From: an uncultured Eubacteriales bacterium
GTDB taxonomy: Bacteria > Bacillota > Clostridia > RGIG6154
Assembly: GCA_964492155.1 (NCBI GenBank)
Contig: CAZBJD010000003.1
Location: forward strand, 1 to 43,104
Length of the DNA stretch: 43,104 bases
Direction of reading: 5' to 3'
The notes beneath the pieces are model-generated. The model was not told where the DNA came from, searched no databases, and worked only from the letters and a program-made list of their open reading frames with translations. This document shows, one piece after another, positions 1 to 43,104 of the stretch. Position numbers and translations under genes: made by a program. Every line of letters begins with the position of its first letter. The stretch's first letter is position 1.

Positions 1-413
1 TTAGCATTGTACTTGAATCGGCACTCTCTGCACTATACTTTTTGCTTGCACGTTCTTTTTCGACAGAAAGCAATACTGATACCGATCGCTCTGAAAGAAA
101 TTCGGTTTATAAAGTGGCAAAATATATCAATGATAACTATAGAAGTGACATAAATGCCAAAAAGATAGCAGAAGAATTCTGTTGTTCAAGAGGCAGACTG
201 TCGGATGCTTTTAAAAAGTATGCAGGCGTCAGTATCAGTGAATACATCAACCAGTTAAGAATTAAAAATACCATCAATCTTTTGCAGGATGGGACAAGAA
301 TAGGTGAAGCGGCATTTGAAAGCGGGTTTCAGAGTTTGCGTTCTTTTAACGGTGTGTTTAAAAGATATATGGGGGTTACACCCACTGAATATATCAAATG
401 TATGAAAAAGTAA
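1..413 (+). CDS. AraC/XylS-family transcriptional regulator, C-terminal HTH portion (5' end cut by window edge)
   Basis: The reading frame stays open to position 3 with no stop upstream of the listed TTG at 42. The C-terminal double-HTH AraC signature is present (ISEYINQLRIKNTINLL ... GFQSLRSFNGVFKRYMGVTPTEY). Confidence 0.8.
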   Translation, partial: SIVLESALSALYFLLARSFSTESNTDTDRSERNSVYKVAKYINDNYRSDINAKKIAEEFCCSRGRLSDAFKKYAGVSISEYINQLRIKNTINLLQDGTRIGEAAFESGFQSLRSFNGVFKRYMGVTPTEYIKCMKK

Positions 414-422
414 ATGATAAAA

Positions 423-449
423 GCGGCGATTAAAATCGCCGTTTTTTTG
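423..449 (+). terminator. Rho-independent terminator after the AraC gene
   Basis: GC-rich hairpin gcggcga-ttaaaa-tcgccg followed by a T7 run (442-448). Confidence 0.6.
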
Positions 450-533
450 TTTGAAATAAGCAATGTTATATAATTTCGTTTACCTGAATTTTCGAAAATG
501 ATATAATTTAAAAAAGAAAGTGAGGTAATTTAT

Positions 534-1106
534 ATGAAAATGGTAAAAGATAAAAAATTGGTTGTAGGTGCGGATTTTGCAGGCTATCCGTTAAAAGAGG
601 CGGTTTGTGAGCATCTTCGCAAAAAAGGTTGGGAAATTACAGATTTAGGTGTTAAAGCAGACTCTGACCCCAACGATACAGATTTGATGTTTCACAGAGT
701 AGGCCTTAGAGTTGGTGCAACCATTTCAGAGGGCGAATTTGAAAGAGCACTTTTGTTCTGCGGCACAGGTATGGGTATACATATTGCTGCAAGCAAGTGC
801 CCACATGTTCATGCAGGTGTTGTTGAAAGTGTTCCCGCGGCACTTCGCGCAATCACAGGTAACGGAGTAAACGTTTTAGCTATGGGTGCATTTTATGTAG
901 CACCTGCTATGGGTTGTGATATTGCAGATGCTTATCTTAATGCAGATTTAGGTACAGGCTACGAATGGTGGAAGAACTTCTATGAATTCCATAAACTTGC
1001 AATTGACGAGCTTGAAGAATTCAACTATGAAGAATATAAAAAGAACGGTTTTAAAGTAAATAAATTAGGTGATTTCCCGCTCAAGCTTGAAACAAAACCT
1101 GAATAA
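534..1106 (+). CDS. RpiB/LacA/LacB-family sugar-phosphate isomerase with about 40-aa C-terminal extension
   Basis: N-terminal VGADFAGYPLKEAV and the catalytic-Cys loop FCGTGMGIHIAASK are typical of RpiB/LacAB. SD GTGAGGT lies 7 nt upstream of the ATG. Confidence 0.75.
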   Translation: MKMVKDKKLVVGADFAGYPLKEAVCEHLRKKGWEITDLGVKADSDPNDTDLMFHRVGLRVGATISEGEFERALLFCGTGMGIHIAASKCPHVHAGVVESVPAALRAITGNGVNVLAMGAFYVAPAMGCDIADAYLNADLGTGYEWWKNFYEFHKLAIDELEEFNYEEYKKNGFKVNKLGDFPLKLETKPE

Positions 1107-1117
1107 GGAGTTATATT

Positions 1118-1837
1118 ATGAAAATTGTTGAAAAGTTCAAGGCAAAAAGTGAAGACCGCCTTGAAGCGGGGGTAACTATCGGTTTTTTAGGTGACAGTGT
1201 AACACAAGGGTGCTTTGAGCTTTACAGAAAAGCACCTGATAGGCTTGCAACTGTATTTGATAAAAATAGCGTGTATCACAACTGCATCTATAAAATATTT
1301 TCTGTGCTTTATCCTGATGTGCCTGTAAATATTATCAATGGCGGAGTTAGTGGCACAGGAGCGGGAAACGGACTTAAAAGACTGGAGCGGGATGTGCTTT
1401 CTCACAATCCCGATTTAGTGGTTGTTTGCTTTGGATTAAATGACTGCAGAAATGGTATAGAGGGAATAGAAAACTACCAAAATGCTTTAGGCGAAATCTT
1501 TAAAAAAATTTCAGATGCAGGCAAAGAAGTAATCTTTATGACTCCCAATATGCTTAACACAGGTATCAGTCCCCATATAACCGATGATATGGTACTTGAT
1601 AACGCAAAAGAGCTTATGGAAATTCAAAACAGCGGTGTTGTGGATAAATATATGCAGGCTGCAAAACAGGCTTGCGATAAGCATAATGTCAGAGTGTGTG
1701 ATTGTTACTCTAAATGGAAACTGCTTTATAACAGCGGTGTTGATGTTACAGAGCTTTTGTCAAATAAAGTAAACCATCCTGTAAGAGAGATGCATTGGCT
1801 TTTTGCCGGAATGCTTGTTGACACTATGTTAAATTAG
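1118..1837 (+). CDS. SGNH/GDSL-family hydrolase (esterase/acylhydrolase)
   Basis: SGNH blocks are present: GDSVTQG (block I), GVSGTG (II), GLNDC (III), NHP near the C-terminus (V). SD AAGGAG lies 7 nt upstream. Confidence 0.8.
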   Translation: MKIVEKFKAKSEDRLEAGVTIGFLGDSVTQGCFELYRKAPDRLATVFDKNSVYHNCIYKIFSVLYPDVPVNIINGGVSGTGAGNGLKRLERDVLSHNPDLVVVCFGLNDCRNGIEGIENYQNALGEIFKKISDAGKEVIFMTPNMLNTGISPHITDDMVLDNAKELMEIQNSGVVDKYMQAAKQACDKHNVRVCDCYSKWKLLYNSGVDVTELLSNKVNHPVREMHWLFAGMLVDTMLN

Positions 1838-1847
1838 GAGAGCTTTG

Positions 1848-4367
1848 ATGAAAAATATTTACCTGAATGAAAATAATGTTTTTTCAGAAAAAGATTTTAA
1901 AAATCCGCCAAAGTTGTACGCACCTACATATAATTGGGTGTGGAATGGTGCATTAAGCCACGAAGAAACAGATAAACAACTTGATGAATTTGAAAGACTT
2001 GGCATTAAAGCTATATGTATGGTTGTAGAACCAAAGGATTTCAGACCTAACAGTATGCCGTCTTTATTAACTCCTGATTACTTAACAGAGCCATATTTTG
2101 AGGAATACAAATACGCAGTAGAACGTGCTAAAGAAAAAGGGATGTATGTGTGGCTCTACGACGAAGGCGGCTGGCCGTCGGGCGGTGCCTGCGGTCAGGT
2201 TATGATAAAGCACCCTGAATACGCAAGAAGAAAGCTTGACGTAAGAGAAAAAGAACTTAAAACAGGTGAGGTTTACAATCTGACAAAGGATGTGCTTTCT
2301 GCCTATGTAAATGATGTTTTGATAACAGATGGTTTTAAAGCACAAGCAGACTGCAAGGTCGTTGAATACTACGAGCATATTCAATTGTTTGAAATGAAAG
2401 GAATTCCTGAAATTCCTGATGTAACAAGAAAAGAAGCGGTTGACTGCTTTATTGAACTGACTCACGAAGGCTATAAGCCATATCTCGAGGAATTCTTTGG
2501 CGATACAATTTTAACAGTTTTTTCTGATGAATCCCACGGACCGGTAATGCCTTTCAGAGAAGAGCTTGAAAAAGCGTTTTTAGAAGAAAACGGATATTCA
2601 ATCAGAGAGTATTTGCCATATCTGTTAAAAGCAGGGGATATGCCGGAGTATGCTGCTAAAGCTAAATATTCATGGCTTGATTTGTGCTCAAGATTTTTCT
2701 GCAAGAATTATCTTCTTAATGAAAAGGAATGGTCGAATAAACATGGATTGTTGTTTACCGGTCATTTCGGCGGCGAAAACTCTACTTATTTTGGTATGGA
2801 CAGAGCAGGTTATTATAACCTGATGAGAGCTTTAAGATGCTTTGACATACCGGGAGTAGATGCAATCTGGAGACAGATTTATCCTACATTTACAGTGGGA
2901 GAGCGCGATTATAGCATCAAGTTCAACAACGGATTTTTCCCTCGTTATGCTTCATCTGCCGCGGCACAGGTAGGTTCTCGTCGTGCAGTTACAGAGTCGA
3001 TGGGCGTGTATGGTGCAGGTGCCAGCTTTGATGATATGAGATATGTGTTTAACTATCAGGCGGTGCGTGGAATTAATGTGTTTAATGTGTTCGGAACATT
3101 TTACAGTCGTGAAGGTTTTCATATGATGGGCGAAATGCCTCTCTTTACCGAAAAGCACGCCTGCTATAAGGACCTTCCTGCATTTAACAGCTTTGCAGAG
3201 CGTCTTTCTTATTTAGCATCATTGGGTGAAAGAATTTCGGATGTGGGATACTATATGCCTGTAAATGACTGCTTTGTTGATGGTGGCTGGATTGTTGATG
3301 ATAATCCGAAAAATGCATCAAAAATATATGAAAGAATTGGTAATTCTCTTGAGGATGCAAATGTTTTATTTGACATTATTGATGATGATGTTTTAAATGC
3401 ATCAGTTAAAACTGCTTCCGAGGGAATTATCAGTATGGGTAAGGGCGAGTATAAAACTATTGTTGTACCACCTTGCAGATATATGCCGCAAAAGAGTATT
3501 GAAGTGTTAAATAGCTTTATTTCATCAGGCGGAAAAGTGTTTATAGTATCACCTCAAGAAATTTCTGGAATTTGCGGAGCAAAGTATGTTGCTGACGTTA
3601 AAAACATTATTCCAAAAGTTCTTGAAATTTCAGGAGATACAGAAAAAATCAGACTTGGAGTAAGAATAACCGAAACAGGTATGCTTTATATGCTTTTCAA
3701 TGAAAGCAATCAAGAAAAATCGTTTAAGCTGGAAACTGATAAGAAATTAACAAGACTTTATGCTGAAACGGGAAAAATTATCAGTCCCAGAAACTATAAT
3801 GTAACACTAAAATCTGGTGAAATGGCATTTTTCTTTGATGGAGTGCTTGAAGCAGAAACTGAAAAAACATATGAAAAATGTATTGAACTTAAGGATTTTT
3901 CCTTTAAGAGAACCAACAGATTTATCATAGGTGATATGAATTTTATATCACAGGATATTAACGAAGATGAACAACCCATAAATCTTGGCGACTGGTCAGA
4001 TATTGTTGGCACAGGTTTTTCGGGCAGCGGAATTTACAAGACTACATTTTTAAAACCCAAACATGCCGGAAATATCCTGATAGACTTAGGTCAGGTTCAT
4101 TATTCATGCGAGGTGTTTGTAAACGGAAAATCTTTGGGTGTTATTCCGATGAGTCCGTTCATATGCTTCATTCCTGAAGAAATATTAAGAGGTGAAAATC
4201 TGCTTGAAATTCGTGTGAGCAACACCCCTGCAAATGAGTATGAAAGCACCACTTCCTTTGATAAATGGCAGCCCTGGCAGCTTACTACTTATTATCCTAC
4301 ACAAAAATTGTATCATGTAGACTCAATTTCAGGCGGATTGTATGGTCCGGTGAAAATATATTATTGA
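1848..4367 (+). CDS. Large glycoside hydrolase, family uncertain (possibly GH106-like alpha-L-rhamnosidase type with C-terminal jelly-roll/galactose-binding-like domain)
   Basis: 839-840 aa. The N-terminal pattern NPPKLYAPTYNWVWNG ... WLYDEGGWPSGGACG resembles what I recall for GH106-like enzymes. The C-terminal segment (SGIYKTTF ... CEVFVNGKSLGV ... LEIRVSN) looks like a sugar-binding beta-sandwich. ATG at 1848 follows SD AGGAGAG; the ORF track starts at TTG 1845. Confidence 0.55.
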   Translation: MKNIYLNENNVFSEKDFKNPPKLYAPTYNWVWNGALSHEETDKQLDEFERLGIKAICMVVEPKDFRPNSMPSLLTPDYLTEPYFEEYKYAVERAKEKGMYVWLYDEGGWPSGGACGQVMIKHPEYARRKLDVREKELKTGEVYNLTKDVLSAYVNDVLITDGFKAQADCKVVEYYEHIQLFEMKGIPEIPDVTRKEAVDCFIELTHEGYKPYLEEFFGDTILTVFSDESHGPVMPFREELEKAFLEENGYSIREYLPYLLKAGDMPEYAAKAKYSWLDLCSRFFCKNYLLNEKEWSNKHGLLFTGHFGGENSTYFGMDRAGYYNLMRALRCFDIPGVDAIWRQIYPTFTVGERDYSIKFNNGFFPRYASSAAAQVGSRRAVTESMGVYGAGASFDDMRYVFNYQAVRGINVFNVFGTFYSREGFHMMGEMPLFTEKHACYKDLPAFNSFAERLSYLASLGERISDVGYYMPVNDCFVDGGWIVDDNPKNASKIYERIGNSLEDANVLFDIIDDDVLNASVKTASEGIISMGKGEYKTIVVPPCRYMPQKSIEVLNSFISSGGKVFIVSPQEISGICGAKYVADVKNIIPKVLEISGDTEKIRLGVRITETGMLYMLFNESNQEKSFKLETDKKLTRLYAETGKIISPRNYNVTLKSGEMAFFFDGVLEAETEKTYEKCIELKDFSFKRTNRFIIGDMNFISQDINEDEQPINLGDWSDIVGTGFSGSGIYKTTFLKPKHAGNILIDLGQVHYSCEVFVNGKSLGVIPMSPFICFIPEEILRGENLLEIRVSNTPANEYESTTSFDKWQPWQLTTYYPTQKLYHVDSISGGLYGPVKIYY

Positions 4368-4413
4368 TTTAGCAGAGCTTTTGTGGTATTCTTTAATTAA
4401 AGGATAGGTGTAT

Positions 4414-5157
4414 ATGAATATAGAAAGTGTAACTCCAACAGTTTTCGGCAGATGTGATTGTGTGAACAGAATATTTCCTGAGCATAATGCCGGGATGAAC
4501 AGGCTTTATTATGTAAATCGGGGCAATATGCTTTTAAAGTCAGAACAAGGCGAAATCCTGATGAAGGAAGGCTTTTTGTACTTGTTACCCCACAATAATA
4601 TAAACACCATAACAACTGAATATGTTGACCATACATTTTTAAATTTTTACACATTTCCGCAGATATTTAATGAAAATGTGATAGAAATTGACATTTCAAA
4701 ACATCAGGTGTTAAAATCTGCCTTTGATGCAATCAATGCTTATGTAAAGGACAATCCGGGGAAATCTATATCTTCAAGAAATGATTCCAGACGGCTTTTT
4801 GTAGGTTCGTTTTTATCAATTATTTTGTTTTTGATAAATGATATAAGTAGGATTTGCCTGATTGACGACAAACTTGTTAACGATGCTATAGAGTATATTC
4901 ACAAAAACTATTCTGAAGCGATTACTGTAGCAGAGCTTGCAAAGTATTTTCATATGGAGCAAAACAGCTTTATCCGCAGATTTAAAAAGCACGCAAACGT
5001 AACACCCTATCAGTATTTAAAGAAGGTTCGTGTAAATATGGCATTTTCGCTGATGAAGGGCGACGGATACGACATGGCTGAGATTGCAAAAAAAGTAGGT
5101 TATTCTGATGCGTCAACCCTTTCTCACGCCATAAAAAGTTTCGTTACAATCGGATAA
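4414..5157 (+). CDS. AraC-family transcriptional regulator (cupin-like sensor + HTH)
   Basis: C-terminal AraC HTH (ITVAELAKYFHMEQNSFIRRFKKHANVTPYQYLKKVR ... GYSDASTLSHAIK). ATG at 4414 is 9 nt after AAAGGA; the ORF track starts at GTG 4408. Confidence 0.8.
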   Translation: MNIESVTPTVFGRCDCVNRIFPEHNAGMNRLYYVNRGNMLLKSEQGEILMKEGFLYLLPHNNINTITTEYVDHTFLNFYTFPQIFNENVIEIDISKHQVLKSAFDAINAYVKDNPGKSISSRNDSRRLFVGSFLSIILFLINDISRICLIDDKLVNDAIEYIHKNYSEAITVAELAKYFHMEQNSFIRRFKKHANVTPYQYLKKVRVNMAFSLMKGDGYDMAEIAKKVGYSDASTLSHAIKSFVTIG

Positions 5158-5342
5158 AAAAGCATCATTTTATTTCAGTAATTCTGCCGATTTCGGTTAC
5201 AGAGAATGTGTTTATCGAGAATATTTTTCAATTCTCGCAGAGTATTGTTGACTAACTCGCACTTTGCCCCTTTCATATCATATTAAAGATTATTGTTTGA
5301 ATAAAATATTTGTAAAGATGTTTTTAAAAAATTATCAAGGGG

Positions 5343-5531
5343 GTGAATATTACGAATTTATGTGGGTTTACCGCATCCATAACTGCAGTTGCTAATGCAA
5401 TTTCAAGCAAGTTAAGCATTGAGGAAACAACTTTGCTTGCGACTGCTTTAGTCCAATTAGGCGACATGTTGGCAACTATTGCTACACAAAGGGCAATATG
5501 CGAGGCAAAAGATGATAAAAGCAAGGACTAA
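5343..5531 (+). CDS. Small hypothetical protein (62 aa), Ala/Thr-rich helical
   Basis: ORF preceded by AAGGGGG. The sequence (..ASITAVANAIS..EETTLLATALVQLGDMLATIATQRAICE..) resembles small conserved Clostridial proteins of unknown function. Start codon is uncertain (GTG directly abuts the SD). Confidence 0.4.
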   Translation: MNITNLCGFTASITAVANAISSKLSIEETTLLATALVQLGDMLATIATQRAICEAKDDKSKD

Positions 5532-6202
5532 TTTATCGGGAATAAAGTGAGGTTATTGTTTTTATCACATATTCCTAAATATATCTCTTTTGCATTGCTA
5601 TATTTTTGCTTCTTTAATTGTTTGTCGAGCCATGTCAAATCAAGCCCGAGTCTTTTTAGATTTTCGTGCAAAATACGACCATCCATAATAATCTCAGTGC
5701 ATATTTCCGCTTTCTTGGGGGTAATATTCATATCCTCCGGAGTGAGCGGTCTTTTTTCGCTTTTTGGCAAAATTGTAATTCTGCCGTTATACTCAAAAAC
5801 AGCAGTTTCGATATCGTTTATATTAAAATAACCTTCCTGCCTACACAAAACCATAAATTCAGAAAGCTCAAGCTTTGCCTTTTTCATATTATTTCGATAC
5901 AGCTTTCCGTTATCCATAACAATGGTTGGCGTTCCGTTGATATATTTGCGGGTTTTGGGGAACTTGTGTGCAAGTATCGTAAGCCCAAGTGCAACAAGAC
6001 CGTAGATTGTCATTGCAATAAGGGGTTTCCACGGGGCTTCCAATTCTGTTGCAAGCTCTGCTGCTATTGAGCCAATGGTGATACCTGTAATATAATCAAA
6101 AAAATCAAGTTGTGCCATTTGTTTGTGTCCCGTTATTTTGGCAATCACAAACAACGACACTGCTGATAGTAAAGAAGTTAGAATAACTTTAATAAATTCC
6201 AA
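5528..6202 (-). CDS. DUF421 (YetF/YdfS-like) membrane protein
   Basis: N-terminal TM helices followed by the ITGHKQMAQLDFFDYITGITIGS motif typical of DUF421, and a soluble C-terminal domain. TTG start. Confidence 0.75.
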   Translation of the reverse strand: MEFIKVILTSLLSAVSLFVIAKITGHKQMAQLDFFDYITGITIGSIAAELATELEAPWKPLIAMTIYGLVALGLTILAHKFPKTRKYINGTPTIVMDNGKLYRNNMKKAKLELSEFMVLCRQEGYFNINDIETAVFEYNGRITILPKSEKRPLTPEDMNITPKKAEICTEIIMDGRILHENLKRLGLDLTWLDKQLKKQKYSNAKEIYLGICDKNNNLTLFPIN

Positions 6203-6319
6203 TTATAAATCACATCCTTTTTCTTTATTATGTGATTTTTGTCAAATATTTATTATATCAATACATTTGACGGCACGGAATTATATCAAAATGTATTCAG
6301 CCTTTTGCTTTTAAATAAT

Positions 6320-6832
6320 TTAAATCTCAGGAACGATATAATTACTGCTTTTCAGTGCAGTTTCGATTTTGTCAAGTATTTCCTCGGAATCTGCGCTGAC
6401 GGTGTGGTAATGATATCCTCCTGTAATATTCATCAGCTCGGAGGACTTCCCGGTTCTGACTCCTTCCAGAAACAGGGAAATATGGTGCCTCGATGAGATG
6501 TTGAGTTTGGCTGATACCCTGCCGTAAACCTTATGCCACACAAAAACATCCGAAACAGTTCCTCCGAAGTCAACAATCGTGTTGAGTTCATCTTCCGTTT
6601 GTTCTTTTGTATGAAAAACCTTAAACACCCTTTCAACCAAAGGCGTGCTTTGCATAATATAACCGCTGTGGGTTGATATAATATCATAACCTGCAGCCTT
6701 TAAAGCAGAAATATCCTGCACAATAATCTGACGTGATACGCCGAATTGTCCGGACAATTGCCCTCCCGAGATTGCCTTCTGCTCCGACATCATATAATTT
6801 GCTATTTCTTTTCTTCTTTCATCTGCCCTCAT
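6320..6832 (-). CDS. niaR: Niacin-responsive transcriptional repressor NiaR (HTH_11 + 3H domain)
   Basis: N-terminus ERRKEIANYM...ISGGQLSGQFGVSRQIIVQDISALKAAGYDI plus a His-rich 3H-type C-terminal domain. It is the last gene of the nadABC operon. Confidence 0.85.
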   Translation of the reverse strand: MRADERRKEIANYMMSEQKAISGGQLSGQFGVSRQIIVQDISALKAAGYDIISTHSGYIMQSTPLVERVFKVFHTKEQTEDELNTIVDFGGTVSDVFVWHKVYGRVSAKLNISSRHHISLFLEGVRTGKSSELMNITGGYHYHTVSADSEEILDKIETALKSSNYIVPEI

Positions 6833-6844
6833 ATTTTCACCTCA

Positions 6845-7696
6845 TTAAACTGTATGAAGGTTTTTGAGCGAAAGGTCAAGAATTGGCGATGAATGTGTAA
6901 GTGCCCCGCTGGATATATAGTCTACACCGATATCAACCAACTTTGCCACATTTTCCTTTGTTACATTGCCGCTGCACTCAGTTTCAGCTTTGCCTGCCGT
7001 AAGCCTTACTGCTTTTTTCATATCTTCAACACTCATATTGTCAAGCATAATGATATCTGCACCTGCTTCCAGTGCATCTTTAAGCATATCAAGATTTTCT
7101 ACTTCAACTTCAATTTTTCTGACAAAAGGTGCATATTCCTTTGCCATACGAATTGCCTCTTTTACGCCGCCTGCAGCTCCGATGTGGTTGTCCTTTAAAA
7201 GAATACCGTCGCTTAAATTAAATCTGTGATTGTATCCGCCGCCGACTTTGACTGCGTATTTTTCAAACACACGCATATTCGGAGTTGTTTTTCTTGTATC
7301 AAGCAATTTTGTTTTTGTACCTTCAAGAAGGTCTGCAATTTTTCTTGTGTAAGTAGCAATTCCGCTCATTCTCTGCAGATAGTTAAGAGCCGTACGCTCG
7401 CCTGAAAGAAGAACTCTGATATCGCCGCGGACAATTCCGAGCTTCTGCCCGTTTTCAACACGGTCGCCGTCTTTGCAGAAAAATGTAACTTCGGTGCTTG
7501 CATCCAAAAGCTCAAACACTCTTTTGAACACATCAAGTCCTGCAATTACGCCGACCTCTTTACATATCAGTTCAACCTCGCCCAACCGATATTCCGACAT
7601 AACGGAATTTGTTGTGATATCTTCGCTTGTTATATCCTCCTTGAGCGCAGCAAGAATTAAATCGTCGGCGTTCAGCTTCATTGTAATATTATTCAT
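6845..7696 (-). CDS. nadC: Nicotinate-nucleotide pyrophosphorylase (carboxylating), NadC
   Basis: QPRTase motifs (RTALNYLQRMSGIAT, LDTRKTTPNMR, KDNHI, IMLDNM). ATG at 7696 has SD AAGGAG 10 nt upstream and overlaps the nadB stop by 8 nt. The ORF track extends to 7717. Confidence 0.9.
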   Translation of the reverse strand: MNNITMKLNADDLILAALKEDITSEDITTNSVMSEYRLGEVELICKEVGVIAGLDVFKRVFELLDASTEVTFFCKDGDRVENGQKLGIVRGDIRVLLSGERTALNYLQRMSGIATYTRKIADLLEGTKTKLLDTRKTTPNMRVFEKYAVKVGGGYNHRFNLSDGILLKDNHIGAAGGVKEAIRMAKEYAPFVRKIEVEVENLDMLKDALEAGADIIMLDNMSVEDMKKAVRLTAGKAETECSGNVTKENVAKLVDIGVDYISSGALTHSSPILDLSLKNLHTV

Positions 7697-8963
7697 GGCT
7701 CTTTTGCTCCTTTTCAATAGAATTCAAAATCATTTCTTTATATTTTTCCTGATAGTTTTCATATTCCGATGCGTTGACATCAATTACTATCGGTTCTTTT
7801 AATATGTTGTAATTAAGATTTATATCTGATGCGGCACGTTTTGCAAAAACAAGGCTTTCAAGCAGAGAATTGCTTGCCAGACGGTTTTTCCCGTGGACAC
7901 CATTGCACGCCGTTTCACCAATGGCATACAGCCTGTCCATACTTGTTTTGCTGAACCCGTCAACGTCAATACCGCCCATAAAGTAGTGCTGAGACGGAAC
8001 AACGGGGATTGGTTCTTTGGTTACATCATACCCTTCTTCAAGACAATGCTGATAAATATTGGGGAAATGCGTTTTTATTTCTTCATCGGAAATTGGTTTG
8101 AGCGATAGCCACACGTGCTCGCTGCCTTCCTTTTTCATTTCGTCAAAAATGGCTTTTGTCACAACATCACGCGGAAGCAATTCGTCAACAAAACGCTCTC
8201 CTTTTGAATTAAGAAGCACTGCACCTTCGCCTCTTACCGATTCTGAAATAAGAAACTCCCTGCCGTCTTTTTTTGTAAACAGGGTTGTAGGATGTATTTG
8301 TATGTAATCAATATGCTGCAATTTTATATTATATTTTATGGCTAGTGCAATAGAATCGCCTGTCAGATGGCGGTAGTTGGTGGAATGCTTAAACAGACCG
8401 CCTATTCCTCCTGTTGCAAGGACGGTATAATTGGCATTTACTGTCTGATAGTTTCCGCCTTCATCGTGACCGATAATTCCGTGGCACACATTATCTTCAC
8501 AAATCAAATCAACCATTGTAAAGTTTTCTATAAGGGTAATATTTTTACGATTTCTTGCTGCTTCTAAGAGATGAGATGTAATTTCCTTGCCTGTTTCATC
8601 TTCGTGAAAAAGAATTCTCGCCTTTGAATGTGCACCTTCTTTTGTATATGTAAACGCTTCGCCGTTTTTTTCAAAACGCACACCGAAGGAAACAAGGTCT
8701 TTTATAACACCCTGAGACGAGCGAATCATAATATCCACCGAATCGGGATTGTTTTCGTAATGTCCCGCTTTCATTGTATCTTCAAAAAAAGAATGGTAAT
8801 CCTCATCATCTTTTAAAACACAAATTCCGCCCTGAGCAAGATATGAGTCGCTTTTTCGGGCTTTGTTTTTTGTTACAATCAAAATATCTCTGTTTTCGGG
8901 AAAGTTAAGTGCACAGTACAGTCCCGCAACACCGCATCCCACAATTAATATGTCTGTGTTCAT
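7689..8963 (-). CDS. nadB: L-aspartate oxidase, NadB (short, 424-aa form)
   Basis: FAD-binding N-terminus DILIVGCGVAGL, and SYLAQGGI, HPT, GLYAIGE..CNGVHGKNRLASNSLLE motifs of the fumarate reductase/aspartate oxidase family. Confidence 0.9.
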   Translation of the reverse strand: MNTDILIVGCGVAGLYCALNFPENRDILIVTKNKARKSDSYLAQGGICVLKDDEDYHSFFEDTMKAGHYENNPDSVDIMIRSSQGVIKDLVSFGVRFEKNGEAFTYTKEGAHSKARILFHEDETGKEITSHLLEAARNRKNITLIENFTMVDLICEDNVCHGIIGHDEGGNYQTVNANYTVLATGGIGGLFKHSTNYRHLTGDSIALAIKYNIKLQHIDYIQIHPTTLFTKKDGREFLISESVRGEGAVLLNSKGERFVDELLPRDVVTKAIFDEMKKEGSEHVWLSLKPISDEEIKTHFPNIYQHCLEEGYDVTKEPIPVVPSQHYFMGGIDVDGFSKTSMDRLYAIGETACNGVHGKNRLASNSLLESLVFAKRAASDINLNYNILKEPIVIDVNASEYENYQEKYKEMILNSIEKEQKSHE

Positions 8964-9863
8964 TTATTTTGCACACTCCAACATTCTGTCAAGAGGAAGC
9001 AGGGCATTAAGCCGAGTTTCTTCATCAATTTTTACTTCGTTGTTTTCGCTTTTTAAAACATTAAGCACCTTGTCTATGGTGTTCTTTTTCATATTTTCAC
9101 ATACAGGGCATGGTTCCACAAAATAAAAGCTTTTGTTTGGGTTGCTTTCGTTTAATTTGTATGATACGCCGTGCTCCGTGCAGATAATAAACTCCTTTTC
9201 TTTTGAAAGGCTTGTATAATCGATGATGCCGGCGGTACTTCCGATATAGTCCGACAGCTCCAGAACTTCTTTTACGCACTCGGGGTGAGAAAGCACAAGA
9301 GCGTTAGGGTGCTTTTGTTTTTCCTGCAGTACCTGATTGGCGGTGATGGCTTTGTGACGCGGGCAATAGCCGTTATTCAGTATAACATTCTTTTCAGGCA
9401 CCTGCTCTGCCACATACCGCCCCAAATTTTCATCGGGTATGAAAAATATGTTTTTATTTGGCAGTGATTTCACAATCTTCACTGCATTTGAGGAGGTAAC
9501 ACACACATCGCTTTGGCATTTAAGTTCTGCCGTTGAATTAACATAGCAAACAACTGCCAGATTATCATACTTTTTACGCATTTCATCAATGATGCCAGGT
9601 GCTACCATATGTGCCATAGGGCAATCTGCAGTAAGGTCAGGCATAAGTACCTTCTTGTCGGGGTTGAGTATCTTTGCACTTTCTCCCATAAAGGACACGC
9701 CGCAAAACACGATAATATCGGCTTCAGTTTGCTTTGCAATTTTTGCAAGATAAAAGGAGTCGCCGATATAGTCTGCAATTTCCTGCACTTCGGCAGGTGC
9801 GTAATAGTGTGCAAGAATTACAGCGTTCTTTTCAGATTTGAGTTTTTCAATTTGTTTTTTCAT
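8964..9863 (-). CDS. nadA: Quinolinate synthase, NadA
   Basis: Typical NadA sequence (ILAHYY...EVQEIADYIGDS, FCGVSFMGESAKILNP, CPMA, SHPEC, CP.C..M). Confidence 0.92.
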   Translation of the reverse strand: MKKQIEKLKSEKNAVILAHYYAPAEVQEIADYIGDSFYLAKIAKQTEADIIVFCGVSFMGESAKILNPDKKVLMPDLTADCPMAHMVAPGIIDEMRKKYDNLAVVCYVNSTAELKCQSDVCVTSSNAVKIVKSLPNKNIFFIPDENLGRYVAEQVPEKNVILNNGYCPRHKAITANQVLQEKQKHPNALVLSHPECVKEVLELSDYIGSTAGIIDYTSLSKEKEFIICTEHGVSYKLNESNPNKSFYFVEPCPVCENMKKNTIDKVLNVLKSENNEVKIDEETRLNALLPLDRMLECAK

Positions 9864-9905
9864 TATTGCATTTCACCTCAAGAATAACAAACATAACATT
9901 TACAT

Positions 9906-9948
9906 ATTTTAACACATAAGGTTTACATCTGTCAAGTTATCTGTAAAC
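9906..9948 (-). promoter_or_regulatory. nadA operon promoter (TTGACA-18-TGtTAAAAT) with 7-bp-arm palindrome GTTTACA-N14-TGTAAAC centred on the -35; candidate NiaR operator
   Basis: On the minus strand, TTGACA is at 9935-9930 and TAAAAT at 9911-9906. The inverted repeat spans 9921-9927 and 9942-9948 and brackets the -35 box. Confidence 0.5.
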
Positions 9949-10023
9949 TTTCCTGTAAAAAAGCCCCCGACCCGACAATGCAATCAAAACTTGAAGCCTT
10001 AGTTCTCTGTAATCTTGTTGTAT

Positions 10024-10064
10024 AAAAAAAGAACTGTACCGCATTGTTTCACAGTTCTTTTTTT
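10024..10064 (-). terminator. Rho-independent terminator downstream of the HD-hydrolase gene
   Basis: 12-bp stem aaaaagaactgt/acagttcttttt with a 13-nt loop. A T-run follows on the minus strand. Confidence 0.7.
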
Positions 10065-10067
10065 AAA

Positions 10068-10661
10068 TCATTCGTTTATGAGATTGCCCTTTTTAACATT
10101 ATTTTCAATGAGTGCTTTTGTGTATTCCCAGATTTCTTCCGAACCGTCTTTTGATGTCTTTTGACGGTTTGCAACCTGAGATTTTTTGATTTTACGTATT
10201 TTCCAATCCTCGCCGTTGTTGGAATCGTTGAGCAATATCGGCTGAAAGTTATCCATAACACGTACAAATTTTGCTTCCGGTGTTTTAACGGCGTTAAACT
10301 CTTTAAAAAGCTCAATCAACTCCTCTTTTTGTTCATTGGGGAGTATGCCGAAAATGCGGTTAGCAGCCTTTTCTTCTCTTTCTTCCTGAGTTTCGAGATT
10401 TTCATAATCATAGGCATAAGTATCACCTGCATCAATCTCTGCAATATCGTGTATCAACGCCATCATCATTGCTTTGGCAACATCAAATTCTTCGTTGGCG
10501 TACTCTTTTAAAAGATATATCATTACAGCCATATGCCAGGCATGTTCTGCATCATTTTCCTGCCTGCTGTAGCCTTTCAAATGTGTCTGCCTGAAAATTT
10601 CTTTTTCCTTATCTATTTCAAGAATAAAATCCAGTTGTTTTTGAAATCGTTCTTTATCCAT
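10068..10661 (-). CDS. HD-domain phosphohydrolase (YfbR-like 5'-nucleotidase family)
   Basis: Metal-binding motifs ENDAEHAWH and LIHDIAEIDAGD. Confidence 0.8.
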   Translation of the reverse strand: MDKERFQKQLDFILEIDKEKEIFRQTHLKGYSRQENDAEHAWHMAVMIYLLKEYANEEFDVAKAMMMALIHDIAEIDAGDTYAYDYENLETQEEREEKAANRIFGILPNEQKEELIELFKEFNAVKTPEAKFVRVMDNFQPILLNDSNNGEDWKIRKIKKSQVANRQKTSKDGSEEIWEYTKALIENNVKKGNLINE

Positions 10662-10720
10662 AAATGCATTCCTCCTGTTAACATAAGTAAAAATGTTTGC
10701 GAAGCAAGACTACTGCATAT

Positions 10721-10748
10721 ATTATATCATAAATTATCATTTATGCAA
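10721..10748 (-). promoter_or_regulatory. Candidate sigma-A promoter of the HD-hydrolase gene (TTGCAT-16-TGaTATAAT)
   Basis: On the minus strand, -35 is at 10748-10743 and the extended -10 at 10726-10721. Confidence 0.45.
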
Positions 10749-10759
10749 ATTACAAAATG

Positions 10760-10797
10760 AAAAACCCCTCCTGCGGTTATAAAACACAGGAGGGTTG
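10760..10797 (-). terminator. Rho-independent terminator after the anti-sigma gene
   Basis: Stem aacccctcctg/caggagggtt (one bulge), followed on the minus strand by TTTTTCATTTT. Confidence 0.65.
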
Positions 10798-10808
10798 CTT
10801 GCTTTTAA

Positions 10809-11816
10809 TTATTCGCTTTTAACCAAAACTTCTATTTTGTGAGGCTTGCTTTCGTCTAAAAGCAAGAAGTTCGACTCAAACGGAATTAAGTTGTCGTTCA
10901 TCTTTTGTTCCACCTGATGGAAAAAATACGAATTGTCCGATAAAAGCTGCTTTGCTTTTTCTAAGTCTTGTTCTGATACATAGATTTGGGCATTTAAAGT
11001 TGTTTGTTCTTGCTGCACAGAATTACCCTGAACAGGTTCAGAAATGCCCGCCATACGTGAGTATGCCGACGAGCCTCCTCCGCCGCCTGATGCAGCTCCG
11101 TTATCACTGCCGTTTTTGTTGTCTTCGGCATTGATGGCAACATATTCTGCCGATTGGTCAGAAACCGCTGTTTGTGCCGCAGGTGCGGGCGTATTTTGTT
11201 CTTGTACGGACTCAGGTTCGGGCAGAGCCGCATTGTCCGACGGGATTACAACATCTGAAGATGTTGTTTCAGTTTTTACTTCAACAGGTTTAGATACATT
11301 CTGAACAGGTTGGTTTTGAATTTTAACATCAGCCTGTTGCTTGGCACTGCTGCCTGAAGACGGGATATCGGAAGTTGCGGCAGGTTCAGTCTTATCAGCC
11401 TCGTCTGAAGATTTTTGCTCCGCCACAGTTAAAGTTTGCTGACTGTATGTGCCCTGATTTATCTGCTCGGGCAGATATTTATCATCCTGCCAGAGACCGC
11501 TTTTAAGCACAAAAGCGAATACGAACACTGCTGCAATTGATGTGTATACGCGATAGTTCTTGTAGAAAGGCACAACCTTTTTTTCCTGTTCTTCGTTTTT
11601 TTTCTTAAATTCTGTGAAATCCGCAAGAAGTGTTTCGGGAACGGGCATAGGTGGAGTGTTATTAAAAACTTCTTTGGTTTTTAATATAAAATCAAGCTTT
11701 TGTTTGCAGCTTTCACATTCTGCAATGTGTTTTTCGGCCAAAGCTTTTTCCTCGCTGGTAACTTCGCCGTCTGCATATGCACTTATAAGCTCTGAATACT
11801 TACTGCAATTACTCAT
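10809..11816 (-). CDS. Anti-sigma factor (zf-HC2 N-terminal domain, one TM helix, long low-complexity extracytoplasmic region)
   Basis: N-terminus CSKYSELISAYADGEVTSEEKALAEKHIAECESCKQ is the zf-HC2 anti-sigma motif. TM helix is VYTSIAAVFVFAFVL. ATG at 11816 is 6 nt after GGGAGGG; the ORF track starts at TTG 11834. Confidence 0.75.
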   Translation of the reverse strand: MSNCSKYSELISAYADGEVTSEEKALAEKHIAECESCKQKLDFILKTKEVFNNTPPMPVPETLLADFTEFKKKNEEQEKKVVPFYKNYRVYTSIAAVFVFAFVLKSGLWQDDKYLPEQINQGTYSQQTLTVAEQKSSDEADKTEPAATSDIPSSGSSAKQQADVKIQNQPVQNVSKPVEVKTETTSSDVVIPSDNAALPEPESVQEQNTPAPAAQTAVSDQSAEYVAINAEDNKNGSDNGAASGGGGGSSAYSRMAGISEPVQGNSVQQEQTTLNAQIYVSEQDLEKAKQLLSDNSYFFHQVEQKMNDNLIPFESNFLLLDESKPHKIEVLVKSE

Positions 11817-11874
11817 TGTTTGCCCTCCCTTCAATATAATAAAGTTTGTTTTCGTAATTTAAGACGTACCGGGT

Positions 11875-12441
11875 TTAAAAAAGTTCCTTATTTTTTGAAA
11901 TAATTTCATAAAGTGCGTTTCTTGCACGATTGATTCTTGATTTTACAGTGCCTGTACTGCACATCAGGACTTCTGCAATTTCGTCGTATGAAAGCCCGTT
12001 AATGTCACGAAGCACCAAAACCGCCTTGTGATTGGGACTTAATTTGTCAAGTGCCTGATGCACCATTTTTTTTGTTTCTTCCGACTCTAAAAGCTCCTGT
12101 GGAGTGGGTGAGTCATCCTTTATATTTTCAATATATGAATCTCCTTCGTTGCCCATCTCGGCGTTAAGAGAATATACATTGCCCTTCCTGTGCTTTTTAA
12201 TATAATCAAGTGCGGTGTTGGTAACAATTCTGTAAATCCATGTTGTAAACTTTGATTTGCCTTCAAAATACTTGATGTTTTTATAGATTTTGAGCAAGGT
12301 TTCCTGAGTTATATCGTAAGCATCGTCCTGATTTGAACAGATTTTAAATGCTGTGTTGTAAATTATGCTTTGATGCTTTATTACAATCTGTTCAAAGGCT
12401 GCCATATCACCCTGTTTAGCTTTTTCAATCAAACTATCCAA
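11875..12441 (-). CDS. ECF-type RNA polymerase sigma-70 family factor
   Basis: Region 2 (DDAYDITQETLLKIYKNIKYF...FTTWIYRIVTNTALDYIKK) and region 4 (LSYDEIAEVLMCSTGTVKSRINRARNAL). TTG start 10 nt after AAGGAGG. Confidence 0.85.
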   Translation of the reverse strand: MDSLIEKAKQGDMAAFEQIVIKHQSIIYNTAFKICSNQDDAYDITQETLLKIYKNIKYFEGKSKFTTWIYRIVTNTALDYIKKHRKGNVYSLNAEMGNEGDSYIENIKDDSPTPQELLESEETKKMVHQALDKLSPNHKAVLVLRDINGLSYDEIAEVLMCSTGTVKSRINRARNALYEIISKNKELF

Positions 12442-12478
12442 TTTTACCGCACCTCCTTTATATTATTTTTGTAAAAAA

Positions 12479-13636
12479 TCAGCCGTTTAAAAGCTTATCC
12501 AATGAAGTTTCGCTCATTTCTCCGGTTTTTAAGTTACGCATTACGGCGGTTTCTTCATTTACCCATATCACAACGGTAATGCCTTTTTCTTCGCCATATT
12601 CTATAGCTTCTGCCATAGATGCGCCTGAAACATAGTCTTCAACCTTAAGTCCTTGTGCACGCAGACCGAAAGAAACTTTGTATGCAAGCTTTGGAATGTC
12701 AGATGCAACAACTGCGATTGGTAAAAGCTTTGAATCTGTTTCGGAGTCTGAGTAAACAAGCTCTGTGATTTTGCTTGTTTCGAGATATCCGCCAACGGTT
12801 GGAATATTTCTTCCGAAGCCTTTGCAAAGAGTATTGCTTCTGCCGCCGCCGCAAACTGCAAAATCCTCGGTTTTGTTAACAGTGCCTTTGAAAACCATAC
12901 CTGTGTAATATTCGGGATAGTCTGCGATTGACAAATCAACCGAAATATATTTTTCCATATCATAGTCGCACAAAAGCTTGTAAATTCTCTTGATGTTTGC
13001 AAGTGCGTTTTTAGCATCGGCACCTAAAATTTCAGTGTTGATTTCATCATAAATATTAAGGTCGCCGAAAAGCGTGGGAACAGACATTATCAAATCCTTG
13101 TAATCTTCGGGCACACTGCTTTTGCTGAGATAATTTTCAATCTTTGCAGCATTGTTTTCGTTGATTAACGCTTTTAACTCACTTGCGTCAAGCTCAAGAC
13201 TTTTTGCAATACCGCCTAAAAAAGCGGCGTTTGAAATTCCGATTGTAAATTCTGTCATTCCTATTCCGAGAAGGGAGTTAATCATAACGGAGATAACCTC
13301 TGCGTCGGCTTTCGGATTGTTTTCGCCTGCAAGCTCAACACCCAGCAAAGAAATTTCACCCACATCGCTGCCAAGATAAGAAGTATTTCTGCACACATTT
13401 CCCTGACAGTATACACGTTCGGGTAAAACACAGTCTTTGAGCTGGACGGCAAATGCTTTTGCAGCACCGGTTGCAATATCAGAGCGTACGCCCGACAAAT
13501 CTGCACTTAAAACGGGGATGTCAAGTTCGTTATAACAATAGCTTTCAAAAATTCCTATTATATTTTTTTCAATGCTTCTTTTAAGCGAGCATTTTGAGCC
13601 CGAAAAAATAAGCGGTTCATAACTTGTATTTTTCAT
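12479..13636 (-). CDS. Histidyl-tRNA-synthetase-like / HisZ-like class II aaRS paralog (probably non-catalytic)
   Basis: Colinear with the HisRS/HisZ core (IFESYCYNELDIPVL..., CGGGRSNTLCKGFGRNIPTVGGYLE) plus an anticodon-binding-like C-terminal alpha/beta domain. Motif-2 arginines look degenerate. Confidence 0.55.
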   Translation of the reverse strand: MKNTSYEPLIFSGSKCSLKRSIEKNIIGIFESYCYNELDIPVLSADLSGVRSDIATGAAKAFAVQLKDCVLPERVYCQGNVCRNTSYLGSDVGEISLLGVELAGENNPKADAEVISVMINSLLGIGMTEFTIGISNAAFLGGIAKSLELDASELKALINENNAAKIENYLSKSSVPEDYKDLIMSVPTLFGDLNIYDEINTEILGADAKNALANIKRIYKLLCDYDMEKYISVDLSIADYPEYYTGMVFKGTVNKTEDFAVCGGGRSNTLCKGFGRNIPTVGGYLETSKITELVYSDSETDSKLLPIAVVASDIPKLAYKVSFGLRAQGLKVEDYVSGASMAEAIEYGEEKGITVVIWVNEETAVMRNLKTGEMSETSLDKLLNG

Positions 13637-13749
13637 AGTACACCTCTTTCTACAGTATACAGATTTTTAAGGATTTTGTCAATAATATCTTGCTTTTTTT
13701 AATGAGATATGGTAGTATATAGTAAAGTCAATTTACGAGGTGAATCAGT

Positions 13750-14919
13750 ATGAAAATTTTATTTATGGGAGATGCCAATTTTTCAAGATTGGAAACCCCG
13801 CTTACACATGAAACATCAAAAGAATTGTTAAGCGAGGTTAAGCCCTATCTTGATGAGGCGGATTTCAGAGTTGTAAATATGGAAGAACCTATGGGTGATA
13901 AAGACAAATATGAACCGATTTCAAAGTCAGGCCCCAATCTTATTTCATCTGCAGAAAACATTTGCTTTTATGAAGAATTGGGGGCAGATATTACAACTCT
14001 TGCCAACAACCATATCGGTGATTTCGGCGAGGAAGCAACAATTGATACATTAAAGCTTATCAAAGAACACAATATGAGATACATAGGTGCAGGAAAGAAT
14101 ATCGAAGAAGCATATAGTGCCGAAATCGTTGAAAAAGACGGAATTAAGGTTTCTATGATGTCAATCTGCGAAAACGAGTTTGGTATAGCGGAAAAAGATA
14201 AAGCAGGCTCTGCAGGATATAATGCCTTAAGACTTTGCAAGAGAATTAAGGAAGAAAAGCAAAAGGCTGATTATGTAGTAATCGTTTTCCATGGCGGAGA
14301 TGAAGAAAATCCTATCCCGTCACCCGATTGTGTTGAAAGATACAGACTTATTATCGAATTCGGTGCAGATGCGATTATTGCAATGCACACACATTGCCCG
14401 CAGGGTTATGAATATTACAACGGCAAGCCTATTGTTTACAGTATGGGTAATTTTGTATTCCAGACAGGAAGCGGCATTGCAGACGGTAAAGTCGATGTAA
14501 CCCGCCCGTGGTTTTATGGATATATGACAATGCTTGACGTAACCAAAGACGGTATTTCAATAGAGCAGGTTATTCCTTACAGATTTGACTATCCTCTTAC
14601 AAAGGTTACTGTGTTTGAAGGCGAAGATAAGCAGAAAATGCTTGACTACATAAAAGAAATTTCTGATGTAATTCAGGATGATGAATTGATGTATAAGCAT
14701 TACATCGGATGGATGTCAAACAGATTTCAATGGAGAGTTGTGGGAGATCCCAGAGAAGTTACTGAGCAGAAAAAGCTTTGTGCATATAAAAATCTTTTAA
14801 CCTGCGAAGCTCACCATTCGTTTATAAAGCAAGCTTATAAGCTTTATATGAATCACGAGTTTGAGGATGCGGCTTCTCTTCATGAGGATGCTTGTAAACG
14901 TGCTAAAATGCCATTATAA
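13750..14919 (+). CDS. CapA-family metallophosphatase-like protein (PGA_cap domain)
   Basis: Motifs ILFMGD, LANNHIGDFG, VVIVFHGGDE, IIAMHTHCPQG, YSMGNF. Confidence 0.75.
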   Translation: MKILFMGDANFSRLETPLTHETSKELLSEVKPYLDEADFRVVNMEEPMGDKDKYEPISKSGPNLISSAENICFYEELGADITTLANNHIGDFGEEATIDTLKLIKEHNMRYIGAGKNIEEAYSAEIVEKDGIKVSMMSICENEFGIAEKDKAGSAGYNALRLCKRIKEEKQKADYVVIVFHGGDEENPIPSPDCVERYRLIIEFGADAIIAMHTHCPQGYEYYNGKPIVYSMGNFVFQTGSGIADGKVDVTRPWFYGYMTMLDVTKDGISIEQVIPYRFDYPLTKVTVFEGEDKQKMLDYIKEISDVIQDDELMYKHYIGWMSNRFQWRVVGDPREVTEQKKLCAYKNLLTCEAHHSFIKQAYKLYMNHEFEDAASLHEDACKRAKMPL

Positions 14920-14932
14920 AAATTATAAAAGC

Positions 14933-14976
14933 AAAAGGGAATGTAAAAAACTTGAGTTTTTTACATTCCCTTTTTG
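14933..14976. terminator. Bidirectional hairpin terminator between convergent genes
   Basis: 18-bp stem aaaagggaatgtaaaaaa/ttttttacattccctttt with loop cttgag, flanked by A-run and T-run. Confidence 0.7.
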
Positions 14977-15009
14977 ATATTTTGAAATAACCTGTGCTGA
15001 CATTTGGTA

Positions 15010-17271
15010 TTACTGCTTATTCTTTTTGCCTAATGGGCACTGCTGAATACATCTTTCGATTATAATGTCTGTAAAGTTGGGGTTACCGTAGCACATTGTC
15101 TGAACTTTATCTTTTGCGGCAAGGGCTTCCTTTATTTTTTCATCGGTTATTTTTTCAGGAACCTCCATATCGGGTAAATTCCAACCAAGCTGAGCCGAGC
15201 CTGCACCCTCGCACATTGCAAGAGATCTTGACCACATACAGCGTGTTTCATCGCATTTCATTACCTTATAGCTTTCACCATCTCTTATTTCTACAGTTTC
15301 AAGCTTATCTGTAAGAAGTGCACTCATAGGACAAGCTGCAGCACAAGCTGTGCAATCCTCGGGGCACAAATCTGCTTTTACCGGGGTTGTTGCTTTTATC
15401 TCGGCATTTGTTAAAACAAACACATATCTCATACGGGGACCGCAGTCGGGGTGAACCAACATTCCGCTTTTTCCGATGCTTCCCAATCCTGCGGCTGCAG
15501 CATAAGGTGCATTTGCACGCATATCAGGCATATGTCTTCCGAGTTTGCCGATTGTTAAATATGAATCAGGCTCTAAATCAGGCATAGTTACGGCAAAGTA
15601 TCCCTGCTTGTTAAGCATGCTGCACAAATCTTCACCTGCCCACAAGCACTCTTTTAATATTTCATAGTGCATATAAGCATATGGTCCGCCGTCTTCTGCT
15701 TCCTGCTTACATGCAAGCTCGACGGTTCTTTCGGGAATTTCACACGCCAAGGCTATGATTGACTTGCAATCAGGATAGAGTTTTCTGATTTTATCCATTC
15801 CTTTATATGTAATTCCGTCAATACTTCCTGCACTGACCATTTCGATATCTTTGAAAATCGGCATATCGATATCTAATTCAAGCAGGTTATCCTGTTTCCA
15901 GTCATTTAAAATTCTTGTTTCTGATGCGAAGTCAATATTGCAGATTACAGAAGCACTGTATACTTTTTGCCCGTCTTCGGCCCAACCTGCATTTACAGCG
16001 TTCTGCTTTGATATACCGTTGATTTTTGCTTCAAAATCAGCATCGTGATTTGATATGCCCACATATGTCCAGTCCTGAATTGCTTCATAACCCAAATCGT
16101 CTAAATACCTTGTTACGTCAATAAGACAAGATGTCATTCTGTCAGTTGTTGGTCTTTCAATATGCAATGCATTTCTTTCTTCAAGGGGAACACTTCTGTC
16201 ATAATCATAAACAAGACGTCCGAATGTTATAACTGTATTGAATTTTTCAAAAAATTCATCTGTTCTGAAGCCGTCTTCAAAGACATTTTTCAAATTAACA
16301 AAATCAGAAAGCGGTGCTATTGCCATACGATCAGCCCCGTTTGCAACAGCCATTTTTATAATTCGGTTAAGCATTTCTTCTTTTGATATGCTTGACTTGT
16401 CTTTCTTTCTTCTTGCACCGGGACAATAACTCTTATCCCAATATCTCTTCTGCTTGTTCATACAGAATTTAAAGGATTTACACATATATCCTTTATTCGC
16501 AACTCGCGGAACGGTTTTTACAGCTTCGTATATTTTTTCTTCATCCATTTCAATGAACTCGGGAAGTCTTGTGGTGTCTAAGTGAGCCTGCTCACCGTAA
16601 AAACAACGCCAGCGGTTGATGTTCGGATAGCGGAATTTTTTGCCTTCAATTTCAAATTCAATAAATTTGGGGTCGTTTAATTTTTCCAAATCGTAATTCT
16701 GACCTATGCAGTTTCTCGCACACATTTTACACTGATCGCAAAGAGGCTCACCGTCATAAAGCGGGTCGGGGATAAGTTCTGCTGAAGTAATGATTGAAAT
16801 TATTCTTTCTCTTGGGCCATATTCGGGAGACATTACCATACCATGGTAGCCATATTCGCCTAATCCGCAAGCAACAAATGCTGCCATATGGCTGAAGGTT
16901 GCTGCATGTTCGTATGGAATATCTTTATATTTTCTGTGTCTCCAGTATGTAGTACATGGCTGAGCAATAGTAGGATATCCCTCTTTTTCAAGCATTTTTG
17001 CTATGCGGTAGCACATTGTGTCGAGCTTAGGGATCATACCAATCTGAAATGCTTCGGGGAAGTTGGGGTTAGGCTCTCCGCACCATTCAACAGAAGCATC
17101 AGGATGGTGAACACCAAAACATATAACAGATTTTGCCTCGGGAAGATGTGCTTTAGGATGAAGCATATGAGGCTGTCCGTCAAAACGCGATACGGGTGCT
17201 ATACCAACCATGTCAGCACCAAGGTCATAAGCCATTTGTTTTACTTTATCAGTAAGCTGTTTAATATCCAT
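15010..17271 (-). CDS. Cytoplasmic Fe-S protein made of three tandem QueG/reductive-dehalogenase-like modules (function unknown)
   Basis: The N-terminus KVKQMAYDLGADMVGIAPVSRF, then ACGLGEYGYHGMVMSPEYGPRERI followed by CDQCKMCARNC, is repeated near the C-terminus as AAAGLGSIGKSGMLVHPDCGPRMRY followed by CPEDCTACAAACP ... RCIQQCP. A degenerate middle copy starts IIKMAVANGADRMAIAPLSDF. No signal or Tat peptide. Confidence 0.6.
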   Translation of the reverse strand: MDIKQLTDKVKQMAYDLGADMVGIAPVSRFDGQPHMLHPKAHLPEAKSVICFGVHHPDASVEWCGEPNPNFPEAFQIGMIPKLDTMCYRIAKMLEKEGYPTIAQPCTTYWRHRKYKDIPYEHAATFSHMAAFVACGLGEYGYHGMVMSPEYGPRERIISIITSAELIPDPLYDGEPLCDQCKMCARNCIGQNYDLEKLNDPKFIEFEIEGKKFRYPNINRWRCFYGEQAHLDTTRLPEFIEMDEEKIYEAVKTVPRVANKGYMCKSFKFCMNKQKRYWDKSYCPGARRKKDKSSISKEEMLNRIIKMAVANGADRMAIAPLSDFVNLKNVFEDGFRTDEFFEKFNTVITFGRLVYDYDRSVPLEERNALHIERPTTDRMTSCLIDVTRYLDDLGYEAIQDWTYVGISNHDADFEAKINGISKQNAVNAGWAEDGQKVYSASVICNIDFASETRILNDWKQDNLLELDIDMPIFKDIEMVSAGSIDGITYKGMDKIRKLYPDCKSIIALACEIPERTVELACKQEAEDGGPYAYMHYEILKECLWAGEDLCSMLNKQGYFAVTMPDLEPDSYLTIGKLGRHMPDMRANAPYAAAAGLGSIGKSGMLVHPDCGPRMRYVFVLTNAEIKATTPVKADLCPEDCTACAAACPMSALLTDKLETVEIRDGESYKVMKCDETRCMWSRSLAMCEGAGSAQLGWNLPDMEVPEKITDEKIKEALAAKDKVQTMCYGNPNFTDIIIERCIQQCPLGKKNKQ

Positions 17272-17402
17272 TTATATTCTCCTTTTTATTGATTATACCT
17301 ACATTATAATATGTTTTTTCTCTGTATTAAATAGAAAAACTATAGATGTATATGGACTTTTTCTCTTTTTTGTGCTAATATATGAGTAAAAGGAGTGAGA
17401 AA

Positions 17403-18224
17403 ATGAACACTTTTGATGAAAAGGTATTTACCGGATTTGAAAACGAGCTGAAGCTTTATTATTGCGGAAAACGCTACAGAAGTATTTCGCATCGCTATGG
17501 CCCTTATGAGCAGGAAAGATATTTGATTTACTATATAAAGGAGGGGGTTGCAGAACTTAAACTCGGAAGTAAAATCACCGAGATTTCCGCAACAGGTTTT
17601 TTTGTTAATTTCCCGAACAGTAACGCAATATATCGTTGCAAAACAAACTCTCCCTGGACAATTAAATGGATAATGGCAGAGGGGGAGATAATTGAAAAAT
17701 ATCTGGATTTGCTTGGCATTACTCCTGAAAATCCATATATTAAGTTGGATAACAGTTATAATATTGAAGGTATTTTTGATGAAATGTATGATTTTTTTGA
17801 TAAAAATACTATTTCTGCAAAGATATATTGTATTTCTTTAGTGCATAAGCTTTTCTCGGTGCTTTCACAAAATATAAATGAAGAAAGCGATAAAAAAAGT
17901 TATGTTGTTTGTGCAAATCGTGAAATTGAACAGCGTTTCAGCGATTCTGATTTTAACGTATCAAAGCTTGCAAAGATTTTGGGGCTTAACCATAATTACT
18001 TTTCAATTTTATACAAAAAACACACGGGTATATCGCCTATTAAAGCAATAAATGACTACAGATTGAAAAATGCCTGTAAAATGCTGAAATTTACTGACAA
18101 AGCAATAAAAACAATTGCATTAAATTGCGGTTACGCCGATGAATTGTATTTTAGTCGGGTTTTTTCCAAAAAGATAGGTATGTCACCGACTGAGTACAGG
18201 CAAAGAGAAACTATAAATATGTAA
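17403..18224 (+). CDS. AraC-family transcriptional regulator
   Basis: C-terminal AraC HTH (FNVSKLAKILGLNHNYFSILYKKHTGISPIKAINDYRL...GYADELYFSRVFSKKIGMSPTEYR). ATG at 17403 is 7 nt after AAGGAG; the ORF track starts at 17382. Confidence 0.8.
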   Translation: MNTFDEKVFTGFENELKLYYCGKRYRSISHRYGPYEQERYLIYYIKEGVAELKLGSKITEISATGFFVNFPNSNAIYRCKTNSPWTIKWIMAEGEIIEKYLDLLGITPENPYIKLDNSYNIEGIFDEMYDFFDKNTISAKIYCISLVHKLFSVLSQNINEESDKKSYVVCANREIEQRFSDSDFNVSKLAKILGLNHNYFSILYKKHTGISPIKAINDYRLKNACKMLKFTDKAIKTIALNCGYADELYFSRVFSKKIGMSPTEYRQRETINM

Positions 18225-18346
18225 TTTTAGGTTATTACACCGTAATAAATCTGTACTATTATCAGAATGTGGATTTGATTTTTTGGGAAAATTATGATAT
18301 TTTCTTTATTTTTCTTTGTTTTGTTGGATTTTTTGTGGTTTTGCTA

Positions 18347-18375
18347 TTGACTTTGTGTGGAAAGTAGTGTAAAAT
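18347..18375 (+). promoter_or_regulatory. Candidate sigma-A promoter for the HAD-GRE-activase unit (TTGACT-17-TAAAAT)
   Basis: -35 at 18347-18352 and -10 at 18370-18375, 30 nt upstream of the HAD start codon. Confidence 0.45.
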
Positions 18376-18405
18376 ATAGTTGTATTATTATCGAGGTAGT
18401 TTAAT

Positions 18406-19143
18406 ATGAAGCTAATTGCAAGTGATTTAGACGGAACTCTCCTTTTAAAAGGGGAACAAAAATTAAATAGCAGGATTTTTGAGTCTTTGAAAAGCTCAGG
18501 TGCGTCGGGAACCGACTTTGCAATTGCATCGGGAAGAACCTACGGCGAGCTTTTAAGGCTTTTTGAAGGATTGGAAAAGGATACATATTTCATAGCTCTT
18601 GACGGGGCTTTGGTTGTTCAGAACGGAAAAAGTCTGTACGGAAGTCCTTTTTCAAAGGAAGACCTTAAAATTATAAACGAACTTGACGAGTTTGTGCTTC
18701 ACGGTAAGTATATGACTTACGTAAAATCCGATTATCCTTATTTTATAAGGAAGATAAAGGCACAGTATAATGGACACGCTGTCAGAATTTCCGATGTTTC
18801 GGAGATTAAGGATTGCACCTTCAAGCTGGTGTTATACAAAAATTACCGCACGCTTTCAAAACTGCCCTTTGATATGGTTTACAAGGACAATTCACTTTGC
18901 GAGTTTGTCAAAGAGGGTATCAACAAGGGAATAGCACTGAAAAAACTGATGAATGGTCTTGGGCTTGAGCCTGAGGATTGTGCAGCTTTTGGCGACAGTG
19001 ATAACGATATTGAATTTTTGAAAAGCACTTCAAACAGTTATGCAGTTAAAAATTCAAAACACGCAATAAGAAAAATCTGTAAATTTTATACCGATGATAT
19101 AGCAGAAACTATCGATTTAATGATAAAGGAGGCAGCCAAATGA
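18406..19143 (+). CDS. Cof-type HAD-IIB phosphatase
   Basis: HAD motif I DLDGTLL, motif II IASGR(T), motif IV GDSDNDIEFL. The stop overlaps the GRE start (ATGA at 19140-19143). Confidence 0.85.
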   Translation: MKLIASDLDGTLLLKGEQKLNSRIFESLKSSGASGTDFAIASGRTYGELLRLFEGLEKDTYFIALDGALVVQNGKSLYGSPFSKEDLKIINELDEFVLHGKYMTYVKSDYPYFIRKIKAQYNGHAVRISDVSEIKDCTFKLVLYKNYRTLSKLPFDMVYKDNSLCEFVKEGINKGIALKKLMNGLGLEPEDCAAFGDSDNDIEFLKSTSNSYAVKNSKHAIRKICKFYTDDIAETIDLMIKEAAK

Positions 19144-21668
19144 AAAGATTTGACTTTGATGGGATTGAAAAAAGCCCGAGAATAGACCGTTTGATTGACA
19201 ATTTATTTGTAAAAATGCCCGAGATTGAGGCTGATCGTGCAGTGCTTCTTACCGAGTCTTATAAGAAAACAGAGGGCGACCCGATAATTTTAAGACGTGC
19301 AAAAGCGTTTAAAAATATCTGTGAAAATCTTCCTCTTACAATTCGCGATGAGGAATTGATTGTAGGTGCGGCAACAAAGGTTTCAAGAGGATGCCAGGTA
19401 TTTCCCGAGTATTCCTTTGAATGGCTTGAAAATGAGTTTGATACAGTTGCAACACGTTCTGCCGACCCGTTTTATATTTCAGACGAAACAAAGGAAACTT
19501 TAAAAGAGGTTTATAAGTACTGGAAAGGCAAAACAACAAGCGATCTTGCAACTTCTTATATGGTGCCGGGGGCTTTGAAGGCAATTGAGCATAATATTTT
19601 TACACCGGGCAACTATTTTTACAATGGTGTAGGTCACGTTACGGTTGACTATAAAAAAGTGCTTGAAATCGGTTATAAGGGCATTATGGCAGAGGCGAAA
19701 AAAGAGCTTGCGAAGTGCGATGTTACCGAGGCAGATTATGCATCAAAGAGTGCGTTTTTGGAAGCAGTAATTATCAGCTGCGAAGCGGCAATTACGTTTG
19801 CAAAAAGATATTCGGATTTGGCATATCAGATGGCAGGAAACTGTGCAGACCCTGTAAGAAAGCAGGAACTCCTTACTATTTCCGAGAACTGTGCCAACGT
19901 TCCCGAAAACGGAGCAAAATCGTTCTATGAGGCTTGTCAGTCATTCTGGTTTGTTCAGCTTTTAATTCAGACAGAATCAAGCGGACACTCAATTTCTCCG
20001 GGACGATTTGACCAATATATGTATCCGTATTTCAAAGCGGACATCGACAACGGAAAAATCACAAAAGAATTTGCTCAGGAGCTTATAGATTGTGTGTGGG
20101 TTAAGCTTAATGACTTTACAAAAGTAAGAGATGCGGCATCGGCTGAAGGCTTTGCAGGCTATAGCTTGTTCCAGAACCTTATTGCAGGAGGTCAGACCCG
20201 TGACGGAAGAGATGCTACAAACGAGCTTTCGTTTATGTCAATTGAAGCTACAATGCATGTACTTCTTCCGCAGCCCTCATTCTCTGTAAGAGTATGGAAC
20301 GGAACTCCTCACGAGTTTATGTTAAAAGCAGGTGAGCTTACAAGAACAGGCGTTGGTCTTCCTGCGTACTATAACGATGAGGTTATTGTGCCTGCACTCA
20401 TTAACCGCGGTCTTACTATGGAAGACGCAAGAGATTACAATATTATCGGTTGCGTAGAGCCACAATGTGCAGGAAAAACCGACGGTTGGCACGATGCGGC
20501 GTTCTTCAATATGTGCAGGATTGTTGAGCTTGTTTTCTCAAATGGTATGGATAACGGCGAGAGAATTGGTGTTGAAACAGGAAACGTTGAAAACTTTAAG
20601 ACGTTTGATGAATTTTTCGATGCTTACAAGGCTCAGATGAATTATATGATTAAGCTTATGGTTAATGCGGACAATGCAATTGATATGGCACACGCCATCC
20701 GTTGCCCGCTGCCCTTCCAGTCATCAATGGTTGCTGATTGTATCGGCAGAGGTAAGTCAATGCAGGAGGGCGGAGCGATTTATAATTTCACCGGTCCGCA
20801 GGGCTTTGGTATCGCAAATATGGCAGATGCACTTTATGCAATCAAAAAGCTCGTATTTGAAGAAAAGAAAGTTACTTTGGCAGAATACAAAGAAGCACTC
20901 TCTGATAACTATGGCAGAAGCGTTGACGAAAAGCAGGCAACTATGATTACAACTGAAATTGTAAAACAACTTGCGGCATCGGGCAAAAATGTTTCAAATG
21001 ACGAAATTGCCGAAATCTTCAAGAAAGTTGCGGCAAGCGGTGTGTCTGAAGAAAAGAAGGCAAAATACGATAAGCTTTTGGAAATGATTGATGCACTTCC
21101 GAAGTTTGGTAATGATAATGAAGAAGTTGATGCTTTAGCACGTGAAGTTGCTTATACATACACAAGACCTTTACAGCAGTATGAAAATCCGCGCGGCGGA
21201 AAATATCAGGCAGGTCTTTATCCGGTATCTGCCAATGTACCTCTCGGGGCACAAACAGGTGCAACACCTGATGGCAGACTTGCTCATACTCCGGTTGCAG
21301 ACGGTGTGTCGCCTTGTGCAGGAAAAGATATAAACGGTCCTACTGCTGCGGCAAATTCTGTATCAAGACTTGACCACTTTATTGCATCAAACGGAACTCT
21401 CTTTAATATGAAGTTTCATCCGTCTGCGTTAAAGGGAAGAGCAGGTCTTGAAAGCTTTGTTTCTCTTATCAGAGGATACTTTGACCAGAAGGGCAGTCAT
21501 ATGCAGTTTAACGTTGTAAGCCGTGAAACTTTAAAGGATGCTCAGCAAAATCCTGAAAAGTATAAGAGTCTGGTTGTTCGCGTTGCAGGATATTCTGCAC
21601 TCTTTACAACGCTTTCAAAATCACTTCAGGACGATATTATCAACAGAACCGAGCAGGGTGGATTTTAA
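19140..21668 (+). CDS. Glycyl radical enzyme, B12-independent 1,2-propanediol (diol) dehydratase-like
   Basis: Glycine loop VVRVAGYSALF (G817) and thiyl loop IIGCVEPQ (C438, E440). Long stretches (ADPFYIS, GNYFYNGVGHVTV, SISPGRFDQYMYPY, GFAGYSLFQNLI, GLPAYYNDEVI, GKTDGWHDAAFFNM, GLYPVSANVPLGAQTGATPDGR) match the Roseburia inulinivorans propanediol dehydratase as I recall it. Confidence 0.88.
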   Translation: MKRFDFDGIEKSPRIDRLIDNLFVKMPEIEADRAVLLTESYKKTEGDPIILRRAKAFKNICENLPLTIRDEELIVGAATKVSRGCQVFPEYSFEWLENEFDTVATRSADPFYISDETKETLKEVYKYWKGKTTSDLATSYMVPGALKAIEHNIFTPGNYFYNGVGHVTVDYKKVLEIGYKGIMAEAKKELAKCDVTEADYASKSAFLEAVIISCEAAITFAKRYSDLAYQMAGNCADPVRKQELLTISENCANVPENGAKSFYEACQSFWFVQLLIQTESSGHSISPGRFDQYMYPYFKADIDNGKITKEFAQELIDCVWVKLNDFTKVRDAASAEGFAGYSLFQNLIAGGQTRDGRDATNELSFMSIEATMHVLLPQPSFSVRVWNGTPHEFMLKAGELTRTGVGLPAYYNDEVIVPALINRGLTMEDARDYNIIGCVEPQCAGKTDGWHDAAFFNMCRIVELVFSNGMDNGERIGVETGNVENFKTFDEFFDAYKAQMNYMIKLMVNADNAIDMAHAIRCPLPFQSSMVADCIGRGKSMQEGGAIYNFTGPQGFGIANMADALYAIKKLVFEEKKVTLAEYKEALSDNYGRSVDEKQATMITTEIVKQLAASGKNVSNDEIAEIFKKVAASGVSEEKKAKYDKLLEMIDALPKFGNDNEEVDALAREVAYTYTRPLQQYENPRGGKYQAGLYPVSANVPLGAQTGATPDGRLAHTPVADGVSPCAGKDINGPTAAANSVSRLDHFIASNGTLFNMKFHPSALKGRAGLESFVSLIRGYFDQKGSHMQFNVVSRETLKDAQQNPEKYKSLVVRVAGYSALFTTLSKSLQDDIINRTEQGGF

Positions 21669-22459
21669 TGAATAAAGATTTTTACAACGTGAAAGGAAGA
21701 ATATTCGATATTCAGAAATTTTCAGTTCACGATGGCCCCGGGATTCGCAGTATCGTGTTTTTAAAAGGATGTGCACTCAGATGTAAGTGGTGCTGCAATC
21801 CTGAATCTCAAAGCTATGACATTGAGCAGATGAATATGGACGGAAAAATTAAAACTGTAGGCCGTGATGTTACAGTTGCGGAGGTTATGGATGAGGTTTT
21901 AAAGGATTTCCGATATTTCAAACGCTCAGGCGGCGGATTAACACTTTCGGGCGGAGAATGCCTTTTGCAGCCTGACTTTGCGGCAGCTCTTTTAGAAGCT
22001 GCCAAATACAATGGCATATCAACTGCGATTGAGTCTACAGGCTTTGCAAAATACGAGGTGATTGAAAGATTGCTTCCTTACTTAGATGTTTATCTGATGG
22101 ATATTAAGCATATCAACAGCGAAAAACACAGACTTTTTACGGGTCAGCCAAACGAAAGAATTCTGGAAAATGCGAAAAAGATTGCAAGAAATGCAAAAAG
22201 GCTTATTATAAGAGTTCCGGTTATTCCTACTTTTAATGATACAGTTGAGGAAATAACCGAAATTGCAAAATTTGCAAAAAGTCTTGAAAACGTAACTGAA
22301 ATACATCTTCTTCCATATCACAATTTTGGAACAGATAAATATAAATGGCTTGGGCGGGAATATAAGCTTCCCGATATCAAAACTCCGAGCAATGAAAAAA
22401 TGCAGGAGCTTCTGGAAGCGGTGCAAAGCTGCGGACTGGACGCTCAGATAGGAGGGTAA
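21668..22459 (+). CDS. Glycyl-radical enzyme activating enzyme (radical SAM), short PflA-like form
   Basis: CALRCKWCCNPES (CxxxCxxC radical-SAM cluster) and GGGLTLSGGEC SAM motif. The start overlaps the GRE stop (TAATG). No auxiliary Cys-rich ferredoxin insert. Confidence 0.9.
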   Translation: MNKDFYNVKGRIFDIQKFSVHDGPGIRSIVFLKGCALRCKWCCNPESQSYDIEQMNMDGKIKTVGRDVTVAEVMDEVLKDFRYFKRSGGGLTLSGGECLLQPDFAAALLEAAKYNGISTAIESTGFAKYEVIERLLPYLDVYLMDIKHINSEKHRLFTGQPNERILENAKKIARNAKRLIIRVPVIPTFNDTVEEITEIAKFAKSLENVTEIHLLPYHNFGTDKYKWLGREYKLPDIKTPSNEKMQELLEAVQSCGLDAQIGG

Positions 22460-22460
22460 T

Positions 22461-22829
22461 ATGCAGGATTTAAATATGCAGGACAAGATGAGAATAGTTC
22501 AAGAGCTTGTCCCCGGCAAACAGATAACCCTTGCACACATTATTGCAAATCCGGATCAGATTTTATATAAAAAGCTCGGTCTGGATCCTGCGGTTGAATA
22601 CTCAAAATCAGCAATAGGAATTATAACACTTTCACCAAGTGAAACTGCGATAATTGCAGGCGACCTTGCCATCAAGGCATCAGGTGCGGAACTTGGGTTT
22701 GTTGACAGATTCAGCGGTACTTTGATAGTAACAGGCACAGTTTCCGAGGTTGAAGCTTCAATGAACGCAATTTGTGATTACTGCAGAGAAAAGCTTGGCT
22801 TTACAATCTGCGAAATCACAAGAACCTGA
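22461..22829 (+). CDS. pduU: Circularly permuted BMC-H shell protein (PduU/EutS type)
   Basis: Colinear with PduU/EutS: RIVQELVPGKQITLAHIIANPDQILYKKLGL...AIGIITLSPSETAIIAGDLAIKASGAELGFVDRFSGTLIVTGTVSEVE. Confidence 0.85.
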   Translation: MQDLNMQDKMRIVQELVPGKQITLAHIIANPDQILYKKLGLDPAVEYSKSAIGIITLSPSETAIIAGDLAIKASGAELGFVDRFSGTLIVTGTVSEVEASMNAICDYCREKLGFTICEITRT

Positions 22830-22845
22830 TTTGGGGGGATAAACC

Positions 22846-23271
22846 ATGAAAAGAATAATTTTTATGGGAAGAACAGGTTCGGGAAAAACATCGCTGACAC
22901 AGGCTTTGAAGAAACAACCTGTCAGGTATCACAAAACCCAGTACATAAATTATCACGATGTTATTATCGACACTCCCGGTGAATATGCAGAAAATGCACA
23001 TCTGGGAAGAGCACTTGCACTTTACTCATATGAGGCGGATGTGGTGGGCCTGCTTTTAAGTGCCACAGAGGAATATTCGCTTTTCCCGCCGAACATAACC
23101 TGCCTTGTTAACAGAGAGGTTATCGGTATAGTAACAAAAATAGATAAAAACGGAGCAAATCCAACAAGAGCAAAAAAGTGGCTTGAACTTACCGGATGTA
23201 AGAAAATCTTCTTTTTAAGCTCAAAAACAGGTGAAGGGATAGAAGAATTGACTGATTATTTGTCAAATTAA
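22846..23271 (+). CDS. pduV: EutP/PduV-family small GTPase
   Basis: P-loop GRTGSGKTSL, DTPGEY, and the TKID NKxD-like motif. The size (141 aa) is typical of EutP/PduV. Confidence 0.85.
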   Translation: MKRIIFMGRTGSGKTSLTQALKKQPVRYHKTQYINYHDVIIDTPGEYAENAHLGRALALYSYEADVVGLLLSATEEYSLFPPNITCLVNREVIGIVTKIDKNGANPTRAKKWLELTGCKKIFFLSSKTGEGIEELTDYLSN

Positions 23272-23322
23272 ATCTAAATCCACAAAAAACCACAGAAAAA
23301 TAAAAAAAATAACAGAATTTTG

Positions 23323-23351
23323 TTGACAAAACAAAGAAATAGTGATAGTAT
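23323..23351 (+). promoter_or_regulatory. Internal sigma-A promoter ahead of the aldolase-to-deoR unit (TTGACA-17-TGaTAGTAT)
   Basis: Consensus -35 at 23323-23328 and extended -10 at 23343-23351, within the 143-bp gap after pduV. No terminator hairpin is visible in the gap. Confidence 0.5.
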
Positions 23352-23414
23352 TATATTGTAGTAAAATACTGCTGCATTATTAATAGTAAACAAATTGAAA
23401 AGGAGAAATAGATT

Positions 23415-24227
23415 ATGACTTCAGAATTTGAAATCAAAAAACAAATTTGTGACATCGGTAAGAGAATTTATGACAGAAACATGGTTGCTGCTAATGACGG
23501 TAACATTTCAGTTAAAATTTCTGACAATGAATTCTTGTGCACACCTACAGGTGTAAGCAAAGGCTTTATGACACCCGAATACATCTGCAAGGTTGACAGA
23601 GATGGTAATGTTATTCAGGCAAACGGAAACTTCAAGCCTTCATCAGAAATCAAAATGCATATGAGAGTTTATCAGCAGAGACCTGACGTAAAGAGTGTTG
23701 TGCACGCTCATCCTACATACGCAACAAGCTTTGCTATCGCAGGTATTCCGCTTACACAGCCCATTATGCCTGAAGCAGTTATTACATTAGGTTGCGTTCC
23801 GATTGCTGAGTATGGCACACCATCTACAATGGAAATTCCGGACGCAGTTGAAAAGTATCTGCAGTATTATGATGCAGTGCTTCTTGCAAACCACGGTGCA
23901 CTTGCATATTCAGACAGCTTACTTTCAGCATACCACAAGATGGAATCATTGGAATTCTATGCAGAGCTTCTTTTCAAAGCAAGAATGCTCGGCGGTCCAA
24001 AAGAATTGACACCTCCGCAGGTTGAAAGACTTTATGAAATCAGAAGACAGTTCGGTATGACAGGTAAACATCCTGCAGACCTTTGTCCTAACGCTAAGAA
24101 TGGTAAAACAAGCTGCCACTCATGCGGAAGCTGCGGCGGCAACTGTGGCAGTCATAAGTCAGCAGGAAGCGACGCTGATTTGGTTGCTGCTATTACAAAG
24201 AAAGTAATGGAACAGCTTGGTAAATAA
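23415..24227 (+). CDS. Class II aldolase (L-fuculose-/L-rhamnulose-1-phosphate aldolase-like) with Cys-rich linker and C-terminal encapsulation-peptide-like helix
   Basis: Class II aldolase/adducin motifs (NDGNISV, PSSE..MH, HAHP, ANHGAL). Residues 216-270 are an extension relative to about 215-aa FucA enzymes. Confidence 0.85.
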   Translation: MTSEFEIKKQICDIGKRIYDRNMVAANDGNISVKISDNEFLCTPTGVSKGFMTPEYICKVDRDGNVIQANGNFKPSSEIKMHMRVYQQRPDVKSVVHAHPTYATSFAIAGIPLTQPIMPEAVITLGCVPIAEYGTPSTMEIPDAVEKYLQYYDAVLLANHGALAYSDSLLSAYHKMESLEFYAELLFKARMLGGPKELTPPQVERLYEIRRQFGMTGKHPADLCPNAKNGKTSCHSCGSCGGNCGSHKSAGSDADLVAAITKKVMEQLGK

Positions 24228-24251
24228 TTACACTTTTTGAAAGGAGCAGTT

Positions 24252-24728
24252 ATGATGAACGAACAGAATATTTCTTCTTTGATAGCTGCTGCAATAAAAG
24301 ATGTAGCCTTATTACCTTCAGGAGAAATGACATTAGAGAAAGCTAAAAAGCTTGCTTTAATCGTAGAAAAAGAGGCAGCACGTATTGGAGTGAAAGCAGT
24401 AGTTGCAATTTCCAATTCAGCTGCAAGACCGGTGCTTGTTGAGTGTATGGATGATTCATACATAGCAAGCTACGATGTTGCTTTTAACAAGGCATACACC
24501 GTGGTTGCACTCAAAATGCCAACCTCAGAGCTTAAGAAATTAAGTCAGCCGGGTGAGTCACTCTACGGTATACAGTTTACCAATCAGGGTAAAATTGTTA
24601 TTTTCGGCGGCGGTGAACCGCTTTATGAAAATGGTAAAATCGTAGGCGGTCTCGGAGTAAGCGGAGGCAGCGAAGAACAGGATACATATCTTGCAGGATT
24701 TGGTGCCAAGGCTTTCGGGGAGGTATAA
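24252..24728 (+). CDS. GlcG/HbpS-like DUF336 protein (PduO C-terminal domain type)
   Basis: DUF336 signature FGGGEPLYENGKIVGGLGVSGGSEEQD. ATG at 24252 is 5 nt after AAAGGAG; the ORF track starts at TTG 24237. The N-terminal amphipathic helix is ISSLIAAAIKDVAL. Confidence 0.75.
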   Translation: MMNEQNISSLIAAAIKDVALLPSGEMTLEKAKKLALIVEKEAARIGVKAVVAISNSAARPVLVECMDDSYIASYDVAFNKAYTVVALKMPTSELKKLSQPGESLYGIQFTNQGKIVIFGGGEPLYENGKIVGGLGVSGGSEEQDTYLAGFGAKAFGEV

Positions 24729-24730
24729 AG

Positions 24731-26260
24731 GTGAACGGGCTTTACCGGAAGGCACTTGAAATTGCAAAGAGTGCCGAAAGCTCGGTAATAGAAATTCCTA
24801 AAGAAGAAAAACAAGAGCTTATTTATTACTTAATCGAGTGCGGAGGATACTTTGCCACACAGGATGAAATAAAAAGGCTTGAGGCTTCGGGAATTAAAAA
24901 TGCCGACAGTTTAAAGGCTGTGTTGTTTAAAATGAATGCGATTACAAGCCTTGAACATAAATTCATTATTTATGATGCCAAAGATATGGCAATCAGCGGT
25001 TTTAATGTTCCTTTTATAGGGATAAAAACCGTACAAAAATCTGAAAAAAGGAGCGCTAAAATGGACATAAATCAGGATAAAATTCAAGCAATAGTTCAGC
25101 AGGTCTTGTCTGAAATGGGCGGCTCAGTACCGACTGCGAAGGCTGCAAGCGGCGATATTCCGAAAACAAGCCGTGCTGCAATGCTTACAAAGCTTGAAAA
25201 TTACGAAATTAAAGAGTTCCCAATTCCTGAGCTTGGCGATGACGATATTCTTGTCAAAGTTGAAGGTTGCGGAGTATGCGGAACAGATGCGCACGAATTT
25301 AAACGCGATCCCTTTGGTCTTATCCCTCTTGTTCTCGGTCACGAGGGCACAGGCGAGATTGTGAAAATGGGCAAAAACGTTAAAAAGGACAGCGCAGGCA
25401 AGCCTCTTAACATAGGCGACAAGGTTGTTACCTGTATGATTTTTAAAGACAACCCTGATATCACAATGTTTGACTTGAACAAGCAAAACGTTGGCGGTGC
25501 AGACGTTTACGGACTTCTTCCCGACGATGATATTCACTTAAACGGTTGGTTTGCAGACTACATAGTAGTTCGCGGCGGCTCAACAGTATTTAACGTAAGT
25601 GATTTGGACCTTGACTCAAGAATTTTAATCGAACCTTGTGCAGTTTTAATTCACGCAGTTGAACGTGCAAAAACAACAGGAATTTTAAGATTTAATTCAA
25701 GAGTTGTAGTTCAGGGCTGCGGTCCTATCGGACTTATCTGTATCGCAATCCTGCGTACAATGGGTATTGAAAACATTGTTGCGGTTGACGGTGAACAGAA
25801 ACGTCTTGACTTTGCAAGAGAAATGGGTGCAACAGGCACAGTTAACTTCAAAGACCATAAGGGTATTGAAGCACTTGCAGGTGCAGTTGAAAATGAATTC
25901 GGCGGTTATCTTGCTGATTTTGCTTTCCAGTGCACAGGTTCACCGGTTGCTCACGCAAACATCTATAAGTTTATAAGAAACGGCGGCGGACTTTGCGAGC
26001 TCGGATTCTTTATAAACGGCGGTGACGCTACAATCAATCCTCACTTTGACATTTGTGCAAAGGAAATCACAACGGTTGGTTCTTGGGTTTACACTTTAAG
26101 AGATTATGCTACAACATTCGATTTCTTAAAGAGAGCAAAGGGTATCGGTCTTCCGATGCATAAGCTTATTACTCACAAGTTCCCGCTTGAGCAAATCAAC
26201 GAGGCTCACATCACAAACCTTAAGATGGAAGGCCTTAAAATAGCAATAGTAAATAATTAA
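24731..26260 (+). CDS. Zn-dependent MDR alcohol dehydrogenase fused to an unassigned about 110-aa N-terminal region (alternative internal start at 25061)
   Basis: MDR motifs GCGVCGTDAHEF, GHEGTGEIV and GCGPIGL (Rossmann). GTG 24731 is 7 nt after GGGGAGG. The in-frame ATG 25061 is 7 nt after AAGGAG and is directly followed by the EP-like helix DKIQAIVQQVLSEM. Confidence 0.8.
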   Translation: MNGLYRKALEIAKSAESSVIEIPKEEKQELIYYLIECGGYFATQDEIKRLEASGIKNADSLKAVLFKMNAITSLEHKFIIYDAKDMAISGFNVPFIGIKTVQKSEKRSAKMDINQDKIQAIVQQVLSEMGGSVPTAKAASGDIPKTSRAAMLTKLENYEIKEFPIPELGDDDILVKVEGCGVCGTDAHEFKRDPFGLIPLVLGHEGTGEIVKMGKNVKKDSAGKPLNIGDKVVTCMIFKDNPDITMFDLNKQNVGGADVYGLLPDDDIHLNGWFADYIVVRGGSTVFNVSDLDLDSRILIEPCAVLIHAVERAKTTGILRFNSRVVVQGCGPIGLICIAILRTMGIENIVAVDGEQKRLDFAREMGATGTVNFKDHKGIEALAGAVENEFGGYLADFAFQCTGSPVAHANIYKFIRNGGGLCELGFFINGGDATINPHFDICAKEITTVGSWVYTLRDYATTFDFLKRAKGIGLPMHKLITHKFPLEQINEAHITNLKMEGLKIAIVNN

Positions 26261-26279
26261 TTTTAGGAGGGTATAAATC

Positions 26280-26555
26280 ATGGCAATGGAAGCATTAGGT
26301 ATGATTGAAACAAGAGGTCTTACTGCAGCAATTGAAGCAGCAGACGCAATGGTAAAAGCTGCTGAGGTTACACTCATCGGCACAGAAAAAATCGGATCAG
26401 GACTTGTAAGTGTTATGGTTCGCGGCGATGTTGGAGCTGTTAAAGCTGCTACAGAAGCCGGCTCAACATGTGCTCAGAGATTAGGTGAATTGGTTGCAGT
26501 TCATGTAATTCCAAGACCGCACGCAGACGTTGAAAAAATTCTCCCTAAATTCTAA
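26280..26555 (+). CDS. BMC-H shell protein (PduA/EutM type)
   Basis: Canonical sequence [55 protein letters not shown]. Confidence 0.92.
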
Positions 26556-26570
26556 TCTGAGGTGAGATAA

Positions 26571-26948
26571 ATGGCAACATCTAAAAAGACAACTAAAGCT
26601 GCTGCTCCAAAAGCAGAAGCTAAAAAAGAAACAAATATTATAGTTGAATCTGTTAAGGAGGAAAAGAAGATGGCATTAGAAGCATTAGGTATGGTAGAAA
26701 CAAGAGGTTTGGTAGCTGCAATCGAAGCTGCTGACGCAATGCTCAAAGCTGCAAATGTTCAGCTTTTAGGCACAGAAAGAATCGGATCAGGCTTGGTAAG
26801 CGTTATGGTTCGCGGCGATGTTGGAGCTGTTAAAGCTGCTGTTGAAGCAGGTCAGGCAAGTGCTCAGAGACTTGGTGAAATCATTGCTACACATGTAATT
26901 CCAAGACCTCATGGTGATGTTGAAAAAATTCTTCCGTCACTTAAATAA
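26571..26948 (+). CDS. BMC-H shell protein (PduA/EutM type) with possible 33-aa Lys/Ala-rich N-terminal extension
   Basis: The BMC domain starts at the internal [13 protein letters not shown] (ATG 26670, SD AAGGAGG 8 nt upstream). The upstream ATG 26571 also has an SD (GAGGTGA). Confidence 0.88.
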
Positions 26949-26965
26949 TCAGCTGTCAAATATAT

Positions 26966-26993
26966 GGGTTGCCGCGTAAAAACGCGGCGACCC
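26966..26993 (+). promoter_or_regulatory. GC-rich intra-operon stem-loop (11-bp stem) without a U-run
   Basis: GGGTTGCCGCG-TAAAAA-CGCGGCGACCC with one G-U pair, located between the second BMC-H gene and the BMC-P gene. Confidence 0.6.
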
Positions 26994-27021
26994 TGATGAT
27001 AGTATAACGGAGGTAACTTAA

Positions 27022-27279
27022 ATGATTATCGGTAAGGTAATAGGAAGCGTTGTTTCCACAAGAAAAAATGAAAATTTGGTTGGAAGCAAATTTATGATTA
27101 TAGAACCTGCTTACAAGACGGGTAACGGCAATATTATTGCAGTTGACAATGTTGGTGCAGGTATCGGAGAATATGTTTTGGTTGCAACAGGCAGTGCGGC
27201 AAGAATTGGCTGCAATATGGCATCAAGTCCTGTTGATGCAGCAATCGTCGGAATTGTGGACGACGGAGCAAATCTTTAA
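27022..27279 (+). CDS. pduN: BMC-P pentameric vertex protein (EutN/PduN/CcmL family)
   Basis: MIIGKVIGSVVSTRKNENLVGSKFMII...VDNVGAGIGEYVLVATGSAAR is typical of EutN/CcmL. Confidence 0.9.
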   Translation: MIIGKVIGSVVSTRKNENLVGSKFMIIEPAYKTGNGNIIAVDNVGAGIGEYVLVATGSAARIGCNMASSPVDAAIVGIVDDGANL

Positions 27280-27316
27280 GATTTTTTAAAGCTTTACGAA
27301 AGGAAAGTTGACTTTT

Positions 27317-28648
27317 ATGACATTTGATGAACTTAGCACAATACTAAAAGACAACGGAATAGTGGGTGCAGGCGGCGCCGGATTTCCTACATATGCAAAG
27401 CTTTCCCAAAAGGCTGATACAATTATTTTAAACTGTGCAGAATGCGAACCGCTTTTAAAACTTCACAGACAGGTTTTGAAGAAAAATACTGTTGAAATTT
27501 TTGACACGCTTTGCCTTATTGCAGAAGTTTTAGGTGCAAATGACATTGTAATTGCAATCAAAGAAGCCTACAAAACCACATTGCAGGCTGTACGCAATAC
27601 ACTTCCTGCATACAAAAATATCAGACTTTCACTTCTTCCTGAGGTTTATCCTGCAGGTGACGAAGTTATGATTGTTTACGAAACAACAAAAAGAATTGTG
27701 CCGCCGGGTAAAATTCCGATAGCGGTCGGTGCAATAGTTTTTAACGTTGAAACAGTTTTCAACATTTACAAGGCAATTGAAAAAAAAGAGCCTGTTACAT
27801 ATAAGTATATTACTCTGGCAGGCGAGATTGAAAAACCTATTACGGTTAAGGCTCCCATCGGTATAACCTTTGACGAAGTTCTGAAAAAAGCCGAGGGGCT
27901 TACAGTAGAAGATTATGCACTTATTTGCGGCGGTCCCATGACGGGTACGCTTGCAACAACAAGTGATGTTGTAACAAAGACAACAAATGCAATTCTGGTT
28001 TTACCGGAAGACCATTACATTATAAATAAAAAGAATTCAAACAACAAGCACAATATGAAAAGAGCTATGAGTGCATGCTGTCAGTGCAGAATGTGTACTG
28101 ATTTGTGCTCGAGGCATCTTTTAGGTCACCCAATTAAGCCCCATGAGTTTATGAGAGCGGCTACAAGCGGTGATACAAGAAAATTAGAACCGTTTTTAGA
28201 TACAATGTATTGTTCAGGCTGCGGACTTTGCGAAATGTATGCGTGTCAGCAGGGATTGTCCCCGAGAACGCTTATTGCAGAGTATAAAGCGGGCTTGAAA
28301 GCAAACGGAATCAAGCCTCCGGAAAATGTAAAATCTGAAGGAGTTAATCCTTTAAGAGCGTTAAGACAGGTTCCCAAGGCAAGGGTGAAAAACAGACTCG
28401 GACTTTCCAAGTATAACAGAGCTGCACCCATAGATGAAGAAATTATAAAGACAGATAAAGTTAAAATAAAGCTTTCTCAGCATATCGGTGCACCTGCAAA
28501 AGCCGTTGTGAAAAAAGGCGACAAGGTTGAAGCAGGTCAGCTTATAGCAAAGGCGGCAGAAAATGCACTTTCGGTAAACATTCATGCTTCAATTTCAGGC
28601 ATCGTTGCCAAGGCAGATGAAAACTTTATCATTATTTCAGCAAATTAG
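27317..28648 (+). CDS. pduS: PduS-like flavo-iron-sulfur oxidoreductase (RnfC/NuoF-related)
   Basis: NADH/FMN motif GAGGAGFPT and two 4Fe-4S motifs (CCQCRMCTDLC, CSGCGLCEMYAC). An RnfC_N-type barrel-sandwich motif (QHIGAPAKAVVKKGDKVEAGQLIAK) sits at the C-terminus. ATG at 27317; the ORF track starts at TTG 27308. Confidence 0.85.
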   Translation: MTFDELSTILKDNGIVGAGGAGFPTYAKLSQKADTIILNCAECEPLLKLHRQVLKKNTVEIFDTLCLIAEVLGANDIVIAIKEAYKTTLQAVRNTLPAYKNIRLSLLPEVYPAGDEVMIVYETTKRIVPPGKIPIAVGAIVFNVETVFNIYKAIEKKEPVTYKYITLAGEIEKPITVKAPIGITFDEVLKKAEGLTVEDYALICGGPMTGTLATTSDVVTKTTNAILVLPEDHYIINKKNSNNKHNMKRAMSACCQCRMCTDLCSRHLLGHPIKPHEFMRAATSGDTRKLEPFLDTMYCSGCGLCEMYACQQGLSPRTLIAEYKAGLKANGIKPPENVKSEGVNPLRALRQVPKARVKNRLGLSKYNRAAPIDEEIIKTDKVKIKLSQHIGAPAKAVVKKGDKVEAGQLIAKAAENALSVNIHASISGIVAKADENFIIISAN

Positions 28649-28665
28649 AAAGGGCGTGAATCAAT

Positions 28666-29214
28666 ATGAGTAAGGCAATCGGTATGGCAGAATACCAGAC
28701 AGTTTCTACAGGTATTCAGGCAGCGGATTTAATGGTTAAAACCGCCCTTGTTGATATTATAGAGGCACAGACGGTTTGCCCGGGTAAGTACATAGTAATT
28801 ATCAAAGGCGATTTAAGTGCAGTTAAGGCTGCAGTTGAGGCAACAAAAGTGCAGTTTGAAAAAGAGCTTATTGACAGCTTTGTGCTCGGCAATCCGGATG
28901 AGTCGATTTTCCCCGCAATTTACGGTTCCAACGAAATTGAAAATCCAAGTGCACTTGGTGTTATGGAAACATATTCTGCAGCGTCTATGATAGTTGCGGC
29001 GGATATAGCAGCAAAAACCGCAGAGGTTCAGCTTATTGAACTTCGCTTAGCACGGGGAATGTGCGGAAAATCTTATATGTTAATTACCGGTGAGGTTGCG
29101 GCAGTTACTGCTTCAATCGAACACGCAAAGCAGGAAATCGGCGAAAAGGGAATGTTCTTAAACAGCTCGGTTATCCCCAGTCCTGATGAAAAAATCTGGG
29201 CTACCGTGCTTTAA
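28666..29214 (+). CDS. pduT: PduT-like tandem-domain BMC-T shell protein with pore cysteine (Cys38)
   Basis: Two BMC domains in 182 aa, colinear with Salmonella PduT. The TVCPGKY motif places Cys at residue 38, the position of the PduT 4Fe-4S ligand. Confidence 0.88.
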   Translation: MSKAIGMAEYQTVSTGIQAADLMVKTALVDIIEAQTVCPGKYIVIIKGDLSAVKAAVEATKVQFEKELIDSFVLGNPDESIFPAIYGSNEIENPSALGVMETYSAASMIVAADIAAKTAEVQLIELRLARGMCGKSYMLITGEVAAVTASIEHAKQEIGEKGMFLNSSVIPSPDEKIWATVL

Positions 29215-29255
29215 GCCATTGGTACGAATAAAATCTTATGTGAGGTGCTAAACAA

Positions 29256-30656
29256 ATGGAATTAAATGAAAAATACATCCAGGAAATAGTTGAAAAAGTA
29301 GTGTCAAGCGTAAAAAGCGAAAACGGCATCGTAAGAGGCAAACAACTTAAAGGTGTTTTTGCTACAATGGGCGAAGCACTCGCTGCAGTTGACAAGGCTT
29401 ATAAAGAATTTAAGGGCTACAGCGTGGCTCAGCGTGAAAAAATGATTGCTAAAATCAGGGAGCTGACCTTGGCTGAAGCTGAAAATATGGCTGTCTTAGG
29501 TGTTGAAGAAACAGGGATGGGCAGGGTTTCGGATAAAATTATCAAGCATCAGCTTGTTGCTGAAAAAACTCCCGGAACTGAAGATTTAAGACCGGAAGTT
29601 ATTACAGGCGATGAGGGACTCACACTTGTTGAAATGGCACCTTACGGTGTTATCGGAAGCATTACTCCTTCAACAAACCCGTCAGAAACTGTTATTTGTA
29701 ATACAATGGGTATGATTGCAGGCGGAAACGCAGTTGTATTCAATCCCCATCCAAACGCATGTGATACTGCAAACTATGCAGTTGACCTTGTAAACAGAGC
29801 AATTTTAGAGGCAGGCGGTCCTGAAAACTTAGTTGTATCAGTTGCAAAGCCTACCAGAGAATCATCAAATGAAATGATGGCTTCTCCTGTTGTAAGAATG
29901 CTTGTTGCAACAGGCGGTCCGGGTGTTGTTAAGGCTCTTTTGTCATCAGGCAAAAAGGCAATCGGTGCAGGTGCAGGTAATCCTCCTGTTATTGTTGACG
30001 ATACCGCCGATGTTGAAAAGGCAGGTGCTGATATTGTTAAAGGTGCAAGCTTTGACAATAATCTTCCCTGTATCGCTGAAAAAGAATGTTTTGTATTTAA
30101 CAATGTTGCAGACAGACTTATTAATTCAATGACCGGAAACGGTGCATATCTGATTAAAGGTGCAGATATAGATAAACTTGTTAAAGTTGCTCTTGTTGAG
30201 AAAGATGGTAAATACTCAATCAACAAGAAATTTGTAGGCAGAGATGCTTCTAAATTCTTAAAGGAAATCGGAATTGATGCAGATCCCAGACTCATTATCT
30301 GCGAAACTGATTTTAACCATCCTTTCGTTCAGGAAGAGCTTATGATGCCCATACTTCCCATTGTAAGAGTAAATAACATTGACGAAGCTATCGAGCTGGC
30401 AGTTAAAGCTGAACACGGAAACCGTCATACAGCTCATATTCACTCTAAAAATGTTGACCATCTTACAAGATTTGCAAAAGCGGTTGAAACAACAATTTTT
30501 GTTAAAAATGCTCCGTCATACGCAGGTATCGGTGCAGGCGGCGAAGGTTATACGACCTTTACAATTGCAGGCCCTACAGGTGAGGGATTAACTGCTGCTC
30601 ACTCATTTACAAGAAGCAGAAGATGCGTTATGGTAGACGGATTGCACATTGTTTGA
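29256..30656 (+). CDS. pduP: CoA-acylating aldehyde dehydrogenase (PduP/EutE type) with N-terminal encapsulation peptide
   Basis: Catalytic Cys context NNLPCIAEKE and the GAGAGNPP motif. The N-terminal amphipathic helix is YIQEIVEKVVSSV. Confidence 0.9.
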   Translation: MELNEKYIQEIVEKVVSSVKSENGIVRGKQLKGVFATMGEALAAVDKAYKEFKGYSVAQREKMIAKIRELTLAEAENMAVLGVEETGMGRVSDKIIKHQLVAEKTPGTEDLRPEVITGDEGLTLVEMAPYGVIGSITPSTNPSETVICNTMGMIAGGNAVVFNPHPNACDTANYAVDLVNRAILEAGGPENLVVSVAKPTRESSNEMMASPVVRMLVATGGPGVVKALLSSGKKAIGAGAGNPPVIVDDTADVEKAGADIVKGASFDNNLPCIAEKECFVFNNVADRLINSMTGNGAYLIKGADIDKLVKVALVEKDGKYSINKKFVGRDASKFLKEIGIDADPRLIICETDFNHPFVQEELMMPILPIVRVNNIDEAIELAVKAEHGNRHTAHIHSKNVDHLTRFAKAVETTIFVKNAPSYAGIGAGGEGYTTFTIAGPTGEGLTAAHSFTRSRRCVMVDGLHIV

Positions 30657-30680
30657 TTTTGCTGAAAGGATAAATTTGTT

Positions 30681-31331
30681 ATGAAAGCTTTGGGAATGAT
30701 TGAGGTTTACAGCTTTACAACTGCAGTTTGCGTTGGCGATGTTGCTGCAAAAGCCGCAGATGTTAAGGTTATAGCCTTTGACAGAAACAGACCTATTTCT
30801 CCTGATGTTCCTGCCCCGTTGGTAATGATTGTTAAAATAGAGGGCGATGTTGCTGCTGTTAAAGCTGCAGTTGAAGCAGGTGTTAACTACGCAAAGGAAA
30901 AGGGTAAATATATTGTATCTCATATAATACCGCGTCCCGACGAGGATACTGAAAATATGGCTTATCTTATGGATATCAACAAAGATAAGTACAACAAGAA
31001 AATTCCAAAATCCTTCAGGGGTATGGAAGTTGAGCCTCCTGCAAACAAGGCGTCAATCGGACTTTTGGAGGTTCAGGGTCTGGTTGCATCAATCGAAGGG
31101 TTGGATGCAATGCTCAAGACTTCTGAAGTACGACTTGTTCACACCGAAAAAAGACTTGGCGGAAGGCTTGTTACAATTATAATCACAGGCAGCGTTTCTG
31201 CAGTAAAATCTGCTATTGAAGCAGGAAATAAAAACGCAAGCTCTTTGGGCGAAATATTCGGATGTGAAGTGATTGCAAATCCTCACGATGAGATACTTAA
31301 GTTTTTTGATATGGAAAGCACTATTGCATAA
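30681..31331 (+). CDS. Tandem-domain BMC-T shell protein (two Pfam00936-like domains)
   Basis: Domain 1 is ALGMIEVYSFTTAVCVGDVAAKAADVKV...[15 protein letters not shown]. Domain 2 is IGLLEVQGLVASIEGLDAMLKTSEVRLV...ITGSVSAVKSAIEAG. A linker of about 35 aa separates them. Confidence 0.8.
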   Translation: MKALGMIEVYSFTTAVCVGDVAAKAADVKVIAFDRNRPISPDVPAPLVMIVKIEGDVAAVKAAVEAGVNYAKEKGKYIVSHIIPRPDEDTENMAYLMDINKDKYNKKIPKSFRGMEVEPPANKASIGLLEVQGLVASIEGLDAMLKTSEVRLVHTEKRLGGRLVTIIITGSVSAVKSAIEAGNKNASSLGEIFGCEVIANPHDEILKFFDMESTIA

Positions 31332-31343
31332 AGGAAGATTTTG

Positions 31344-32000
31344 ATGGATACAAAAATTATTGAAGATGCAGTTTTAAGAGTTATAAACGAATATAACAAG
31401 GATTTAAACGGCGAAATCAAGGTAGGTGTATCACAAAGACACATTCATCTTTCGAGAGAAGATCTTGATGTTTTGTTTGGTAAAGGCTATGAGCTTACCA
31501 AAAAGAAAACTCTTATGGGAAGAGAATATGCTTCTGAAGAAACAGTTACTTTGGTTGGTCCTTCGCTTAAATCTATCGAAAAGGTTCGTGTGTTGGGACC
31601 TGTGAGGAAAGACACACAGGTTGAAATTTCAAGAACCGATACTTTTATTTTGAAAGTAAGTCCTCCTGTTCGTCCGTCAGGTCAGATTGAAGGGTCTGAA
31701 AGAGTTGTTGTTGTAGGACCTAAAGGCAGCGTATATTTAAAACAGGGTGTTATTATTGCAAACCGTCATATTCACTTAACACCGGCATACGCTGAACGTC
31801 ATAACATTAAAGACGGCGACTATGTGGATGTTATGGTTGAAGGTATTAAGCCTACAAAGTTTTTTGATGTTCAGGTAAGAGTAAGAGATGACTTTAACGT
31901 TGAAATGCACATTGATACAGATGATGCAAACTCTGCGGGAATCAAAAACGGCAGCATTGTAAAAATCGTAAGAAAGTGCGAAAACTGCAACTGTCGATAA
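31344..32000 (+). CDS. pduL: Phosphate propanoyltransferase PduL with N-terminal EP-like helix
   Basis: Duplicated PduL motifs (VGVSQRHIHLSREDLDVLFG; IANRHIHLTPAYAE). N-terminal helix is IIEDAVLRVINEY. ATG at 31344; the ORF track starts at TTG 31341. Confidence 0.88.
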   Translation: MDTKIIEDAVLRVINEYNKDLNGEIKVGVSQRHIHLSREDLDVLFGKGYELTKKKTLMGREYASEETVTLVGPSLKSIEKVRVLGPVRKDTQVEISRTDTFILKVSPPVRPSGQIEGSERVVVVGPKGSVYLKQGVIIANRHIHLTPAYAERHNIKDGDYVDVMVEGIKPTKFFDVQVRVRDDFNVEMHIDTDDANSAGIKNGSIVKIVRKCENCNCR

Positions 32001-32020
32001 GATAATTATGGGGTGATTTT

Positions 32021-32782
32021 TTGTTCGCATTAGAGCGTCAGAAAAGGATATTGGAGCTTCTGGCACAAGACGGAGCCGTGCTTGTTACAAAACTGAGTGC
32101 AGAGCTTGGTGTTACAGAAGAAACTGTAAGACGTGATTTGGAAAAACTTGAAAAACAGGAGGCACTGGTAAGGACTCATGGCGGTGCGGTGCCTGTCGTG
32201 GATTCAAATCACGAGCTTTCTTTGGAAAAAAGAAAGAATATAAATGTTGAGTCAAAAATTAAGCTTGCAAAAGAAGCGGTAAATCACATTGTGTCAGGCG
32301 ATACTGTGTTTTTGGATGCATCAACCACGACGTTTTATATTGCAAAAGAGCTTAAAAATATGAAAAATGTTACAATCGTTACAAATTCAATCAGAGTGGT
32401 AAACGAGCTTGCCGGTCAGCAGAATTTAAATGTTATTGCAATCGGCGGATATGTGAGCAATAATCAGTCACTTGTGGGAAGTATTGCACAAAATGACATT
32501 GCAACAAACTACTTTGCAAATAAAATGTTTTTCTCAAGCAGAGGCACAACCGAAAGCGTTGGAATTTTGGAAAGCAACGAACAGGAATGCGGCATAAAGC
32601 AGGCAATGATGAAAAATGCCGAGAAAAAGTATTACGTTTGCGACCGTTCAAAAATCGGCAGAGTGGGCTTTGCAAAGCTTGCACAGTTTACCGATGTTGA
32701 CTATGTAATCGCAGAAGGTCCGTTGGAGGATTCATTCAGAAGAGTTTTTGATGATATTGAAACAAAGTTAATTGAGATTTGA
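32021..32782 (+). CDS. DeoR-family transcriptional regulator
   Basis: N-terminal HTH (ERQKRILELLAQDGAVLVTKLSAELGVTEETVRRDLEKLE) and a C-terminal DeoR sugar-phosphate sensor domain. TTG start 4 nt after GGGGTGA. Confidence 0.85.
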   Translation: MFALERQKRILELLAQDGAVLVTKLSAELGVTEETVRRDLEKLEKQEALVRTHGGAVPVVDSNHELSLEKRKNINVESKIKLAKEAVNHIVSGDTVFLDASTTTFYIAKELKNMKNVTIVTNSIRVVNELAGQQNLNVIAIGGYVSNNQSLVGSIAQNDIATNYFANKMFFSSRGTTESVGILESNEQECGIKQAMMKNAEKKYYVCDRSKIGRVGFAKLAQFTDVDYVIAEGPLEDSFRRVFDDIETKLIEI

Positions 32783-32784
32783 TA

Positions 32785-32809
32785 AAAGCCACGCTTCAAG
32801 CGTGGCTTT
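32785..32809. terminator. Hairpin terminator between convergent deoR-family and Fe-ADH genes
   Basis: 10-bp stem aaagccacgc/gcgtggcttt with a 5-nt loop. The T-run is stronger on the minus strand. Confidence 0.7.
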
Positions 32810-32813
32810 CTCA

Positions 32814-33923
32814 TTACATAAACAGTTTCGTTAGGACATTTTCCGCAAATTCTTTGCCGATTTCACCATAGCATTTATTGAAATTTTTATTATTTTCAAA
32901 GCGAGGGGTGAGAGCATCAATTTTATCTTTTGTAAGCTTTATTCCAAGGTCGGGCAGGTTTGCTTTGATTAAATTAACAAGAGTGTCACGGTCTGTGCGA
33001 AGGGAACAGAAAAATTCATTTGCGTCATTTGGTACAACAGCGATGTTATAGTCAATAAATTCTTCAAGATAAATCGCACAGGCGTTTCCGTGGGGAACAT
33101 TATACTGCTCTGAAAGGAAATATCCAAGGGCGTGCGGAAAGCATGTTCCTGCAACGCTTATGGCAAGTCCGCCGTAAAGTGAAGCACAGTAAAGCTTTTC
33201 GCGGTCTTGGAATGTAAGCTCTGATGCATCGCATTTGGCAGTTTTATCAAGCATTTCAAGCAGGATTGAAATTCCGCGAAGTGCAAAGGTTTTGCATATT
33301 TCATTTGAGGTGCGGTTAAAATATGCCTCAATTGAGTGGCTTAATGCATCTAAAGCGGTAGAGCGTGTAAAATCGGTGGGAAGCGACATTGTGTAGCTTG
33401 CATCGCCGAAAGCAACCTTTGGAAATACCGACGGAGCTTTAAAGCTTTTTTTAACACCGTCGGGTGTGGTTATTACAGAAACAGGAGTAACCTCACTTCC
33501 TGTGCCTGCAGTTGTTCCTATTGCGATAACAGGGAGAGGCTCTGAGTCCCATTCCATGGAATAAAGTGCGGCTGCAGACATATCGCTTACCGAGGCAAGC
33601 ACAGCTACTGCTTTTGCGGCATCTAAGGGCGAGCCGCCGCCTATTCCTATTATGAAATCTGCTTTAATTTCTTTTGCTTTTTCTGCAGCTTTTTTGCAGG
33701 TTGCATAAGATGGATTTTGCTCGATTTCATCAAAAATACCGTAACTGATTTTAGCAGCTGCCAGTGCAGATATAACATCATCCAAAGCTCCGCATTTTTT
33801 GGCAGAGCTTTTGCCTGTCACAATAAGGCAGGTTTTTCCGAATGACGAAAAAACAGCCGCGTTTTTTGTTACACAATTTTTGCCGGTTATGATATTTACC
33901 GGTGCATAAAAATTCATATTCAT
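32814..33923 (-). CDS. Iron-containing (group III) alcohol dehydrogenase
   Basis: GGGSPLDAAKA NAD motif and the metal-binding His patterns ALDALSHSIEAY and FPHALGY...PHG. Confidence 0.88.
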   Translation of the reverse strand: MNMNFYAPVNIITGKNCVTKNAAVFSSFGKTCLIVTGKSSAKKCGALDDVISALAAAKISYGIFDEIEQNPSYATCKKAAEKAKEIKADFIIGIGGGSPLDAAKAVAVLASVSDMSAAALYSMEWDSEPLPVIAIGTTAGTGSEVTPVSVITTPDGVKKSFKAPSVFPKVAFGDASYTMSLPTDFTRSTALDALSHSIEAYFNRTSNEICKTFALRGISILLEMLDKTAKCDASELTFQDREKLYCASLYGGLAISVAGTCFPHALGYFLSEQYNVPHGNACAIYLEEFIDYNIAVVPNDANEFFCSLRTDRDTLVNLIKANLPDLGIKLTKDKIDALTPRFENNKNFNKCYGEIGKEFAENVLTKLFM

Positions 33924-34030
33924 AATTTTATCTCCGTTTTTGGTAAAAAGTGCTTGAAAAAATTTTTACTATATTATATACTATTTTTGGAGTAAAAACA
34001 ATACTTTGATGTTGAAAAGGAGATAAAACT

Positions 34031-34378
34031 ATGATTAAAAAAACAAATGATTTTAATACCGAGCTTCGTGAAAATATGAGAGGCGGAGATGGTACGGTTG
34101 AAGTAACAAATTTTGTTACTGCCGAAGAACTTAACAACAAGGGCAGACTTTTCGGAAAGATTGTATTAAAGCCCGGCTGCGGAATTGGTTTTCATATTCA
34201 TGAAAACGACAGCGAGCTTTTCTACATAATGAAGGGTACGGCGGTTTATGATGACAACGGCACTAAAGTAACAGTAAATGCAGGCGATGTTACCGTTACT
34301 CCCGCAGGAACAGGTCATTCAATCAAAAATGAGAACGAAGAAGATGTTGAACTTATTGCTCTGATTGTATACGCTTAA
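34031..34378 (+). CDS. Cupin-domain protein
   Basis: Cupin motifs GFHIHENDSELFYIMKG and VTPAGTGHSIKN. Confidence 0.75.
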   Translation: MIKKTNDFNTELRENMRGGDGTVEVTNFVTAEELNNKGRLFGKIVLKPGCGIGFHIHENDSELFYIMKGTAVYDDNGTKVTVNAGDVTVTPAGTGHSIKNENEEDVELIALIVYA

Positions 34379-34430
34379 AATGTCCTTTTGAAGGCAGCAT
34401 CTTCTTTTTGTTAAATTTAAGTAAAATAGG

Positions 34431-34459
34431 TTGAAAAGCTTAAATTCTTATGCTATACT
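34431..34459 (+). promoter_or_regulatory. Candidate sigma-A promoter of pyk (TTGAAA-17-TGcTATACT)
   Basis: -35 at 34431-34436 and extended -10 at 34451-34459. Confidence 0.45.
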
Positions 34460-34511
34460 GTAAATTGTGGTAAATTTGGTTTATTTATGTTAAAATAAAG
34501 GAATGATTGAT

Positions 34512-35927
34512 ATGGCTAAGACAAAAATTATATGCACATTAGGACCTTCTACCGACAACCCGGGAGTTATTGAGCAAATGGTAAAGCAGGGGATGAATGT
34601 TGCAAGGCTAAACTTTTCCCACGGCACTCACGAGGAACAACTTAAAAGAATAAATATGGTAAAAGAGGTAAGACAAAAACTTAAATGCCCTCTTGCCATT
34701 TTGCTGGATACAAAAGGTCCCGAAATCAGAATAGGAATGTTTAAGAATAATTCAGCTGTTTTGCAGCAGGGACAGAAATTTACACTTGTTTGCGATGAGA
34801 TTGAGGGAGATAACGAAAAAGTTACCGTTAGCCACAAAAATCTTTCGACGGTTTTGAAAAGCGGCGACACCATTTTGATTGACGACGGACTTATTGAGCT
34901 TGAAGTTGAAGAATTTAAAGGAAAAGATGTTGTTTGCAAGGTAATTAACGGCGGAAGGCTTTCAAATAAGAAGAGTATTAACCTGCCCGGAATTAATCTT
35001 GATATGCCATATATGACAGAGCGTGACCGTGAAGATATTTTATTCGGAATTAAATGCGATGTTGATTATATTGCCGCATCTTTTGTGAGAAATGCCGATG
35101 ACGTAAAATGTGTACGTGAGCTTCTTGATGATAACGGCGGAAAAGATATCAAGCTGATTTCAAAAATCGAAAACAACGAGGGCGTTGAAAAAATTGACGA
35201 AATATTAGCTGCTTCAAACGGTATTATGATTGCCAGAGGCGATATGGGTGTGGAAATTCCTTTTGAAAGACTTCCTGCTATTCAGAAAATCCTTATCAAG
35301 AAGTGTTATGAGGCAGGAAAGCCCGCAATTACCGCAACGCAGATGCTTGAGTCAATGGTGCATAACCCAAGACCCACAAGAGCAGAGGTTTCCGACGTTG
35401 CAAATGCGATTTATGACGGAACAAGTGCAATTATGCTTTCAGGAGAAACAGCTGCGGGTGAATTTCCTGTTGAAAGCGTTAAAACAATGGCTAAAATTGC
35501 CGAAAAGACGGAAAGCAATATCAGTTATAAAAAAAGATTTCGGGCTGAACAGAAAATTAAGAACACGTCTATCACAGATGCGGTAAGCCATGCGGCATGC
35601 ACTATGGCGATTGATTTGGGAGCGGCAGCTATCGTTTCGGTTACAACTACGGGACATACTGCAAGAATGCTTTCAAAATTCAGACCGTCATGCCCTATAA
35701 TAGCAGTAATTGTTGATGAAAAATCGTACCATCAGGCGGCAATGACCTGGGGAGTGGTTCCTGTTAAAAATGATATGCAGGAAACTATGGACGATATGTT
35801 TGATTCAGGTGTGAGAAAAGCAATTACAACAAGACTTTTGAAAAAAGATGATATGATAGTTTTAACAGGCGGTCTTCCTGTAGGCATATCGGGAACAACA
35901 AACGTTGTTAAGGTGCAGGTGCTTTAA
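34512..35927 (+). CDS. pyk: Pyruvate kinase
   Basis: KTKIICTLGPS, MNVARLNFSHG, LLDTKGPEIR, MIARGDMGVEIP and ATQMLESM motifs. ATG at 34512 is 8 nt after AAAGGAA; the ORF track starts at 34503. Confidence 0.92.
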   Translation: MAKTKIICTLGPSTDNPGVIEQMVKQGMNVARLNFSHGTHEEQLKRINMVKEVRQKLKCPLAILLDTKGPEIRIGMFKNNSAVLQQGQKFTLVCDEIEGDNEKVTVSHKNLSTVLKSGDTILIDDGLIELEVEEFKGKDVVCKVINGGRLSNKKSINLPGINLDMPYMTERDREDILFGIKCDVDYIAASFVRNADDVKCVRELLDDNGGKDIKLISKIENNEGVEKIDEILAASNGIMIARGDMGVEIPFERLPAIQKILIKKCYEAGKPAITATQMLESMVHNPRPTRAEVSDVANAIYDGTSAIMLSGETAAGEFPVESVKTMAKIAEKTESNISYKKRFRAEQKIKNTSITDAVSHAACTMAIDLGAAAIVSVTTTGHTARMLSKFRPSCPIIAVIVDEKSYHQAAMTWGVVPVKNDMQETMDDMFDSGVRKAITTRLLKKDDMIVLTGGLPVGISGTTNVVKVQVL

Positions 35928-35989
35928 GTATCGGAAATTTGGGTACAGGTGCTGCCGATTGGGAATGATTTGTTGATATAAAGAAATGC

Positions 35990-36035
35990 AAAAACAGATT
36001 GTAAAAAACTTGATGGTTTTTTACAATCTGTTTTT
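35990..36035. terminator. Bidirectional hairpin terminator between pyk and the SEDS gene
   Basis: 20-bp stem aaaaacagattgtaaaaaac/gttttttacaatctgttttt with loop ttgatg. Confidence 0.75.
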
Positions 36036-37121
36036 TTAGATGTAATCTTTTCTTTTTAATATGCTCATTGCTACGCCAATTGAAATAAAGGTTGTAAGCA
36101 CCGATGAACCGCCGTAGCTGAAAAAAGGAAGAGGAATACCGGTTACAGGCATAATTCCTATACTCATTCCGATGTTTTCAAAGCATTGAAAAATAAGCAT
36201 TGCAGCAATCCCGGCAAGAATATATCCGCCGGCATTTTTCTTGACTTCCGCTGCATTTTTCAAAAGAATAAAAATAATTGAACAAAGCAAGCCGATTATC
36301 AGTATACAACCGAAAAATCCAAGTTCTTCACCTGCAACTGCAAATATGAAATCGGTGTGTTTTCCGGGAAGAAAATCCATCTGAATTTGAGAGCCTTTGA
36401 AAAGTCCTTTTCCAAACATCTGTCCCGCACCGACCGCCAGCTTTGATTGAATTACGTTATAGCCTGCACCTGCAGGACTCAGCTCAGGATTTAAAAATAC
36501 CAGAATTCTGTTTTTCTGAAATTCGTCCAGAAAAATCCAGATAAGCGGCGTTGCAGCCAGAAATACACTGCCTGCGATTAAGAAATATCTTATCTTTACC
36601 CCTGCCATAAACATCATAATTACGGCGATAAAAATAAACACCATTGCAGTTCCGTAGTCAGGCTGAAGGAGTATCAGCCCGAGCGGAACACACAAATGCA
36701 GCATTAAAAATGCCAGATTTTTTATTTTGTTGATTTCTCCGCCTGCCTTATGCAGATGAGCACCGAATGTTATGATAAAACCAATCTTTGCAAACTCGGA
36801 GGGCTGAATGTTGACAGGACCTAATGAAATCCACCCGTTTGTGCCTGTTTCGGATCTTCCCGTACCAATGATAAGAACTAAAATAAGGAGAGCATTGTAA
36901 ACTATATATATTATTTTGCTGAGTTCCAGAAGTATTTCATAGTCAAGCGCCTTTAAAACAAACATTATGACAATACCCATAATAATTGCTGCAGACTGAA
37001 CAATAACATTTGCCCAAGAGCCGGTAGAATATGTGGCACTTGCAACCAGAAGCAGTCCGTAAAGGCTTGAAACAATGCTTAAAATCGCTAAAACAGACAC
37101 TTGTTTGTTTCTTTTTTTCAT
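36036..37121 (-). CDS. FtsW/RodA/SpoVE (SEDS) family peptidoglycan polymerase
   Basis: Polytopic membrane protein with SEDS motifs (QPSEFAK, LQPDYGT, DFIFAV.GEELG, GIPLPFFSYGGSS). Confidence 0.85.
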   Translation of the reverse strand: MKKRNKQVSVLAILSIVSSLYGLLLVASATYSTGSWANVIVQSAAIIMGIVIMFVLKALDYEILLELSKIIYIVYNALLILVLIIGTGRSETGTNGWISLGPVNIQPSEFAKIGFIITFGAHLHKAGGEINKIKNLAFLMLHLCVPLGLILLQPDYGTAMVFIFIAVIMMFMAGVKIRYFLIAGSVFLAATPLIWIFLDEFQKNRILVFLNPELSPAGAGYNVIQSKLAVGAGQMFGKGLFKGSQIQMDFLPGKHTDFIFAVAGEELGFFGCILIIGLLCSIIFILLKNAAEVKKNAGGYILAGIAAMLIFQCFENIGMSIGIMPVTGIPLPFFSYGGSSVLTTFISIGVAMSILKRKDYI

Positions 37122-37202
37122 ATAAAAACCTCTTAAGTAGTATTTGCAATTTAATTATAAGTTATCAAATAGCAAAAGTAAAGAGTTTTTTTTCATAAAT
37201 TG

Positions 37203-37231
37203 TGGACAAACGCTGCAAAATATGGTAAAAT
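37203..37231 (+). promoter_or_regulatory. Candidate sigma-A promoter of the gltX-glnS-metG operon (TGGACA-17-TGgTAAAAT)
   Basis: -35 at 37203-37208 and extended -10 at 37223-37231, 42 nt upstream of the gltX ATG. Confidence 0.45.
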
Positions 37232-37273
37232 TAAGATTATTATAATTATGTCTTGCAAGGGAGATGAACCTTA

Positions 37274-38929
37274 ATGAATTATGAAAAATTAGCAGAGCTT
37301 CTGCTTCCCGAAATTGATAAAACTGTTGCCGATTATGAGGCAATGTATCCCAAAAGAGATTTGGCGGAAGGTGCAGCGGTTACACGTTTTGCCCCGTCGC
37401 CTACAGGTTTTTTGCATATTGGCGGCCTTTTTTCTGCTTTGATTTCAGAGAGAACTGCTCATCAGAGCGGCGGAAAATTTATTTTAAGAATTGAAGATAC
37501 CGATAAAAAACGCGAGGTTGAAAACGGCGTTGAAAAAATTCTGGAAGGCTTGTCTGAGTTTGGTGTAAAGATTGACGAAGGCGTTGTTGCCGAGGATGAA
37601 GAAAAAGGAAATTACGGTCCGTATACACAGAGCAAGCGTGCTCCCATTTATGGTGCATTTGCAAAAGAACTTATAAAAAAAGGTCTTGCTTATCCTTGCT
37701 TCTGCACAGAAGAAGAAATTTCCGATATCAGAGCAAAGCAGGAAGAAAACAAGCTTCTCCCCGGGTATTACGGTGAATTTGCAAAGTGCAGAAATCTTAC
37801 TTACGAGCAGATTGAGGAAAATATCAAAAAAGGTATGCCTTTTGTGTTAAGACTCAAGTCACCCGGCAGCGAGGATAAGAAGATTTCGTTTAAAGATAAC
37901 ATCAGAGGCAAAATTGAAATGCCGGAAAATATTGTTGATGTGGTTGTTTTGAAATCCGATAAAATCCCAACATATCATTTTGCACATGTTGTTGACGATT
38001 ACTTAATGGGTACAACTCACGTAATCCGTGGTGACGAGTGGATTTCATCCGTTCCCATTCATTTGCAGCTTTTCTACTGTCTTGGCTTGAAGGCTCCCAA
38101 GTATGCACACATCGCACCCATTATGAAAGAAGACGGAGGCGGAAAAAGAAAGATTTCAAAAAGAAAAGACCCCGAAGCGGCAGTTTCTTTCTATACGGAA
38201 GAAGGATTCCCTGTTGACGGCGTTATGGAATATCTTTTAAATCTTGCAAACTATAATTTTGAGGATTTCAAGCGTGCAAACAAAAAGGCACATTGGTCTG
38301 AATTTAAACTTGAAATGAACAAAATGAGCAATTCGGGCGGACTTTTTGATATGGTAAAGCTTAACGATATCTGTAAAAATGTAATCGCTTTAATGGCTGC
38401 TGAAGAAGTTTATGAAAAAGCAACAGAGTGGGCAGAAATTTTTGATAAAGAACTCTGCGAACTTTTAAGCCGTGATAAGGAATTCTCAATACAGATGTTC
38501 GGATTTGACAGAAATCCCGACAAACCGAGAAAAGATATTGCAAAATGGTCTCAGGTAAGAGAAAGCTTCTCATTTATGTTTGACGAGCTTTTTGACGGTG
38601 AATATGCTGAAATTGAAAATGTATCGAAAGAAGATGCAAAGAAAATCCTTGACCTTTACAAAGATATGTATGACGACACGGCCGACAATAGTGTATGGTT
38701 TGAAACTATGAAAGACTTGGCTGAAAAAGTTGGCTTTGCAAGAGAAGTAAAAGAGTATAAAGCAAATCCAGAAAACTATCCCGGTCATGTTGGCGATGTA
38801 AGCAATGTTATAAGAGTTGCTGTTACAGGAAGGACAAAATCACCTGACCTTTGCTCAATTATGAAGCTTCTCGGCAAAGAAAAGGTAATAGACAGAATTG
38901 GCAGAGCAGCAGAGGCTCTCGGACTATAA
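37274..38929 (+). CDS. gltX: Glutamate--tRNA ligase
   Basis: Bacterial GluRS HIGH region TRFAPSPTGFLHIGG, and ILRIEDTD and KISKRK (KMSKS) motifs. Confidence 0.9.
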   Translation: MNYEKLAELLLPEIDKTVADYEAMYPKRDLAEGAAVTRFAPSPTGFLHIGGLFSALISERTAHQSGGKFILRIEDTDKKREVENGVEKILEGLSEFGVKIDEGVVAEDEEKGNYGPYTQSKRAPIYGAFAKELIKKGLAYPCFCTEEEISDIRAKQEENKLLPGYYGEFAKCRNLTYEQIEENIKKGMPFVLRLKSPGSEDKKISFKDNIRGKIEMPENIVDVVVLKSDKIPTYHFAHVVDDYLMGTTHVIRGDEWISSVPIHLQLFYCLGLKAPKYAHIAPIMKEDGGGKRKISKRKDPEAAVSFYTEEGFPVDGVMEYLLNLANYNFEDFKRANKKAHWSEFKLEMNKMSNSGGLFDMVKLNDICKNVIALMAAEEVYEKATEWAEIFDKELCELLSRDKEFSIQMFGFDRNPDKPRKDIAKWSQVRESFSFMFDELFDGEYAEIENVSKEDAKKILDLYKDMYDDTADNSVWFETMKDLAEKVGFAREVKEYKANPENYPGHVGDVSNVIRVAVTGRTKSPDLCSIMKLLGKEKVIDRIGRAAEALGL

Positions 38930-38949
38930 AATCCAAAAGGAGATAAACA

Positions 38950-40605
38950 ATGGAAGAATATATTTCATCTAATTTTATTCATGATGCAATAGATAAGGAT
39001 TTAGAGGACGGCGTTTATACTAAAGTTCAGACAAGATTTCCTCCCGAGCCTAACGGATATTTGCATATCGGACATGTTAAGGCGATAAACATTGACTTTT
39101 CAACTGCCGAAAAATATAAAGGAAAATGCAATTTAAGACTTGATGATACAAATCCCACCAAAGAAGATACTGAGTATGTTGACGCTATTATGGAAGATAT
39201 CAAGTGGCTTGGTTTTGAATGGGATAATGTTTATTATGCGTCAGACTATTTCCCGGTTATTTATGATTGTGCAATTAAGCTTATCAAAAAGGGAAAAGCA
39301 TTTGTGTGCGATCTTACTCCCGATGAAATGAGAGAGTACAGAGGAACTTTAAAAGAGCCTGGAAAAGAGAGCCCATACAGAAATCGTTCAATCGAAGAAA
39401 ATTTTGATTTGTTCGAAAGAATGACAAAGGGAGAGTTTGAAACAGGCTCAAAGGTGCTTCGTGCTAAAATTGATATGGCATCAGGCAACCTTAATATGCG
39501 AGATCCCATTATTTACAGAGTTTTAAAAGCAACTCATCACAGAACCGGAGATAAGTGGTGCGTGTACCCGATGTATGACTTTGCACATCCTATTTCAGAT
39601 GCGGCAGAAGGTGTTACACATTCACTTTGCTCACTTGAATTTGAAGACCACAGACCGCTTTACGACTGGGTTTTAAAAGAATGTGAGTTTGAAGTTCCCT
39701 CAAGGCAGATTGAGTTTGCAAGACTTAATCTTACAAACACATTGACAAGCAAAAGAAAGTGCAAAAAGCTTGTTGATGACGGAATTGTTGATGGGTGGGA
39801 CGACCCGAGAATGTCAACAATCTCAGCTATGAGAAGAAGGGGATATCCTGCCGAGGCTATGATTGATTTTGCAAACAGAATCGGCGTTGCAAAGGCTTTC
39901 AGCGTTGTTGATTATGCACTTTTAGAGCATTGTGTAAGAGAAAATCTTAACTTAAAAGCACCCCGTGCTATGGCGGTTTTAGAGCCTTTAAAGGTTACAA
40001 TTGATAATTATCCCGAAGATATGAGCGAAATGATTGAGGTTGATATTAATCCCAATGATGAAGCAGCAGGAAAGAAAACAATTTCTTTTTCAAAAAATAT
40101 TTATATTGAAAAAGATGACTTTATGGAAGTTCCCGTTAAGGGATACAAGCGTTTAACACCCGACAACGAGGTAAGACTTAAAGGTGCATACTTTGTTAAA
40201 GTTAAAGAAATTATCAAAGATGAAAACGGAGAGGTTAAAGAGCTTATCTGCACTTACGATCCTGCGTCAAAAGGCGGTAATTCTCCGGACGGCAGAAAGG
40301 TTAAGGGGACAATTCAGTGGGTTGATGCCGACAATTGCCTGACCGCACAGGTTAATATGTATGACAAATTGTTTATGACATCAAATCCCGGTGATTTGGA
40401 AGATTATCTCGAAAACTTAAATCCCGACTCTTTAAGGGTTTTGACAAACTGCAAAATTGACAAAGACCTTGAAAATGCAGAAGAAGGACAGAGCTTCCAG
40501 TTTATGAGAAACGGATATTTTACGGTGGATAAAAAATCCACCGCCGAGAAAAAAATATTCAACTTAACCGTAACGCTTAAGGATTCATATAAGCCAACGG
40601 TGTAA
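38950..40605 (+). CDS. glnS: Glutamine--tRNA ligase
   Basis: GlnRS signature [23 protein letters not shown], and LTSKRK (KMSKS-like). The length matches GlnRS at about 550 aa. Confidence 0.92.
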
Positions 40606-40627
40606 GTTTTTGAAAGGATATGAGAAA

Positions 40628-42562
40628 ATGGGAGAAAAATTTTATATAACAACTGCCATTGCGTATACTTCACGTAAGCCCCACATCGGGAACACTTACG
40701 AGATTGTTTTAACAGATGCAATCGCCCGCTTTAAAAAGCAACAGGGCTTTGATGTATACTTCCTGACAGGTACTGACGAGCACGGCATTAAAATTCAGGA
40801 AATCGCAGAGAAAGAAGGCATTTCGCCCAAAGAATATGTCGACGGTGTGGCAGGAGAAATCAAAGCTATCTGGGATTTGATGAACACAAGCTATGATAAG
40901 TTTATCAGAACAACAGATGATTATCACGTAAAACAGGTTCAGAAGATTTTCAAAAAATTCTACGACCAGGGCGATATTTACAAGGGCGAGTACGAGGGTA
41001 TGTACTGCGTTCCCTGCGAAACTTTCTACACCGAAAGTCAGCTTGTTGACGGGAAATGCCCCGATTGCGGACGTGAAGTAAAGCCTGCAAAAGAAGAAGC
41101 ATATTTCTTTAAAATGAGCAAATATCAGGACAGATTGATGGAATACATCGAACAAAACCCTGATTTTATTCAGCCTGAATCAAGAAAAAGAGAAATGATT
41201 AATAATTTCTTAAAGCCGGGACTTCAGGACCTTTGCGTTTCAAGAACTTCATTTACATGGGGCGTTCCTGTTGAGTTTGACAAAGGTCACGTTATCTATG
41301 TGTGGATTGACGCACTTTCAAACTATATTACAGCACTCGGCTATGATGATGAAAATCCGTCTGAACTCTTTAAAAAGAACTGGCCTGCAGATGTTCATAT
41401 TATCGGAAAAGATATTTTAAGATTTCACACCATCTATTGGCCCATTATGCTTATGGCATTAGGTCAGCCGCTTCCTAAAAAGGTGTTCGGTCATCCGTGG
41501 CTTTTGTTTGGAAACGATAAAATGAGCAAATCAAAGGGCAACGTTATTTACGCAGATGATTTGGTTGAACTTTTTGGTGTAGACGCAGTAAGATTTTATC
41601 TTTTGTCCGAAATGCCTTACGCTAATGACGGCAGCATCACATACGAAAATATTATCGCAAGATACAATTCGGAGCTTGCAAATGTTTTGGGTAACCTTGT
41701 TAACCGCACCGTTGCAATGACTCATAAATATTTCGGCGGTGTTGTGCAGTCGCCGTCAAAGGCAGAAGAAATTGACGGCGAGCTTATTGCTCAGGCAAAG
41801 GAAACCGTTAAAAATGCCACCCTCAAAATGGAAGAATATAAAACAAGTGATGCAATTGCTGAAATCTGGAATTTGTTAAAGAGAAGCAATAAGTATATCG
41901 ACGAAACAACTCCGTGGAGCTTAGCAAAAGATGAAAGCAACAAAGAAAGACTGGGAACAGTTCTTTATAACTTAATTGAGTCAATCAGAATTGCGGCAGT
42001 ATTGCTTCAGCCATTTATGCCTGAAACTGCCGAGAAAATCGCACAGCAGATTAACGCATCTGATATGACATTTGAAAGCATTAAAGAATTCGGCGGATAT
42101 AAAGCAGGAACTGTAACAAACGAAGCAACACCGCTTTTTGCAAGACTTGATGAGGCAAAAACAATGGAAGAAATCGAAAAATTCCTTGAAAAATATAATG
42201 AGCCCGAAGAAAAATTCGAGCCATTTAAAGAAGAAATCGAATTTGACGATTTTGAAAAATGCGACCTTCGTGTTGCCCGCGTTTTAGAGTGCGAGGAAGT
42301 GCCCAAGGCTAACAAGCTTTTGAAGTTTAAGCTTAAAGTCGGAAACGAAGAAAGAATTATTCTTTCTGGCATTAAAAAGTATTATAAGCCTGAGGATTTG
42401 GTTGGTAAAAATGTTTTGATTATTGCAAACCTTAAGCCCAGAAAAATTATGGGTATTGAGTCAAAGGGTATGATACTTTCAGCGGTTGATGACAATGAGG
42501 ATATCTTATCTGTTACAACAACGTTAGACGGCAATTTCAAGCCCGGCACAGTTGTTTGCTAA
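40628..42562 (+). CDS. metG: Methionine--tRNA ligase with C-terminal tRNA-binding (Trbp111/EMAP-like) domain
   Basis: YITTAIAYTSRKPHIGN (HIGH), Zn knuckles CVPC...CPDC, KMSKS, and the C-terminal DLRVARVLECEEVPKANKLLKFKLKVG. ATG at 40628; the ORF track starts at TTG 40610. Confidence 0.92.
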   Translation: MGEKFYITTAIAYTSRKPHIGNTYEIVLTDAIARFKKQQGFDVYFLTGTDEHGIKIQEIAEKEGISPKEYVDGVAGEIKAIWDLMNTSYDKFIRTTDDYHVKQVQKIFKKFYDQGDIYKGEYEGMYCVPCETFYTESQLVDGKCPDCGREVKPAKEEAYFFKMSKYQDRLMEYIEQNPDFIQPESRKREMINNFLKPGLQDLCVSRTSFTWGVPVEFDKGHVIYVWIDALSNYITALGYDDENPSELFKKNWPADVHIIGKDILRFHTIYWPIMLMALGQPLPKKVFGHPWLLFGNDKMSKSKGNVIYADDLVELFGVDAVRFYLLSEMPYANDGSITYENIIARYNSELANVLGNLVNRTVAMTHKYFGGVVQSPSKAEEIDGELIAQAKETVKNATLKMEEYKTSDAIAEIWNLLKRSNKYIDETTPWSLAKDESNKERLGTVLYNLIESIRIAAVLLQPFMPETAEKIAQQINASDMTFESIKEFGGYKAGTVTNEATPLFARLDEAKTMEEIEKFLEKYNEPEEKFEPFKEEIEFDDFEKCDLRVARVLECEEVPKANKLLKFKLKVGNEERIILSGIKKYYKPEDLVGKNVLIIANLKPRKIMGIESKGMILSAVDDNEDILSVTTTLDGNFKPGTVVC

Positions 42563-42577
42563 ACTATAAGAATAAAT

Positions 42578-42619
42578 CTCCTTTTTTTGGTTAAGATACT
42601 AAAAAAAGGAGGTTTTTTT
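42578..42619 (+). terminator. Terminator-like hairpin after metG whose 3' arm contains the rubrerythrin SD
   Basis: Perfect 11-bp stem ctccttttttt/aaaaaaaggag with a 12-nt loop, then G + T7 directly before the ATG at 42620. Confidence 0.5.
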
Positions 42620-43104
42620 ATGGAATTAAAAGGCTCAAGAACAGAGGCAAACTTAATGTCTGCCTTTTCGGGAGAATCACAGGCAAGAACAAAATATCAT
42701 TATTATGCCGAAAAAGCAAGAGAAGATGGTTATGAGCATATTGCTGAAATTTTTGAAGAAACCGCAAAAAATGAAAAAGCCCATGCGAAAATGTGGTTTA
42801 AGCTTTTAAAAGGCGGAATGCCGGGGACTCTTGACAATTTGAAAGATGCGGCATCGGGCGAGGATTTTGAATGGTCTGAAATGTATAAAGAATTTGAAGA
42901 TGTGGCAAAGCAGGAGGGCTTTGACAACATCGCAAGACTTTTTAAAGAGGTGGGCGAAATTGAAAAAACTCATCTTGACCGCTACAACCGGCTTATAAAG
43001 GATGTGGAAAACAACGAGGTTTTCCAAAAACAAAACGAAACTGAGTGGAAGTGCTTAAACTGCGGTCATATTCACACAGGCGACAAAGCCCCCGAGGTGT
43101 GCCC
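42620..43104 (+). CDS. rbr: Rubrerythrin (3' end cut by window edge)
   Basis: My own translation gives MELKGSRTEANLMSAFSGESQARTKYHYYAEKAREDGYEHIAEIFEETAKNEKAHAKMW... (di-iron four-helix bundle) and a C-terminal rubredoxin knuckle WKCLNCGHIH...VCP. There is no stop before the window end. Confidence 0.88.
   Translation, partial: MELKGSRTEANLMSAFSGESQARTKYHYYAEKAREDGYEHIAEIFEETAKNEKAHAKMWFKLLKGGMPGTLDNLKDAASGEDFEWSEMYKEFEDVAKQEGFDNIARLFKEVGEIEKTHLDRYNRLIKDVENNEVFQKQNETEWKCLNCGHIHTGDKAPEVC

Follow-up and report, generated by a model that had tools for sequence, protein, structure and literature searches.

The window, i.e., the whole stretch of 43,104 nucleotides analysed, holds an operon of an uncultured member of the Clostridia from the gut or rumen. 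By using an open reading frame list and Pfam and NCBIfam profile searches, 19 genes were found at the coordinates and in the families that the initial annotation had assigned, its reading frames being exact. Genes and signals of the locus are reported in Table 1.

Table 1. Features of the microcompartment locus and its surroundings (positions in the window)
Feature	Position	Strand	Basis
Promoter-like site TTGACT-17-TAAAAT	18347..18375	+	Gap 5' of first locus gene; consensus match only
Cof-type HAD-IIB phosphatase	18406..19143	+	Hydrolase_3 E = 7e-38; TIGR00099 117 bits, below cutoff
GRE, predicted B12-independent 1,2-propanediol dehydratase, 842 aa	19140..21668	+	PFL-like and Gly_radical
GRE insertion, ~65 aa (residues ~596-662), two helices	20925..21125	+	Alignment break and conserved pattern
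GRE-activating radical-SAM enzyme, 263 aa, without ferredoxin-like insertion	21668..22459	+	TIGR02494 306 bits, above cutoff
PduU/EutS-type (permuted) BMC-H	22461..22829	+	BMC domain; EutS PRK15468 116.5 bits, just under cutoff 123
PduV/EutP family small GTPase	22846..23271	+	PF10662 E = 2e-51; TIGR02528 144.7 bits, above cutoff
Promoter-like site TTGACA-17-TAGTAT with TG	23323..23351	+	143-bp PduV-aldolase gap; consensus match only
Class II aldolase, fuculose/rhamnulose-1-phosphate type	23415..24227	+	Aldolase_II residues 10-185 of 270
DUF336/HbpS-like (GlcG, PduO C-terminal domain family)	24252..24728	+	PF03928 residues 31-154
Long-ADH start: Shine-Dalgarno GGGGAGG, 7-nt spacer, GTG	24717..24733	+	Sequence
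Zn-ADH full ORF, 509 aa	24731..26260	+	ADH_N and ADH_zinc_N
Domain X, ~100-aa alpha/beta domain, N-terminal to ADH EP	24731..25036	+	AlphaFold2, Foldseek, hhalign
Short EP-ADH start: in-frame Shine-Dalgarno AAGGAG, 7-nt spacer, ATG (Met111)	25048..25063	+	Sequence
ADH EP-like amphipathic helix, residues 113-129	25067..25117	+	AlphaFold2 helix 115-129, low-confidence flanks
Zn-dependent medium-chain ADH catalytic part	25169..26260	+	ADH_N and ADH_zinc_N (PF08240/PF00107)
BMC-H, PduA-like	26280..26555	+	BMC domain E = 9e-30
BMC-H, Lys/Ala-rich N-terminal extension ~33 aa	26571..26948	+	BMC domain = residues 38-113
BMC-P pentamer, EutN/PduN	27022..27279	+	PF03319 E = 5e-29
PduS-like flavo-Fe-S oxidoreductase	27308..28648	+	Complex1_51K, Fer4_17, SLBB, RnfC_N
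PduT-like BMC-T	28666..29214	+	Two BMC domains; TIGR02526 135.8 bits, below cutoff
CoA-acylating propionaldehyde dehydrogenase (AldDH), PduP/EutE family	29256..30656	+	PRK15398 680 bits, above cutoff
Second tandem-domain BMC-T	30681..31331	+	Two BMC domains
PduL phosphate propanoyltransferase	31341..32000	+	PF06130 E = 4e-70; PRK15070 244 bits, above cutoff
DeoR-family regulator, last conserved locus gene	32021..32782	+	HTH_DeoR and DeoRC
Convergent Fe-ADH	32814..33923	-	Fe-ADH domain

The best PDB match of the glycyl radical enzyme (GRE) was 5i2a (1301 bits, free of gaps over residues 3-840 of both proteins), the characterised 1,2-propanediol dehydratase of Roseburia inulinivorans; in the same comparison glycerol dehydratase scored 1053 bits and CutC about 516 bits. 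As previously proposed, by sequence the enzyme groups with the diol dehydratases rather than with CutC, and it carries the catalytic residues H166, C438, E440 and G817. The alignment to glycerol dehydratase breaks at residue 600, and the helical amphipathic pattern of the insertion found there is kept across related loci; it corresponds to the putative intramolecular encapsulation peptide (EP) of the propanediol dehydratases of GRM3, GRM4 and GRM5 (PMC5311937, PMC6325248). The initial annotation did not include this EP-like insertion. In the activase, which shows a CX3CX2C motif at residues 35-42, TIGR02494 matched in two stretches, the second aligning profile position 96 to residue 60, so that about 35-45 profile positions are skipped, and PF00037 was not found by the Pfam search; the lack of a ferredoxin-like insertion has been ascribed to GRM5 activases (PMC6325248).

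Six genes encode shell proteins. The GrpU motif G-x-C-P-Q is not present in the sequence of the PduU/EutS-type protein, nor was GrpU found in the locus, and this absence is itself a GRM5 hallmark. The PduT-like protein has the Fe-S ligand Cys38, within TVCPGKY, while the best solved-structure match of the second tandem BMC-T was the tandem BMC-H fusion 6ner. For the BMC-H with the N-terminal extension, an alternative later start is present at MALEALGM.

As for the known markers of this compartment type (PMC4207490, PMC6325248), we found PduS, PduT, a Zn-ADH of PF00107/PF08240, DeoR, a hydrolase and DUF336, as well as an activase lacking the ferredoxin insertion and an aldolase with a C-terminal EP; every GRM5 feature that could be looked for in the sequence was found. 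The presumed GRM5-type core, an aldolase plus a B12-independent diol-dehydratase-like GRE in a BMC cluster, is thus borne out by the families and by the match to 5i2a. By contrast, the accessories that the initial annotation had regarded as non-canonical belong to the published ancillary set (HAD hydrolase, DUF336, PduS and DeoR; Axen 2014, PMC4207490), and the order of the genes recurs elsewhere: a synteny comparison revealed the same 17-gene order in dozens of uncultured Clostridia/Oscillospiraceae genomes, which, recurring identically across many species, is far beyond chance. In dozens of these related loci PduV, HAD and DUF336 lie at equivalent positions, the HAD phosphatase is likewise the first gene (28-43% identity) and DeoR is found at the 3' end (55-70% identity). 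Beyond DeoR, the Fe-ADH had been included in the periphery of the locus, but no orthologue follows DeoR in the related loci, the closest one included; therefore, this gene (177 bits against the lactaldehyde reductase model, whose cutoff is 523) is probably a neighbour outside the conserved locus. Of the two promoter-like sites, the one preceding the aldolase gene is a possible internal promoter; the number of such sites in the region was not significantly above that in shuffled sequences. Taken together, it is highly probable that positions 18406-32782 hold an entire microcompartment operon of the GRM5 glycyl-radical-enzyme type, with a fucose/rhamnose pathway. The locus is a known kind of system and essentially ordinary, encoding a protein-shelled organelle that converts fucose/rhamnose breakdown products into propionate.

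EP-like helices had been proposed on five putative cargo proteins. The peptides occur where they were quoted and their hydrophobic pattern is conserved beside variable linkers; in the orthologue alignments four of them, on the aldolase, DUF336, AldDH and PduL, form conserved extensions at the protein ends. The helical hydrophobic moment, taken by itself, does not make the proposed EPs stand out. In the aldolase, which falls below the cutoff of all specific NCBIfam models, the C-terminal extension has two parts, a Cys/His-rich linker at residues ~224-241 and, at ~253-270, an EP helix, and the orthologues keep both this EP and an HPADxCPN..SCHxCG motif; a C-terminal EP has been published for BMC aldolases (PMC4594438). 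The DUF336 orthologues keep an N-terminal amphipathic segment followed by a variable linker, the reading frame here opening at TTG 24237 and the start being likely ATG 24252 or 24255. AldDH orthologues keep an N-terminal NEKYIxEIV helix with a variable linker, and PduL has a conserved N-terminal EP helix and a Cys-rich C-terminal tail, CENCNC. The fifth peptide, that of the ADH, lies at residues 117-129 of a 509-aa ORF, hence not at its N-terminus but behind a folded domain of about 100 residues.

The published GRM5 model consists of a luminal aldolase, the Zn-ADH as lactaldehyde reductase, the GRE and AldDH (PMC6325248, PMC5311937). The scheme with aldolase and Zn-ADH in the lumen put forward in the initial annotation was already in print (PMC6325248), hence it is not new, and the NAD+/NADH cycle follows from it. 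By assuming substrates and locations as in this model, L-fuculose-1-phosphate or L-rhamnulose-1-phosphate would be supplied by enzymes encoded elsewhere; profile searches found no fucose/rhamnose isomerase, kinase or transporter within the window, as had been noted. The EP-tagged aldolase would split the sugar phosphate into DHAP and L-lactaldehyde, which the EP-tagged Zn-ADH would reduce with NADH to 1,2-propanediol; the GRE, switched on by its activase with electrons probably delivered via PduS and PduT, would produce propionaldehyde, which the PduP-type dehydrogenase would convert into propionyl-CoA, returning NADH; from propionyl-CoA, PduL would make propionyl-phosphate, returning CoA. The compartment would be built from the six shell genes, and the DeoR-family regulator, for which a sugar phosphate is the probable signal, would govern expression. 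That fucose/rhamnose induce the locus, that shells form and that cargo is encapsulated are expectations carried over from C. phytofermentans and R. inulinivorans (PMC3557285, PMC6325248).

The role of the Zn-ADH in this pathway may be twofold. Its core is 85-94% identical across species, which places it with BMC-H near the top of the locus in conservation; the closest solved structure, 1vj0, scored 123 bits only, and the protein is below every substrate-specific NCBIfam cutoff. Since the enzyme is without a close characterised relative, lactaldehyde, propionaldehyde or both are possible substrates; its homologue was named LR (lactaldehyde reductase) in PMC6325248 and propanol dehydrogenase by Petit 2013 (PMC3557285), and we propose either or both functions for it.

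The sole apparently undescribed detail of the locus is the extra AldDH-derived domain of this ADH, with two presumed nested ADH sizes; neither domain X nor the internal start was in the initial annotation. Domain X, modelled by AlphaFold2 with pLDDT 77-95 in the full-length protein and a mean of 80 alone, had no Pfam or PDB sequence match. Its best 22 Foldseek PDB matches were without exception acylating AldDHs (TM 0.66-0.73, E only ~1e-3, 12-16% identity), and hhalign aligned it to residues 276-377 of the AldDH of the same locus with 96.6% probability (E = 5e-10 to 6e-11), whereas nine control families gave at most 5.6% and E >=0.007. A stop-free X extension is present in ~30 of 80 species loci, essentially one sub-clade, and its dN/dS of 0.14-0.39 indicates purifying selection. 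Thus, domain X derives from a segment of the catalytic domain of an acylating AldDH, without the catalytic Cys, and we are very confident that it is a conserved coding domain of this origin. Where a locus lacks it, the ADH begins with the homologous peptide, MDINxxxIEx; here, the EP is followed by a Gly/Ser/Ala/Pro linker up to about residue 146. As a non-catalytic module, domain X might bind proteins of the compartment core, even if a scaffold role is a tentative, rather doubtful suggestion.

The long ADH start has a matching arrangement in related loci (GGAGG, 7-8 nt, GTG/ATG/TTG), and an aGGAGa motif lies 7-8 nt 5' of the internal ATG in nearly all X-bearing loci. At the internal Shine-Dalgarno, 17 of 18 loci use AGG for Arg, a codon that accounts for 3.9% of those for Arg in the ADH core, so that AGGAG appears to be conserved as a nucleotide sequence; some of the Arg-Arg conservation could stem from a constraint on the protein instead. 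As the conserved in-frame Shine-Dalgarno and ATG before the EP imply two nested ADH products, we consider it somewhat probable that both are made. In this sub-lineage, a separate Shine-Dalgarno precedes each of the two in-frame starts of the ADH gene, which would yield a short product, the usual EP-linker-ADH, and a long one in which domain X (~100 aa) is placed before it. Domain X is encoded as a separate, translationally coupled ORF in two related loci (L080 and L082), and together with the helix as a stand-alone protein in a third (L081).

The run of co-directional open reading frames described in the initial annotation was found exactly at the coordinates it gave, all of its gene-family assignments were borne out by Pfam and NCBIfam scans, and its overall classification was correct: the locus is real and is a GRM5, a glycyl-radical-enzyme (GRE) microcompartment of the fucose/rhamnose type. 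The GRE (PF02901 and PF01228) and its activase (PF04055) lie alongside BMC shell genes (PF00936, PF03319), the combination by which a GRM is defined (PMC6325248), and the metabolosome core is represented by a CoA-acylating aldehyde dehydrogenase (AldDH) and PduL, both bearing an encapsulation peptide (EP), and by an alcohol dehydrogenase (ADH) gene of the NAD+-recycling type. The flanks carry nadABC, a sigma/anti-sigma pair, an RDH/QueG-like Fe-S protein, an AraC regulator, a cupin, pyruvate kinase, FtsW and tRNA synthetases, and G+C content and skew are uniform over the region. No RNA family was found in the window by the Rfam scan, the terminator scan gave nothing convincing, and promoter-like sites were not more numerous than in shuffled sequence.

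Features of the locus, its surroundings and the related loci carrying a separate domain X
Feature	Positions	Strand	Description	Basis
Upstream gene cluster	534-5157		RpiB/LacAB-family sugar-phosphate isomerase, GDSL esterase, AraC regulator, rhamnosidase-like gene	
Fe-S protein	15010-17271	-	753 aa; directly upstream of the AraC gene	
AraC gene	17382-18224		precedes the locus	
Conserved GRM5 module	18406-32782	+		
Cof-type HAD hydrolase			first gene of operon	Pfam/NCBIfam
GRE			842 aa, PFL-like/Gly_radical; with cognate radical-SAM activase	Pfam
EutS/PduU-type BMC, PduV/EutP, class II aldolase, HbpS-like/DUF336, Zn-ADH				Pfam/NCBIfam
Aldolase Cys/His motif	24084-24137		residues ~224-241, linker before EP	
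Domain X	24731-25036		N-terminal part of the Zn-ADH ORF (509 aa from GTG 24731)	
Zn-ADH catalytic part	25169-26260			
Two BMC-H genes, EutN, PduS-like flavo-Fe-S protein				Pfam
Extension of second BMC-H	26571-26669		N-terminal, Lys/Ala-rich	
PduT-like tandem BMC			Cys38 present	
Acylating AldDH			conserved N-terminal helix	PRK15398, 680 bits, above cutoff
Second tandem BMC, DeoR				Pfam
PduL			conserved N-terminal helix	PRK15070, 244 bits, above cutoff
PduL C-terminal tail	31941-32000		Cys-rich	
Fe-ADH	32814-33923		convergent	
L080, domain X	9900-10300		99-kb contig, Oscillospiraceae lineage	
L082, domain X	1577-1915		short low-coverage contig, Oscillospiraceae lineage	
L081, domain X and next gene	798-1124 and 1137-1223		1.2-kb metagenome contig	

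To place the locus among its relatives, one genome per species was scanned with the ADH as query, which gave at least 590 relatives; 80 loci were fetched and compared by tblastn of all window proteins. Dozens of gut and rumen MAGs of uncultured Clostridia, Oscillospiraceae and Ruminococcus showed an identical gene order (HAD, GRE, activase, PduU, PduV, aldolase, DUF336, ADH, BMC-H, BMC-H, BMC-P, PduS, PduT, AldDH, BMC-T, PduL, DeoR), and the window locus is thus a GRM5 of a gene-order type common in uncultured gut and rumen Clostridia. In a second type, present in Lachnospiraceae (Dorea, Faecalimonas, Lachnotalea and others, C. phytofermentans-like), the AldDH gene stands between DUF336 and ADH, and in a third, of Acutalibacteraceae, the locus is closed by DeoR, AldDH and PduL; the three types separate in a neighbour-joining tree of five concatenated proteins. 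The convergent Fe-ADH, which the initial annotation had included, is probably not part of the system, since related loci lack it at that position, and the AraC gene was rejected as a conserved component on the same ground; the conserved module was therefore drawn without the two genes. Non-orthologous Fe-ADH genes, 27-31% identical to that of the window, occur in or near some GRM5 loci, between PduT and AldDH in L040 and after DeoR in L029 and L059, which may reflect a repeated requirement for an additional alcohol dehydrogenase, possibly one that forms propanol.

The best PDB match of the GRE was the Roseburia inulinivorans diol dehydratase (5i2a, 1301 bits), aligned from 3-840 on 3-840 with no gap. 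The C. butyricum glycerol dehydratase scored 1053 bits, with an alignment broken at residue 600, and other GREs were far behind among all PDB sequences (choline TMA-lyases about 516 bits, HypD 538, IslA about 460). The CutC NCBIfam model reached 601 against a cutoff of 1050, and none of the equivalog models for CutC, HypD or sulfopropanediol came close to its cutoff. Because 5i2a leads, the choline TMA-lyases trail and these models fall short, the GRE groups, by score ranking, with 1,2-propanediol dehydratases and not with CutC, the clustering that the initial annotation had named as the counter-case to its diol-dehydratase-like assignment. H166, C438, E440 and G817 are present with the numbering of the crystallised enzyme (for the roles of C438 and E440, see PMC13450708). 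Residues ~596-662 form a two-helix insertion of about 60 aa, absent from glycerol dehydratase and with its pattern kept in orthologues, which in the literature on GRM3/4/5 enzymes is regarded as an encapsulation peptide of intramolecular type (PMC5311937, PMC6325248).

According to Ferlez et al., PduS and PduT occur in every GRM5 locus and GrpU in none, and GRM5 activases alone are without the ferredoxin-like insertion (PMC6325248); DeoR, a hydrolase and DUF336 are counted among the GRM5 ancillary genes (PMC4207490). In the window, PduS and PduT are present and GrpU is absent, the PduU-like protein is without the G-x-C-P-Q motif, the activase is without the insertion, and DeoR, hydrolase and DUF336 are all in the locus. 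Since each of these features is present, the accessories, which had been called non-canonical, are canonical: DeoR, hydrolase, DUF336, PduS and PduT are all published for GRM5. With the loci of R. inulinivorans and Clostridium (Lachnoclostridium) phytofermentans (Cphy_1174-1187) the window shares the GRE with internal insertion, the short activase, PduU, the class II aldolase with C-terminal EP, Zn-ADH, PduP-type AldDH, PduL, BMC-H, BMC-P, PduS, PduT and DeoR but, unlike them, it has a HAD gene heading the operon. The GRM3 of Rhodopseudomonas palustris BisB18 is alike in its propanediol-dehydratase GRE with intramolecular EP, PduP-type AldDH, PduL and shell, whereas it lacks both an aldolase and a Zn-ADH in the role of lactaldehyde reductase, has the ferredoxin-like insertion in its activase and shares only ~52% GRE identity with GRM5 enzymes (PMC5311937). 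The PVM and PVM-like loci of Planctomycetes and Verrucomicrobia share the signature class II aldolase with C-terminal EP, DeoR and the same sugars (PMC4207490) but, unlike the window, have no GRE, and their core enzymes oxidise lactaldehyde directly in an aerobic pathway.

Gene families, gene order, conserved terminal helices, the match of the GRE to a propanediol dehydratase that has been characterised, and both start signals of the ADH gene can be read directly, while the pathway is drawn from the GRM5 literature. Fuculose-1-P or rhamnulose-1-P would be formed in the cytosol and cleaved in the lumen to DHAP and lactaldehyde; this would be reduced with NADH to 1,2-propanediol, which radical dehydration would turn into propionaldehyde, to be oxidised to propionyl-CoA with NAD+ and CoA and then phosphorolysed by PduL. 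PduS and PduT would support GRE activation, and the DeoR regulator would control the locus. Ferlez et al. already describe an encapsulated fuculose-P aldolase, lactaldehyde reductase (PF00107/PF08240) and GRE (PMC6325248), and a luminal aldolase/Zn-ADH scheme, together with the NADH cycle that it implies, thus belongs to the published model. Induction by fucose or rhamnose, polyhedral bodies, and propionate and propanol production are known only for C. phytofermentans and R. inulinivorans (PMC3557285). Core, accessories and redox logic of the locus are known biology.

The aldolase (PF00596) leaves some room for another sugar phosphate, such as 5-deoxyribulose-1-P, ribulose-1-P or 3-oxo-tetronate-4-P, in an organelle that would not serve fucose or rhamnose. 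In fact, its best NCBIfam match is 3-oxo-tetronate 4-phosphate decarboxylase (141 bits, below cutoff), all FucA models are also below cutoff and, as the initial annotation had claimed, no fucose/rhamnose isomerase, kinase or transporter lies within the window. On the other hand, the GRE matches a proven 1,2-propanediol dehydratase very closely and without gaps, and an enzyme acting on 1,2-propanediol needs lactaldehyde, and with it a 6-deoxyhexulose-1-P, earlier in the pathway; fucose and rhamnose induce homologous loci (PMC3557285), and a rhamnosidase-like gene lies 14 kb upstream. We consider a different sugar phosphate very improbable. The rhamnosidase-like protein (840 aa) resembles GH106 alpha-L-rhamnosidases, with a jelly-roll domain and scores below cutoff; its cluster could release L-rhamnose from rhamnose-containing glycans for the GRM5 pathway. 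The Fe-S protein gene on the minus strand encodes a C-terminal part weakly similar to reductive dehalogenases/QueG (84 bits, below cutoff).

The five amphipathic peptides quoted in the initial annotation are all present. By a helical hydrophobic-moment scan the proposed EPs looked no different from other amphipathic helices, and they were therefore judged by terminal position, linker and conservation. The DUF336 protein, whose N-terminal EP-like helix is conserved in orthologues, is probably luminal, and Aussignargues et al. described C-terminal EPs on BMC aldolases and N-terminal EPs on AldDH and PduL (PMC4594438). This bears on whether the locus is a plain 1,2-propanediol-utilising GRM, GRM3-like in function, with aldolase and Zn-ADH in the cytosol or with the Zn-ADH serving only as an NAD+-regenerating propanol dehydrogenase. 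Petit et al. 2013 annotated its homologue Cphy_1179 as a propanol dehydrogenase and assigned lactaldehyde reduction to PduS, and C. phytofermentans makes propanol besides propionate (PMC3557285); the window ADH (PF00107 and PF08240) has no characterised close relative and, as its closest solved structure scores only 123 bits, sequence does not fix its substrate. However, the aldolase has a conserved C-terminal EP with linker and lies inside the operon, beside shell genes, in all related loci, and in more recent analyses the Zn-ADH is taken to be the lactaldehyde reductase (PMC6325248, PMC5311937). A plain propanediol organelle is, on balance, distinctly unlikely; if this putative lactaldehyde reductase accepted both substrates, the two views would be compatible. 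Its catalytic part is, together with BMC-H, among the most conserved products of the related loci L001-L080, with 85-94% identity between species, compared with 67-78% for the GRE and 75-81% for AldDH, and a dN/dS of 0.00-0.08, a constraint unusually strong for an enzyme of only proposed function.

A feature missed by the initial annotation is the part of the ADH ORF that precedes the catalytic domain. The ADH fold begins near residue 147 and the EP lies at 113-129, ahead of which about 100 residues form what we call domain X. Ahead of the conserved MD(I/M)N start, about 30 of the 80 species keep an open frame of 98-185 codons, whereas in the others it closes after 0-68, and X-bearing loci make up essentially one sub-clade of the window type in the neighbour-joining tree. 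Public gene calls include many long ADH forms (476-557 aa), their N-terminal part without a Pfam domain, and cluster look-ups gave no names for them. Domain X is only 30-42% identical between species, whereas the ADH core is 85-91% identical, and even in the closest locus, L001, whose proteins are 88-98% identical to those of the window, X alone is lower (65%). Nevertheless, the motifs (D/E)ELIYxLIExGGYLAS, SLxAVL, KFIIY and PFGAVG are kept, as are GGY, F78 and A70, and the dN/dS of X is 0.14-0.39. AlphaFold2, with a 73-sequence alignment, predicted residues 1-102 confidently (pLDDT 77-95) as helix, strand, helix, strand, helix, helix, strand, strand, followed by a low-confidence region containing a helix at 115-129 and then by the ADH.

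The top 22 Foldseek matches of X in the PDB are all CoA-acylating AldDHs (SucD, 3k9d, 5j78, the PduP 5jfm/5jfl of the R. palustris GRM3, AdhE), with TM 0.66-0.73, probability 1.0 and 12-16% identity. In agreement, hhalign placed X on residues 276-377 of the window AldDH (probability 96.6%, E = 5e-10), from just past the catalytic Cys272 to the MPILPIVRV strand, whereas nine other locus families used as profile-profile controls gave 5.6% or less; the strongest match (E = 6e-11) was the Lachnospiraceae-type AldDH, which in its own loci sits at the position of X. The kinship is visible only by profile-profile and structure comparison: a word-indexed homologue search with X alone found no match, an exhaustive phmmer search against 1.84 billion representatives gave 7 weak or short matches only, and neither Pfam (E up to 10) nor a PDB profile search with the X alignment returned a meaningful match. 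The N-terminal 275 and C-terminal 90 residues of AldDH have no counterpart in X and, because the catalytic Cys and the NAD(P)/CoA-binding Rossmann domain are missing, X is AldDH-derived without itself being an AldDH. From sequence and predicted fold, X is an unannotated non-catalytic domain, which most likely arose from an AldDH gene formerly upstream of ADH. Unlike the Lachnospiraceae-type loci, with AldDH directly upstream of ADH (PMC3557285), the window has its AldDH after PduT, followed by an extra BMC-T and PduL, and the slot before ADH holds X, fused in frame to the ADH with the internal start kept. An AldDH-family module N-terminal to an ADH also occurs in AdhE, which contributes ACDH domains to the Foldseek matches (8uhw, 6ahc, 3my7), but there a complete active AldDH is fused to an Fe-ADH, while in the window ~100 catalytic-domain residues are joined to a Zn-ADH via EP and linker.

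Both starts of the ADH gene carry a ribosome-binding signal: GGGGAGG lies 7 nt before the GTG, and AAGGAG 7 nt before the ATG of Met111, the internal start predicted for a short EP-ADH product. In related loci the first start shows GGAGG at 7-8 nt, then GTG, ATG or TTG, and the internal one aGGAGa 7-8 nt before ATG. The internal motif encodes Arg-Arg, with AGG as the first of the two codons in 17 of 18 loci, whereas AGG makes up 3.9% of Arg codons in the same genes, which indicates a constraint at the nucleotide level, as expected of a ribosome-binding site. In L080 and L082, X has a 112-aa ORF to itself, which lacks an EP and whose stop TGA overlaps the ATG of the ADH (ATGA), with AAAGGAGG inside the 3' end of the X ORF, an arrangement that suggests translational coupling. 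In L081, DUF336 is followed by a stand-alone X ending in the EP-like helix ISETQIREIVEQILFKL and a stop, and then directly by a BMC-H gene, with no ADH catalytic domain at this position. L082 and L083 are short low-coverage contigs, where a stand-alone X could be a frameshift artefact; that of L082 is corroborated because the 99-kb contig of L080 has the same ATGA overlap, while that of L083 is doubtful. Our inference is that X-EP-ADH and EP-ADH are both made from the window gene, with X as an autonomous module.

As a best guess, X would bind other proteins or act as a scaffold within the cargo core. The main rival of this view is a slowly decaying remnant, that is, a functionless leftover of the deleted AldDH gene, translated only because it is in frame, with the short EP-ADH alone being of importance. 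The full AldDH gene at exactly this position in Lachnospiraceae-type loci, the best fit of X to that very protein, its much faster evolution than the ADH core and the preserved internal start would all agree with a leftover. On the other hand, a neutral remnant would not remain stop-free for so many codons in about 30 species, and X has a dN/dS well under 1, conserved motifs, a confident predicted fold, its own conserved Shine-Dalgarno and start, and survives as a separate coupled ORF in L080 and L082; we therefore regard the leftover as rather unlikely. As for the scaffold, we propose tentatively that one GRM5 sub-clade of about 30 species makes two nested ADH proteins, in which the X pseudo-enzyme may act as a luminal adaptor, for example docking ADH onto AldDH or nucleating the cargo core. 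Single genes read from two in-frame starts, both preceded by a ribosome-binding site, are known from CcmM58/M35 of beta-carboxysomes and from PduB/PduB', and the long form of CcmM has an extra N-terminal gamma-carbonic-anhydrase-like domain used for core organisation. The nested ADH proteins, if they had such a role, would be the metabolosome counterpart of CcmM58/M35, although they have no sequence relationship with these systems, their extra domain is AldDH-derived and precedes an EP on an ADH, and the two products are predicted from the gene.

The locus adds a further GRM5 to those of uncultured gut or rumen Clostridia, in keeping with the recognised importance that fucose/rhamnose fermentation to propionate has in gut ecosystems, and its novelty is modest and confined to the AldDH-derived domain and the nested ADH products. 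As far as checked, these are undescribed and X has no Pfam family; the extension is not mentioned in the BMC literature examined, which did not include Zarzycki et al. 2015 (PMC4644659). Domain X bears on how metabolosome cargo cores are organised and how enzymes without an obvious EP are encapsulated: as a conserved pseudo-domain joined to an EP and presumably produced together with a shorter isoform, it would be a concrete candidate organising factor in a catabolic microcompartment, and could serve as a part for engineering enzyme co-localisation.

Three further features were observed in the proteins of the locus. The aldolase linker, supposedly poorly conserved, contains a Cys/His motif, HPADxCPN-x(5-7)-SCHxCG-x(n)-C, kept in all three locus types, which looks like a metal site (Zn or Fe-S). 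PduL carries a tail with KCENCNCR beyond its PTAC domain, which ends at residue 201; both fit the picture of GRMs as 'redox-replete'. Finally, the second BMC-H has ~33 additional residues before its BMC domain, with a possible alternative internal start at MALEALGM, and an N-terminally extended BMC-H has also been noted in C. phytofermentans (Cphy_1182; PMC3557285).
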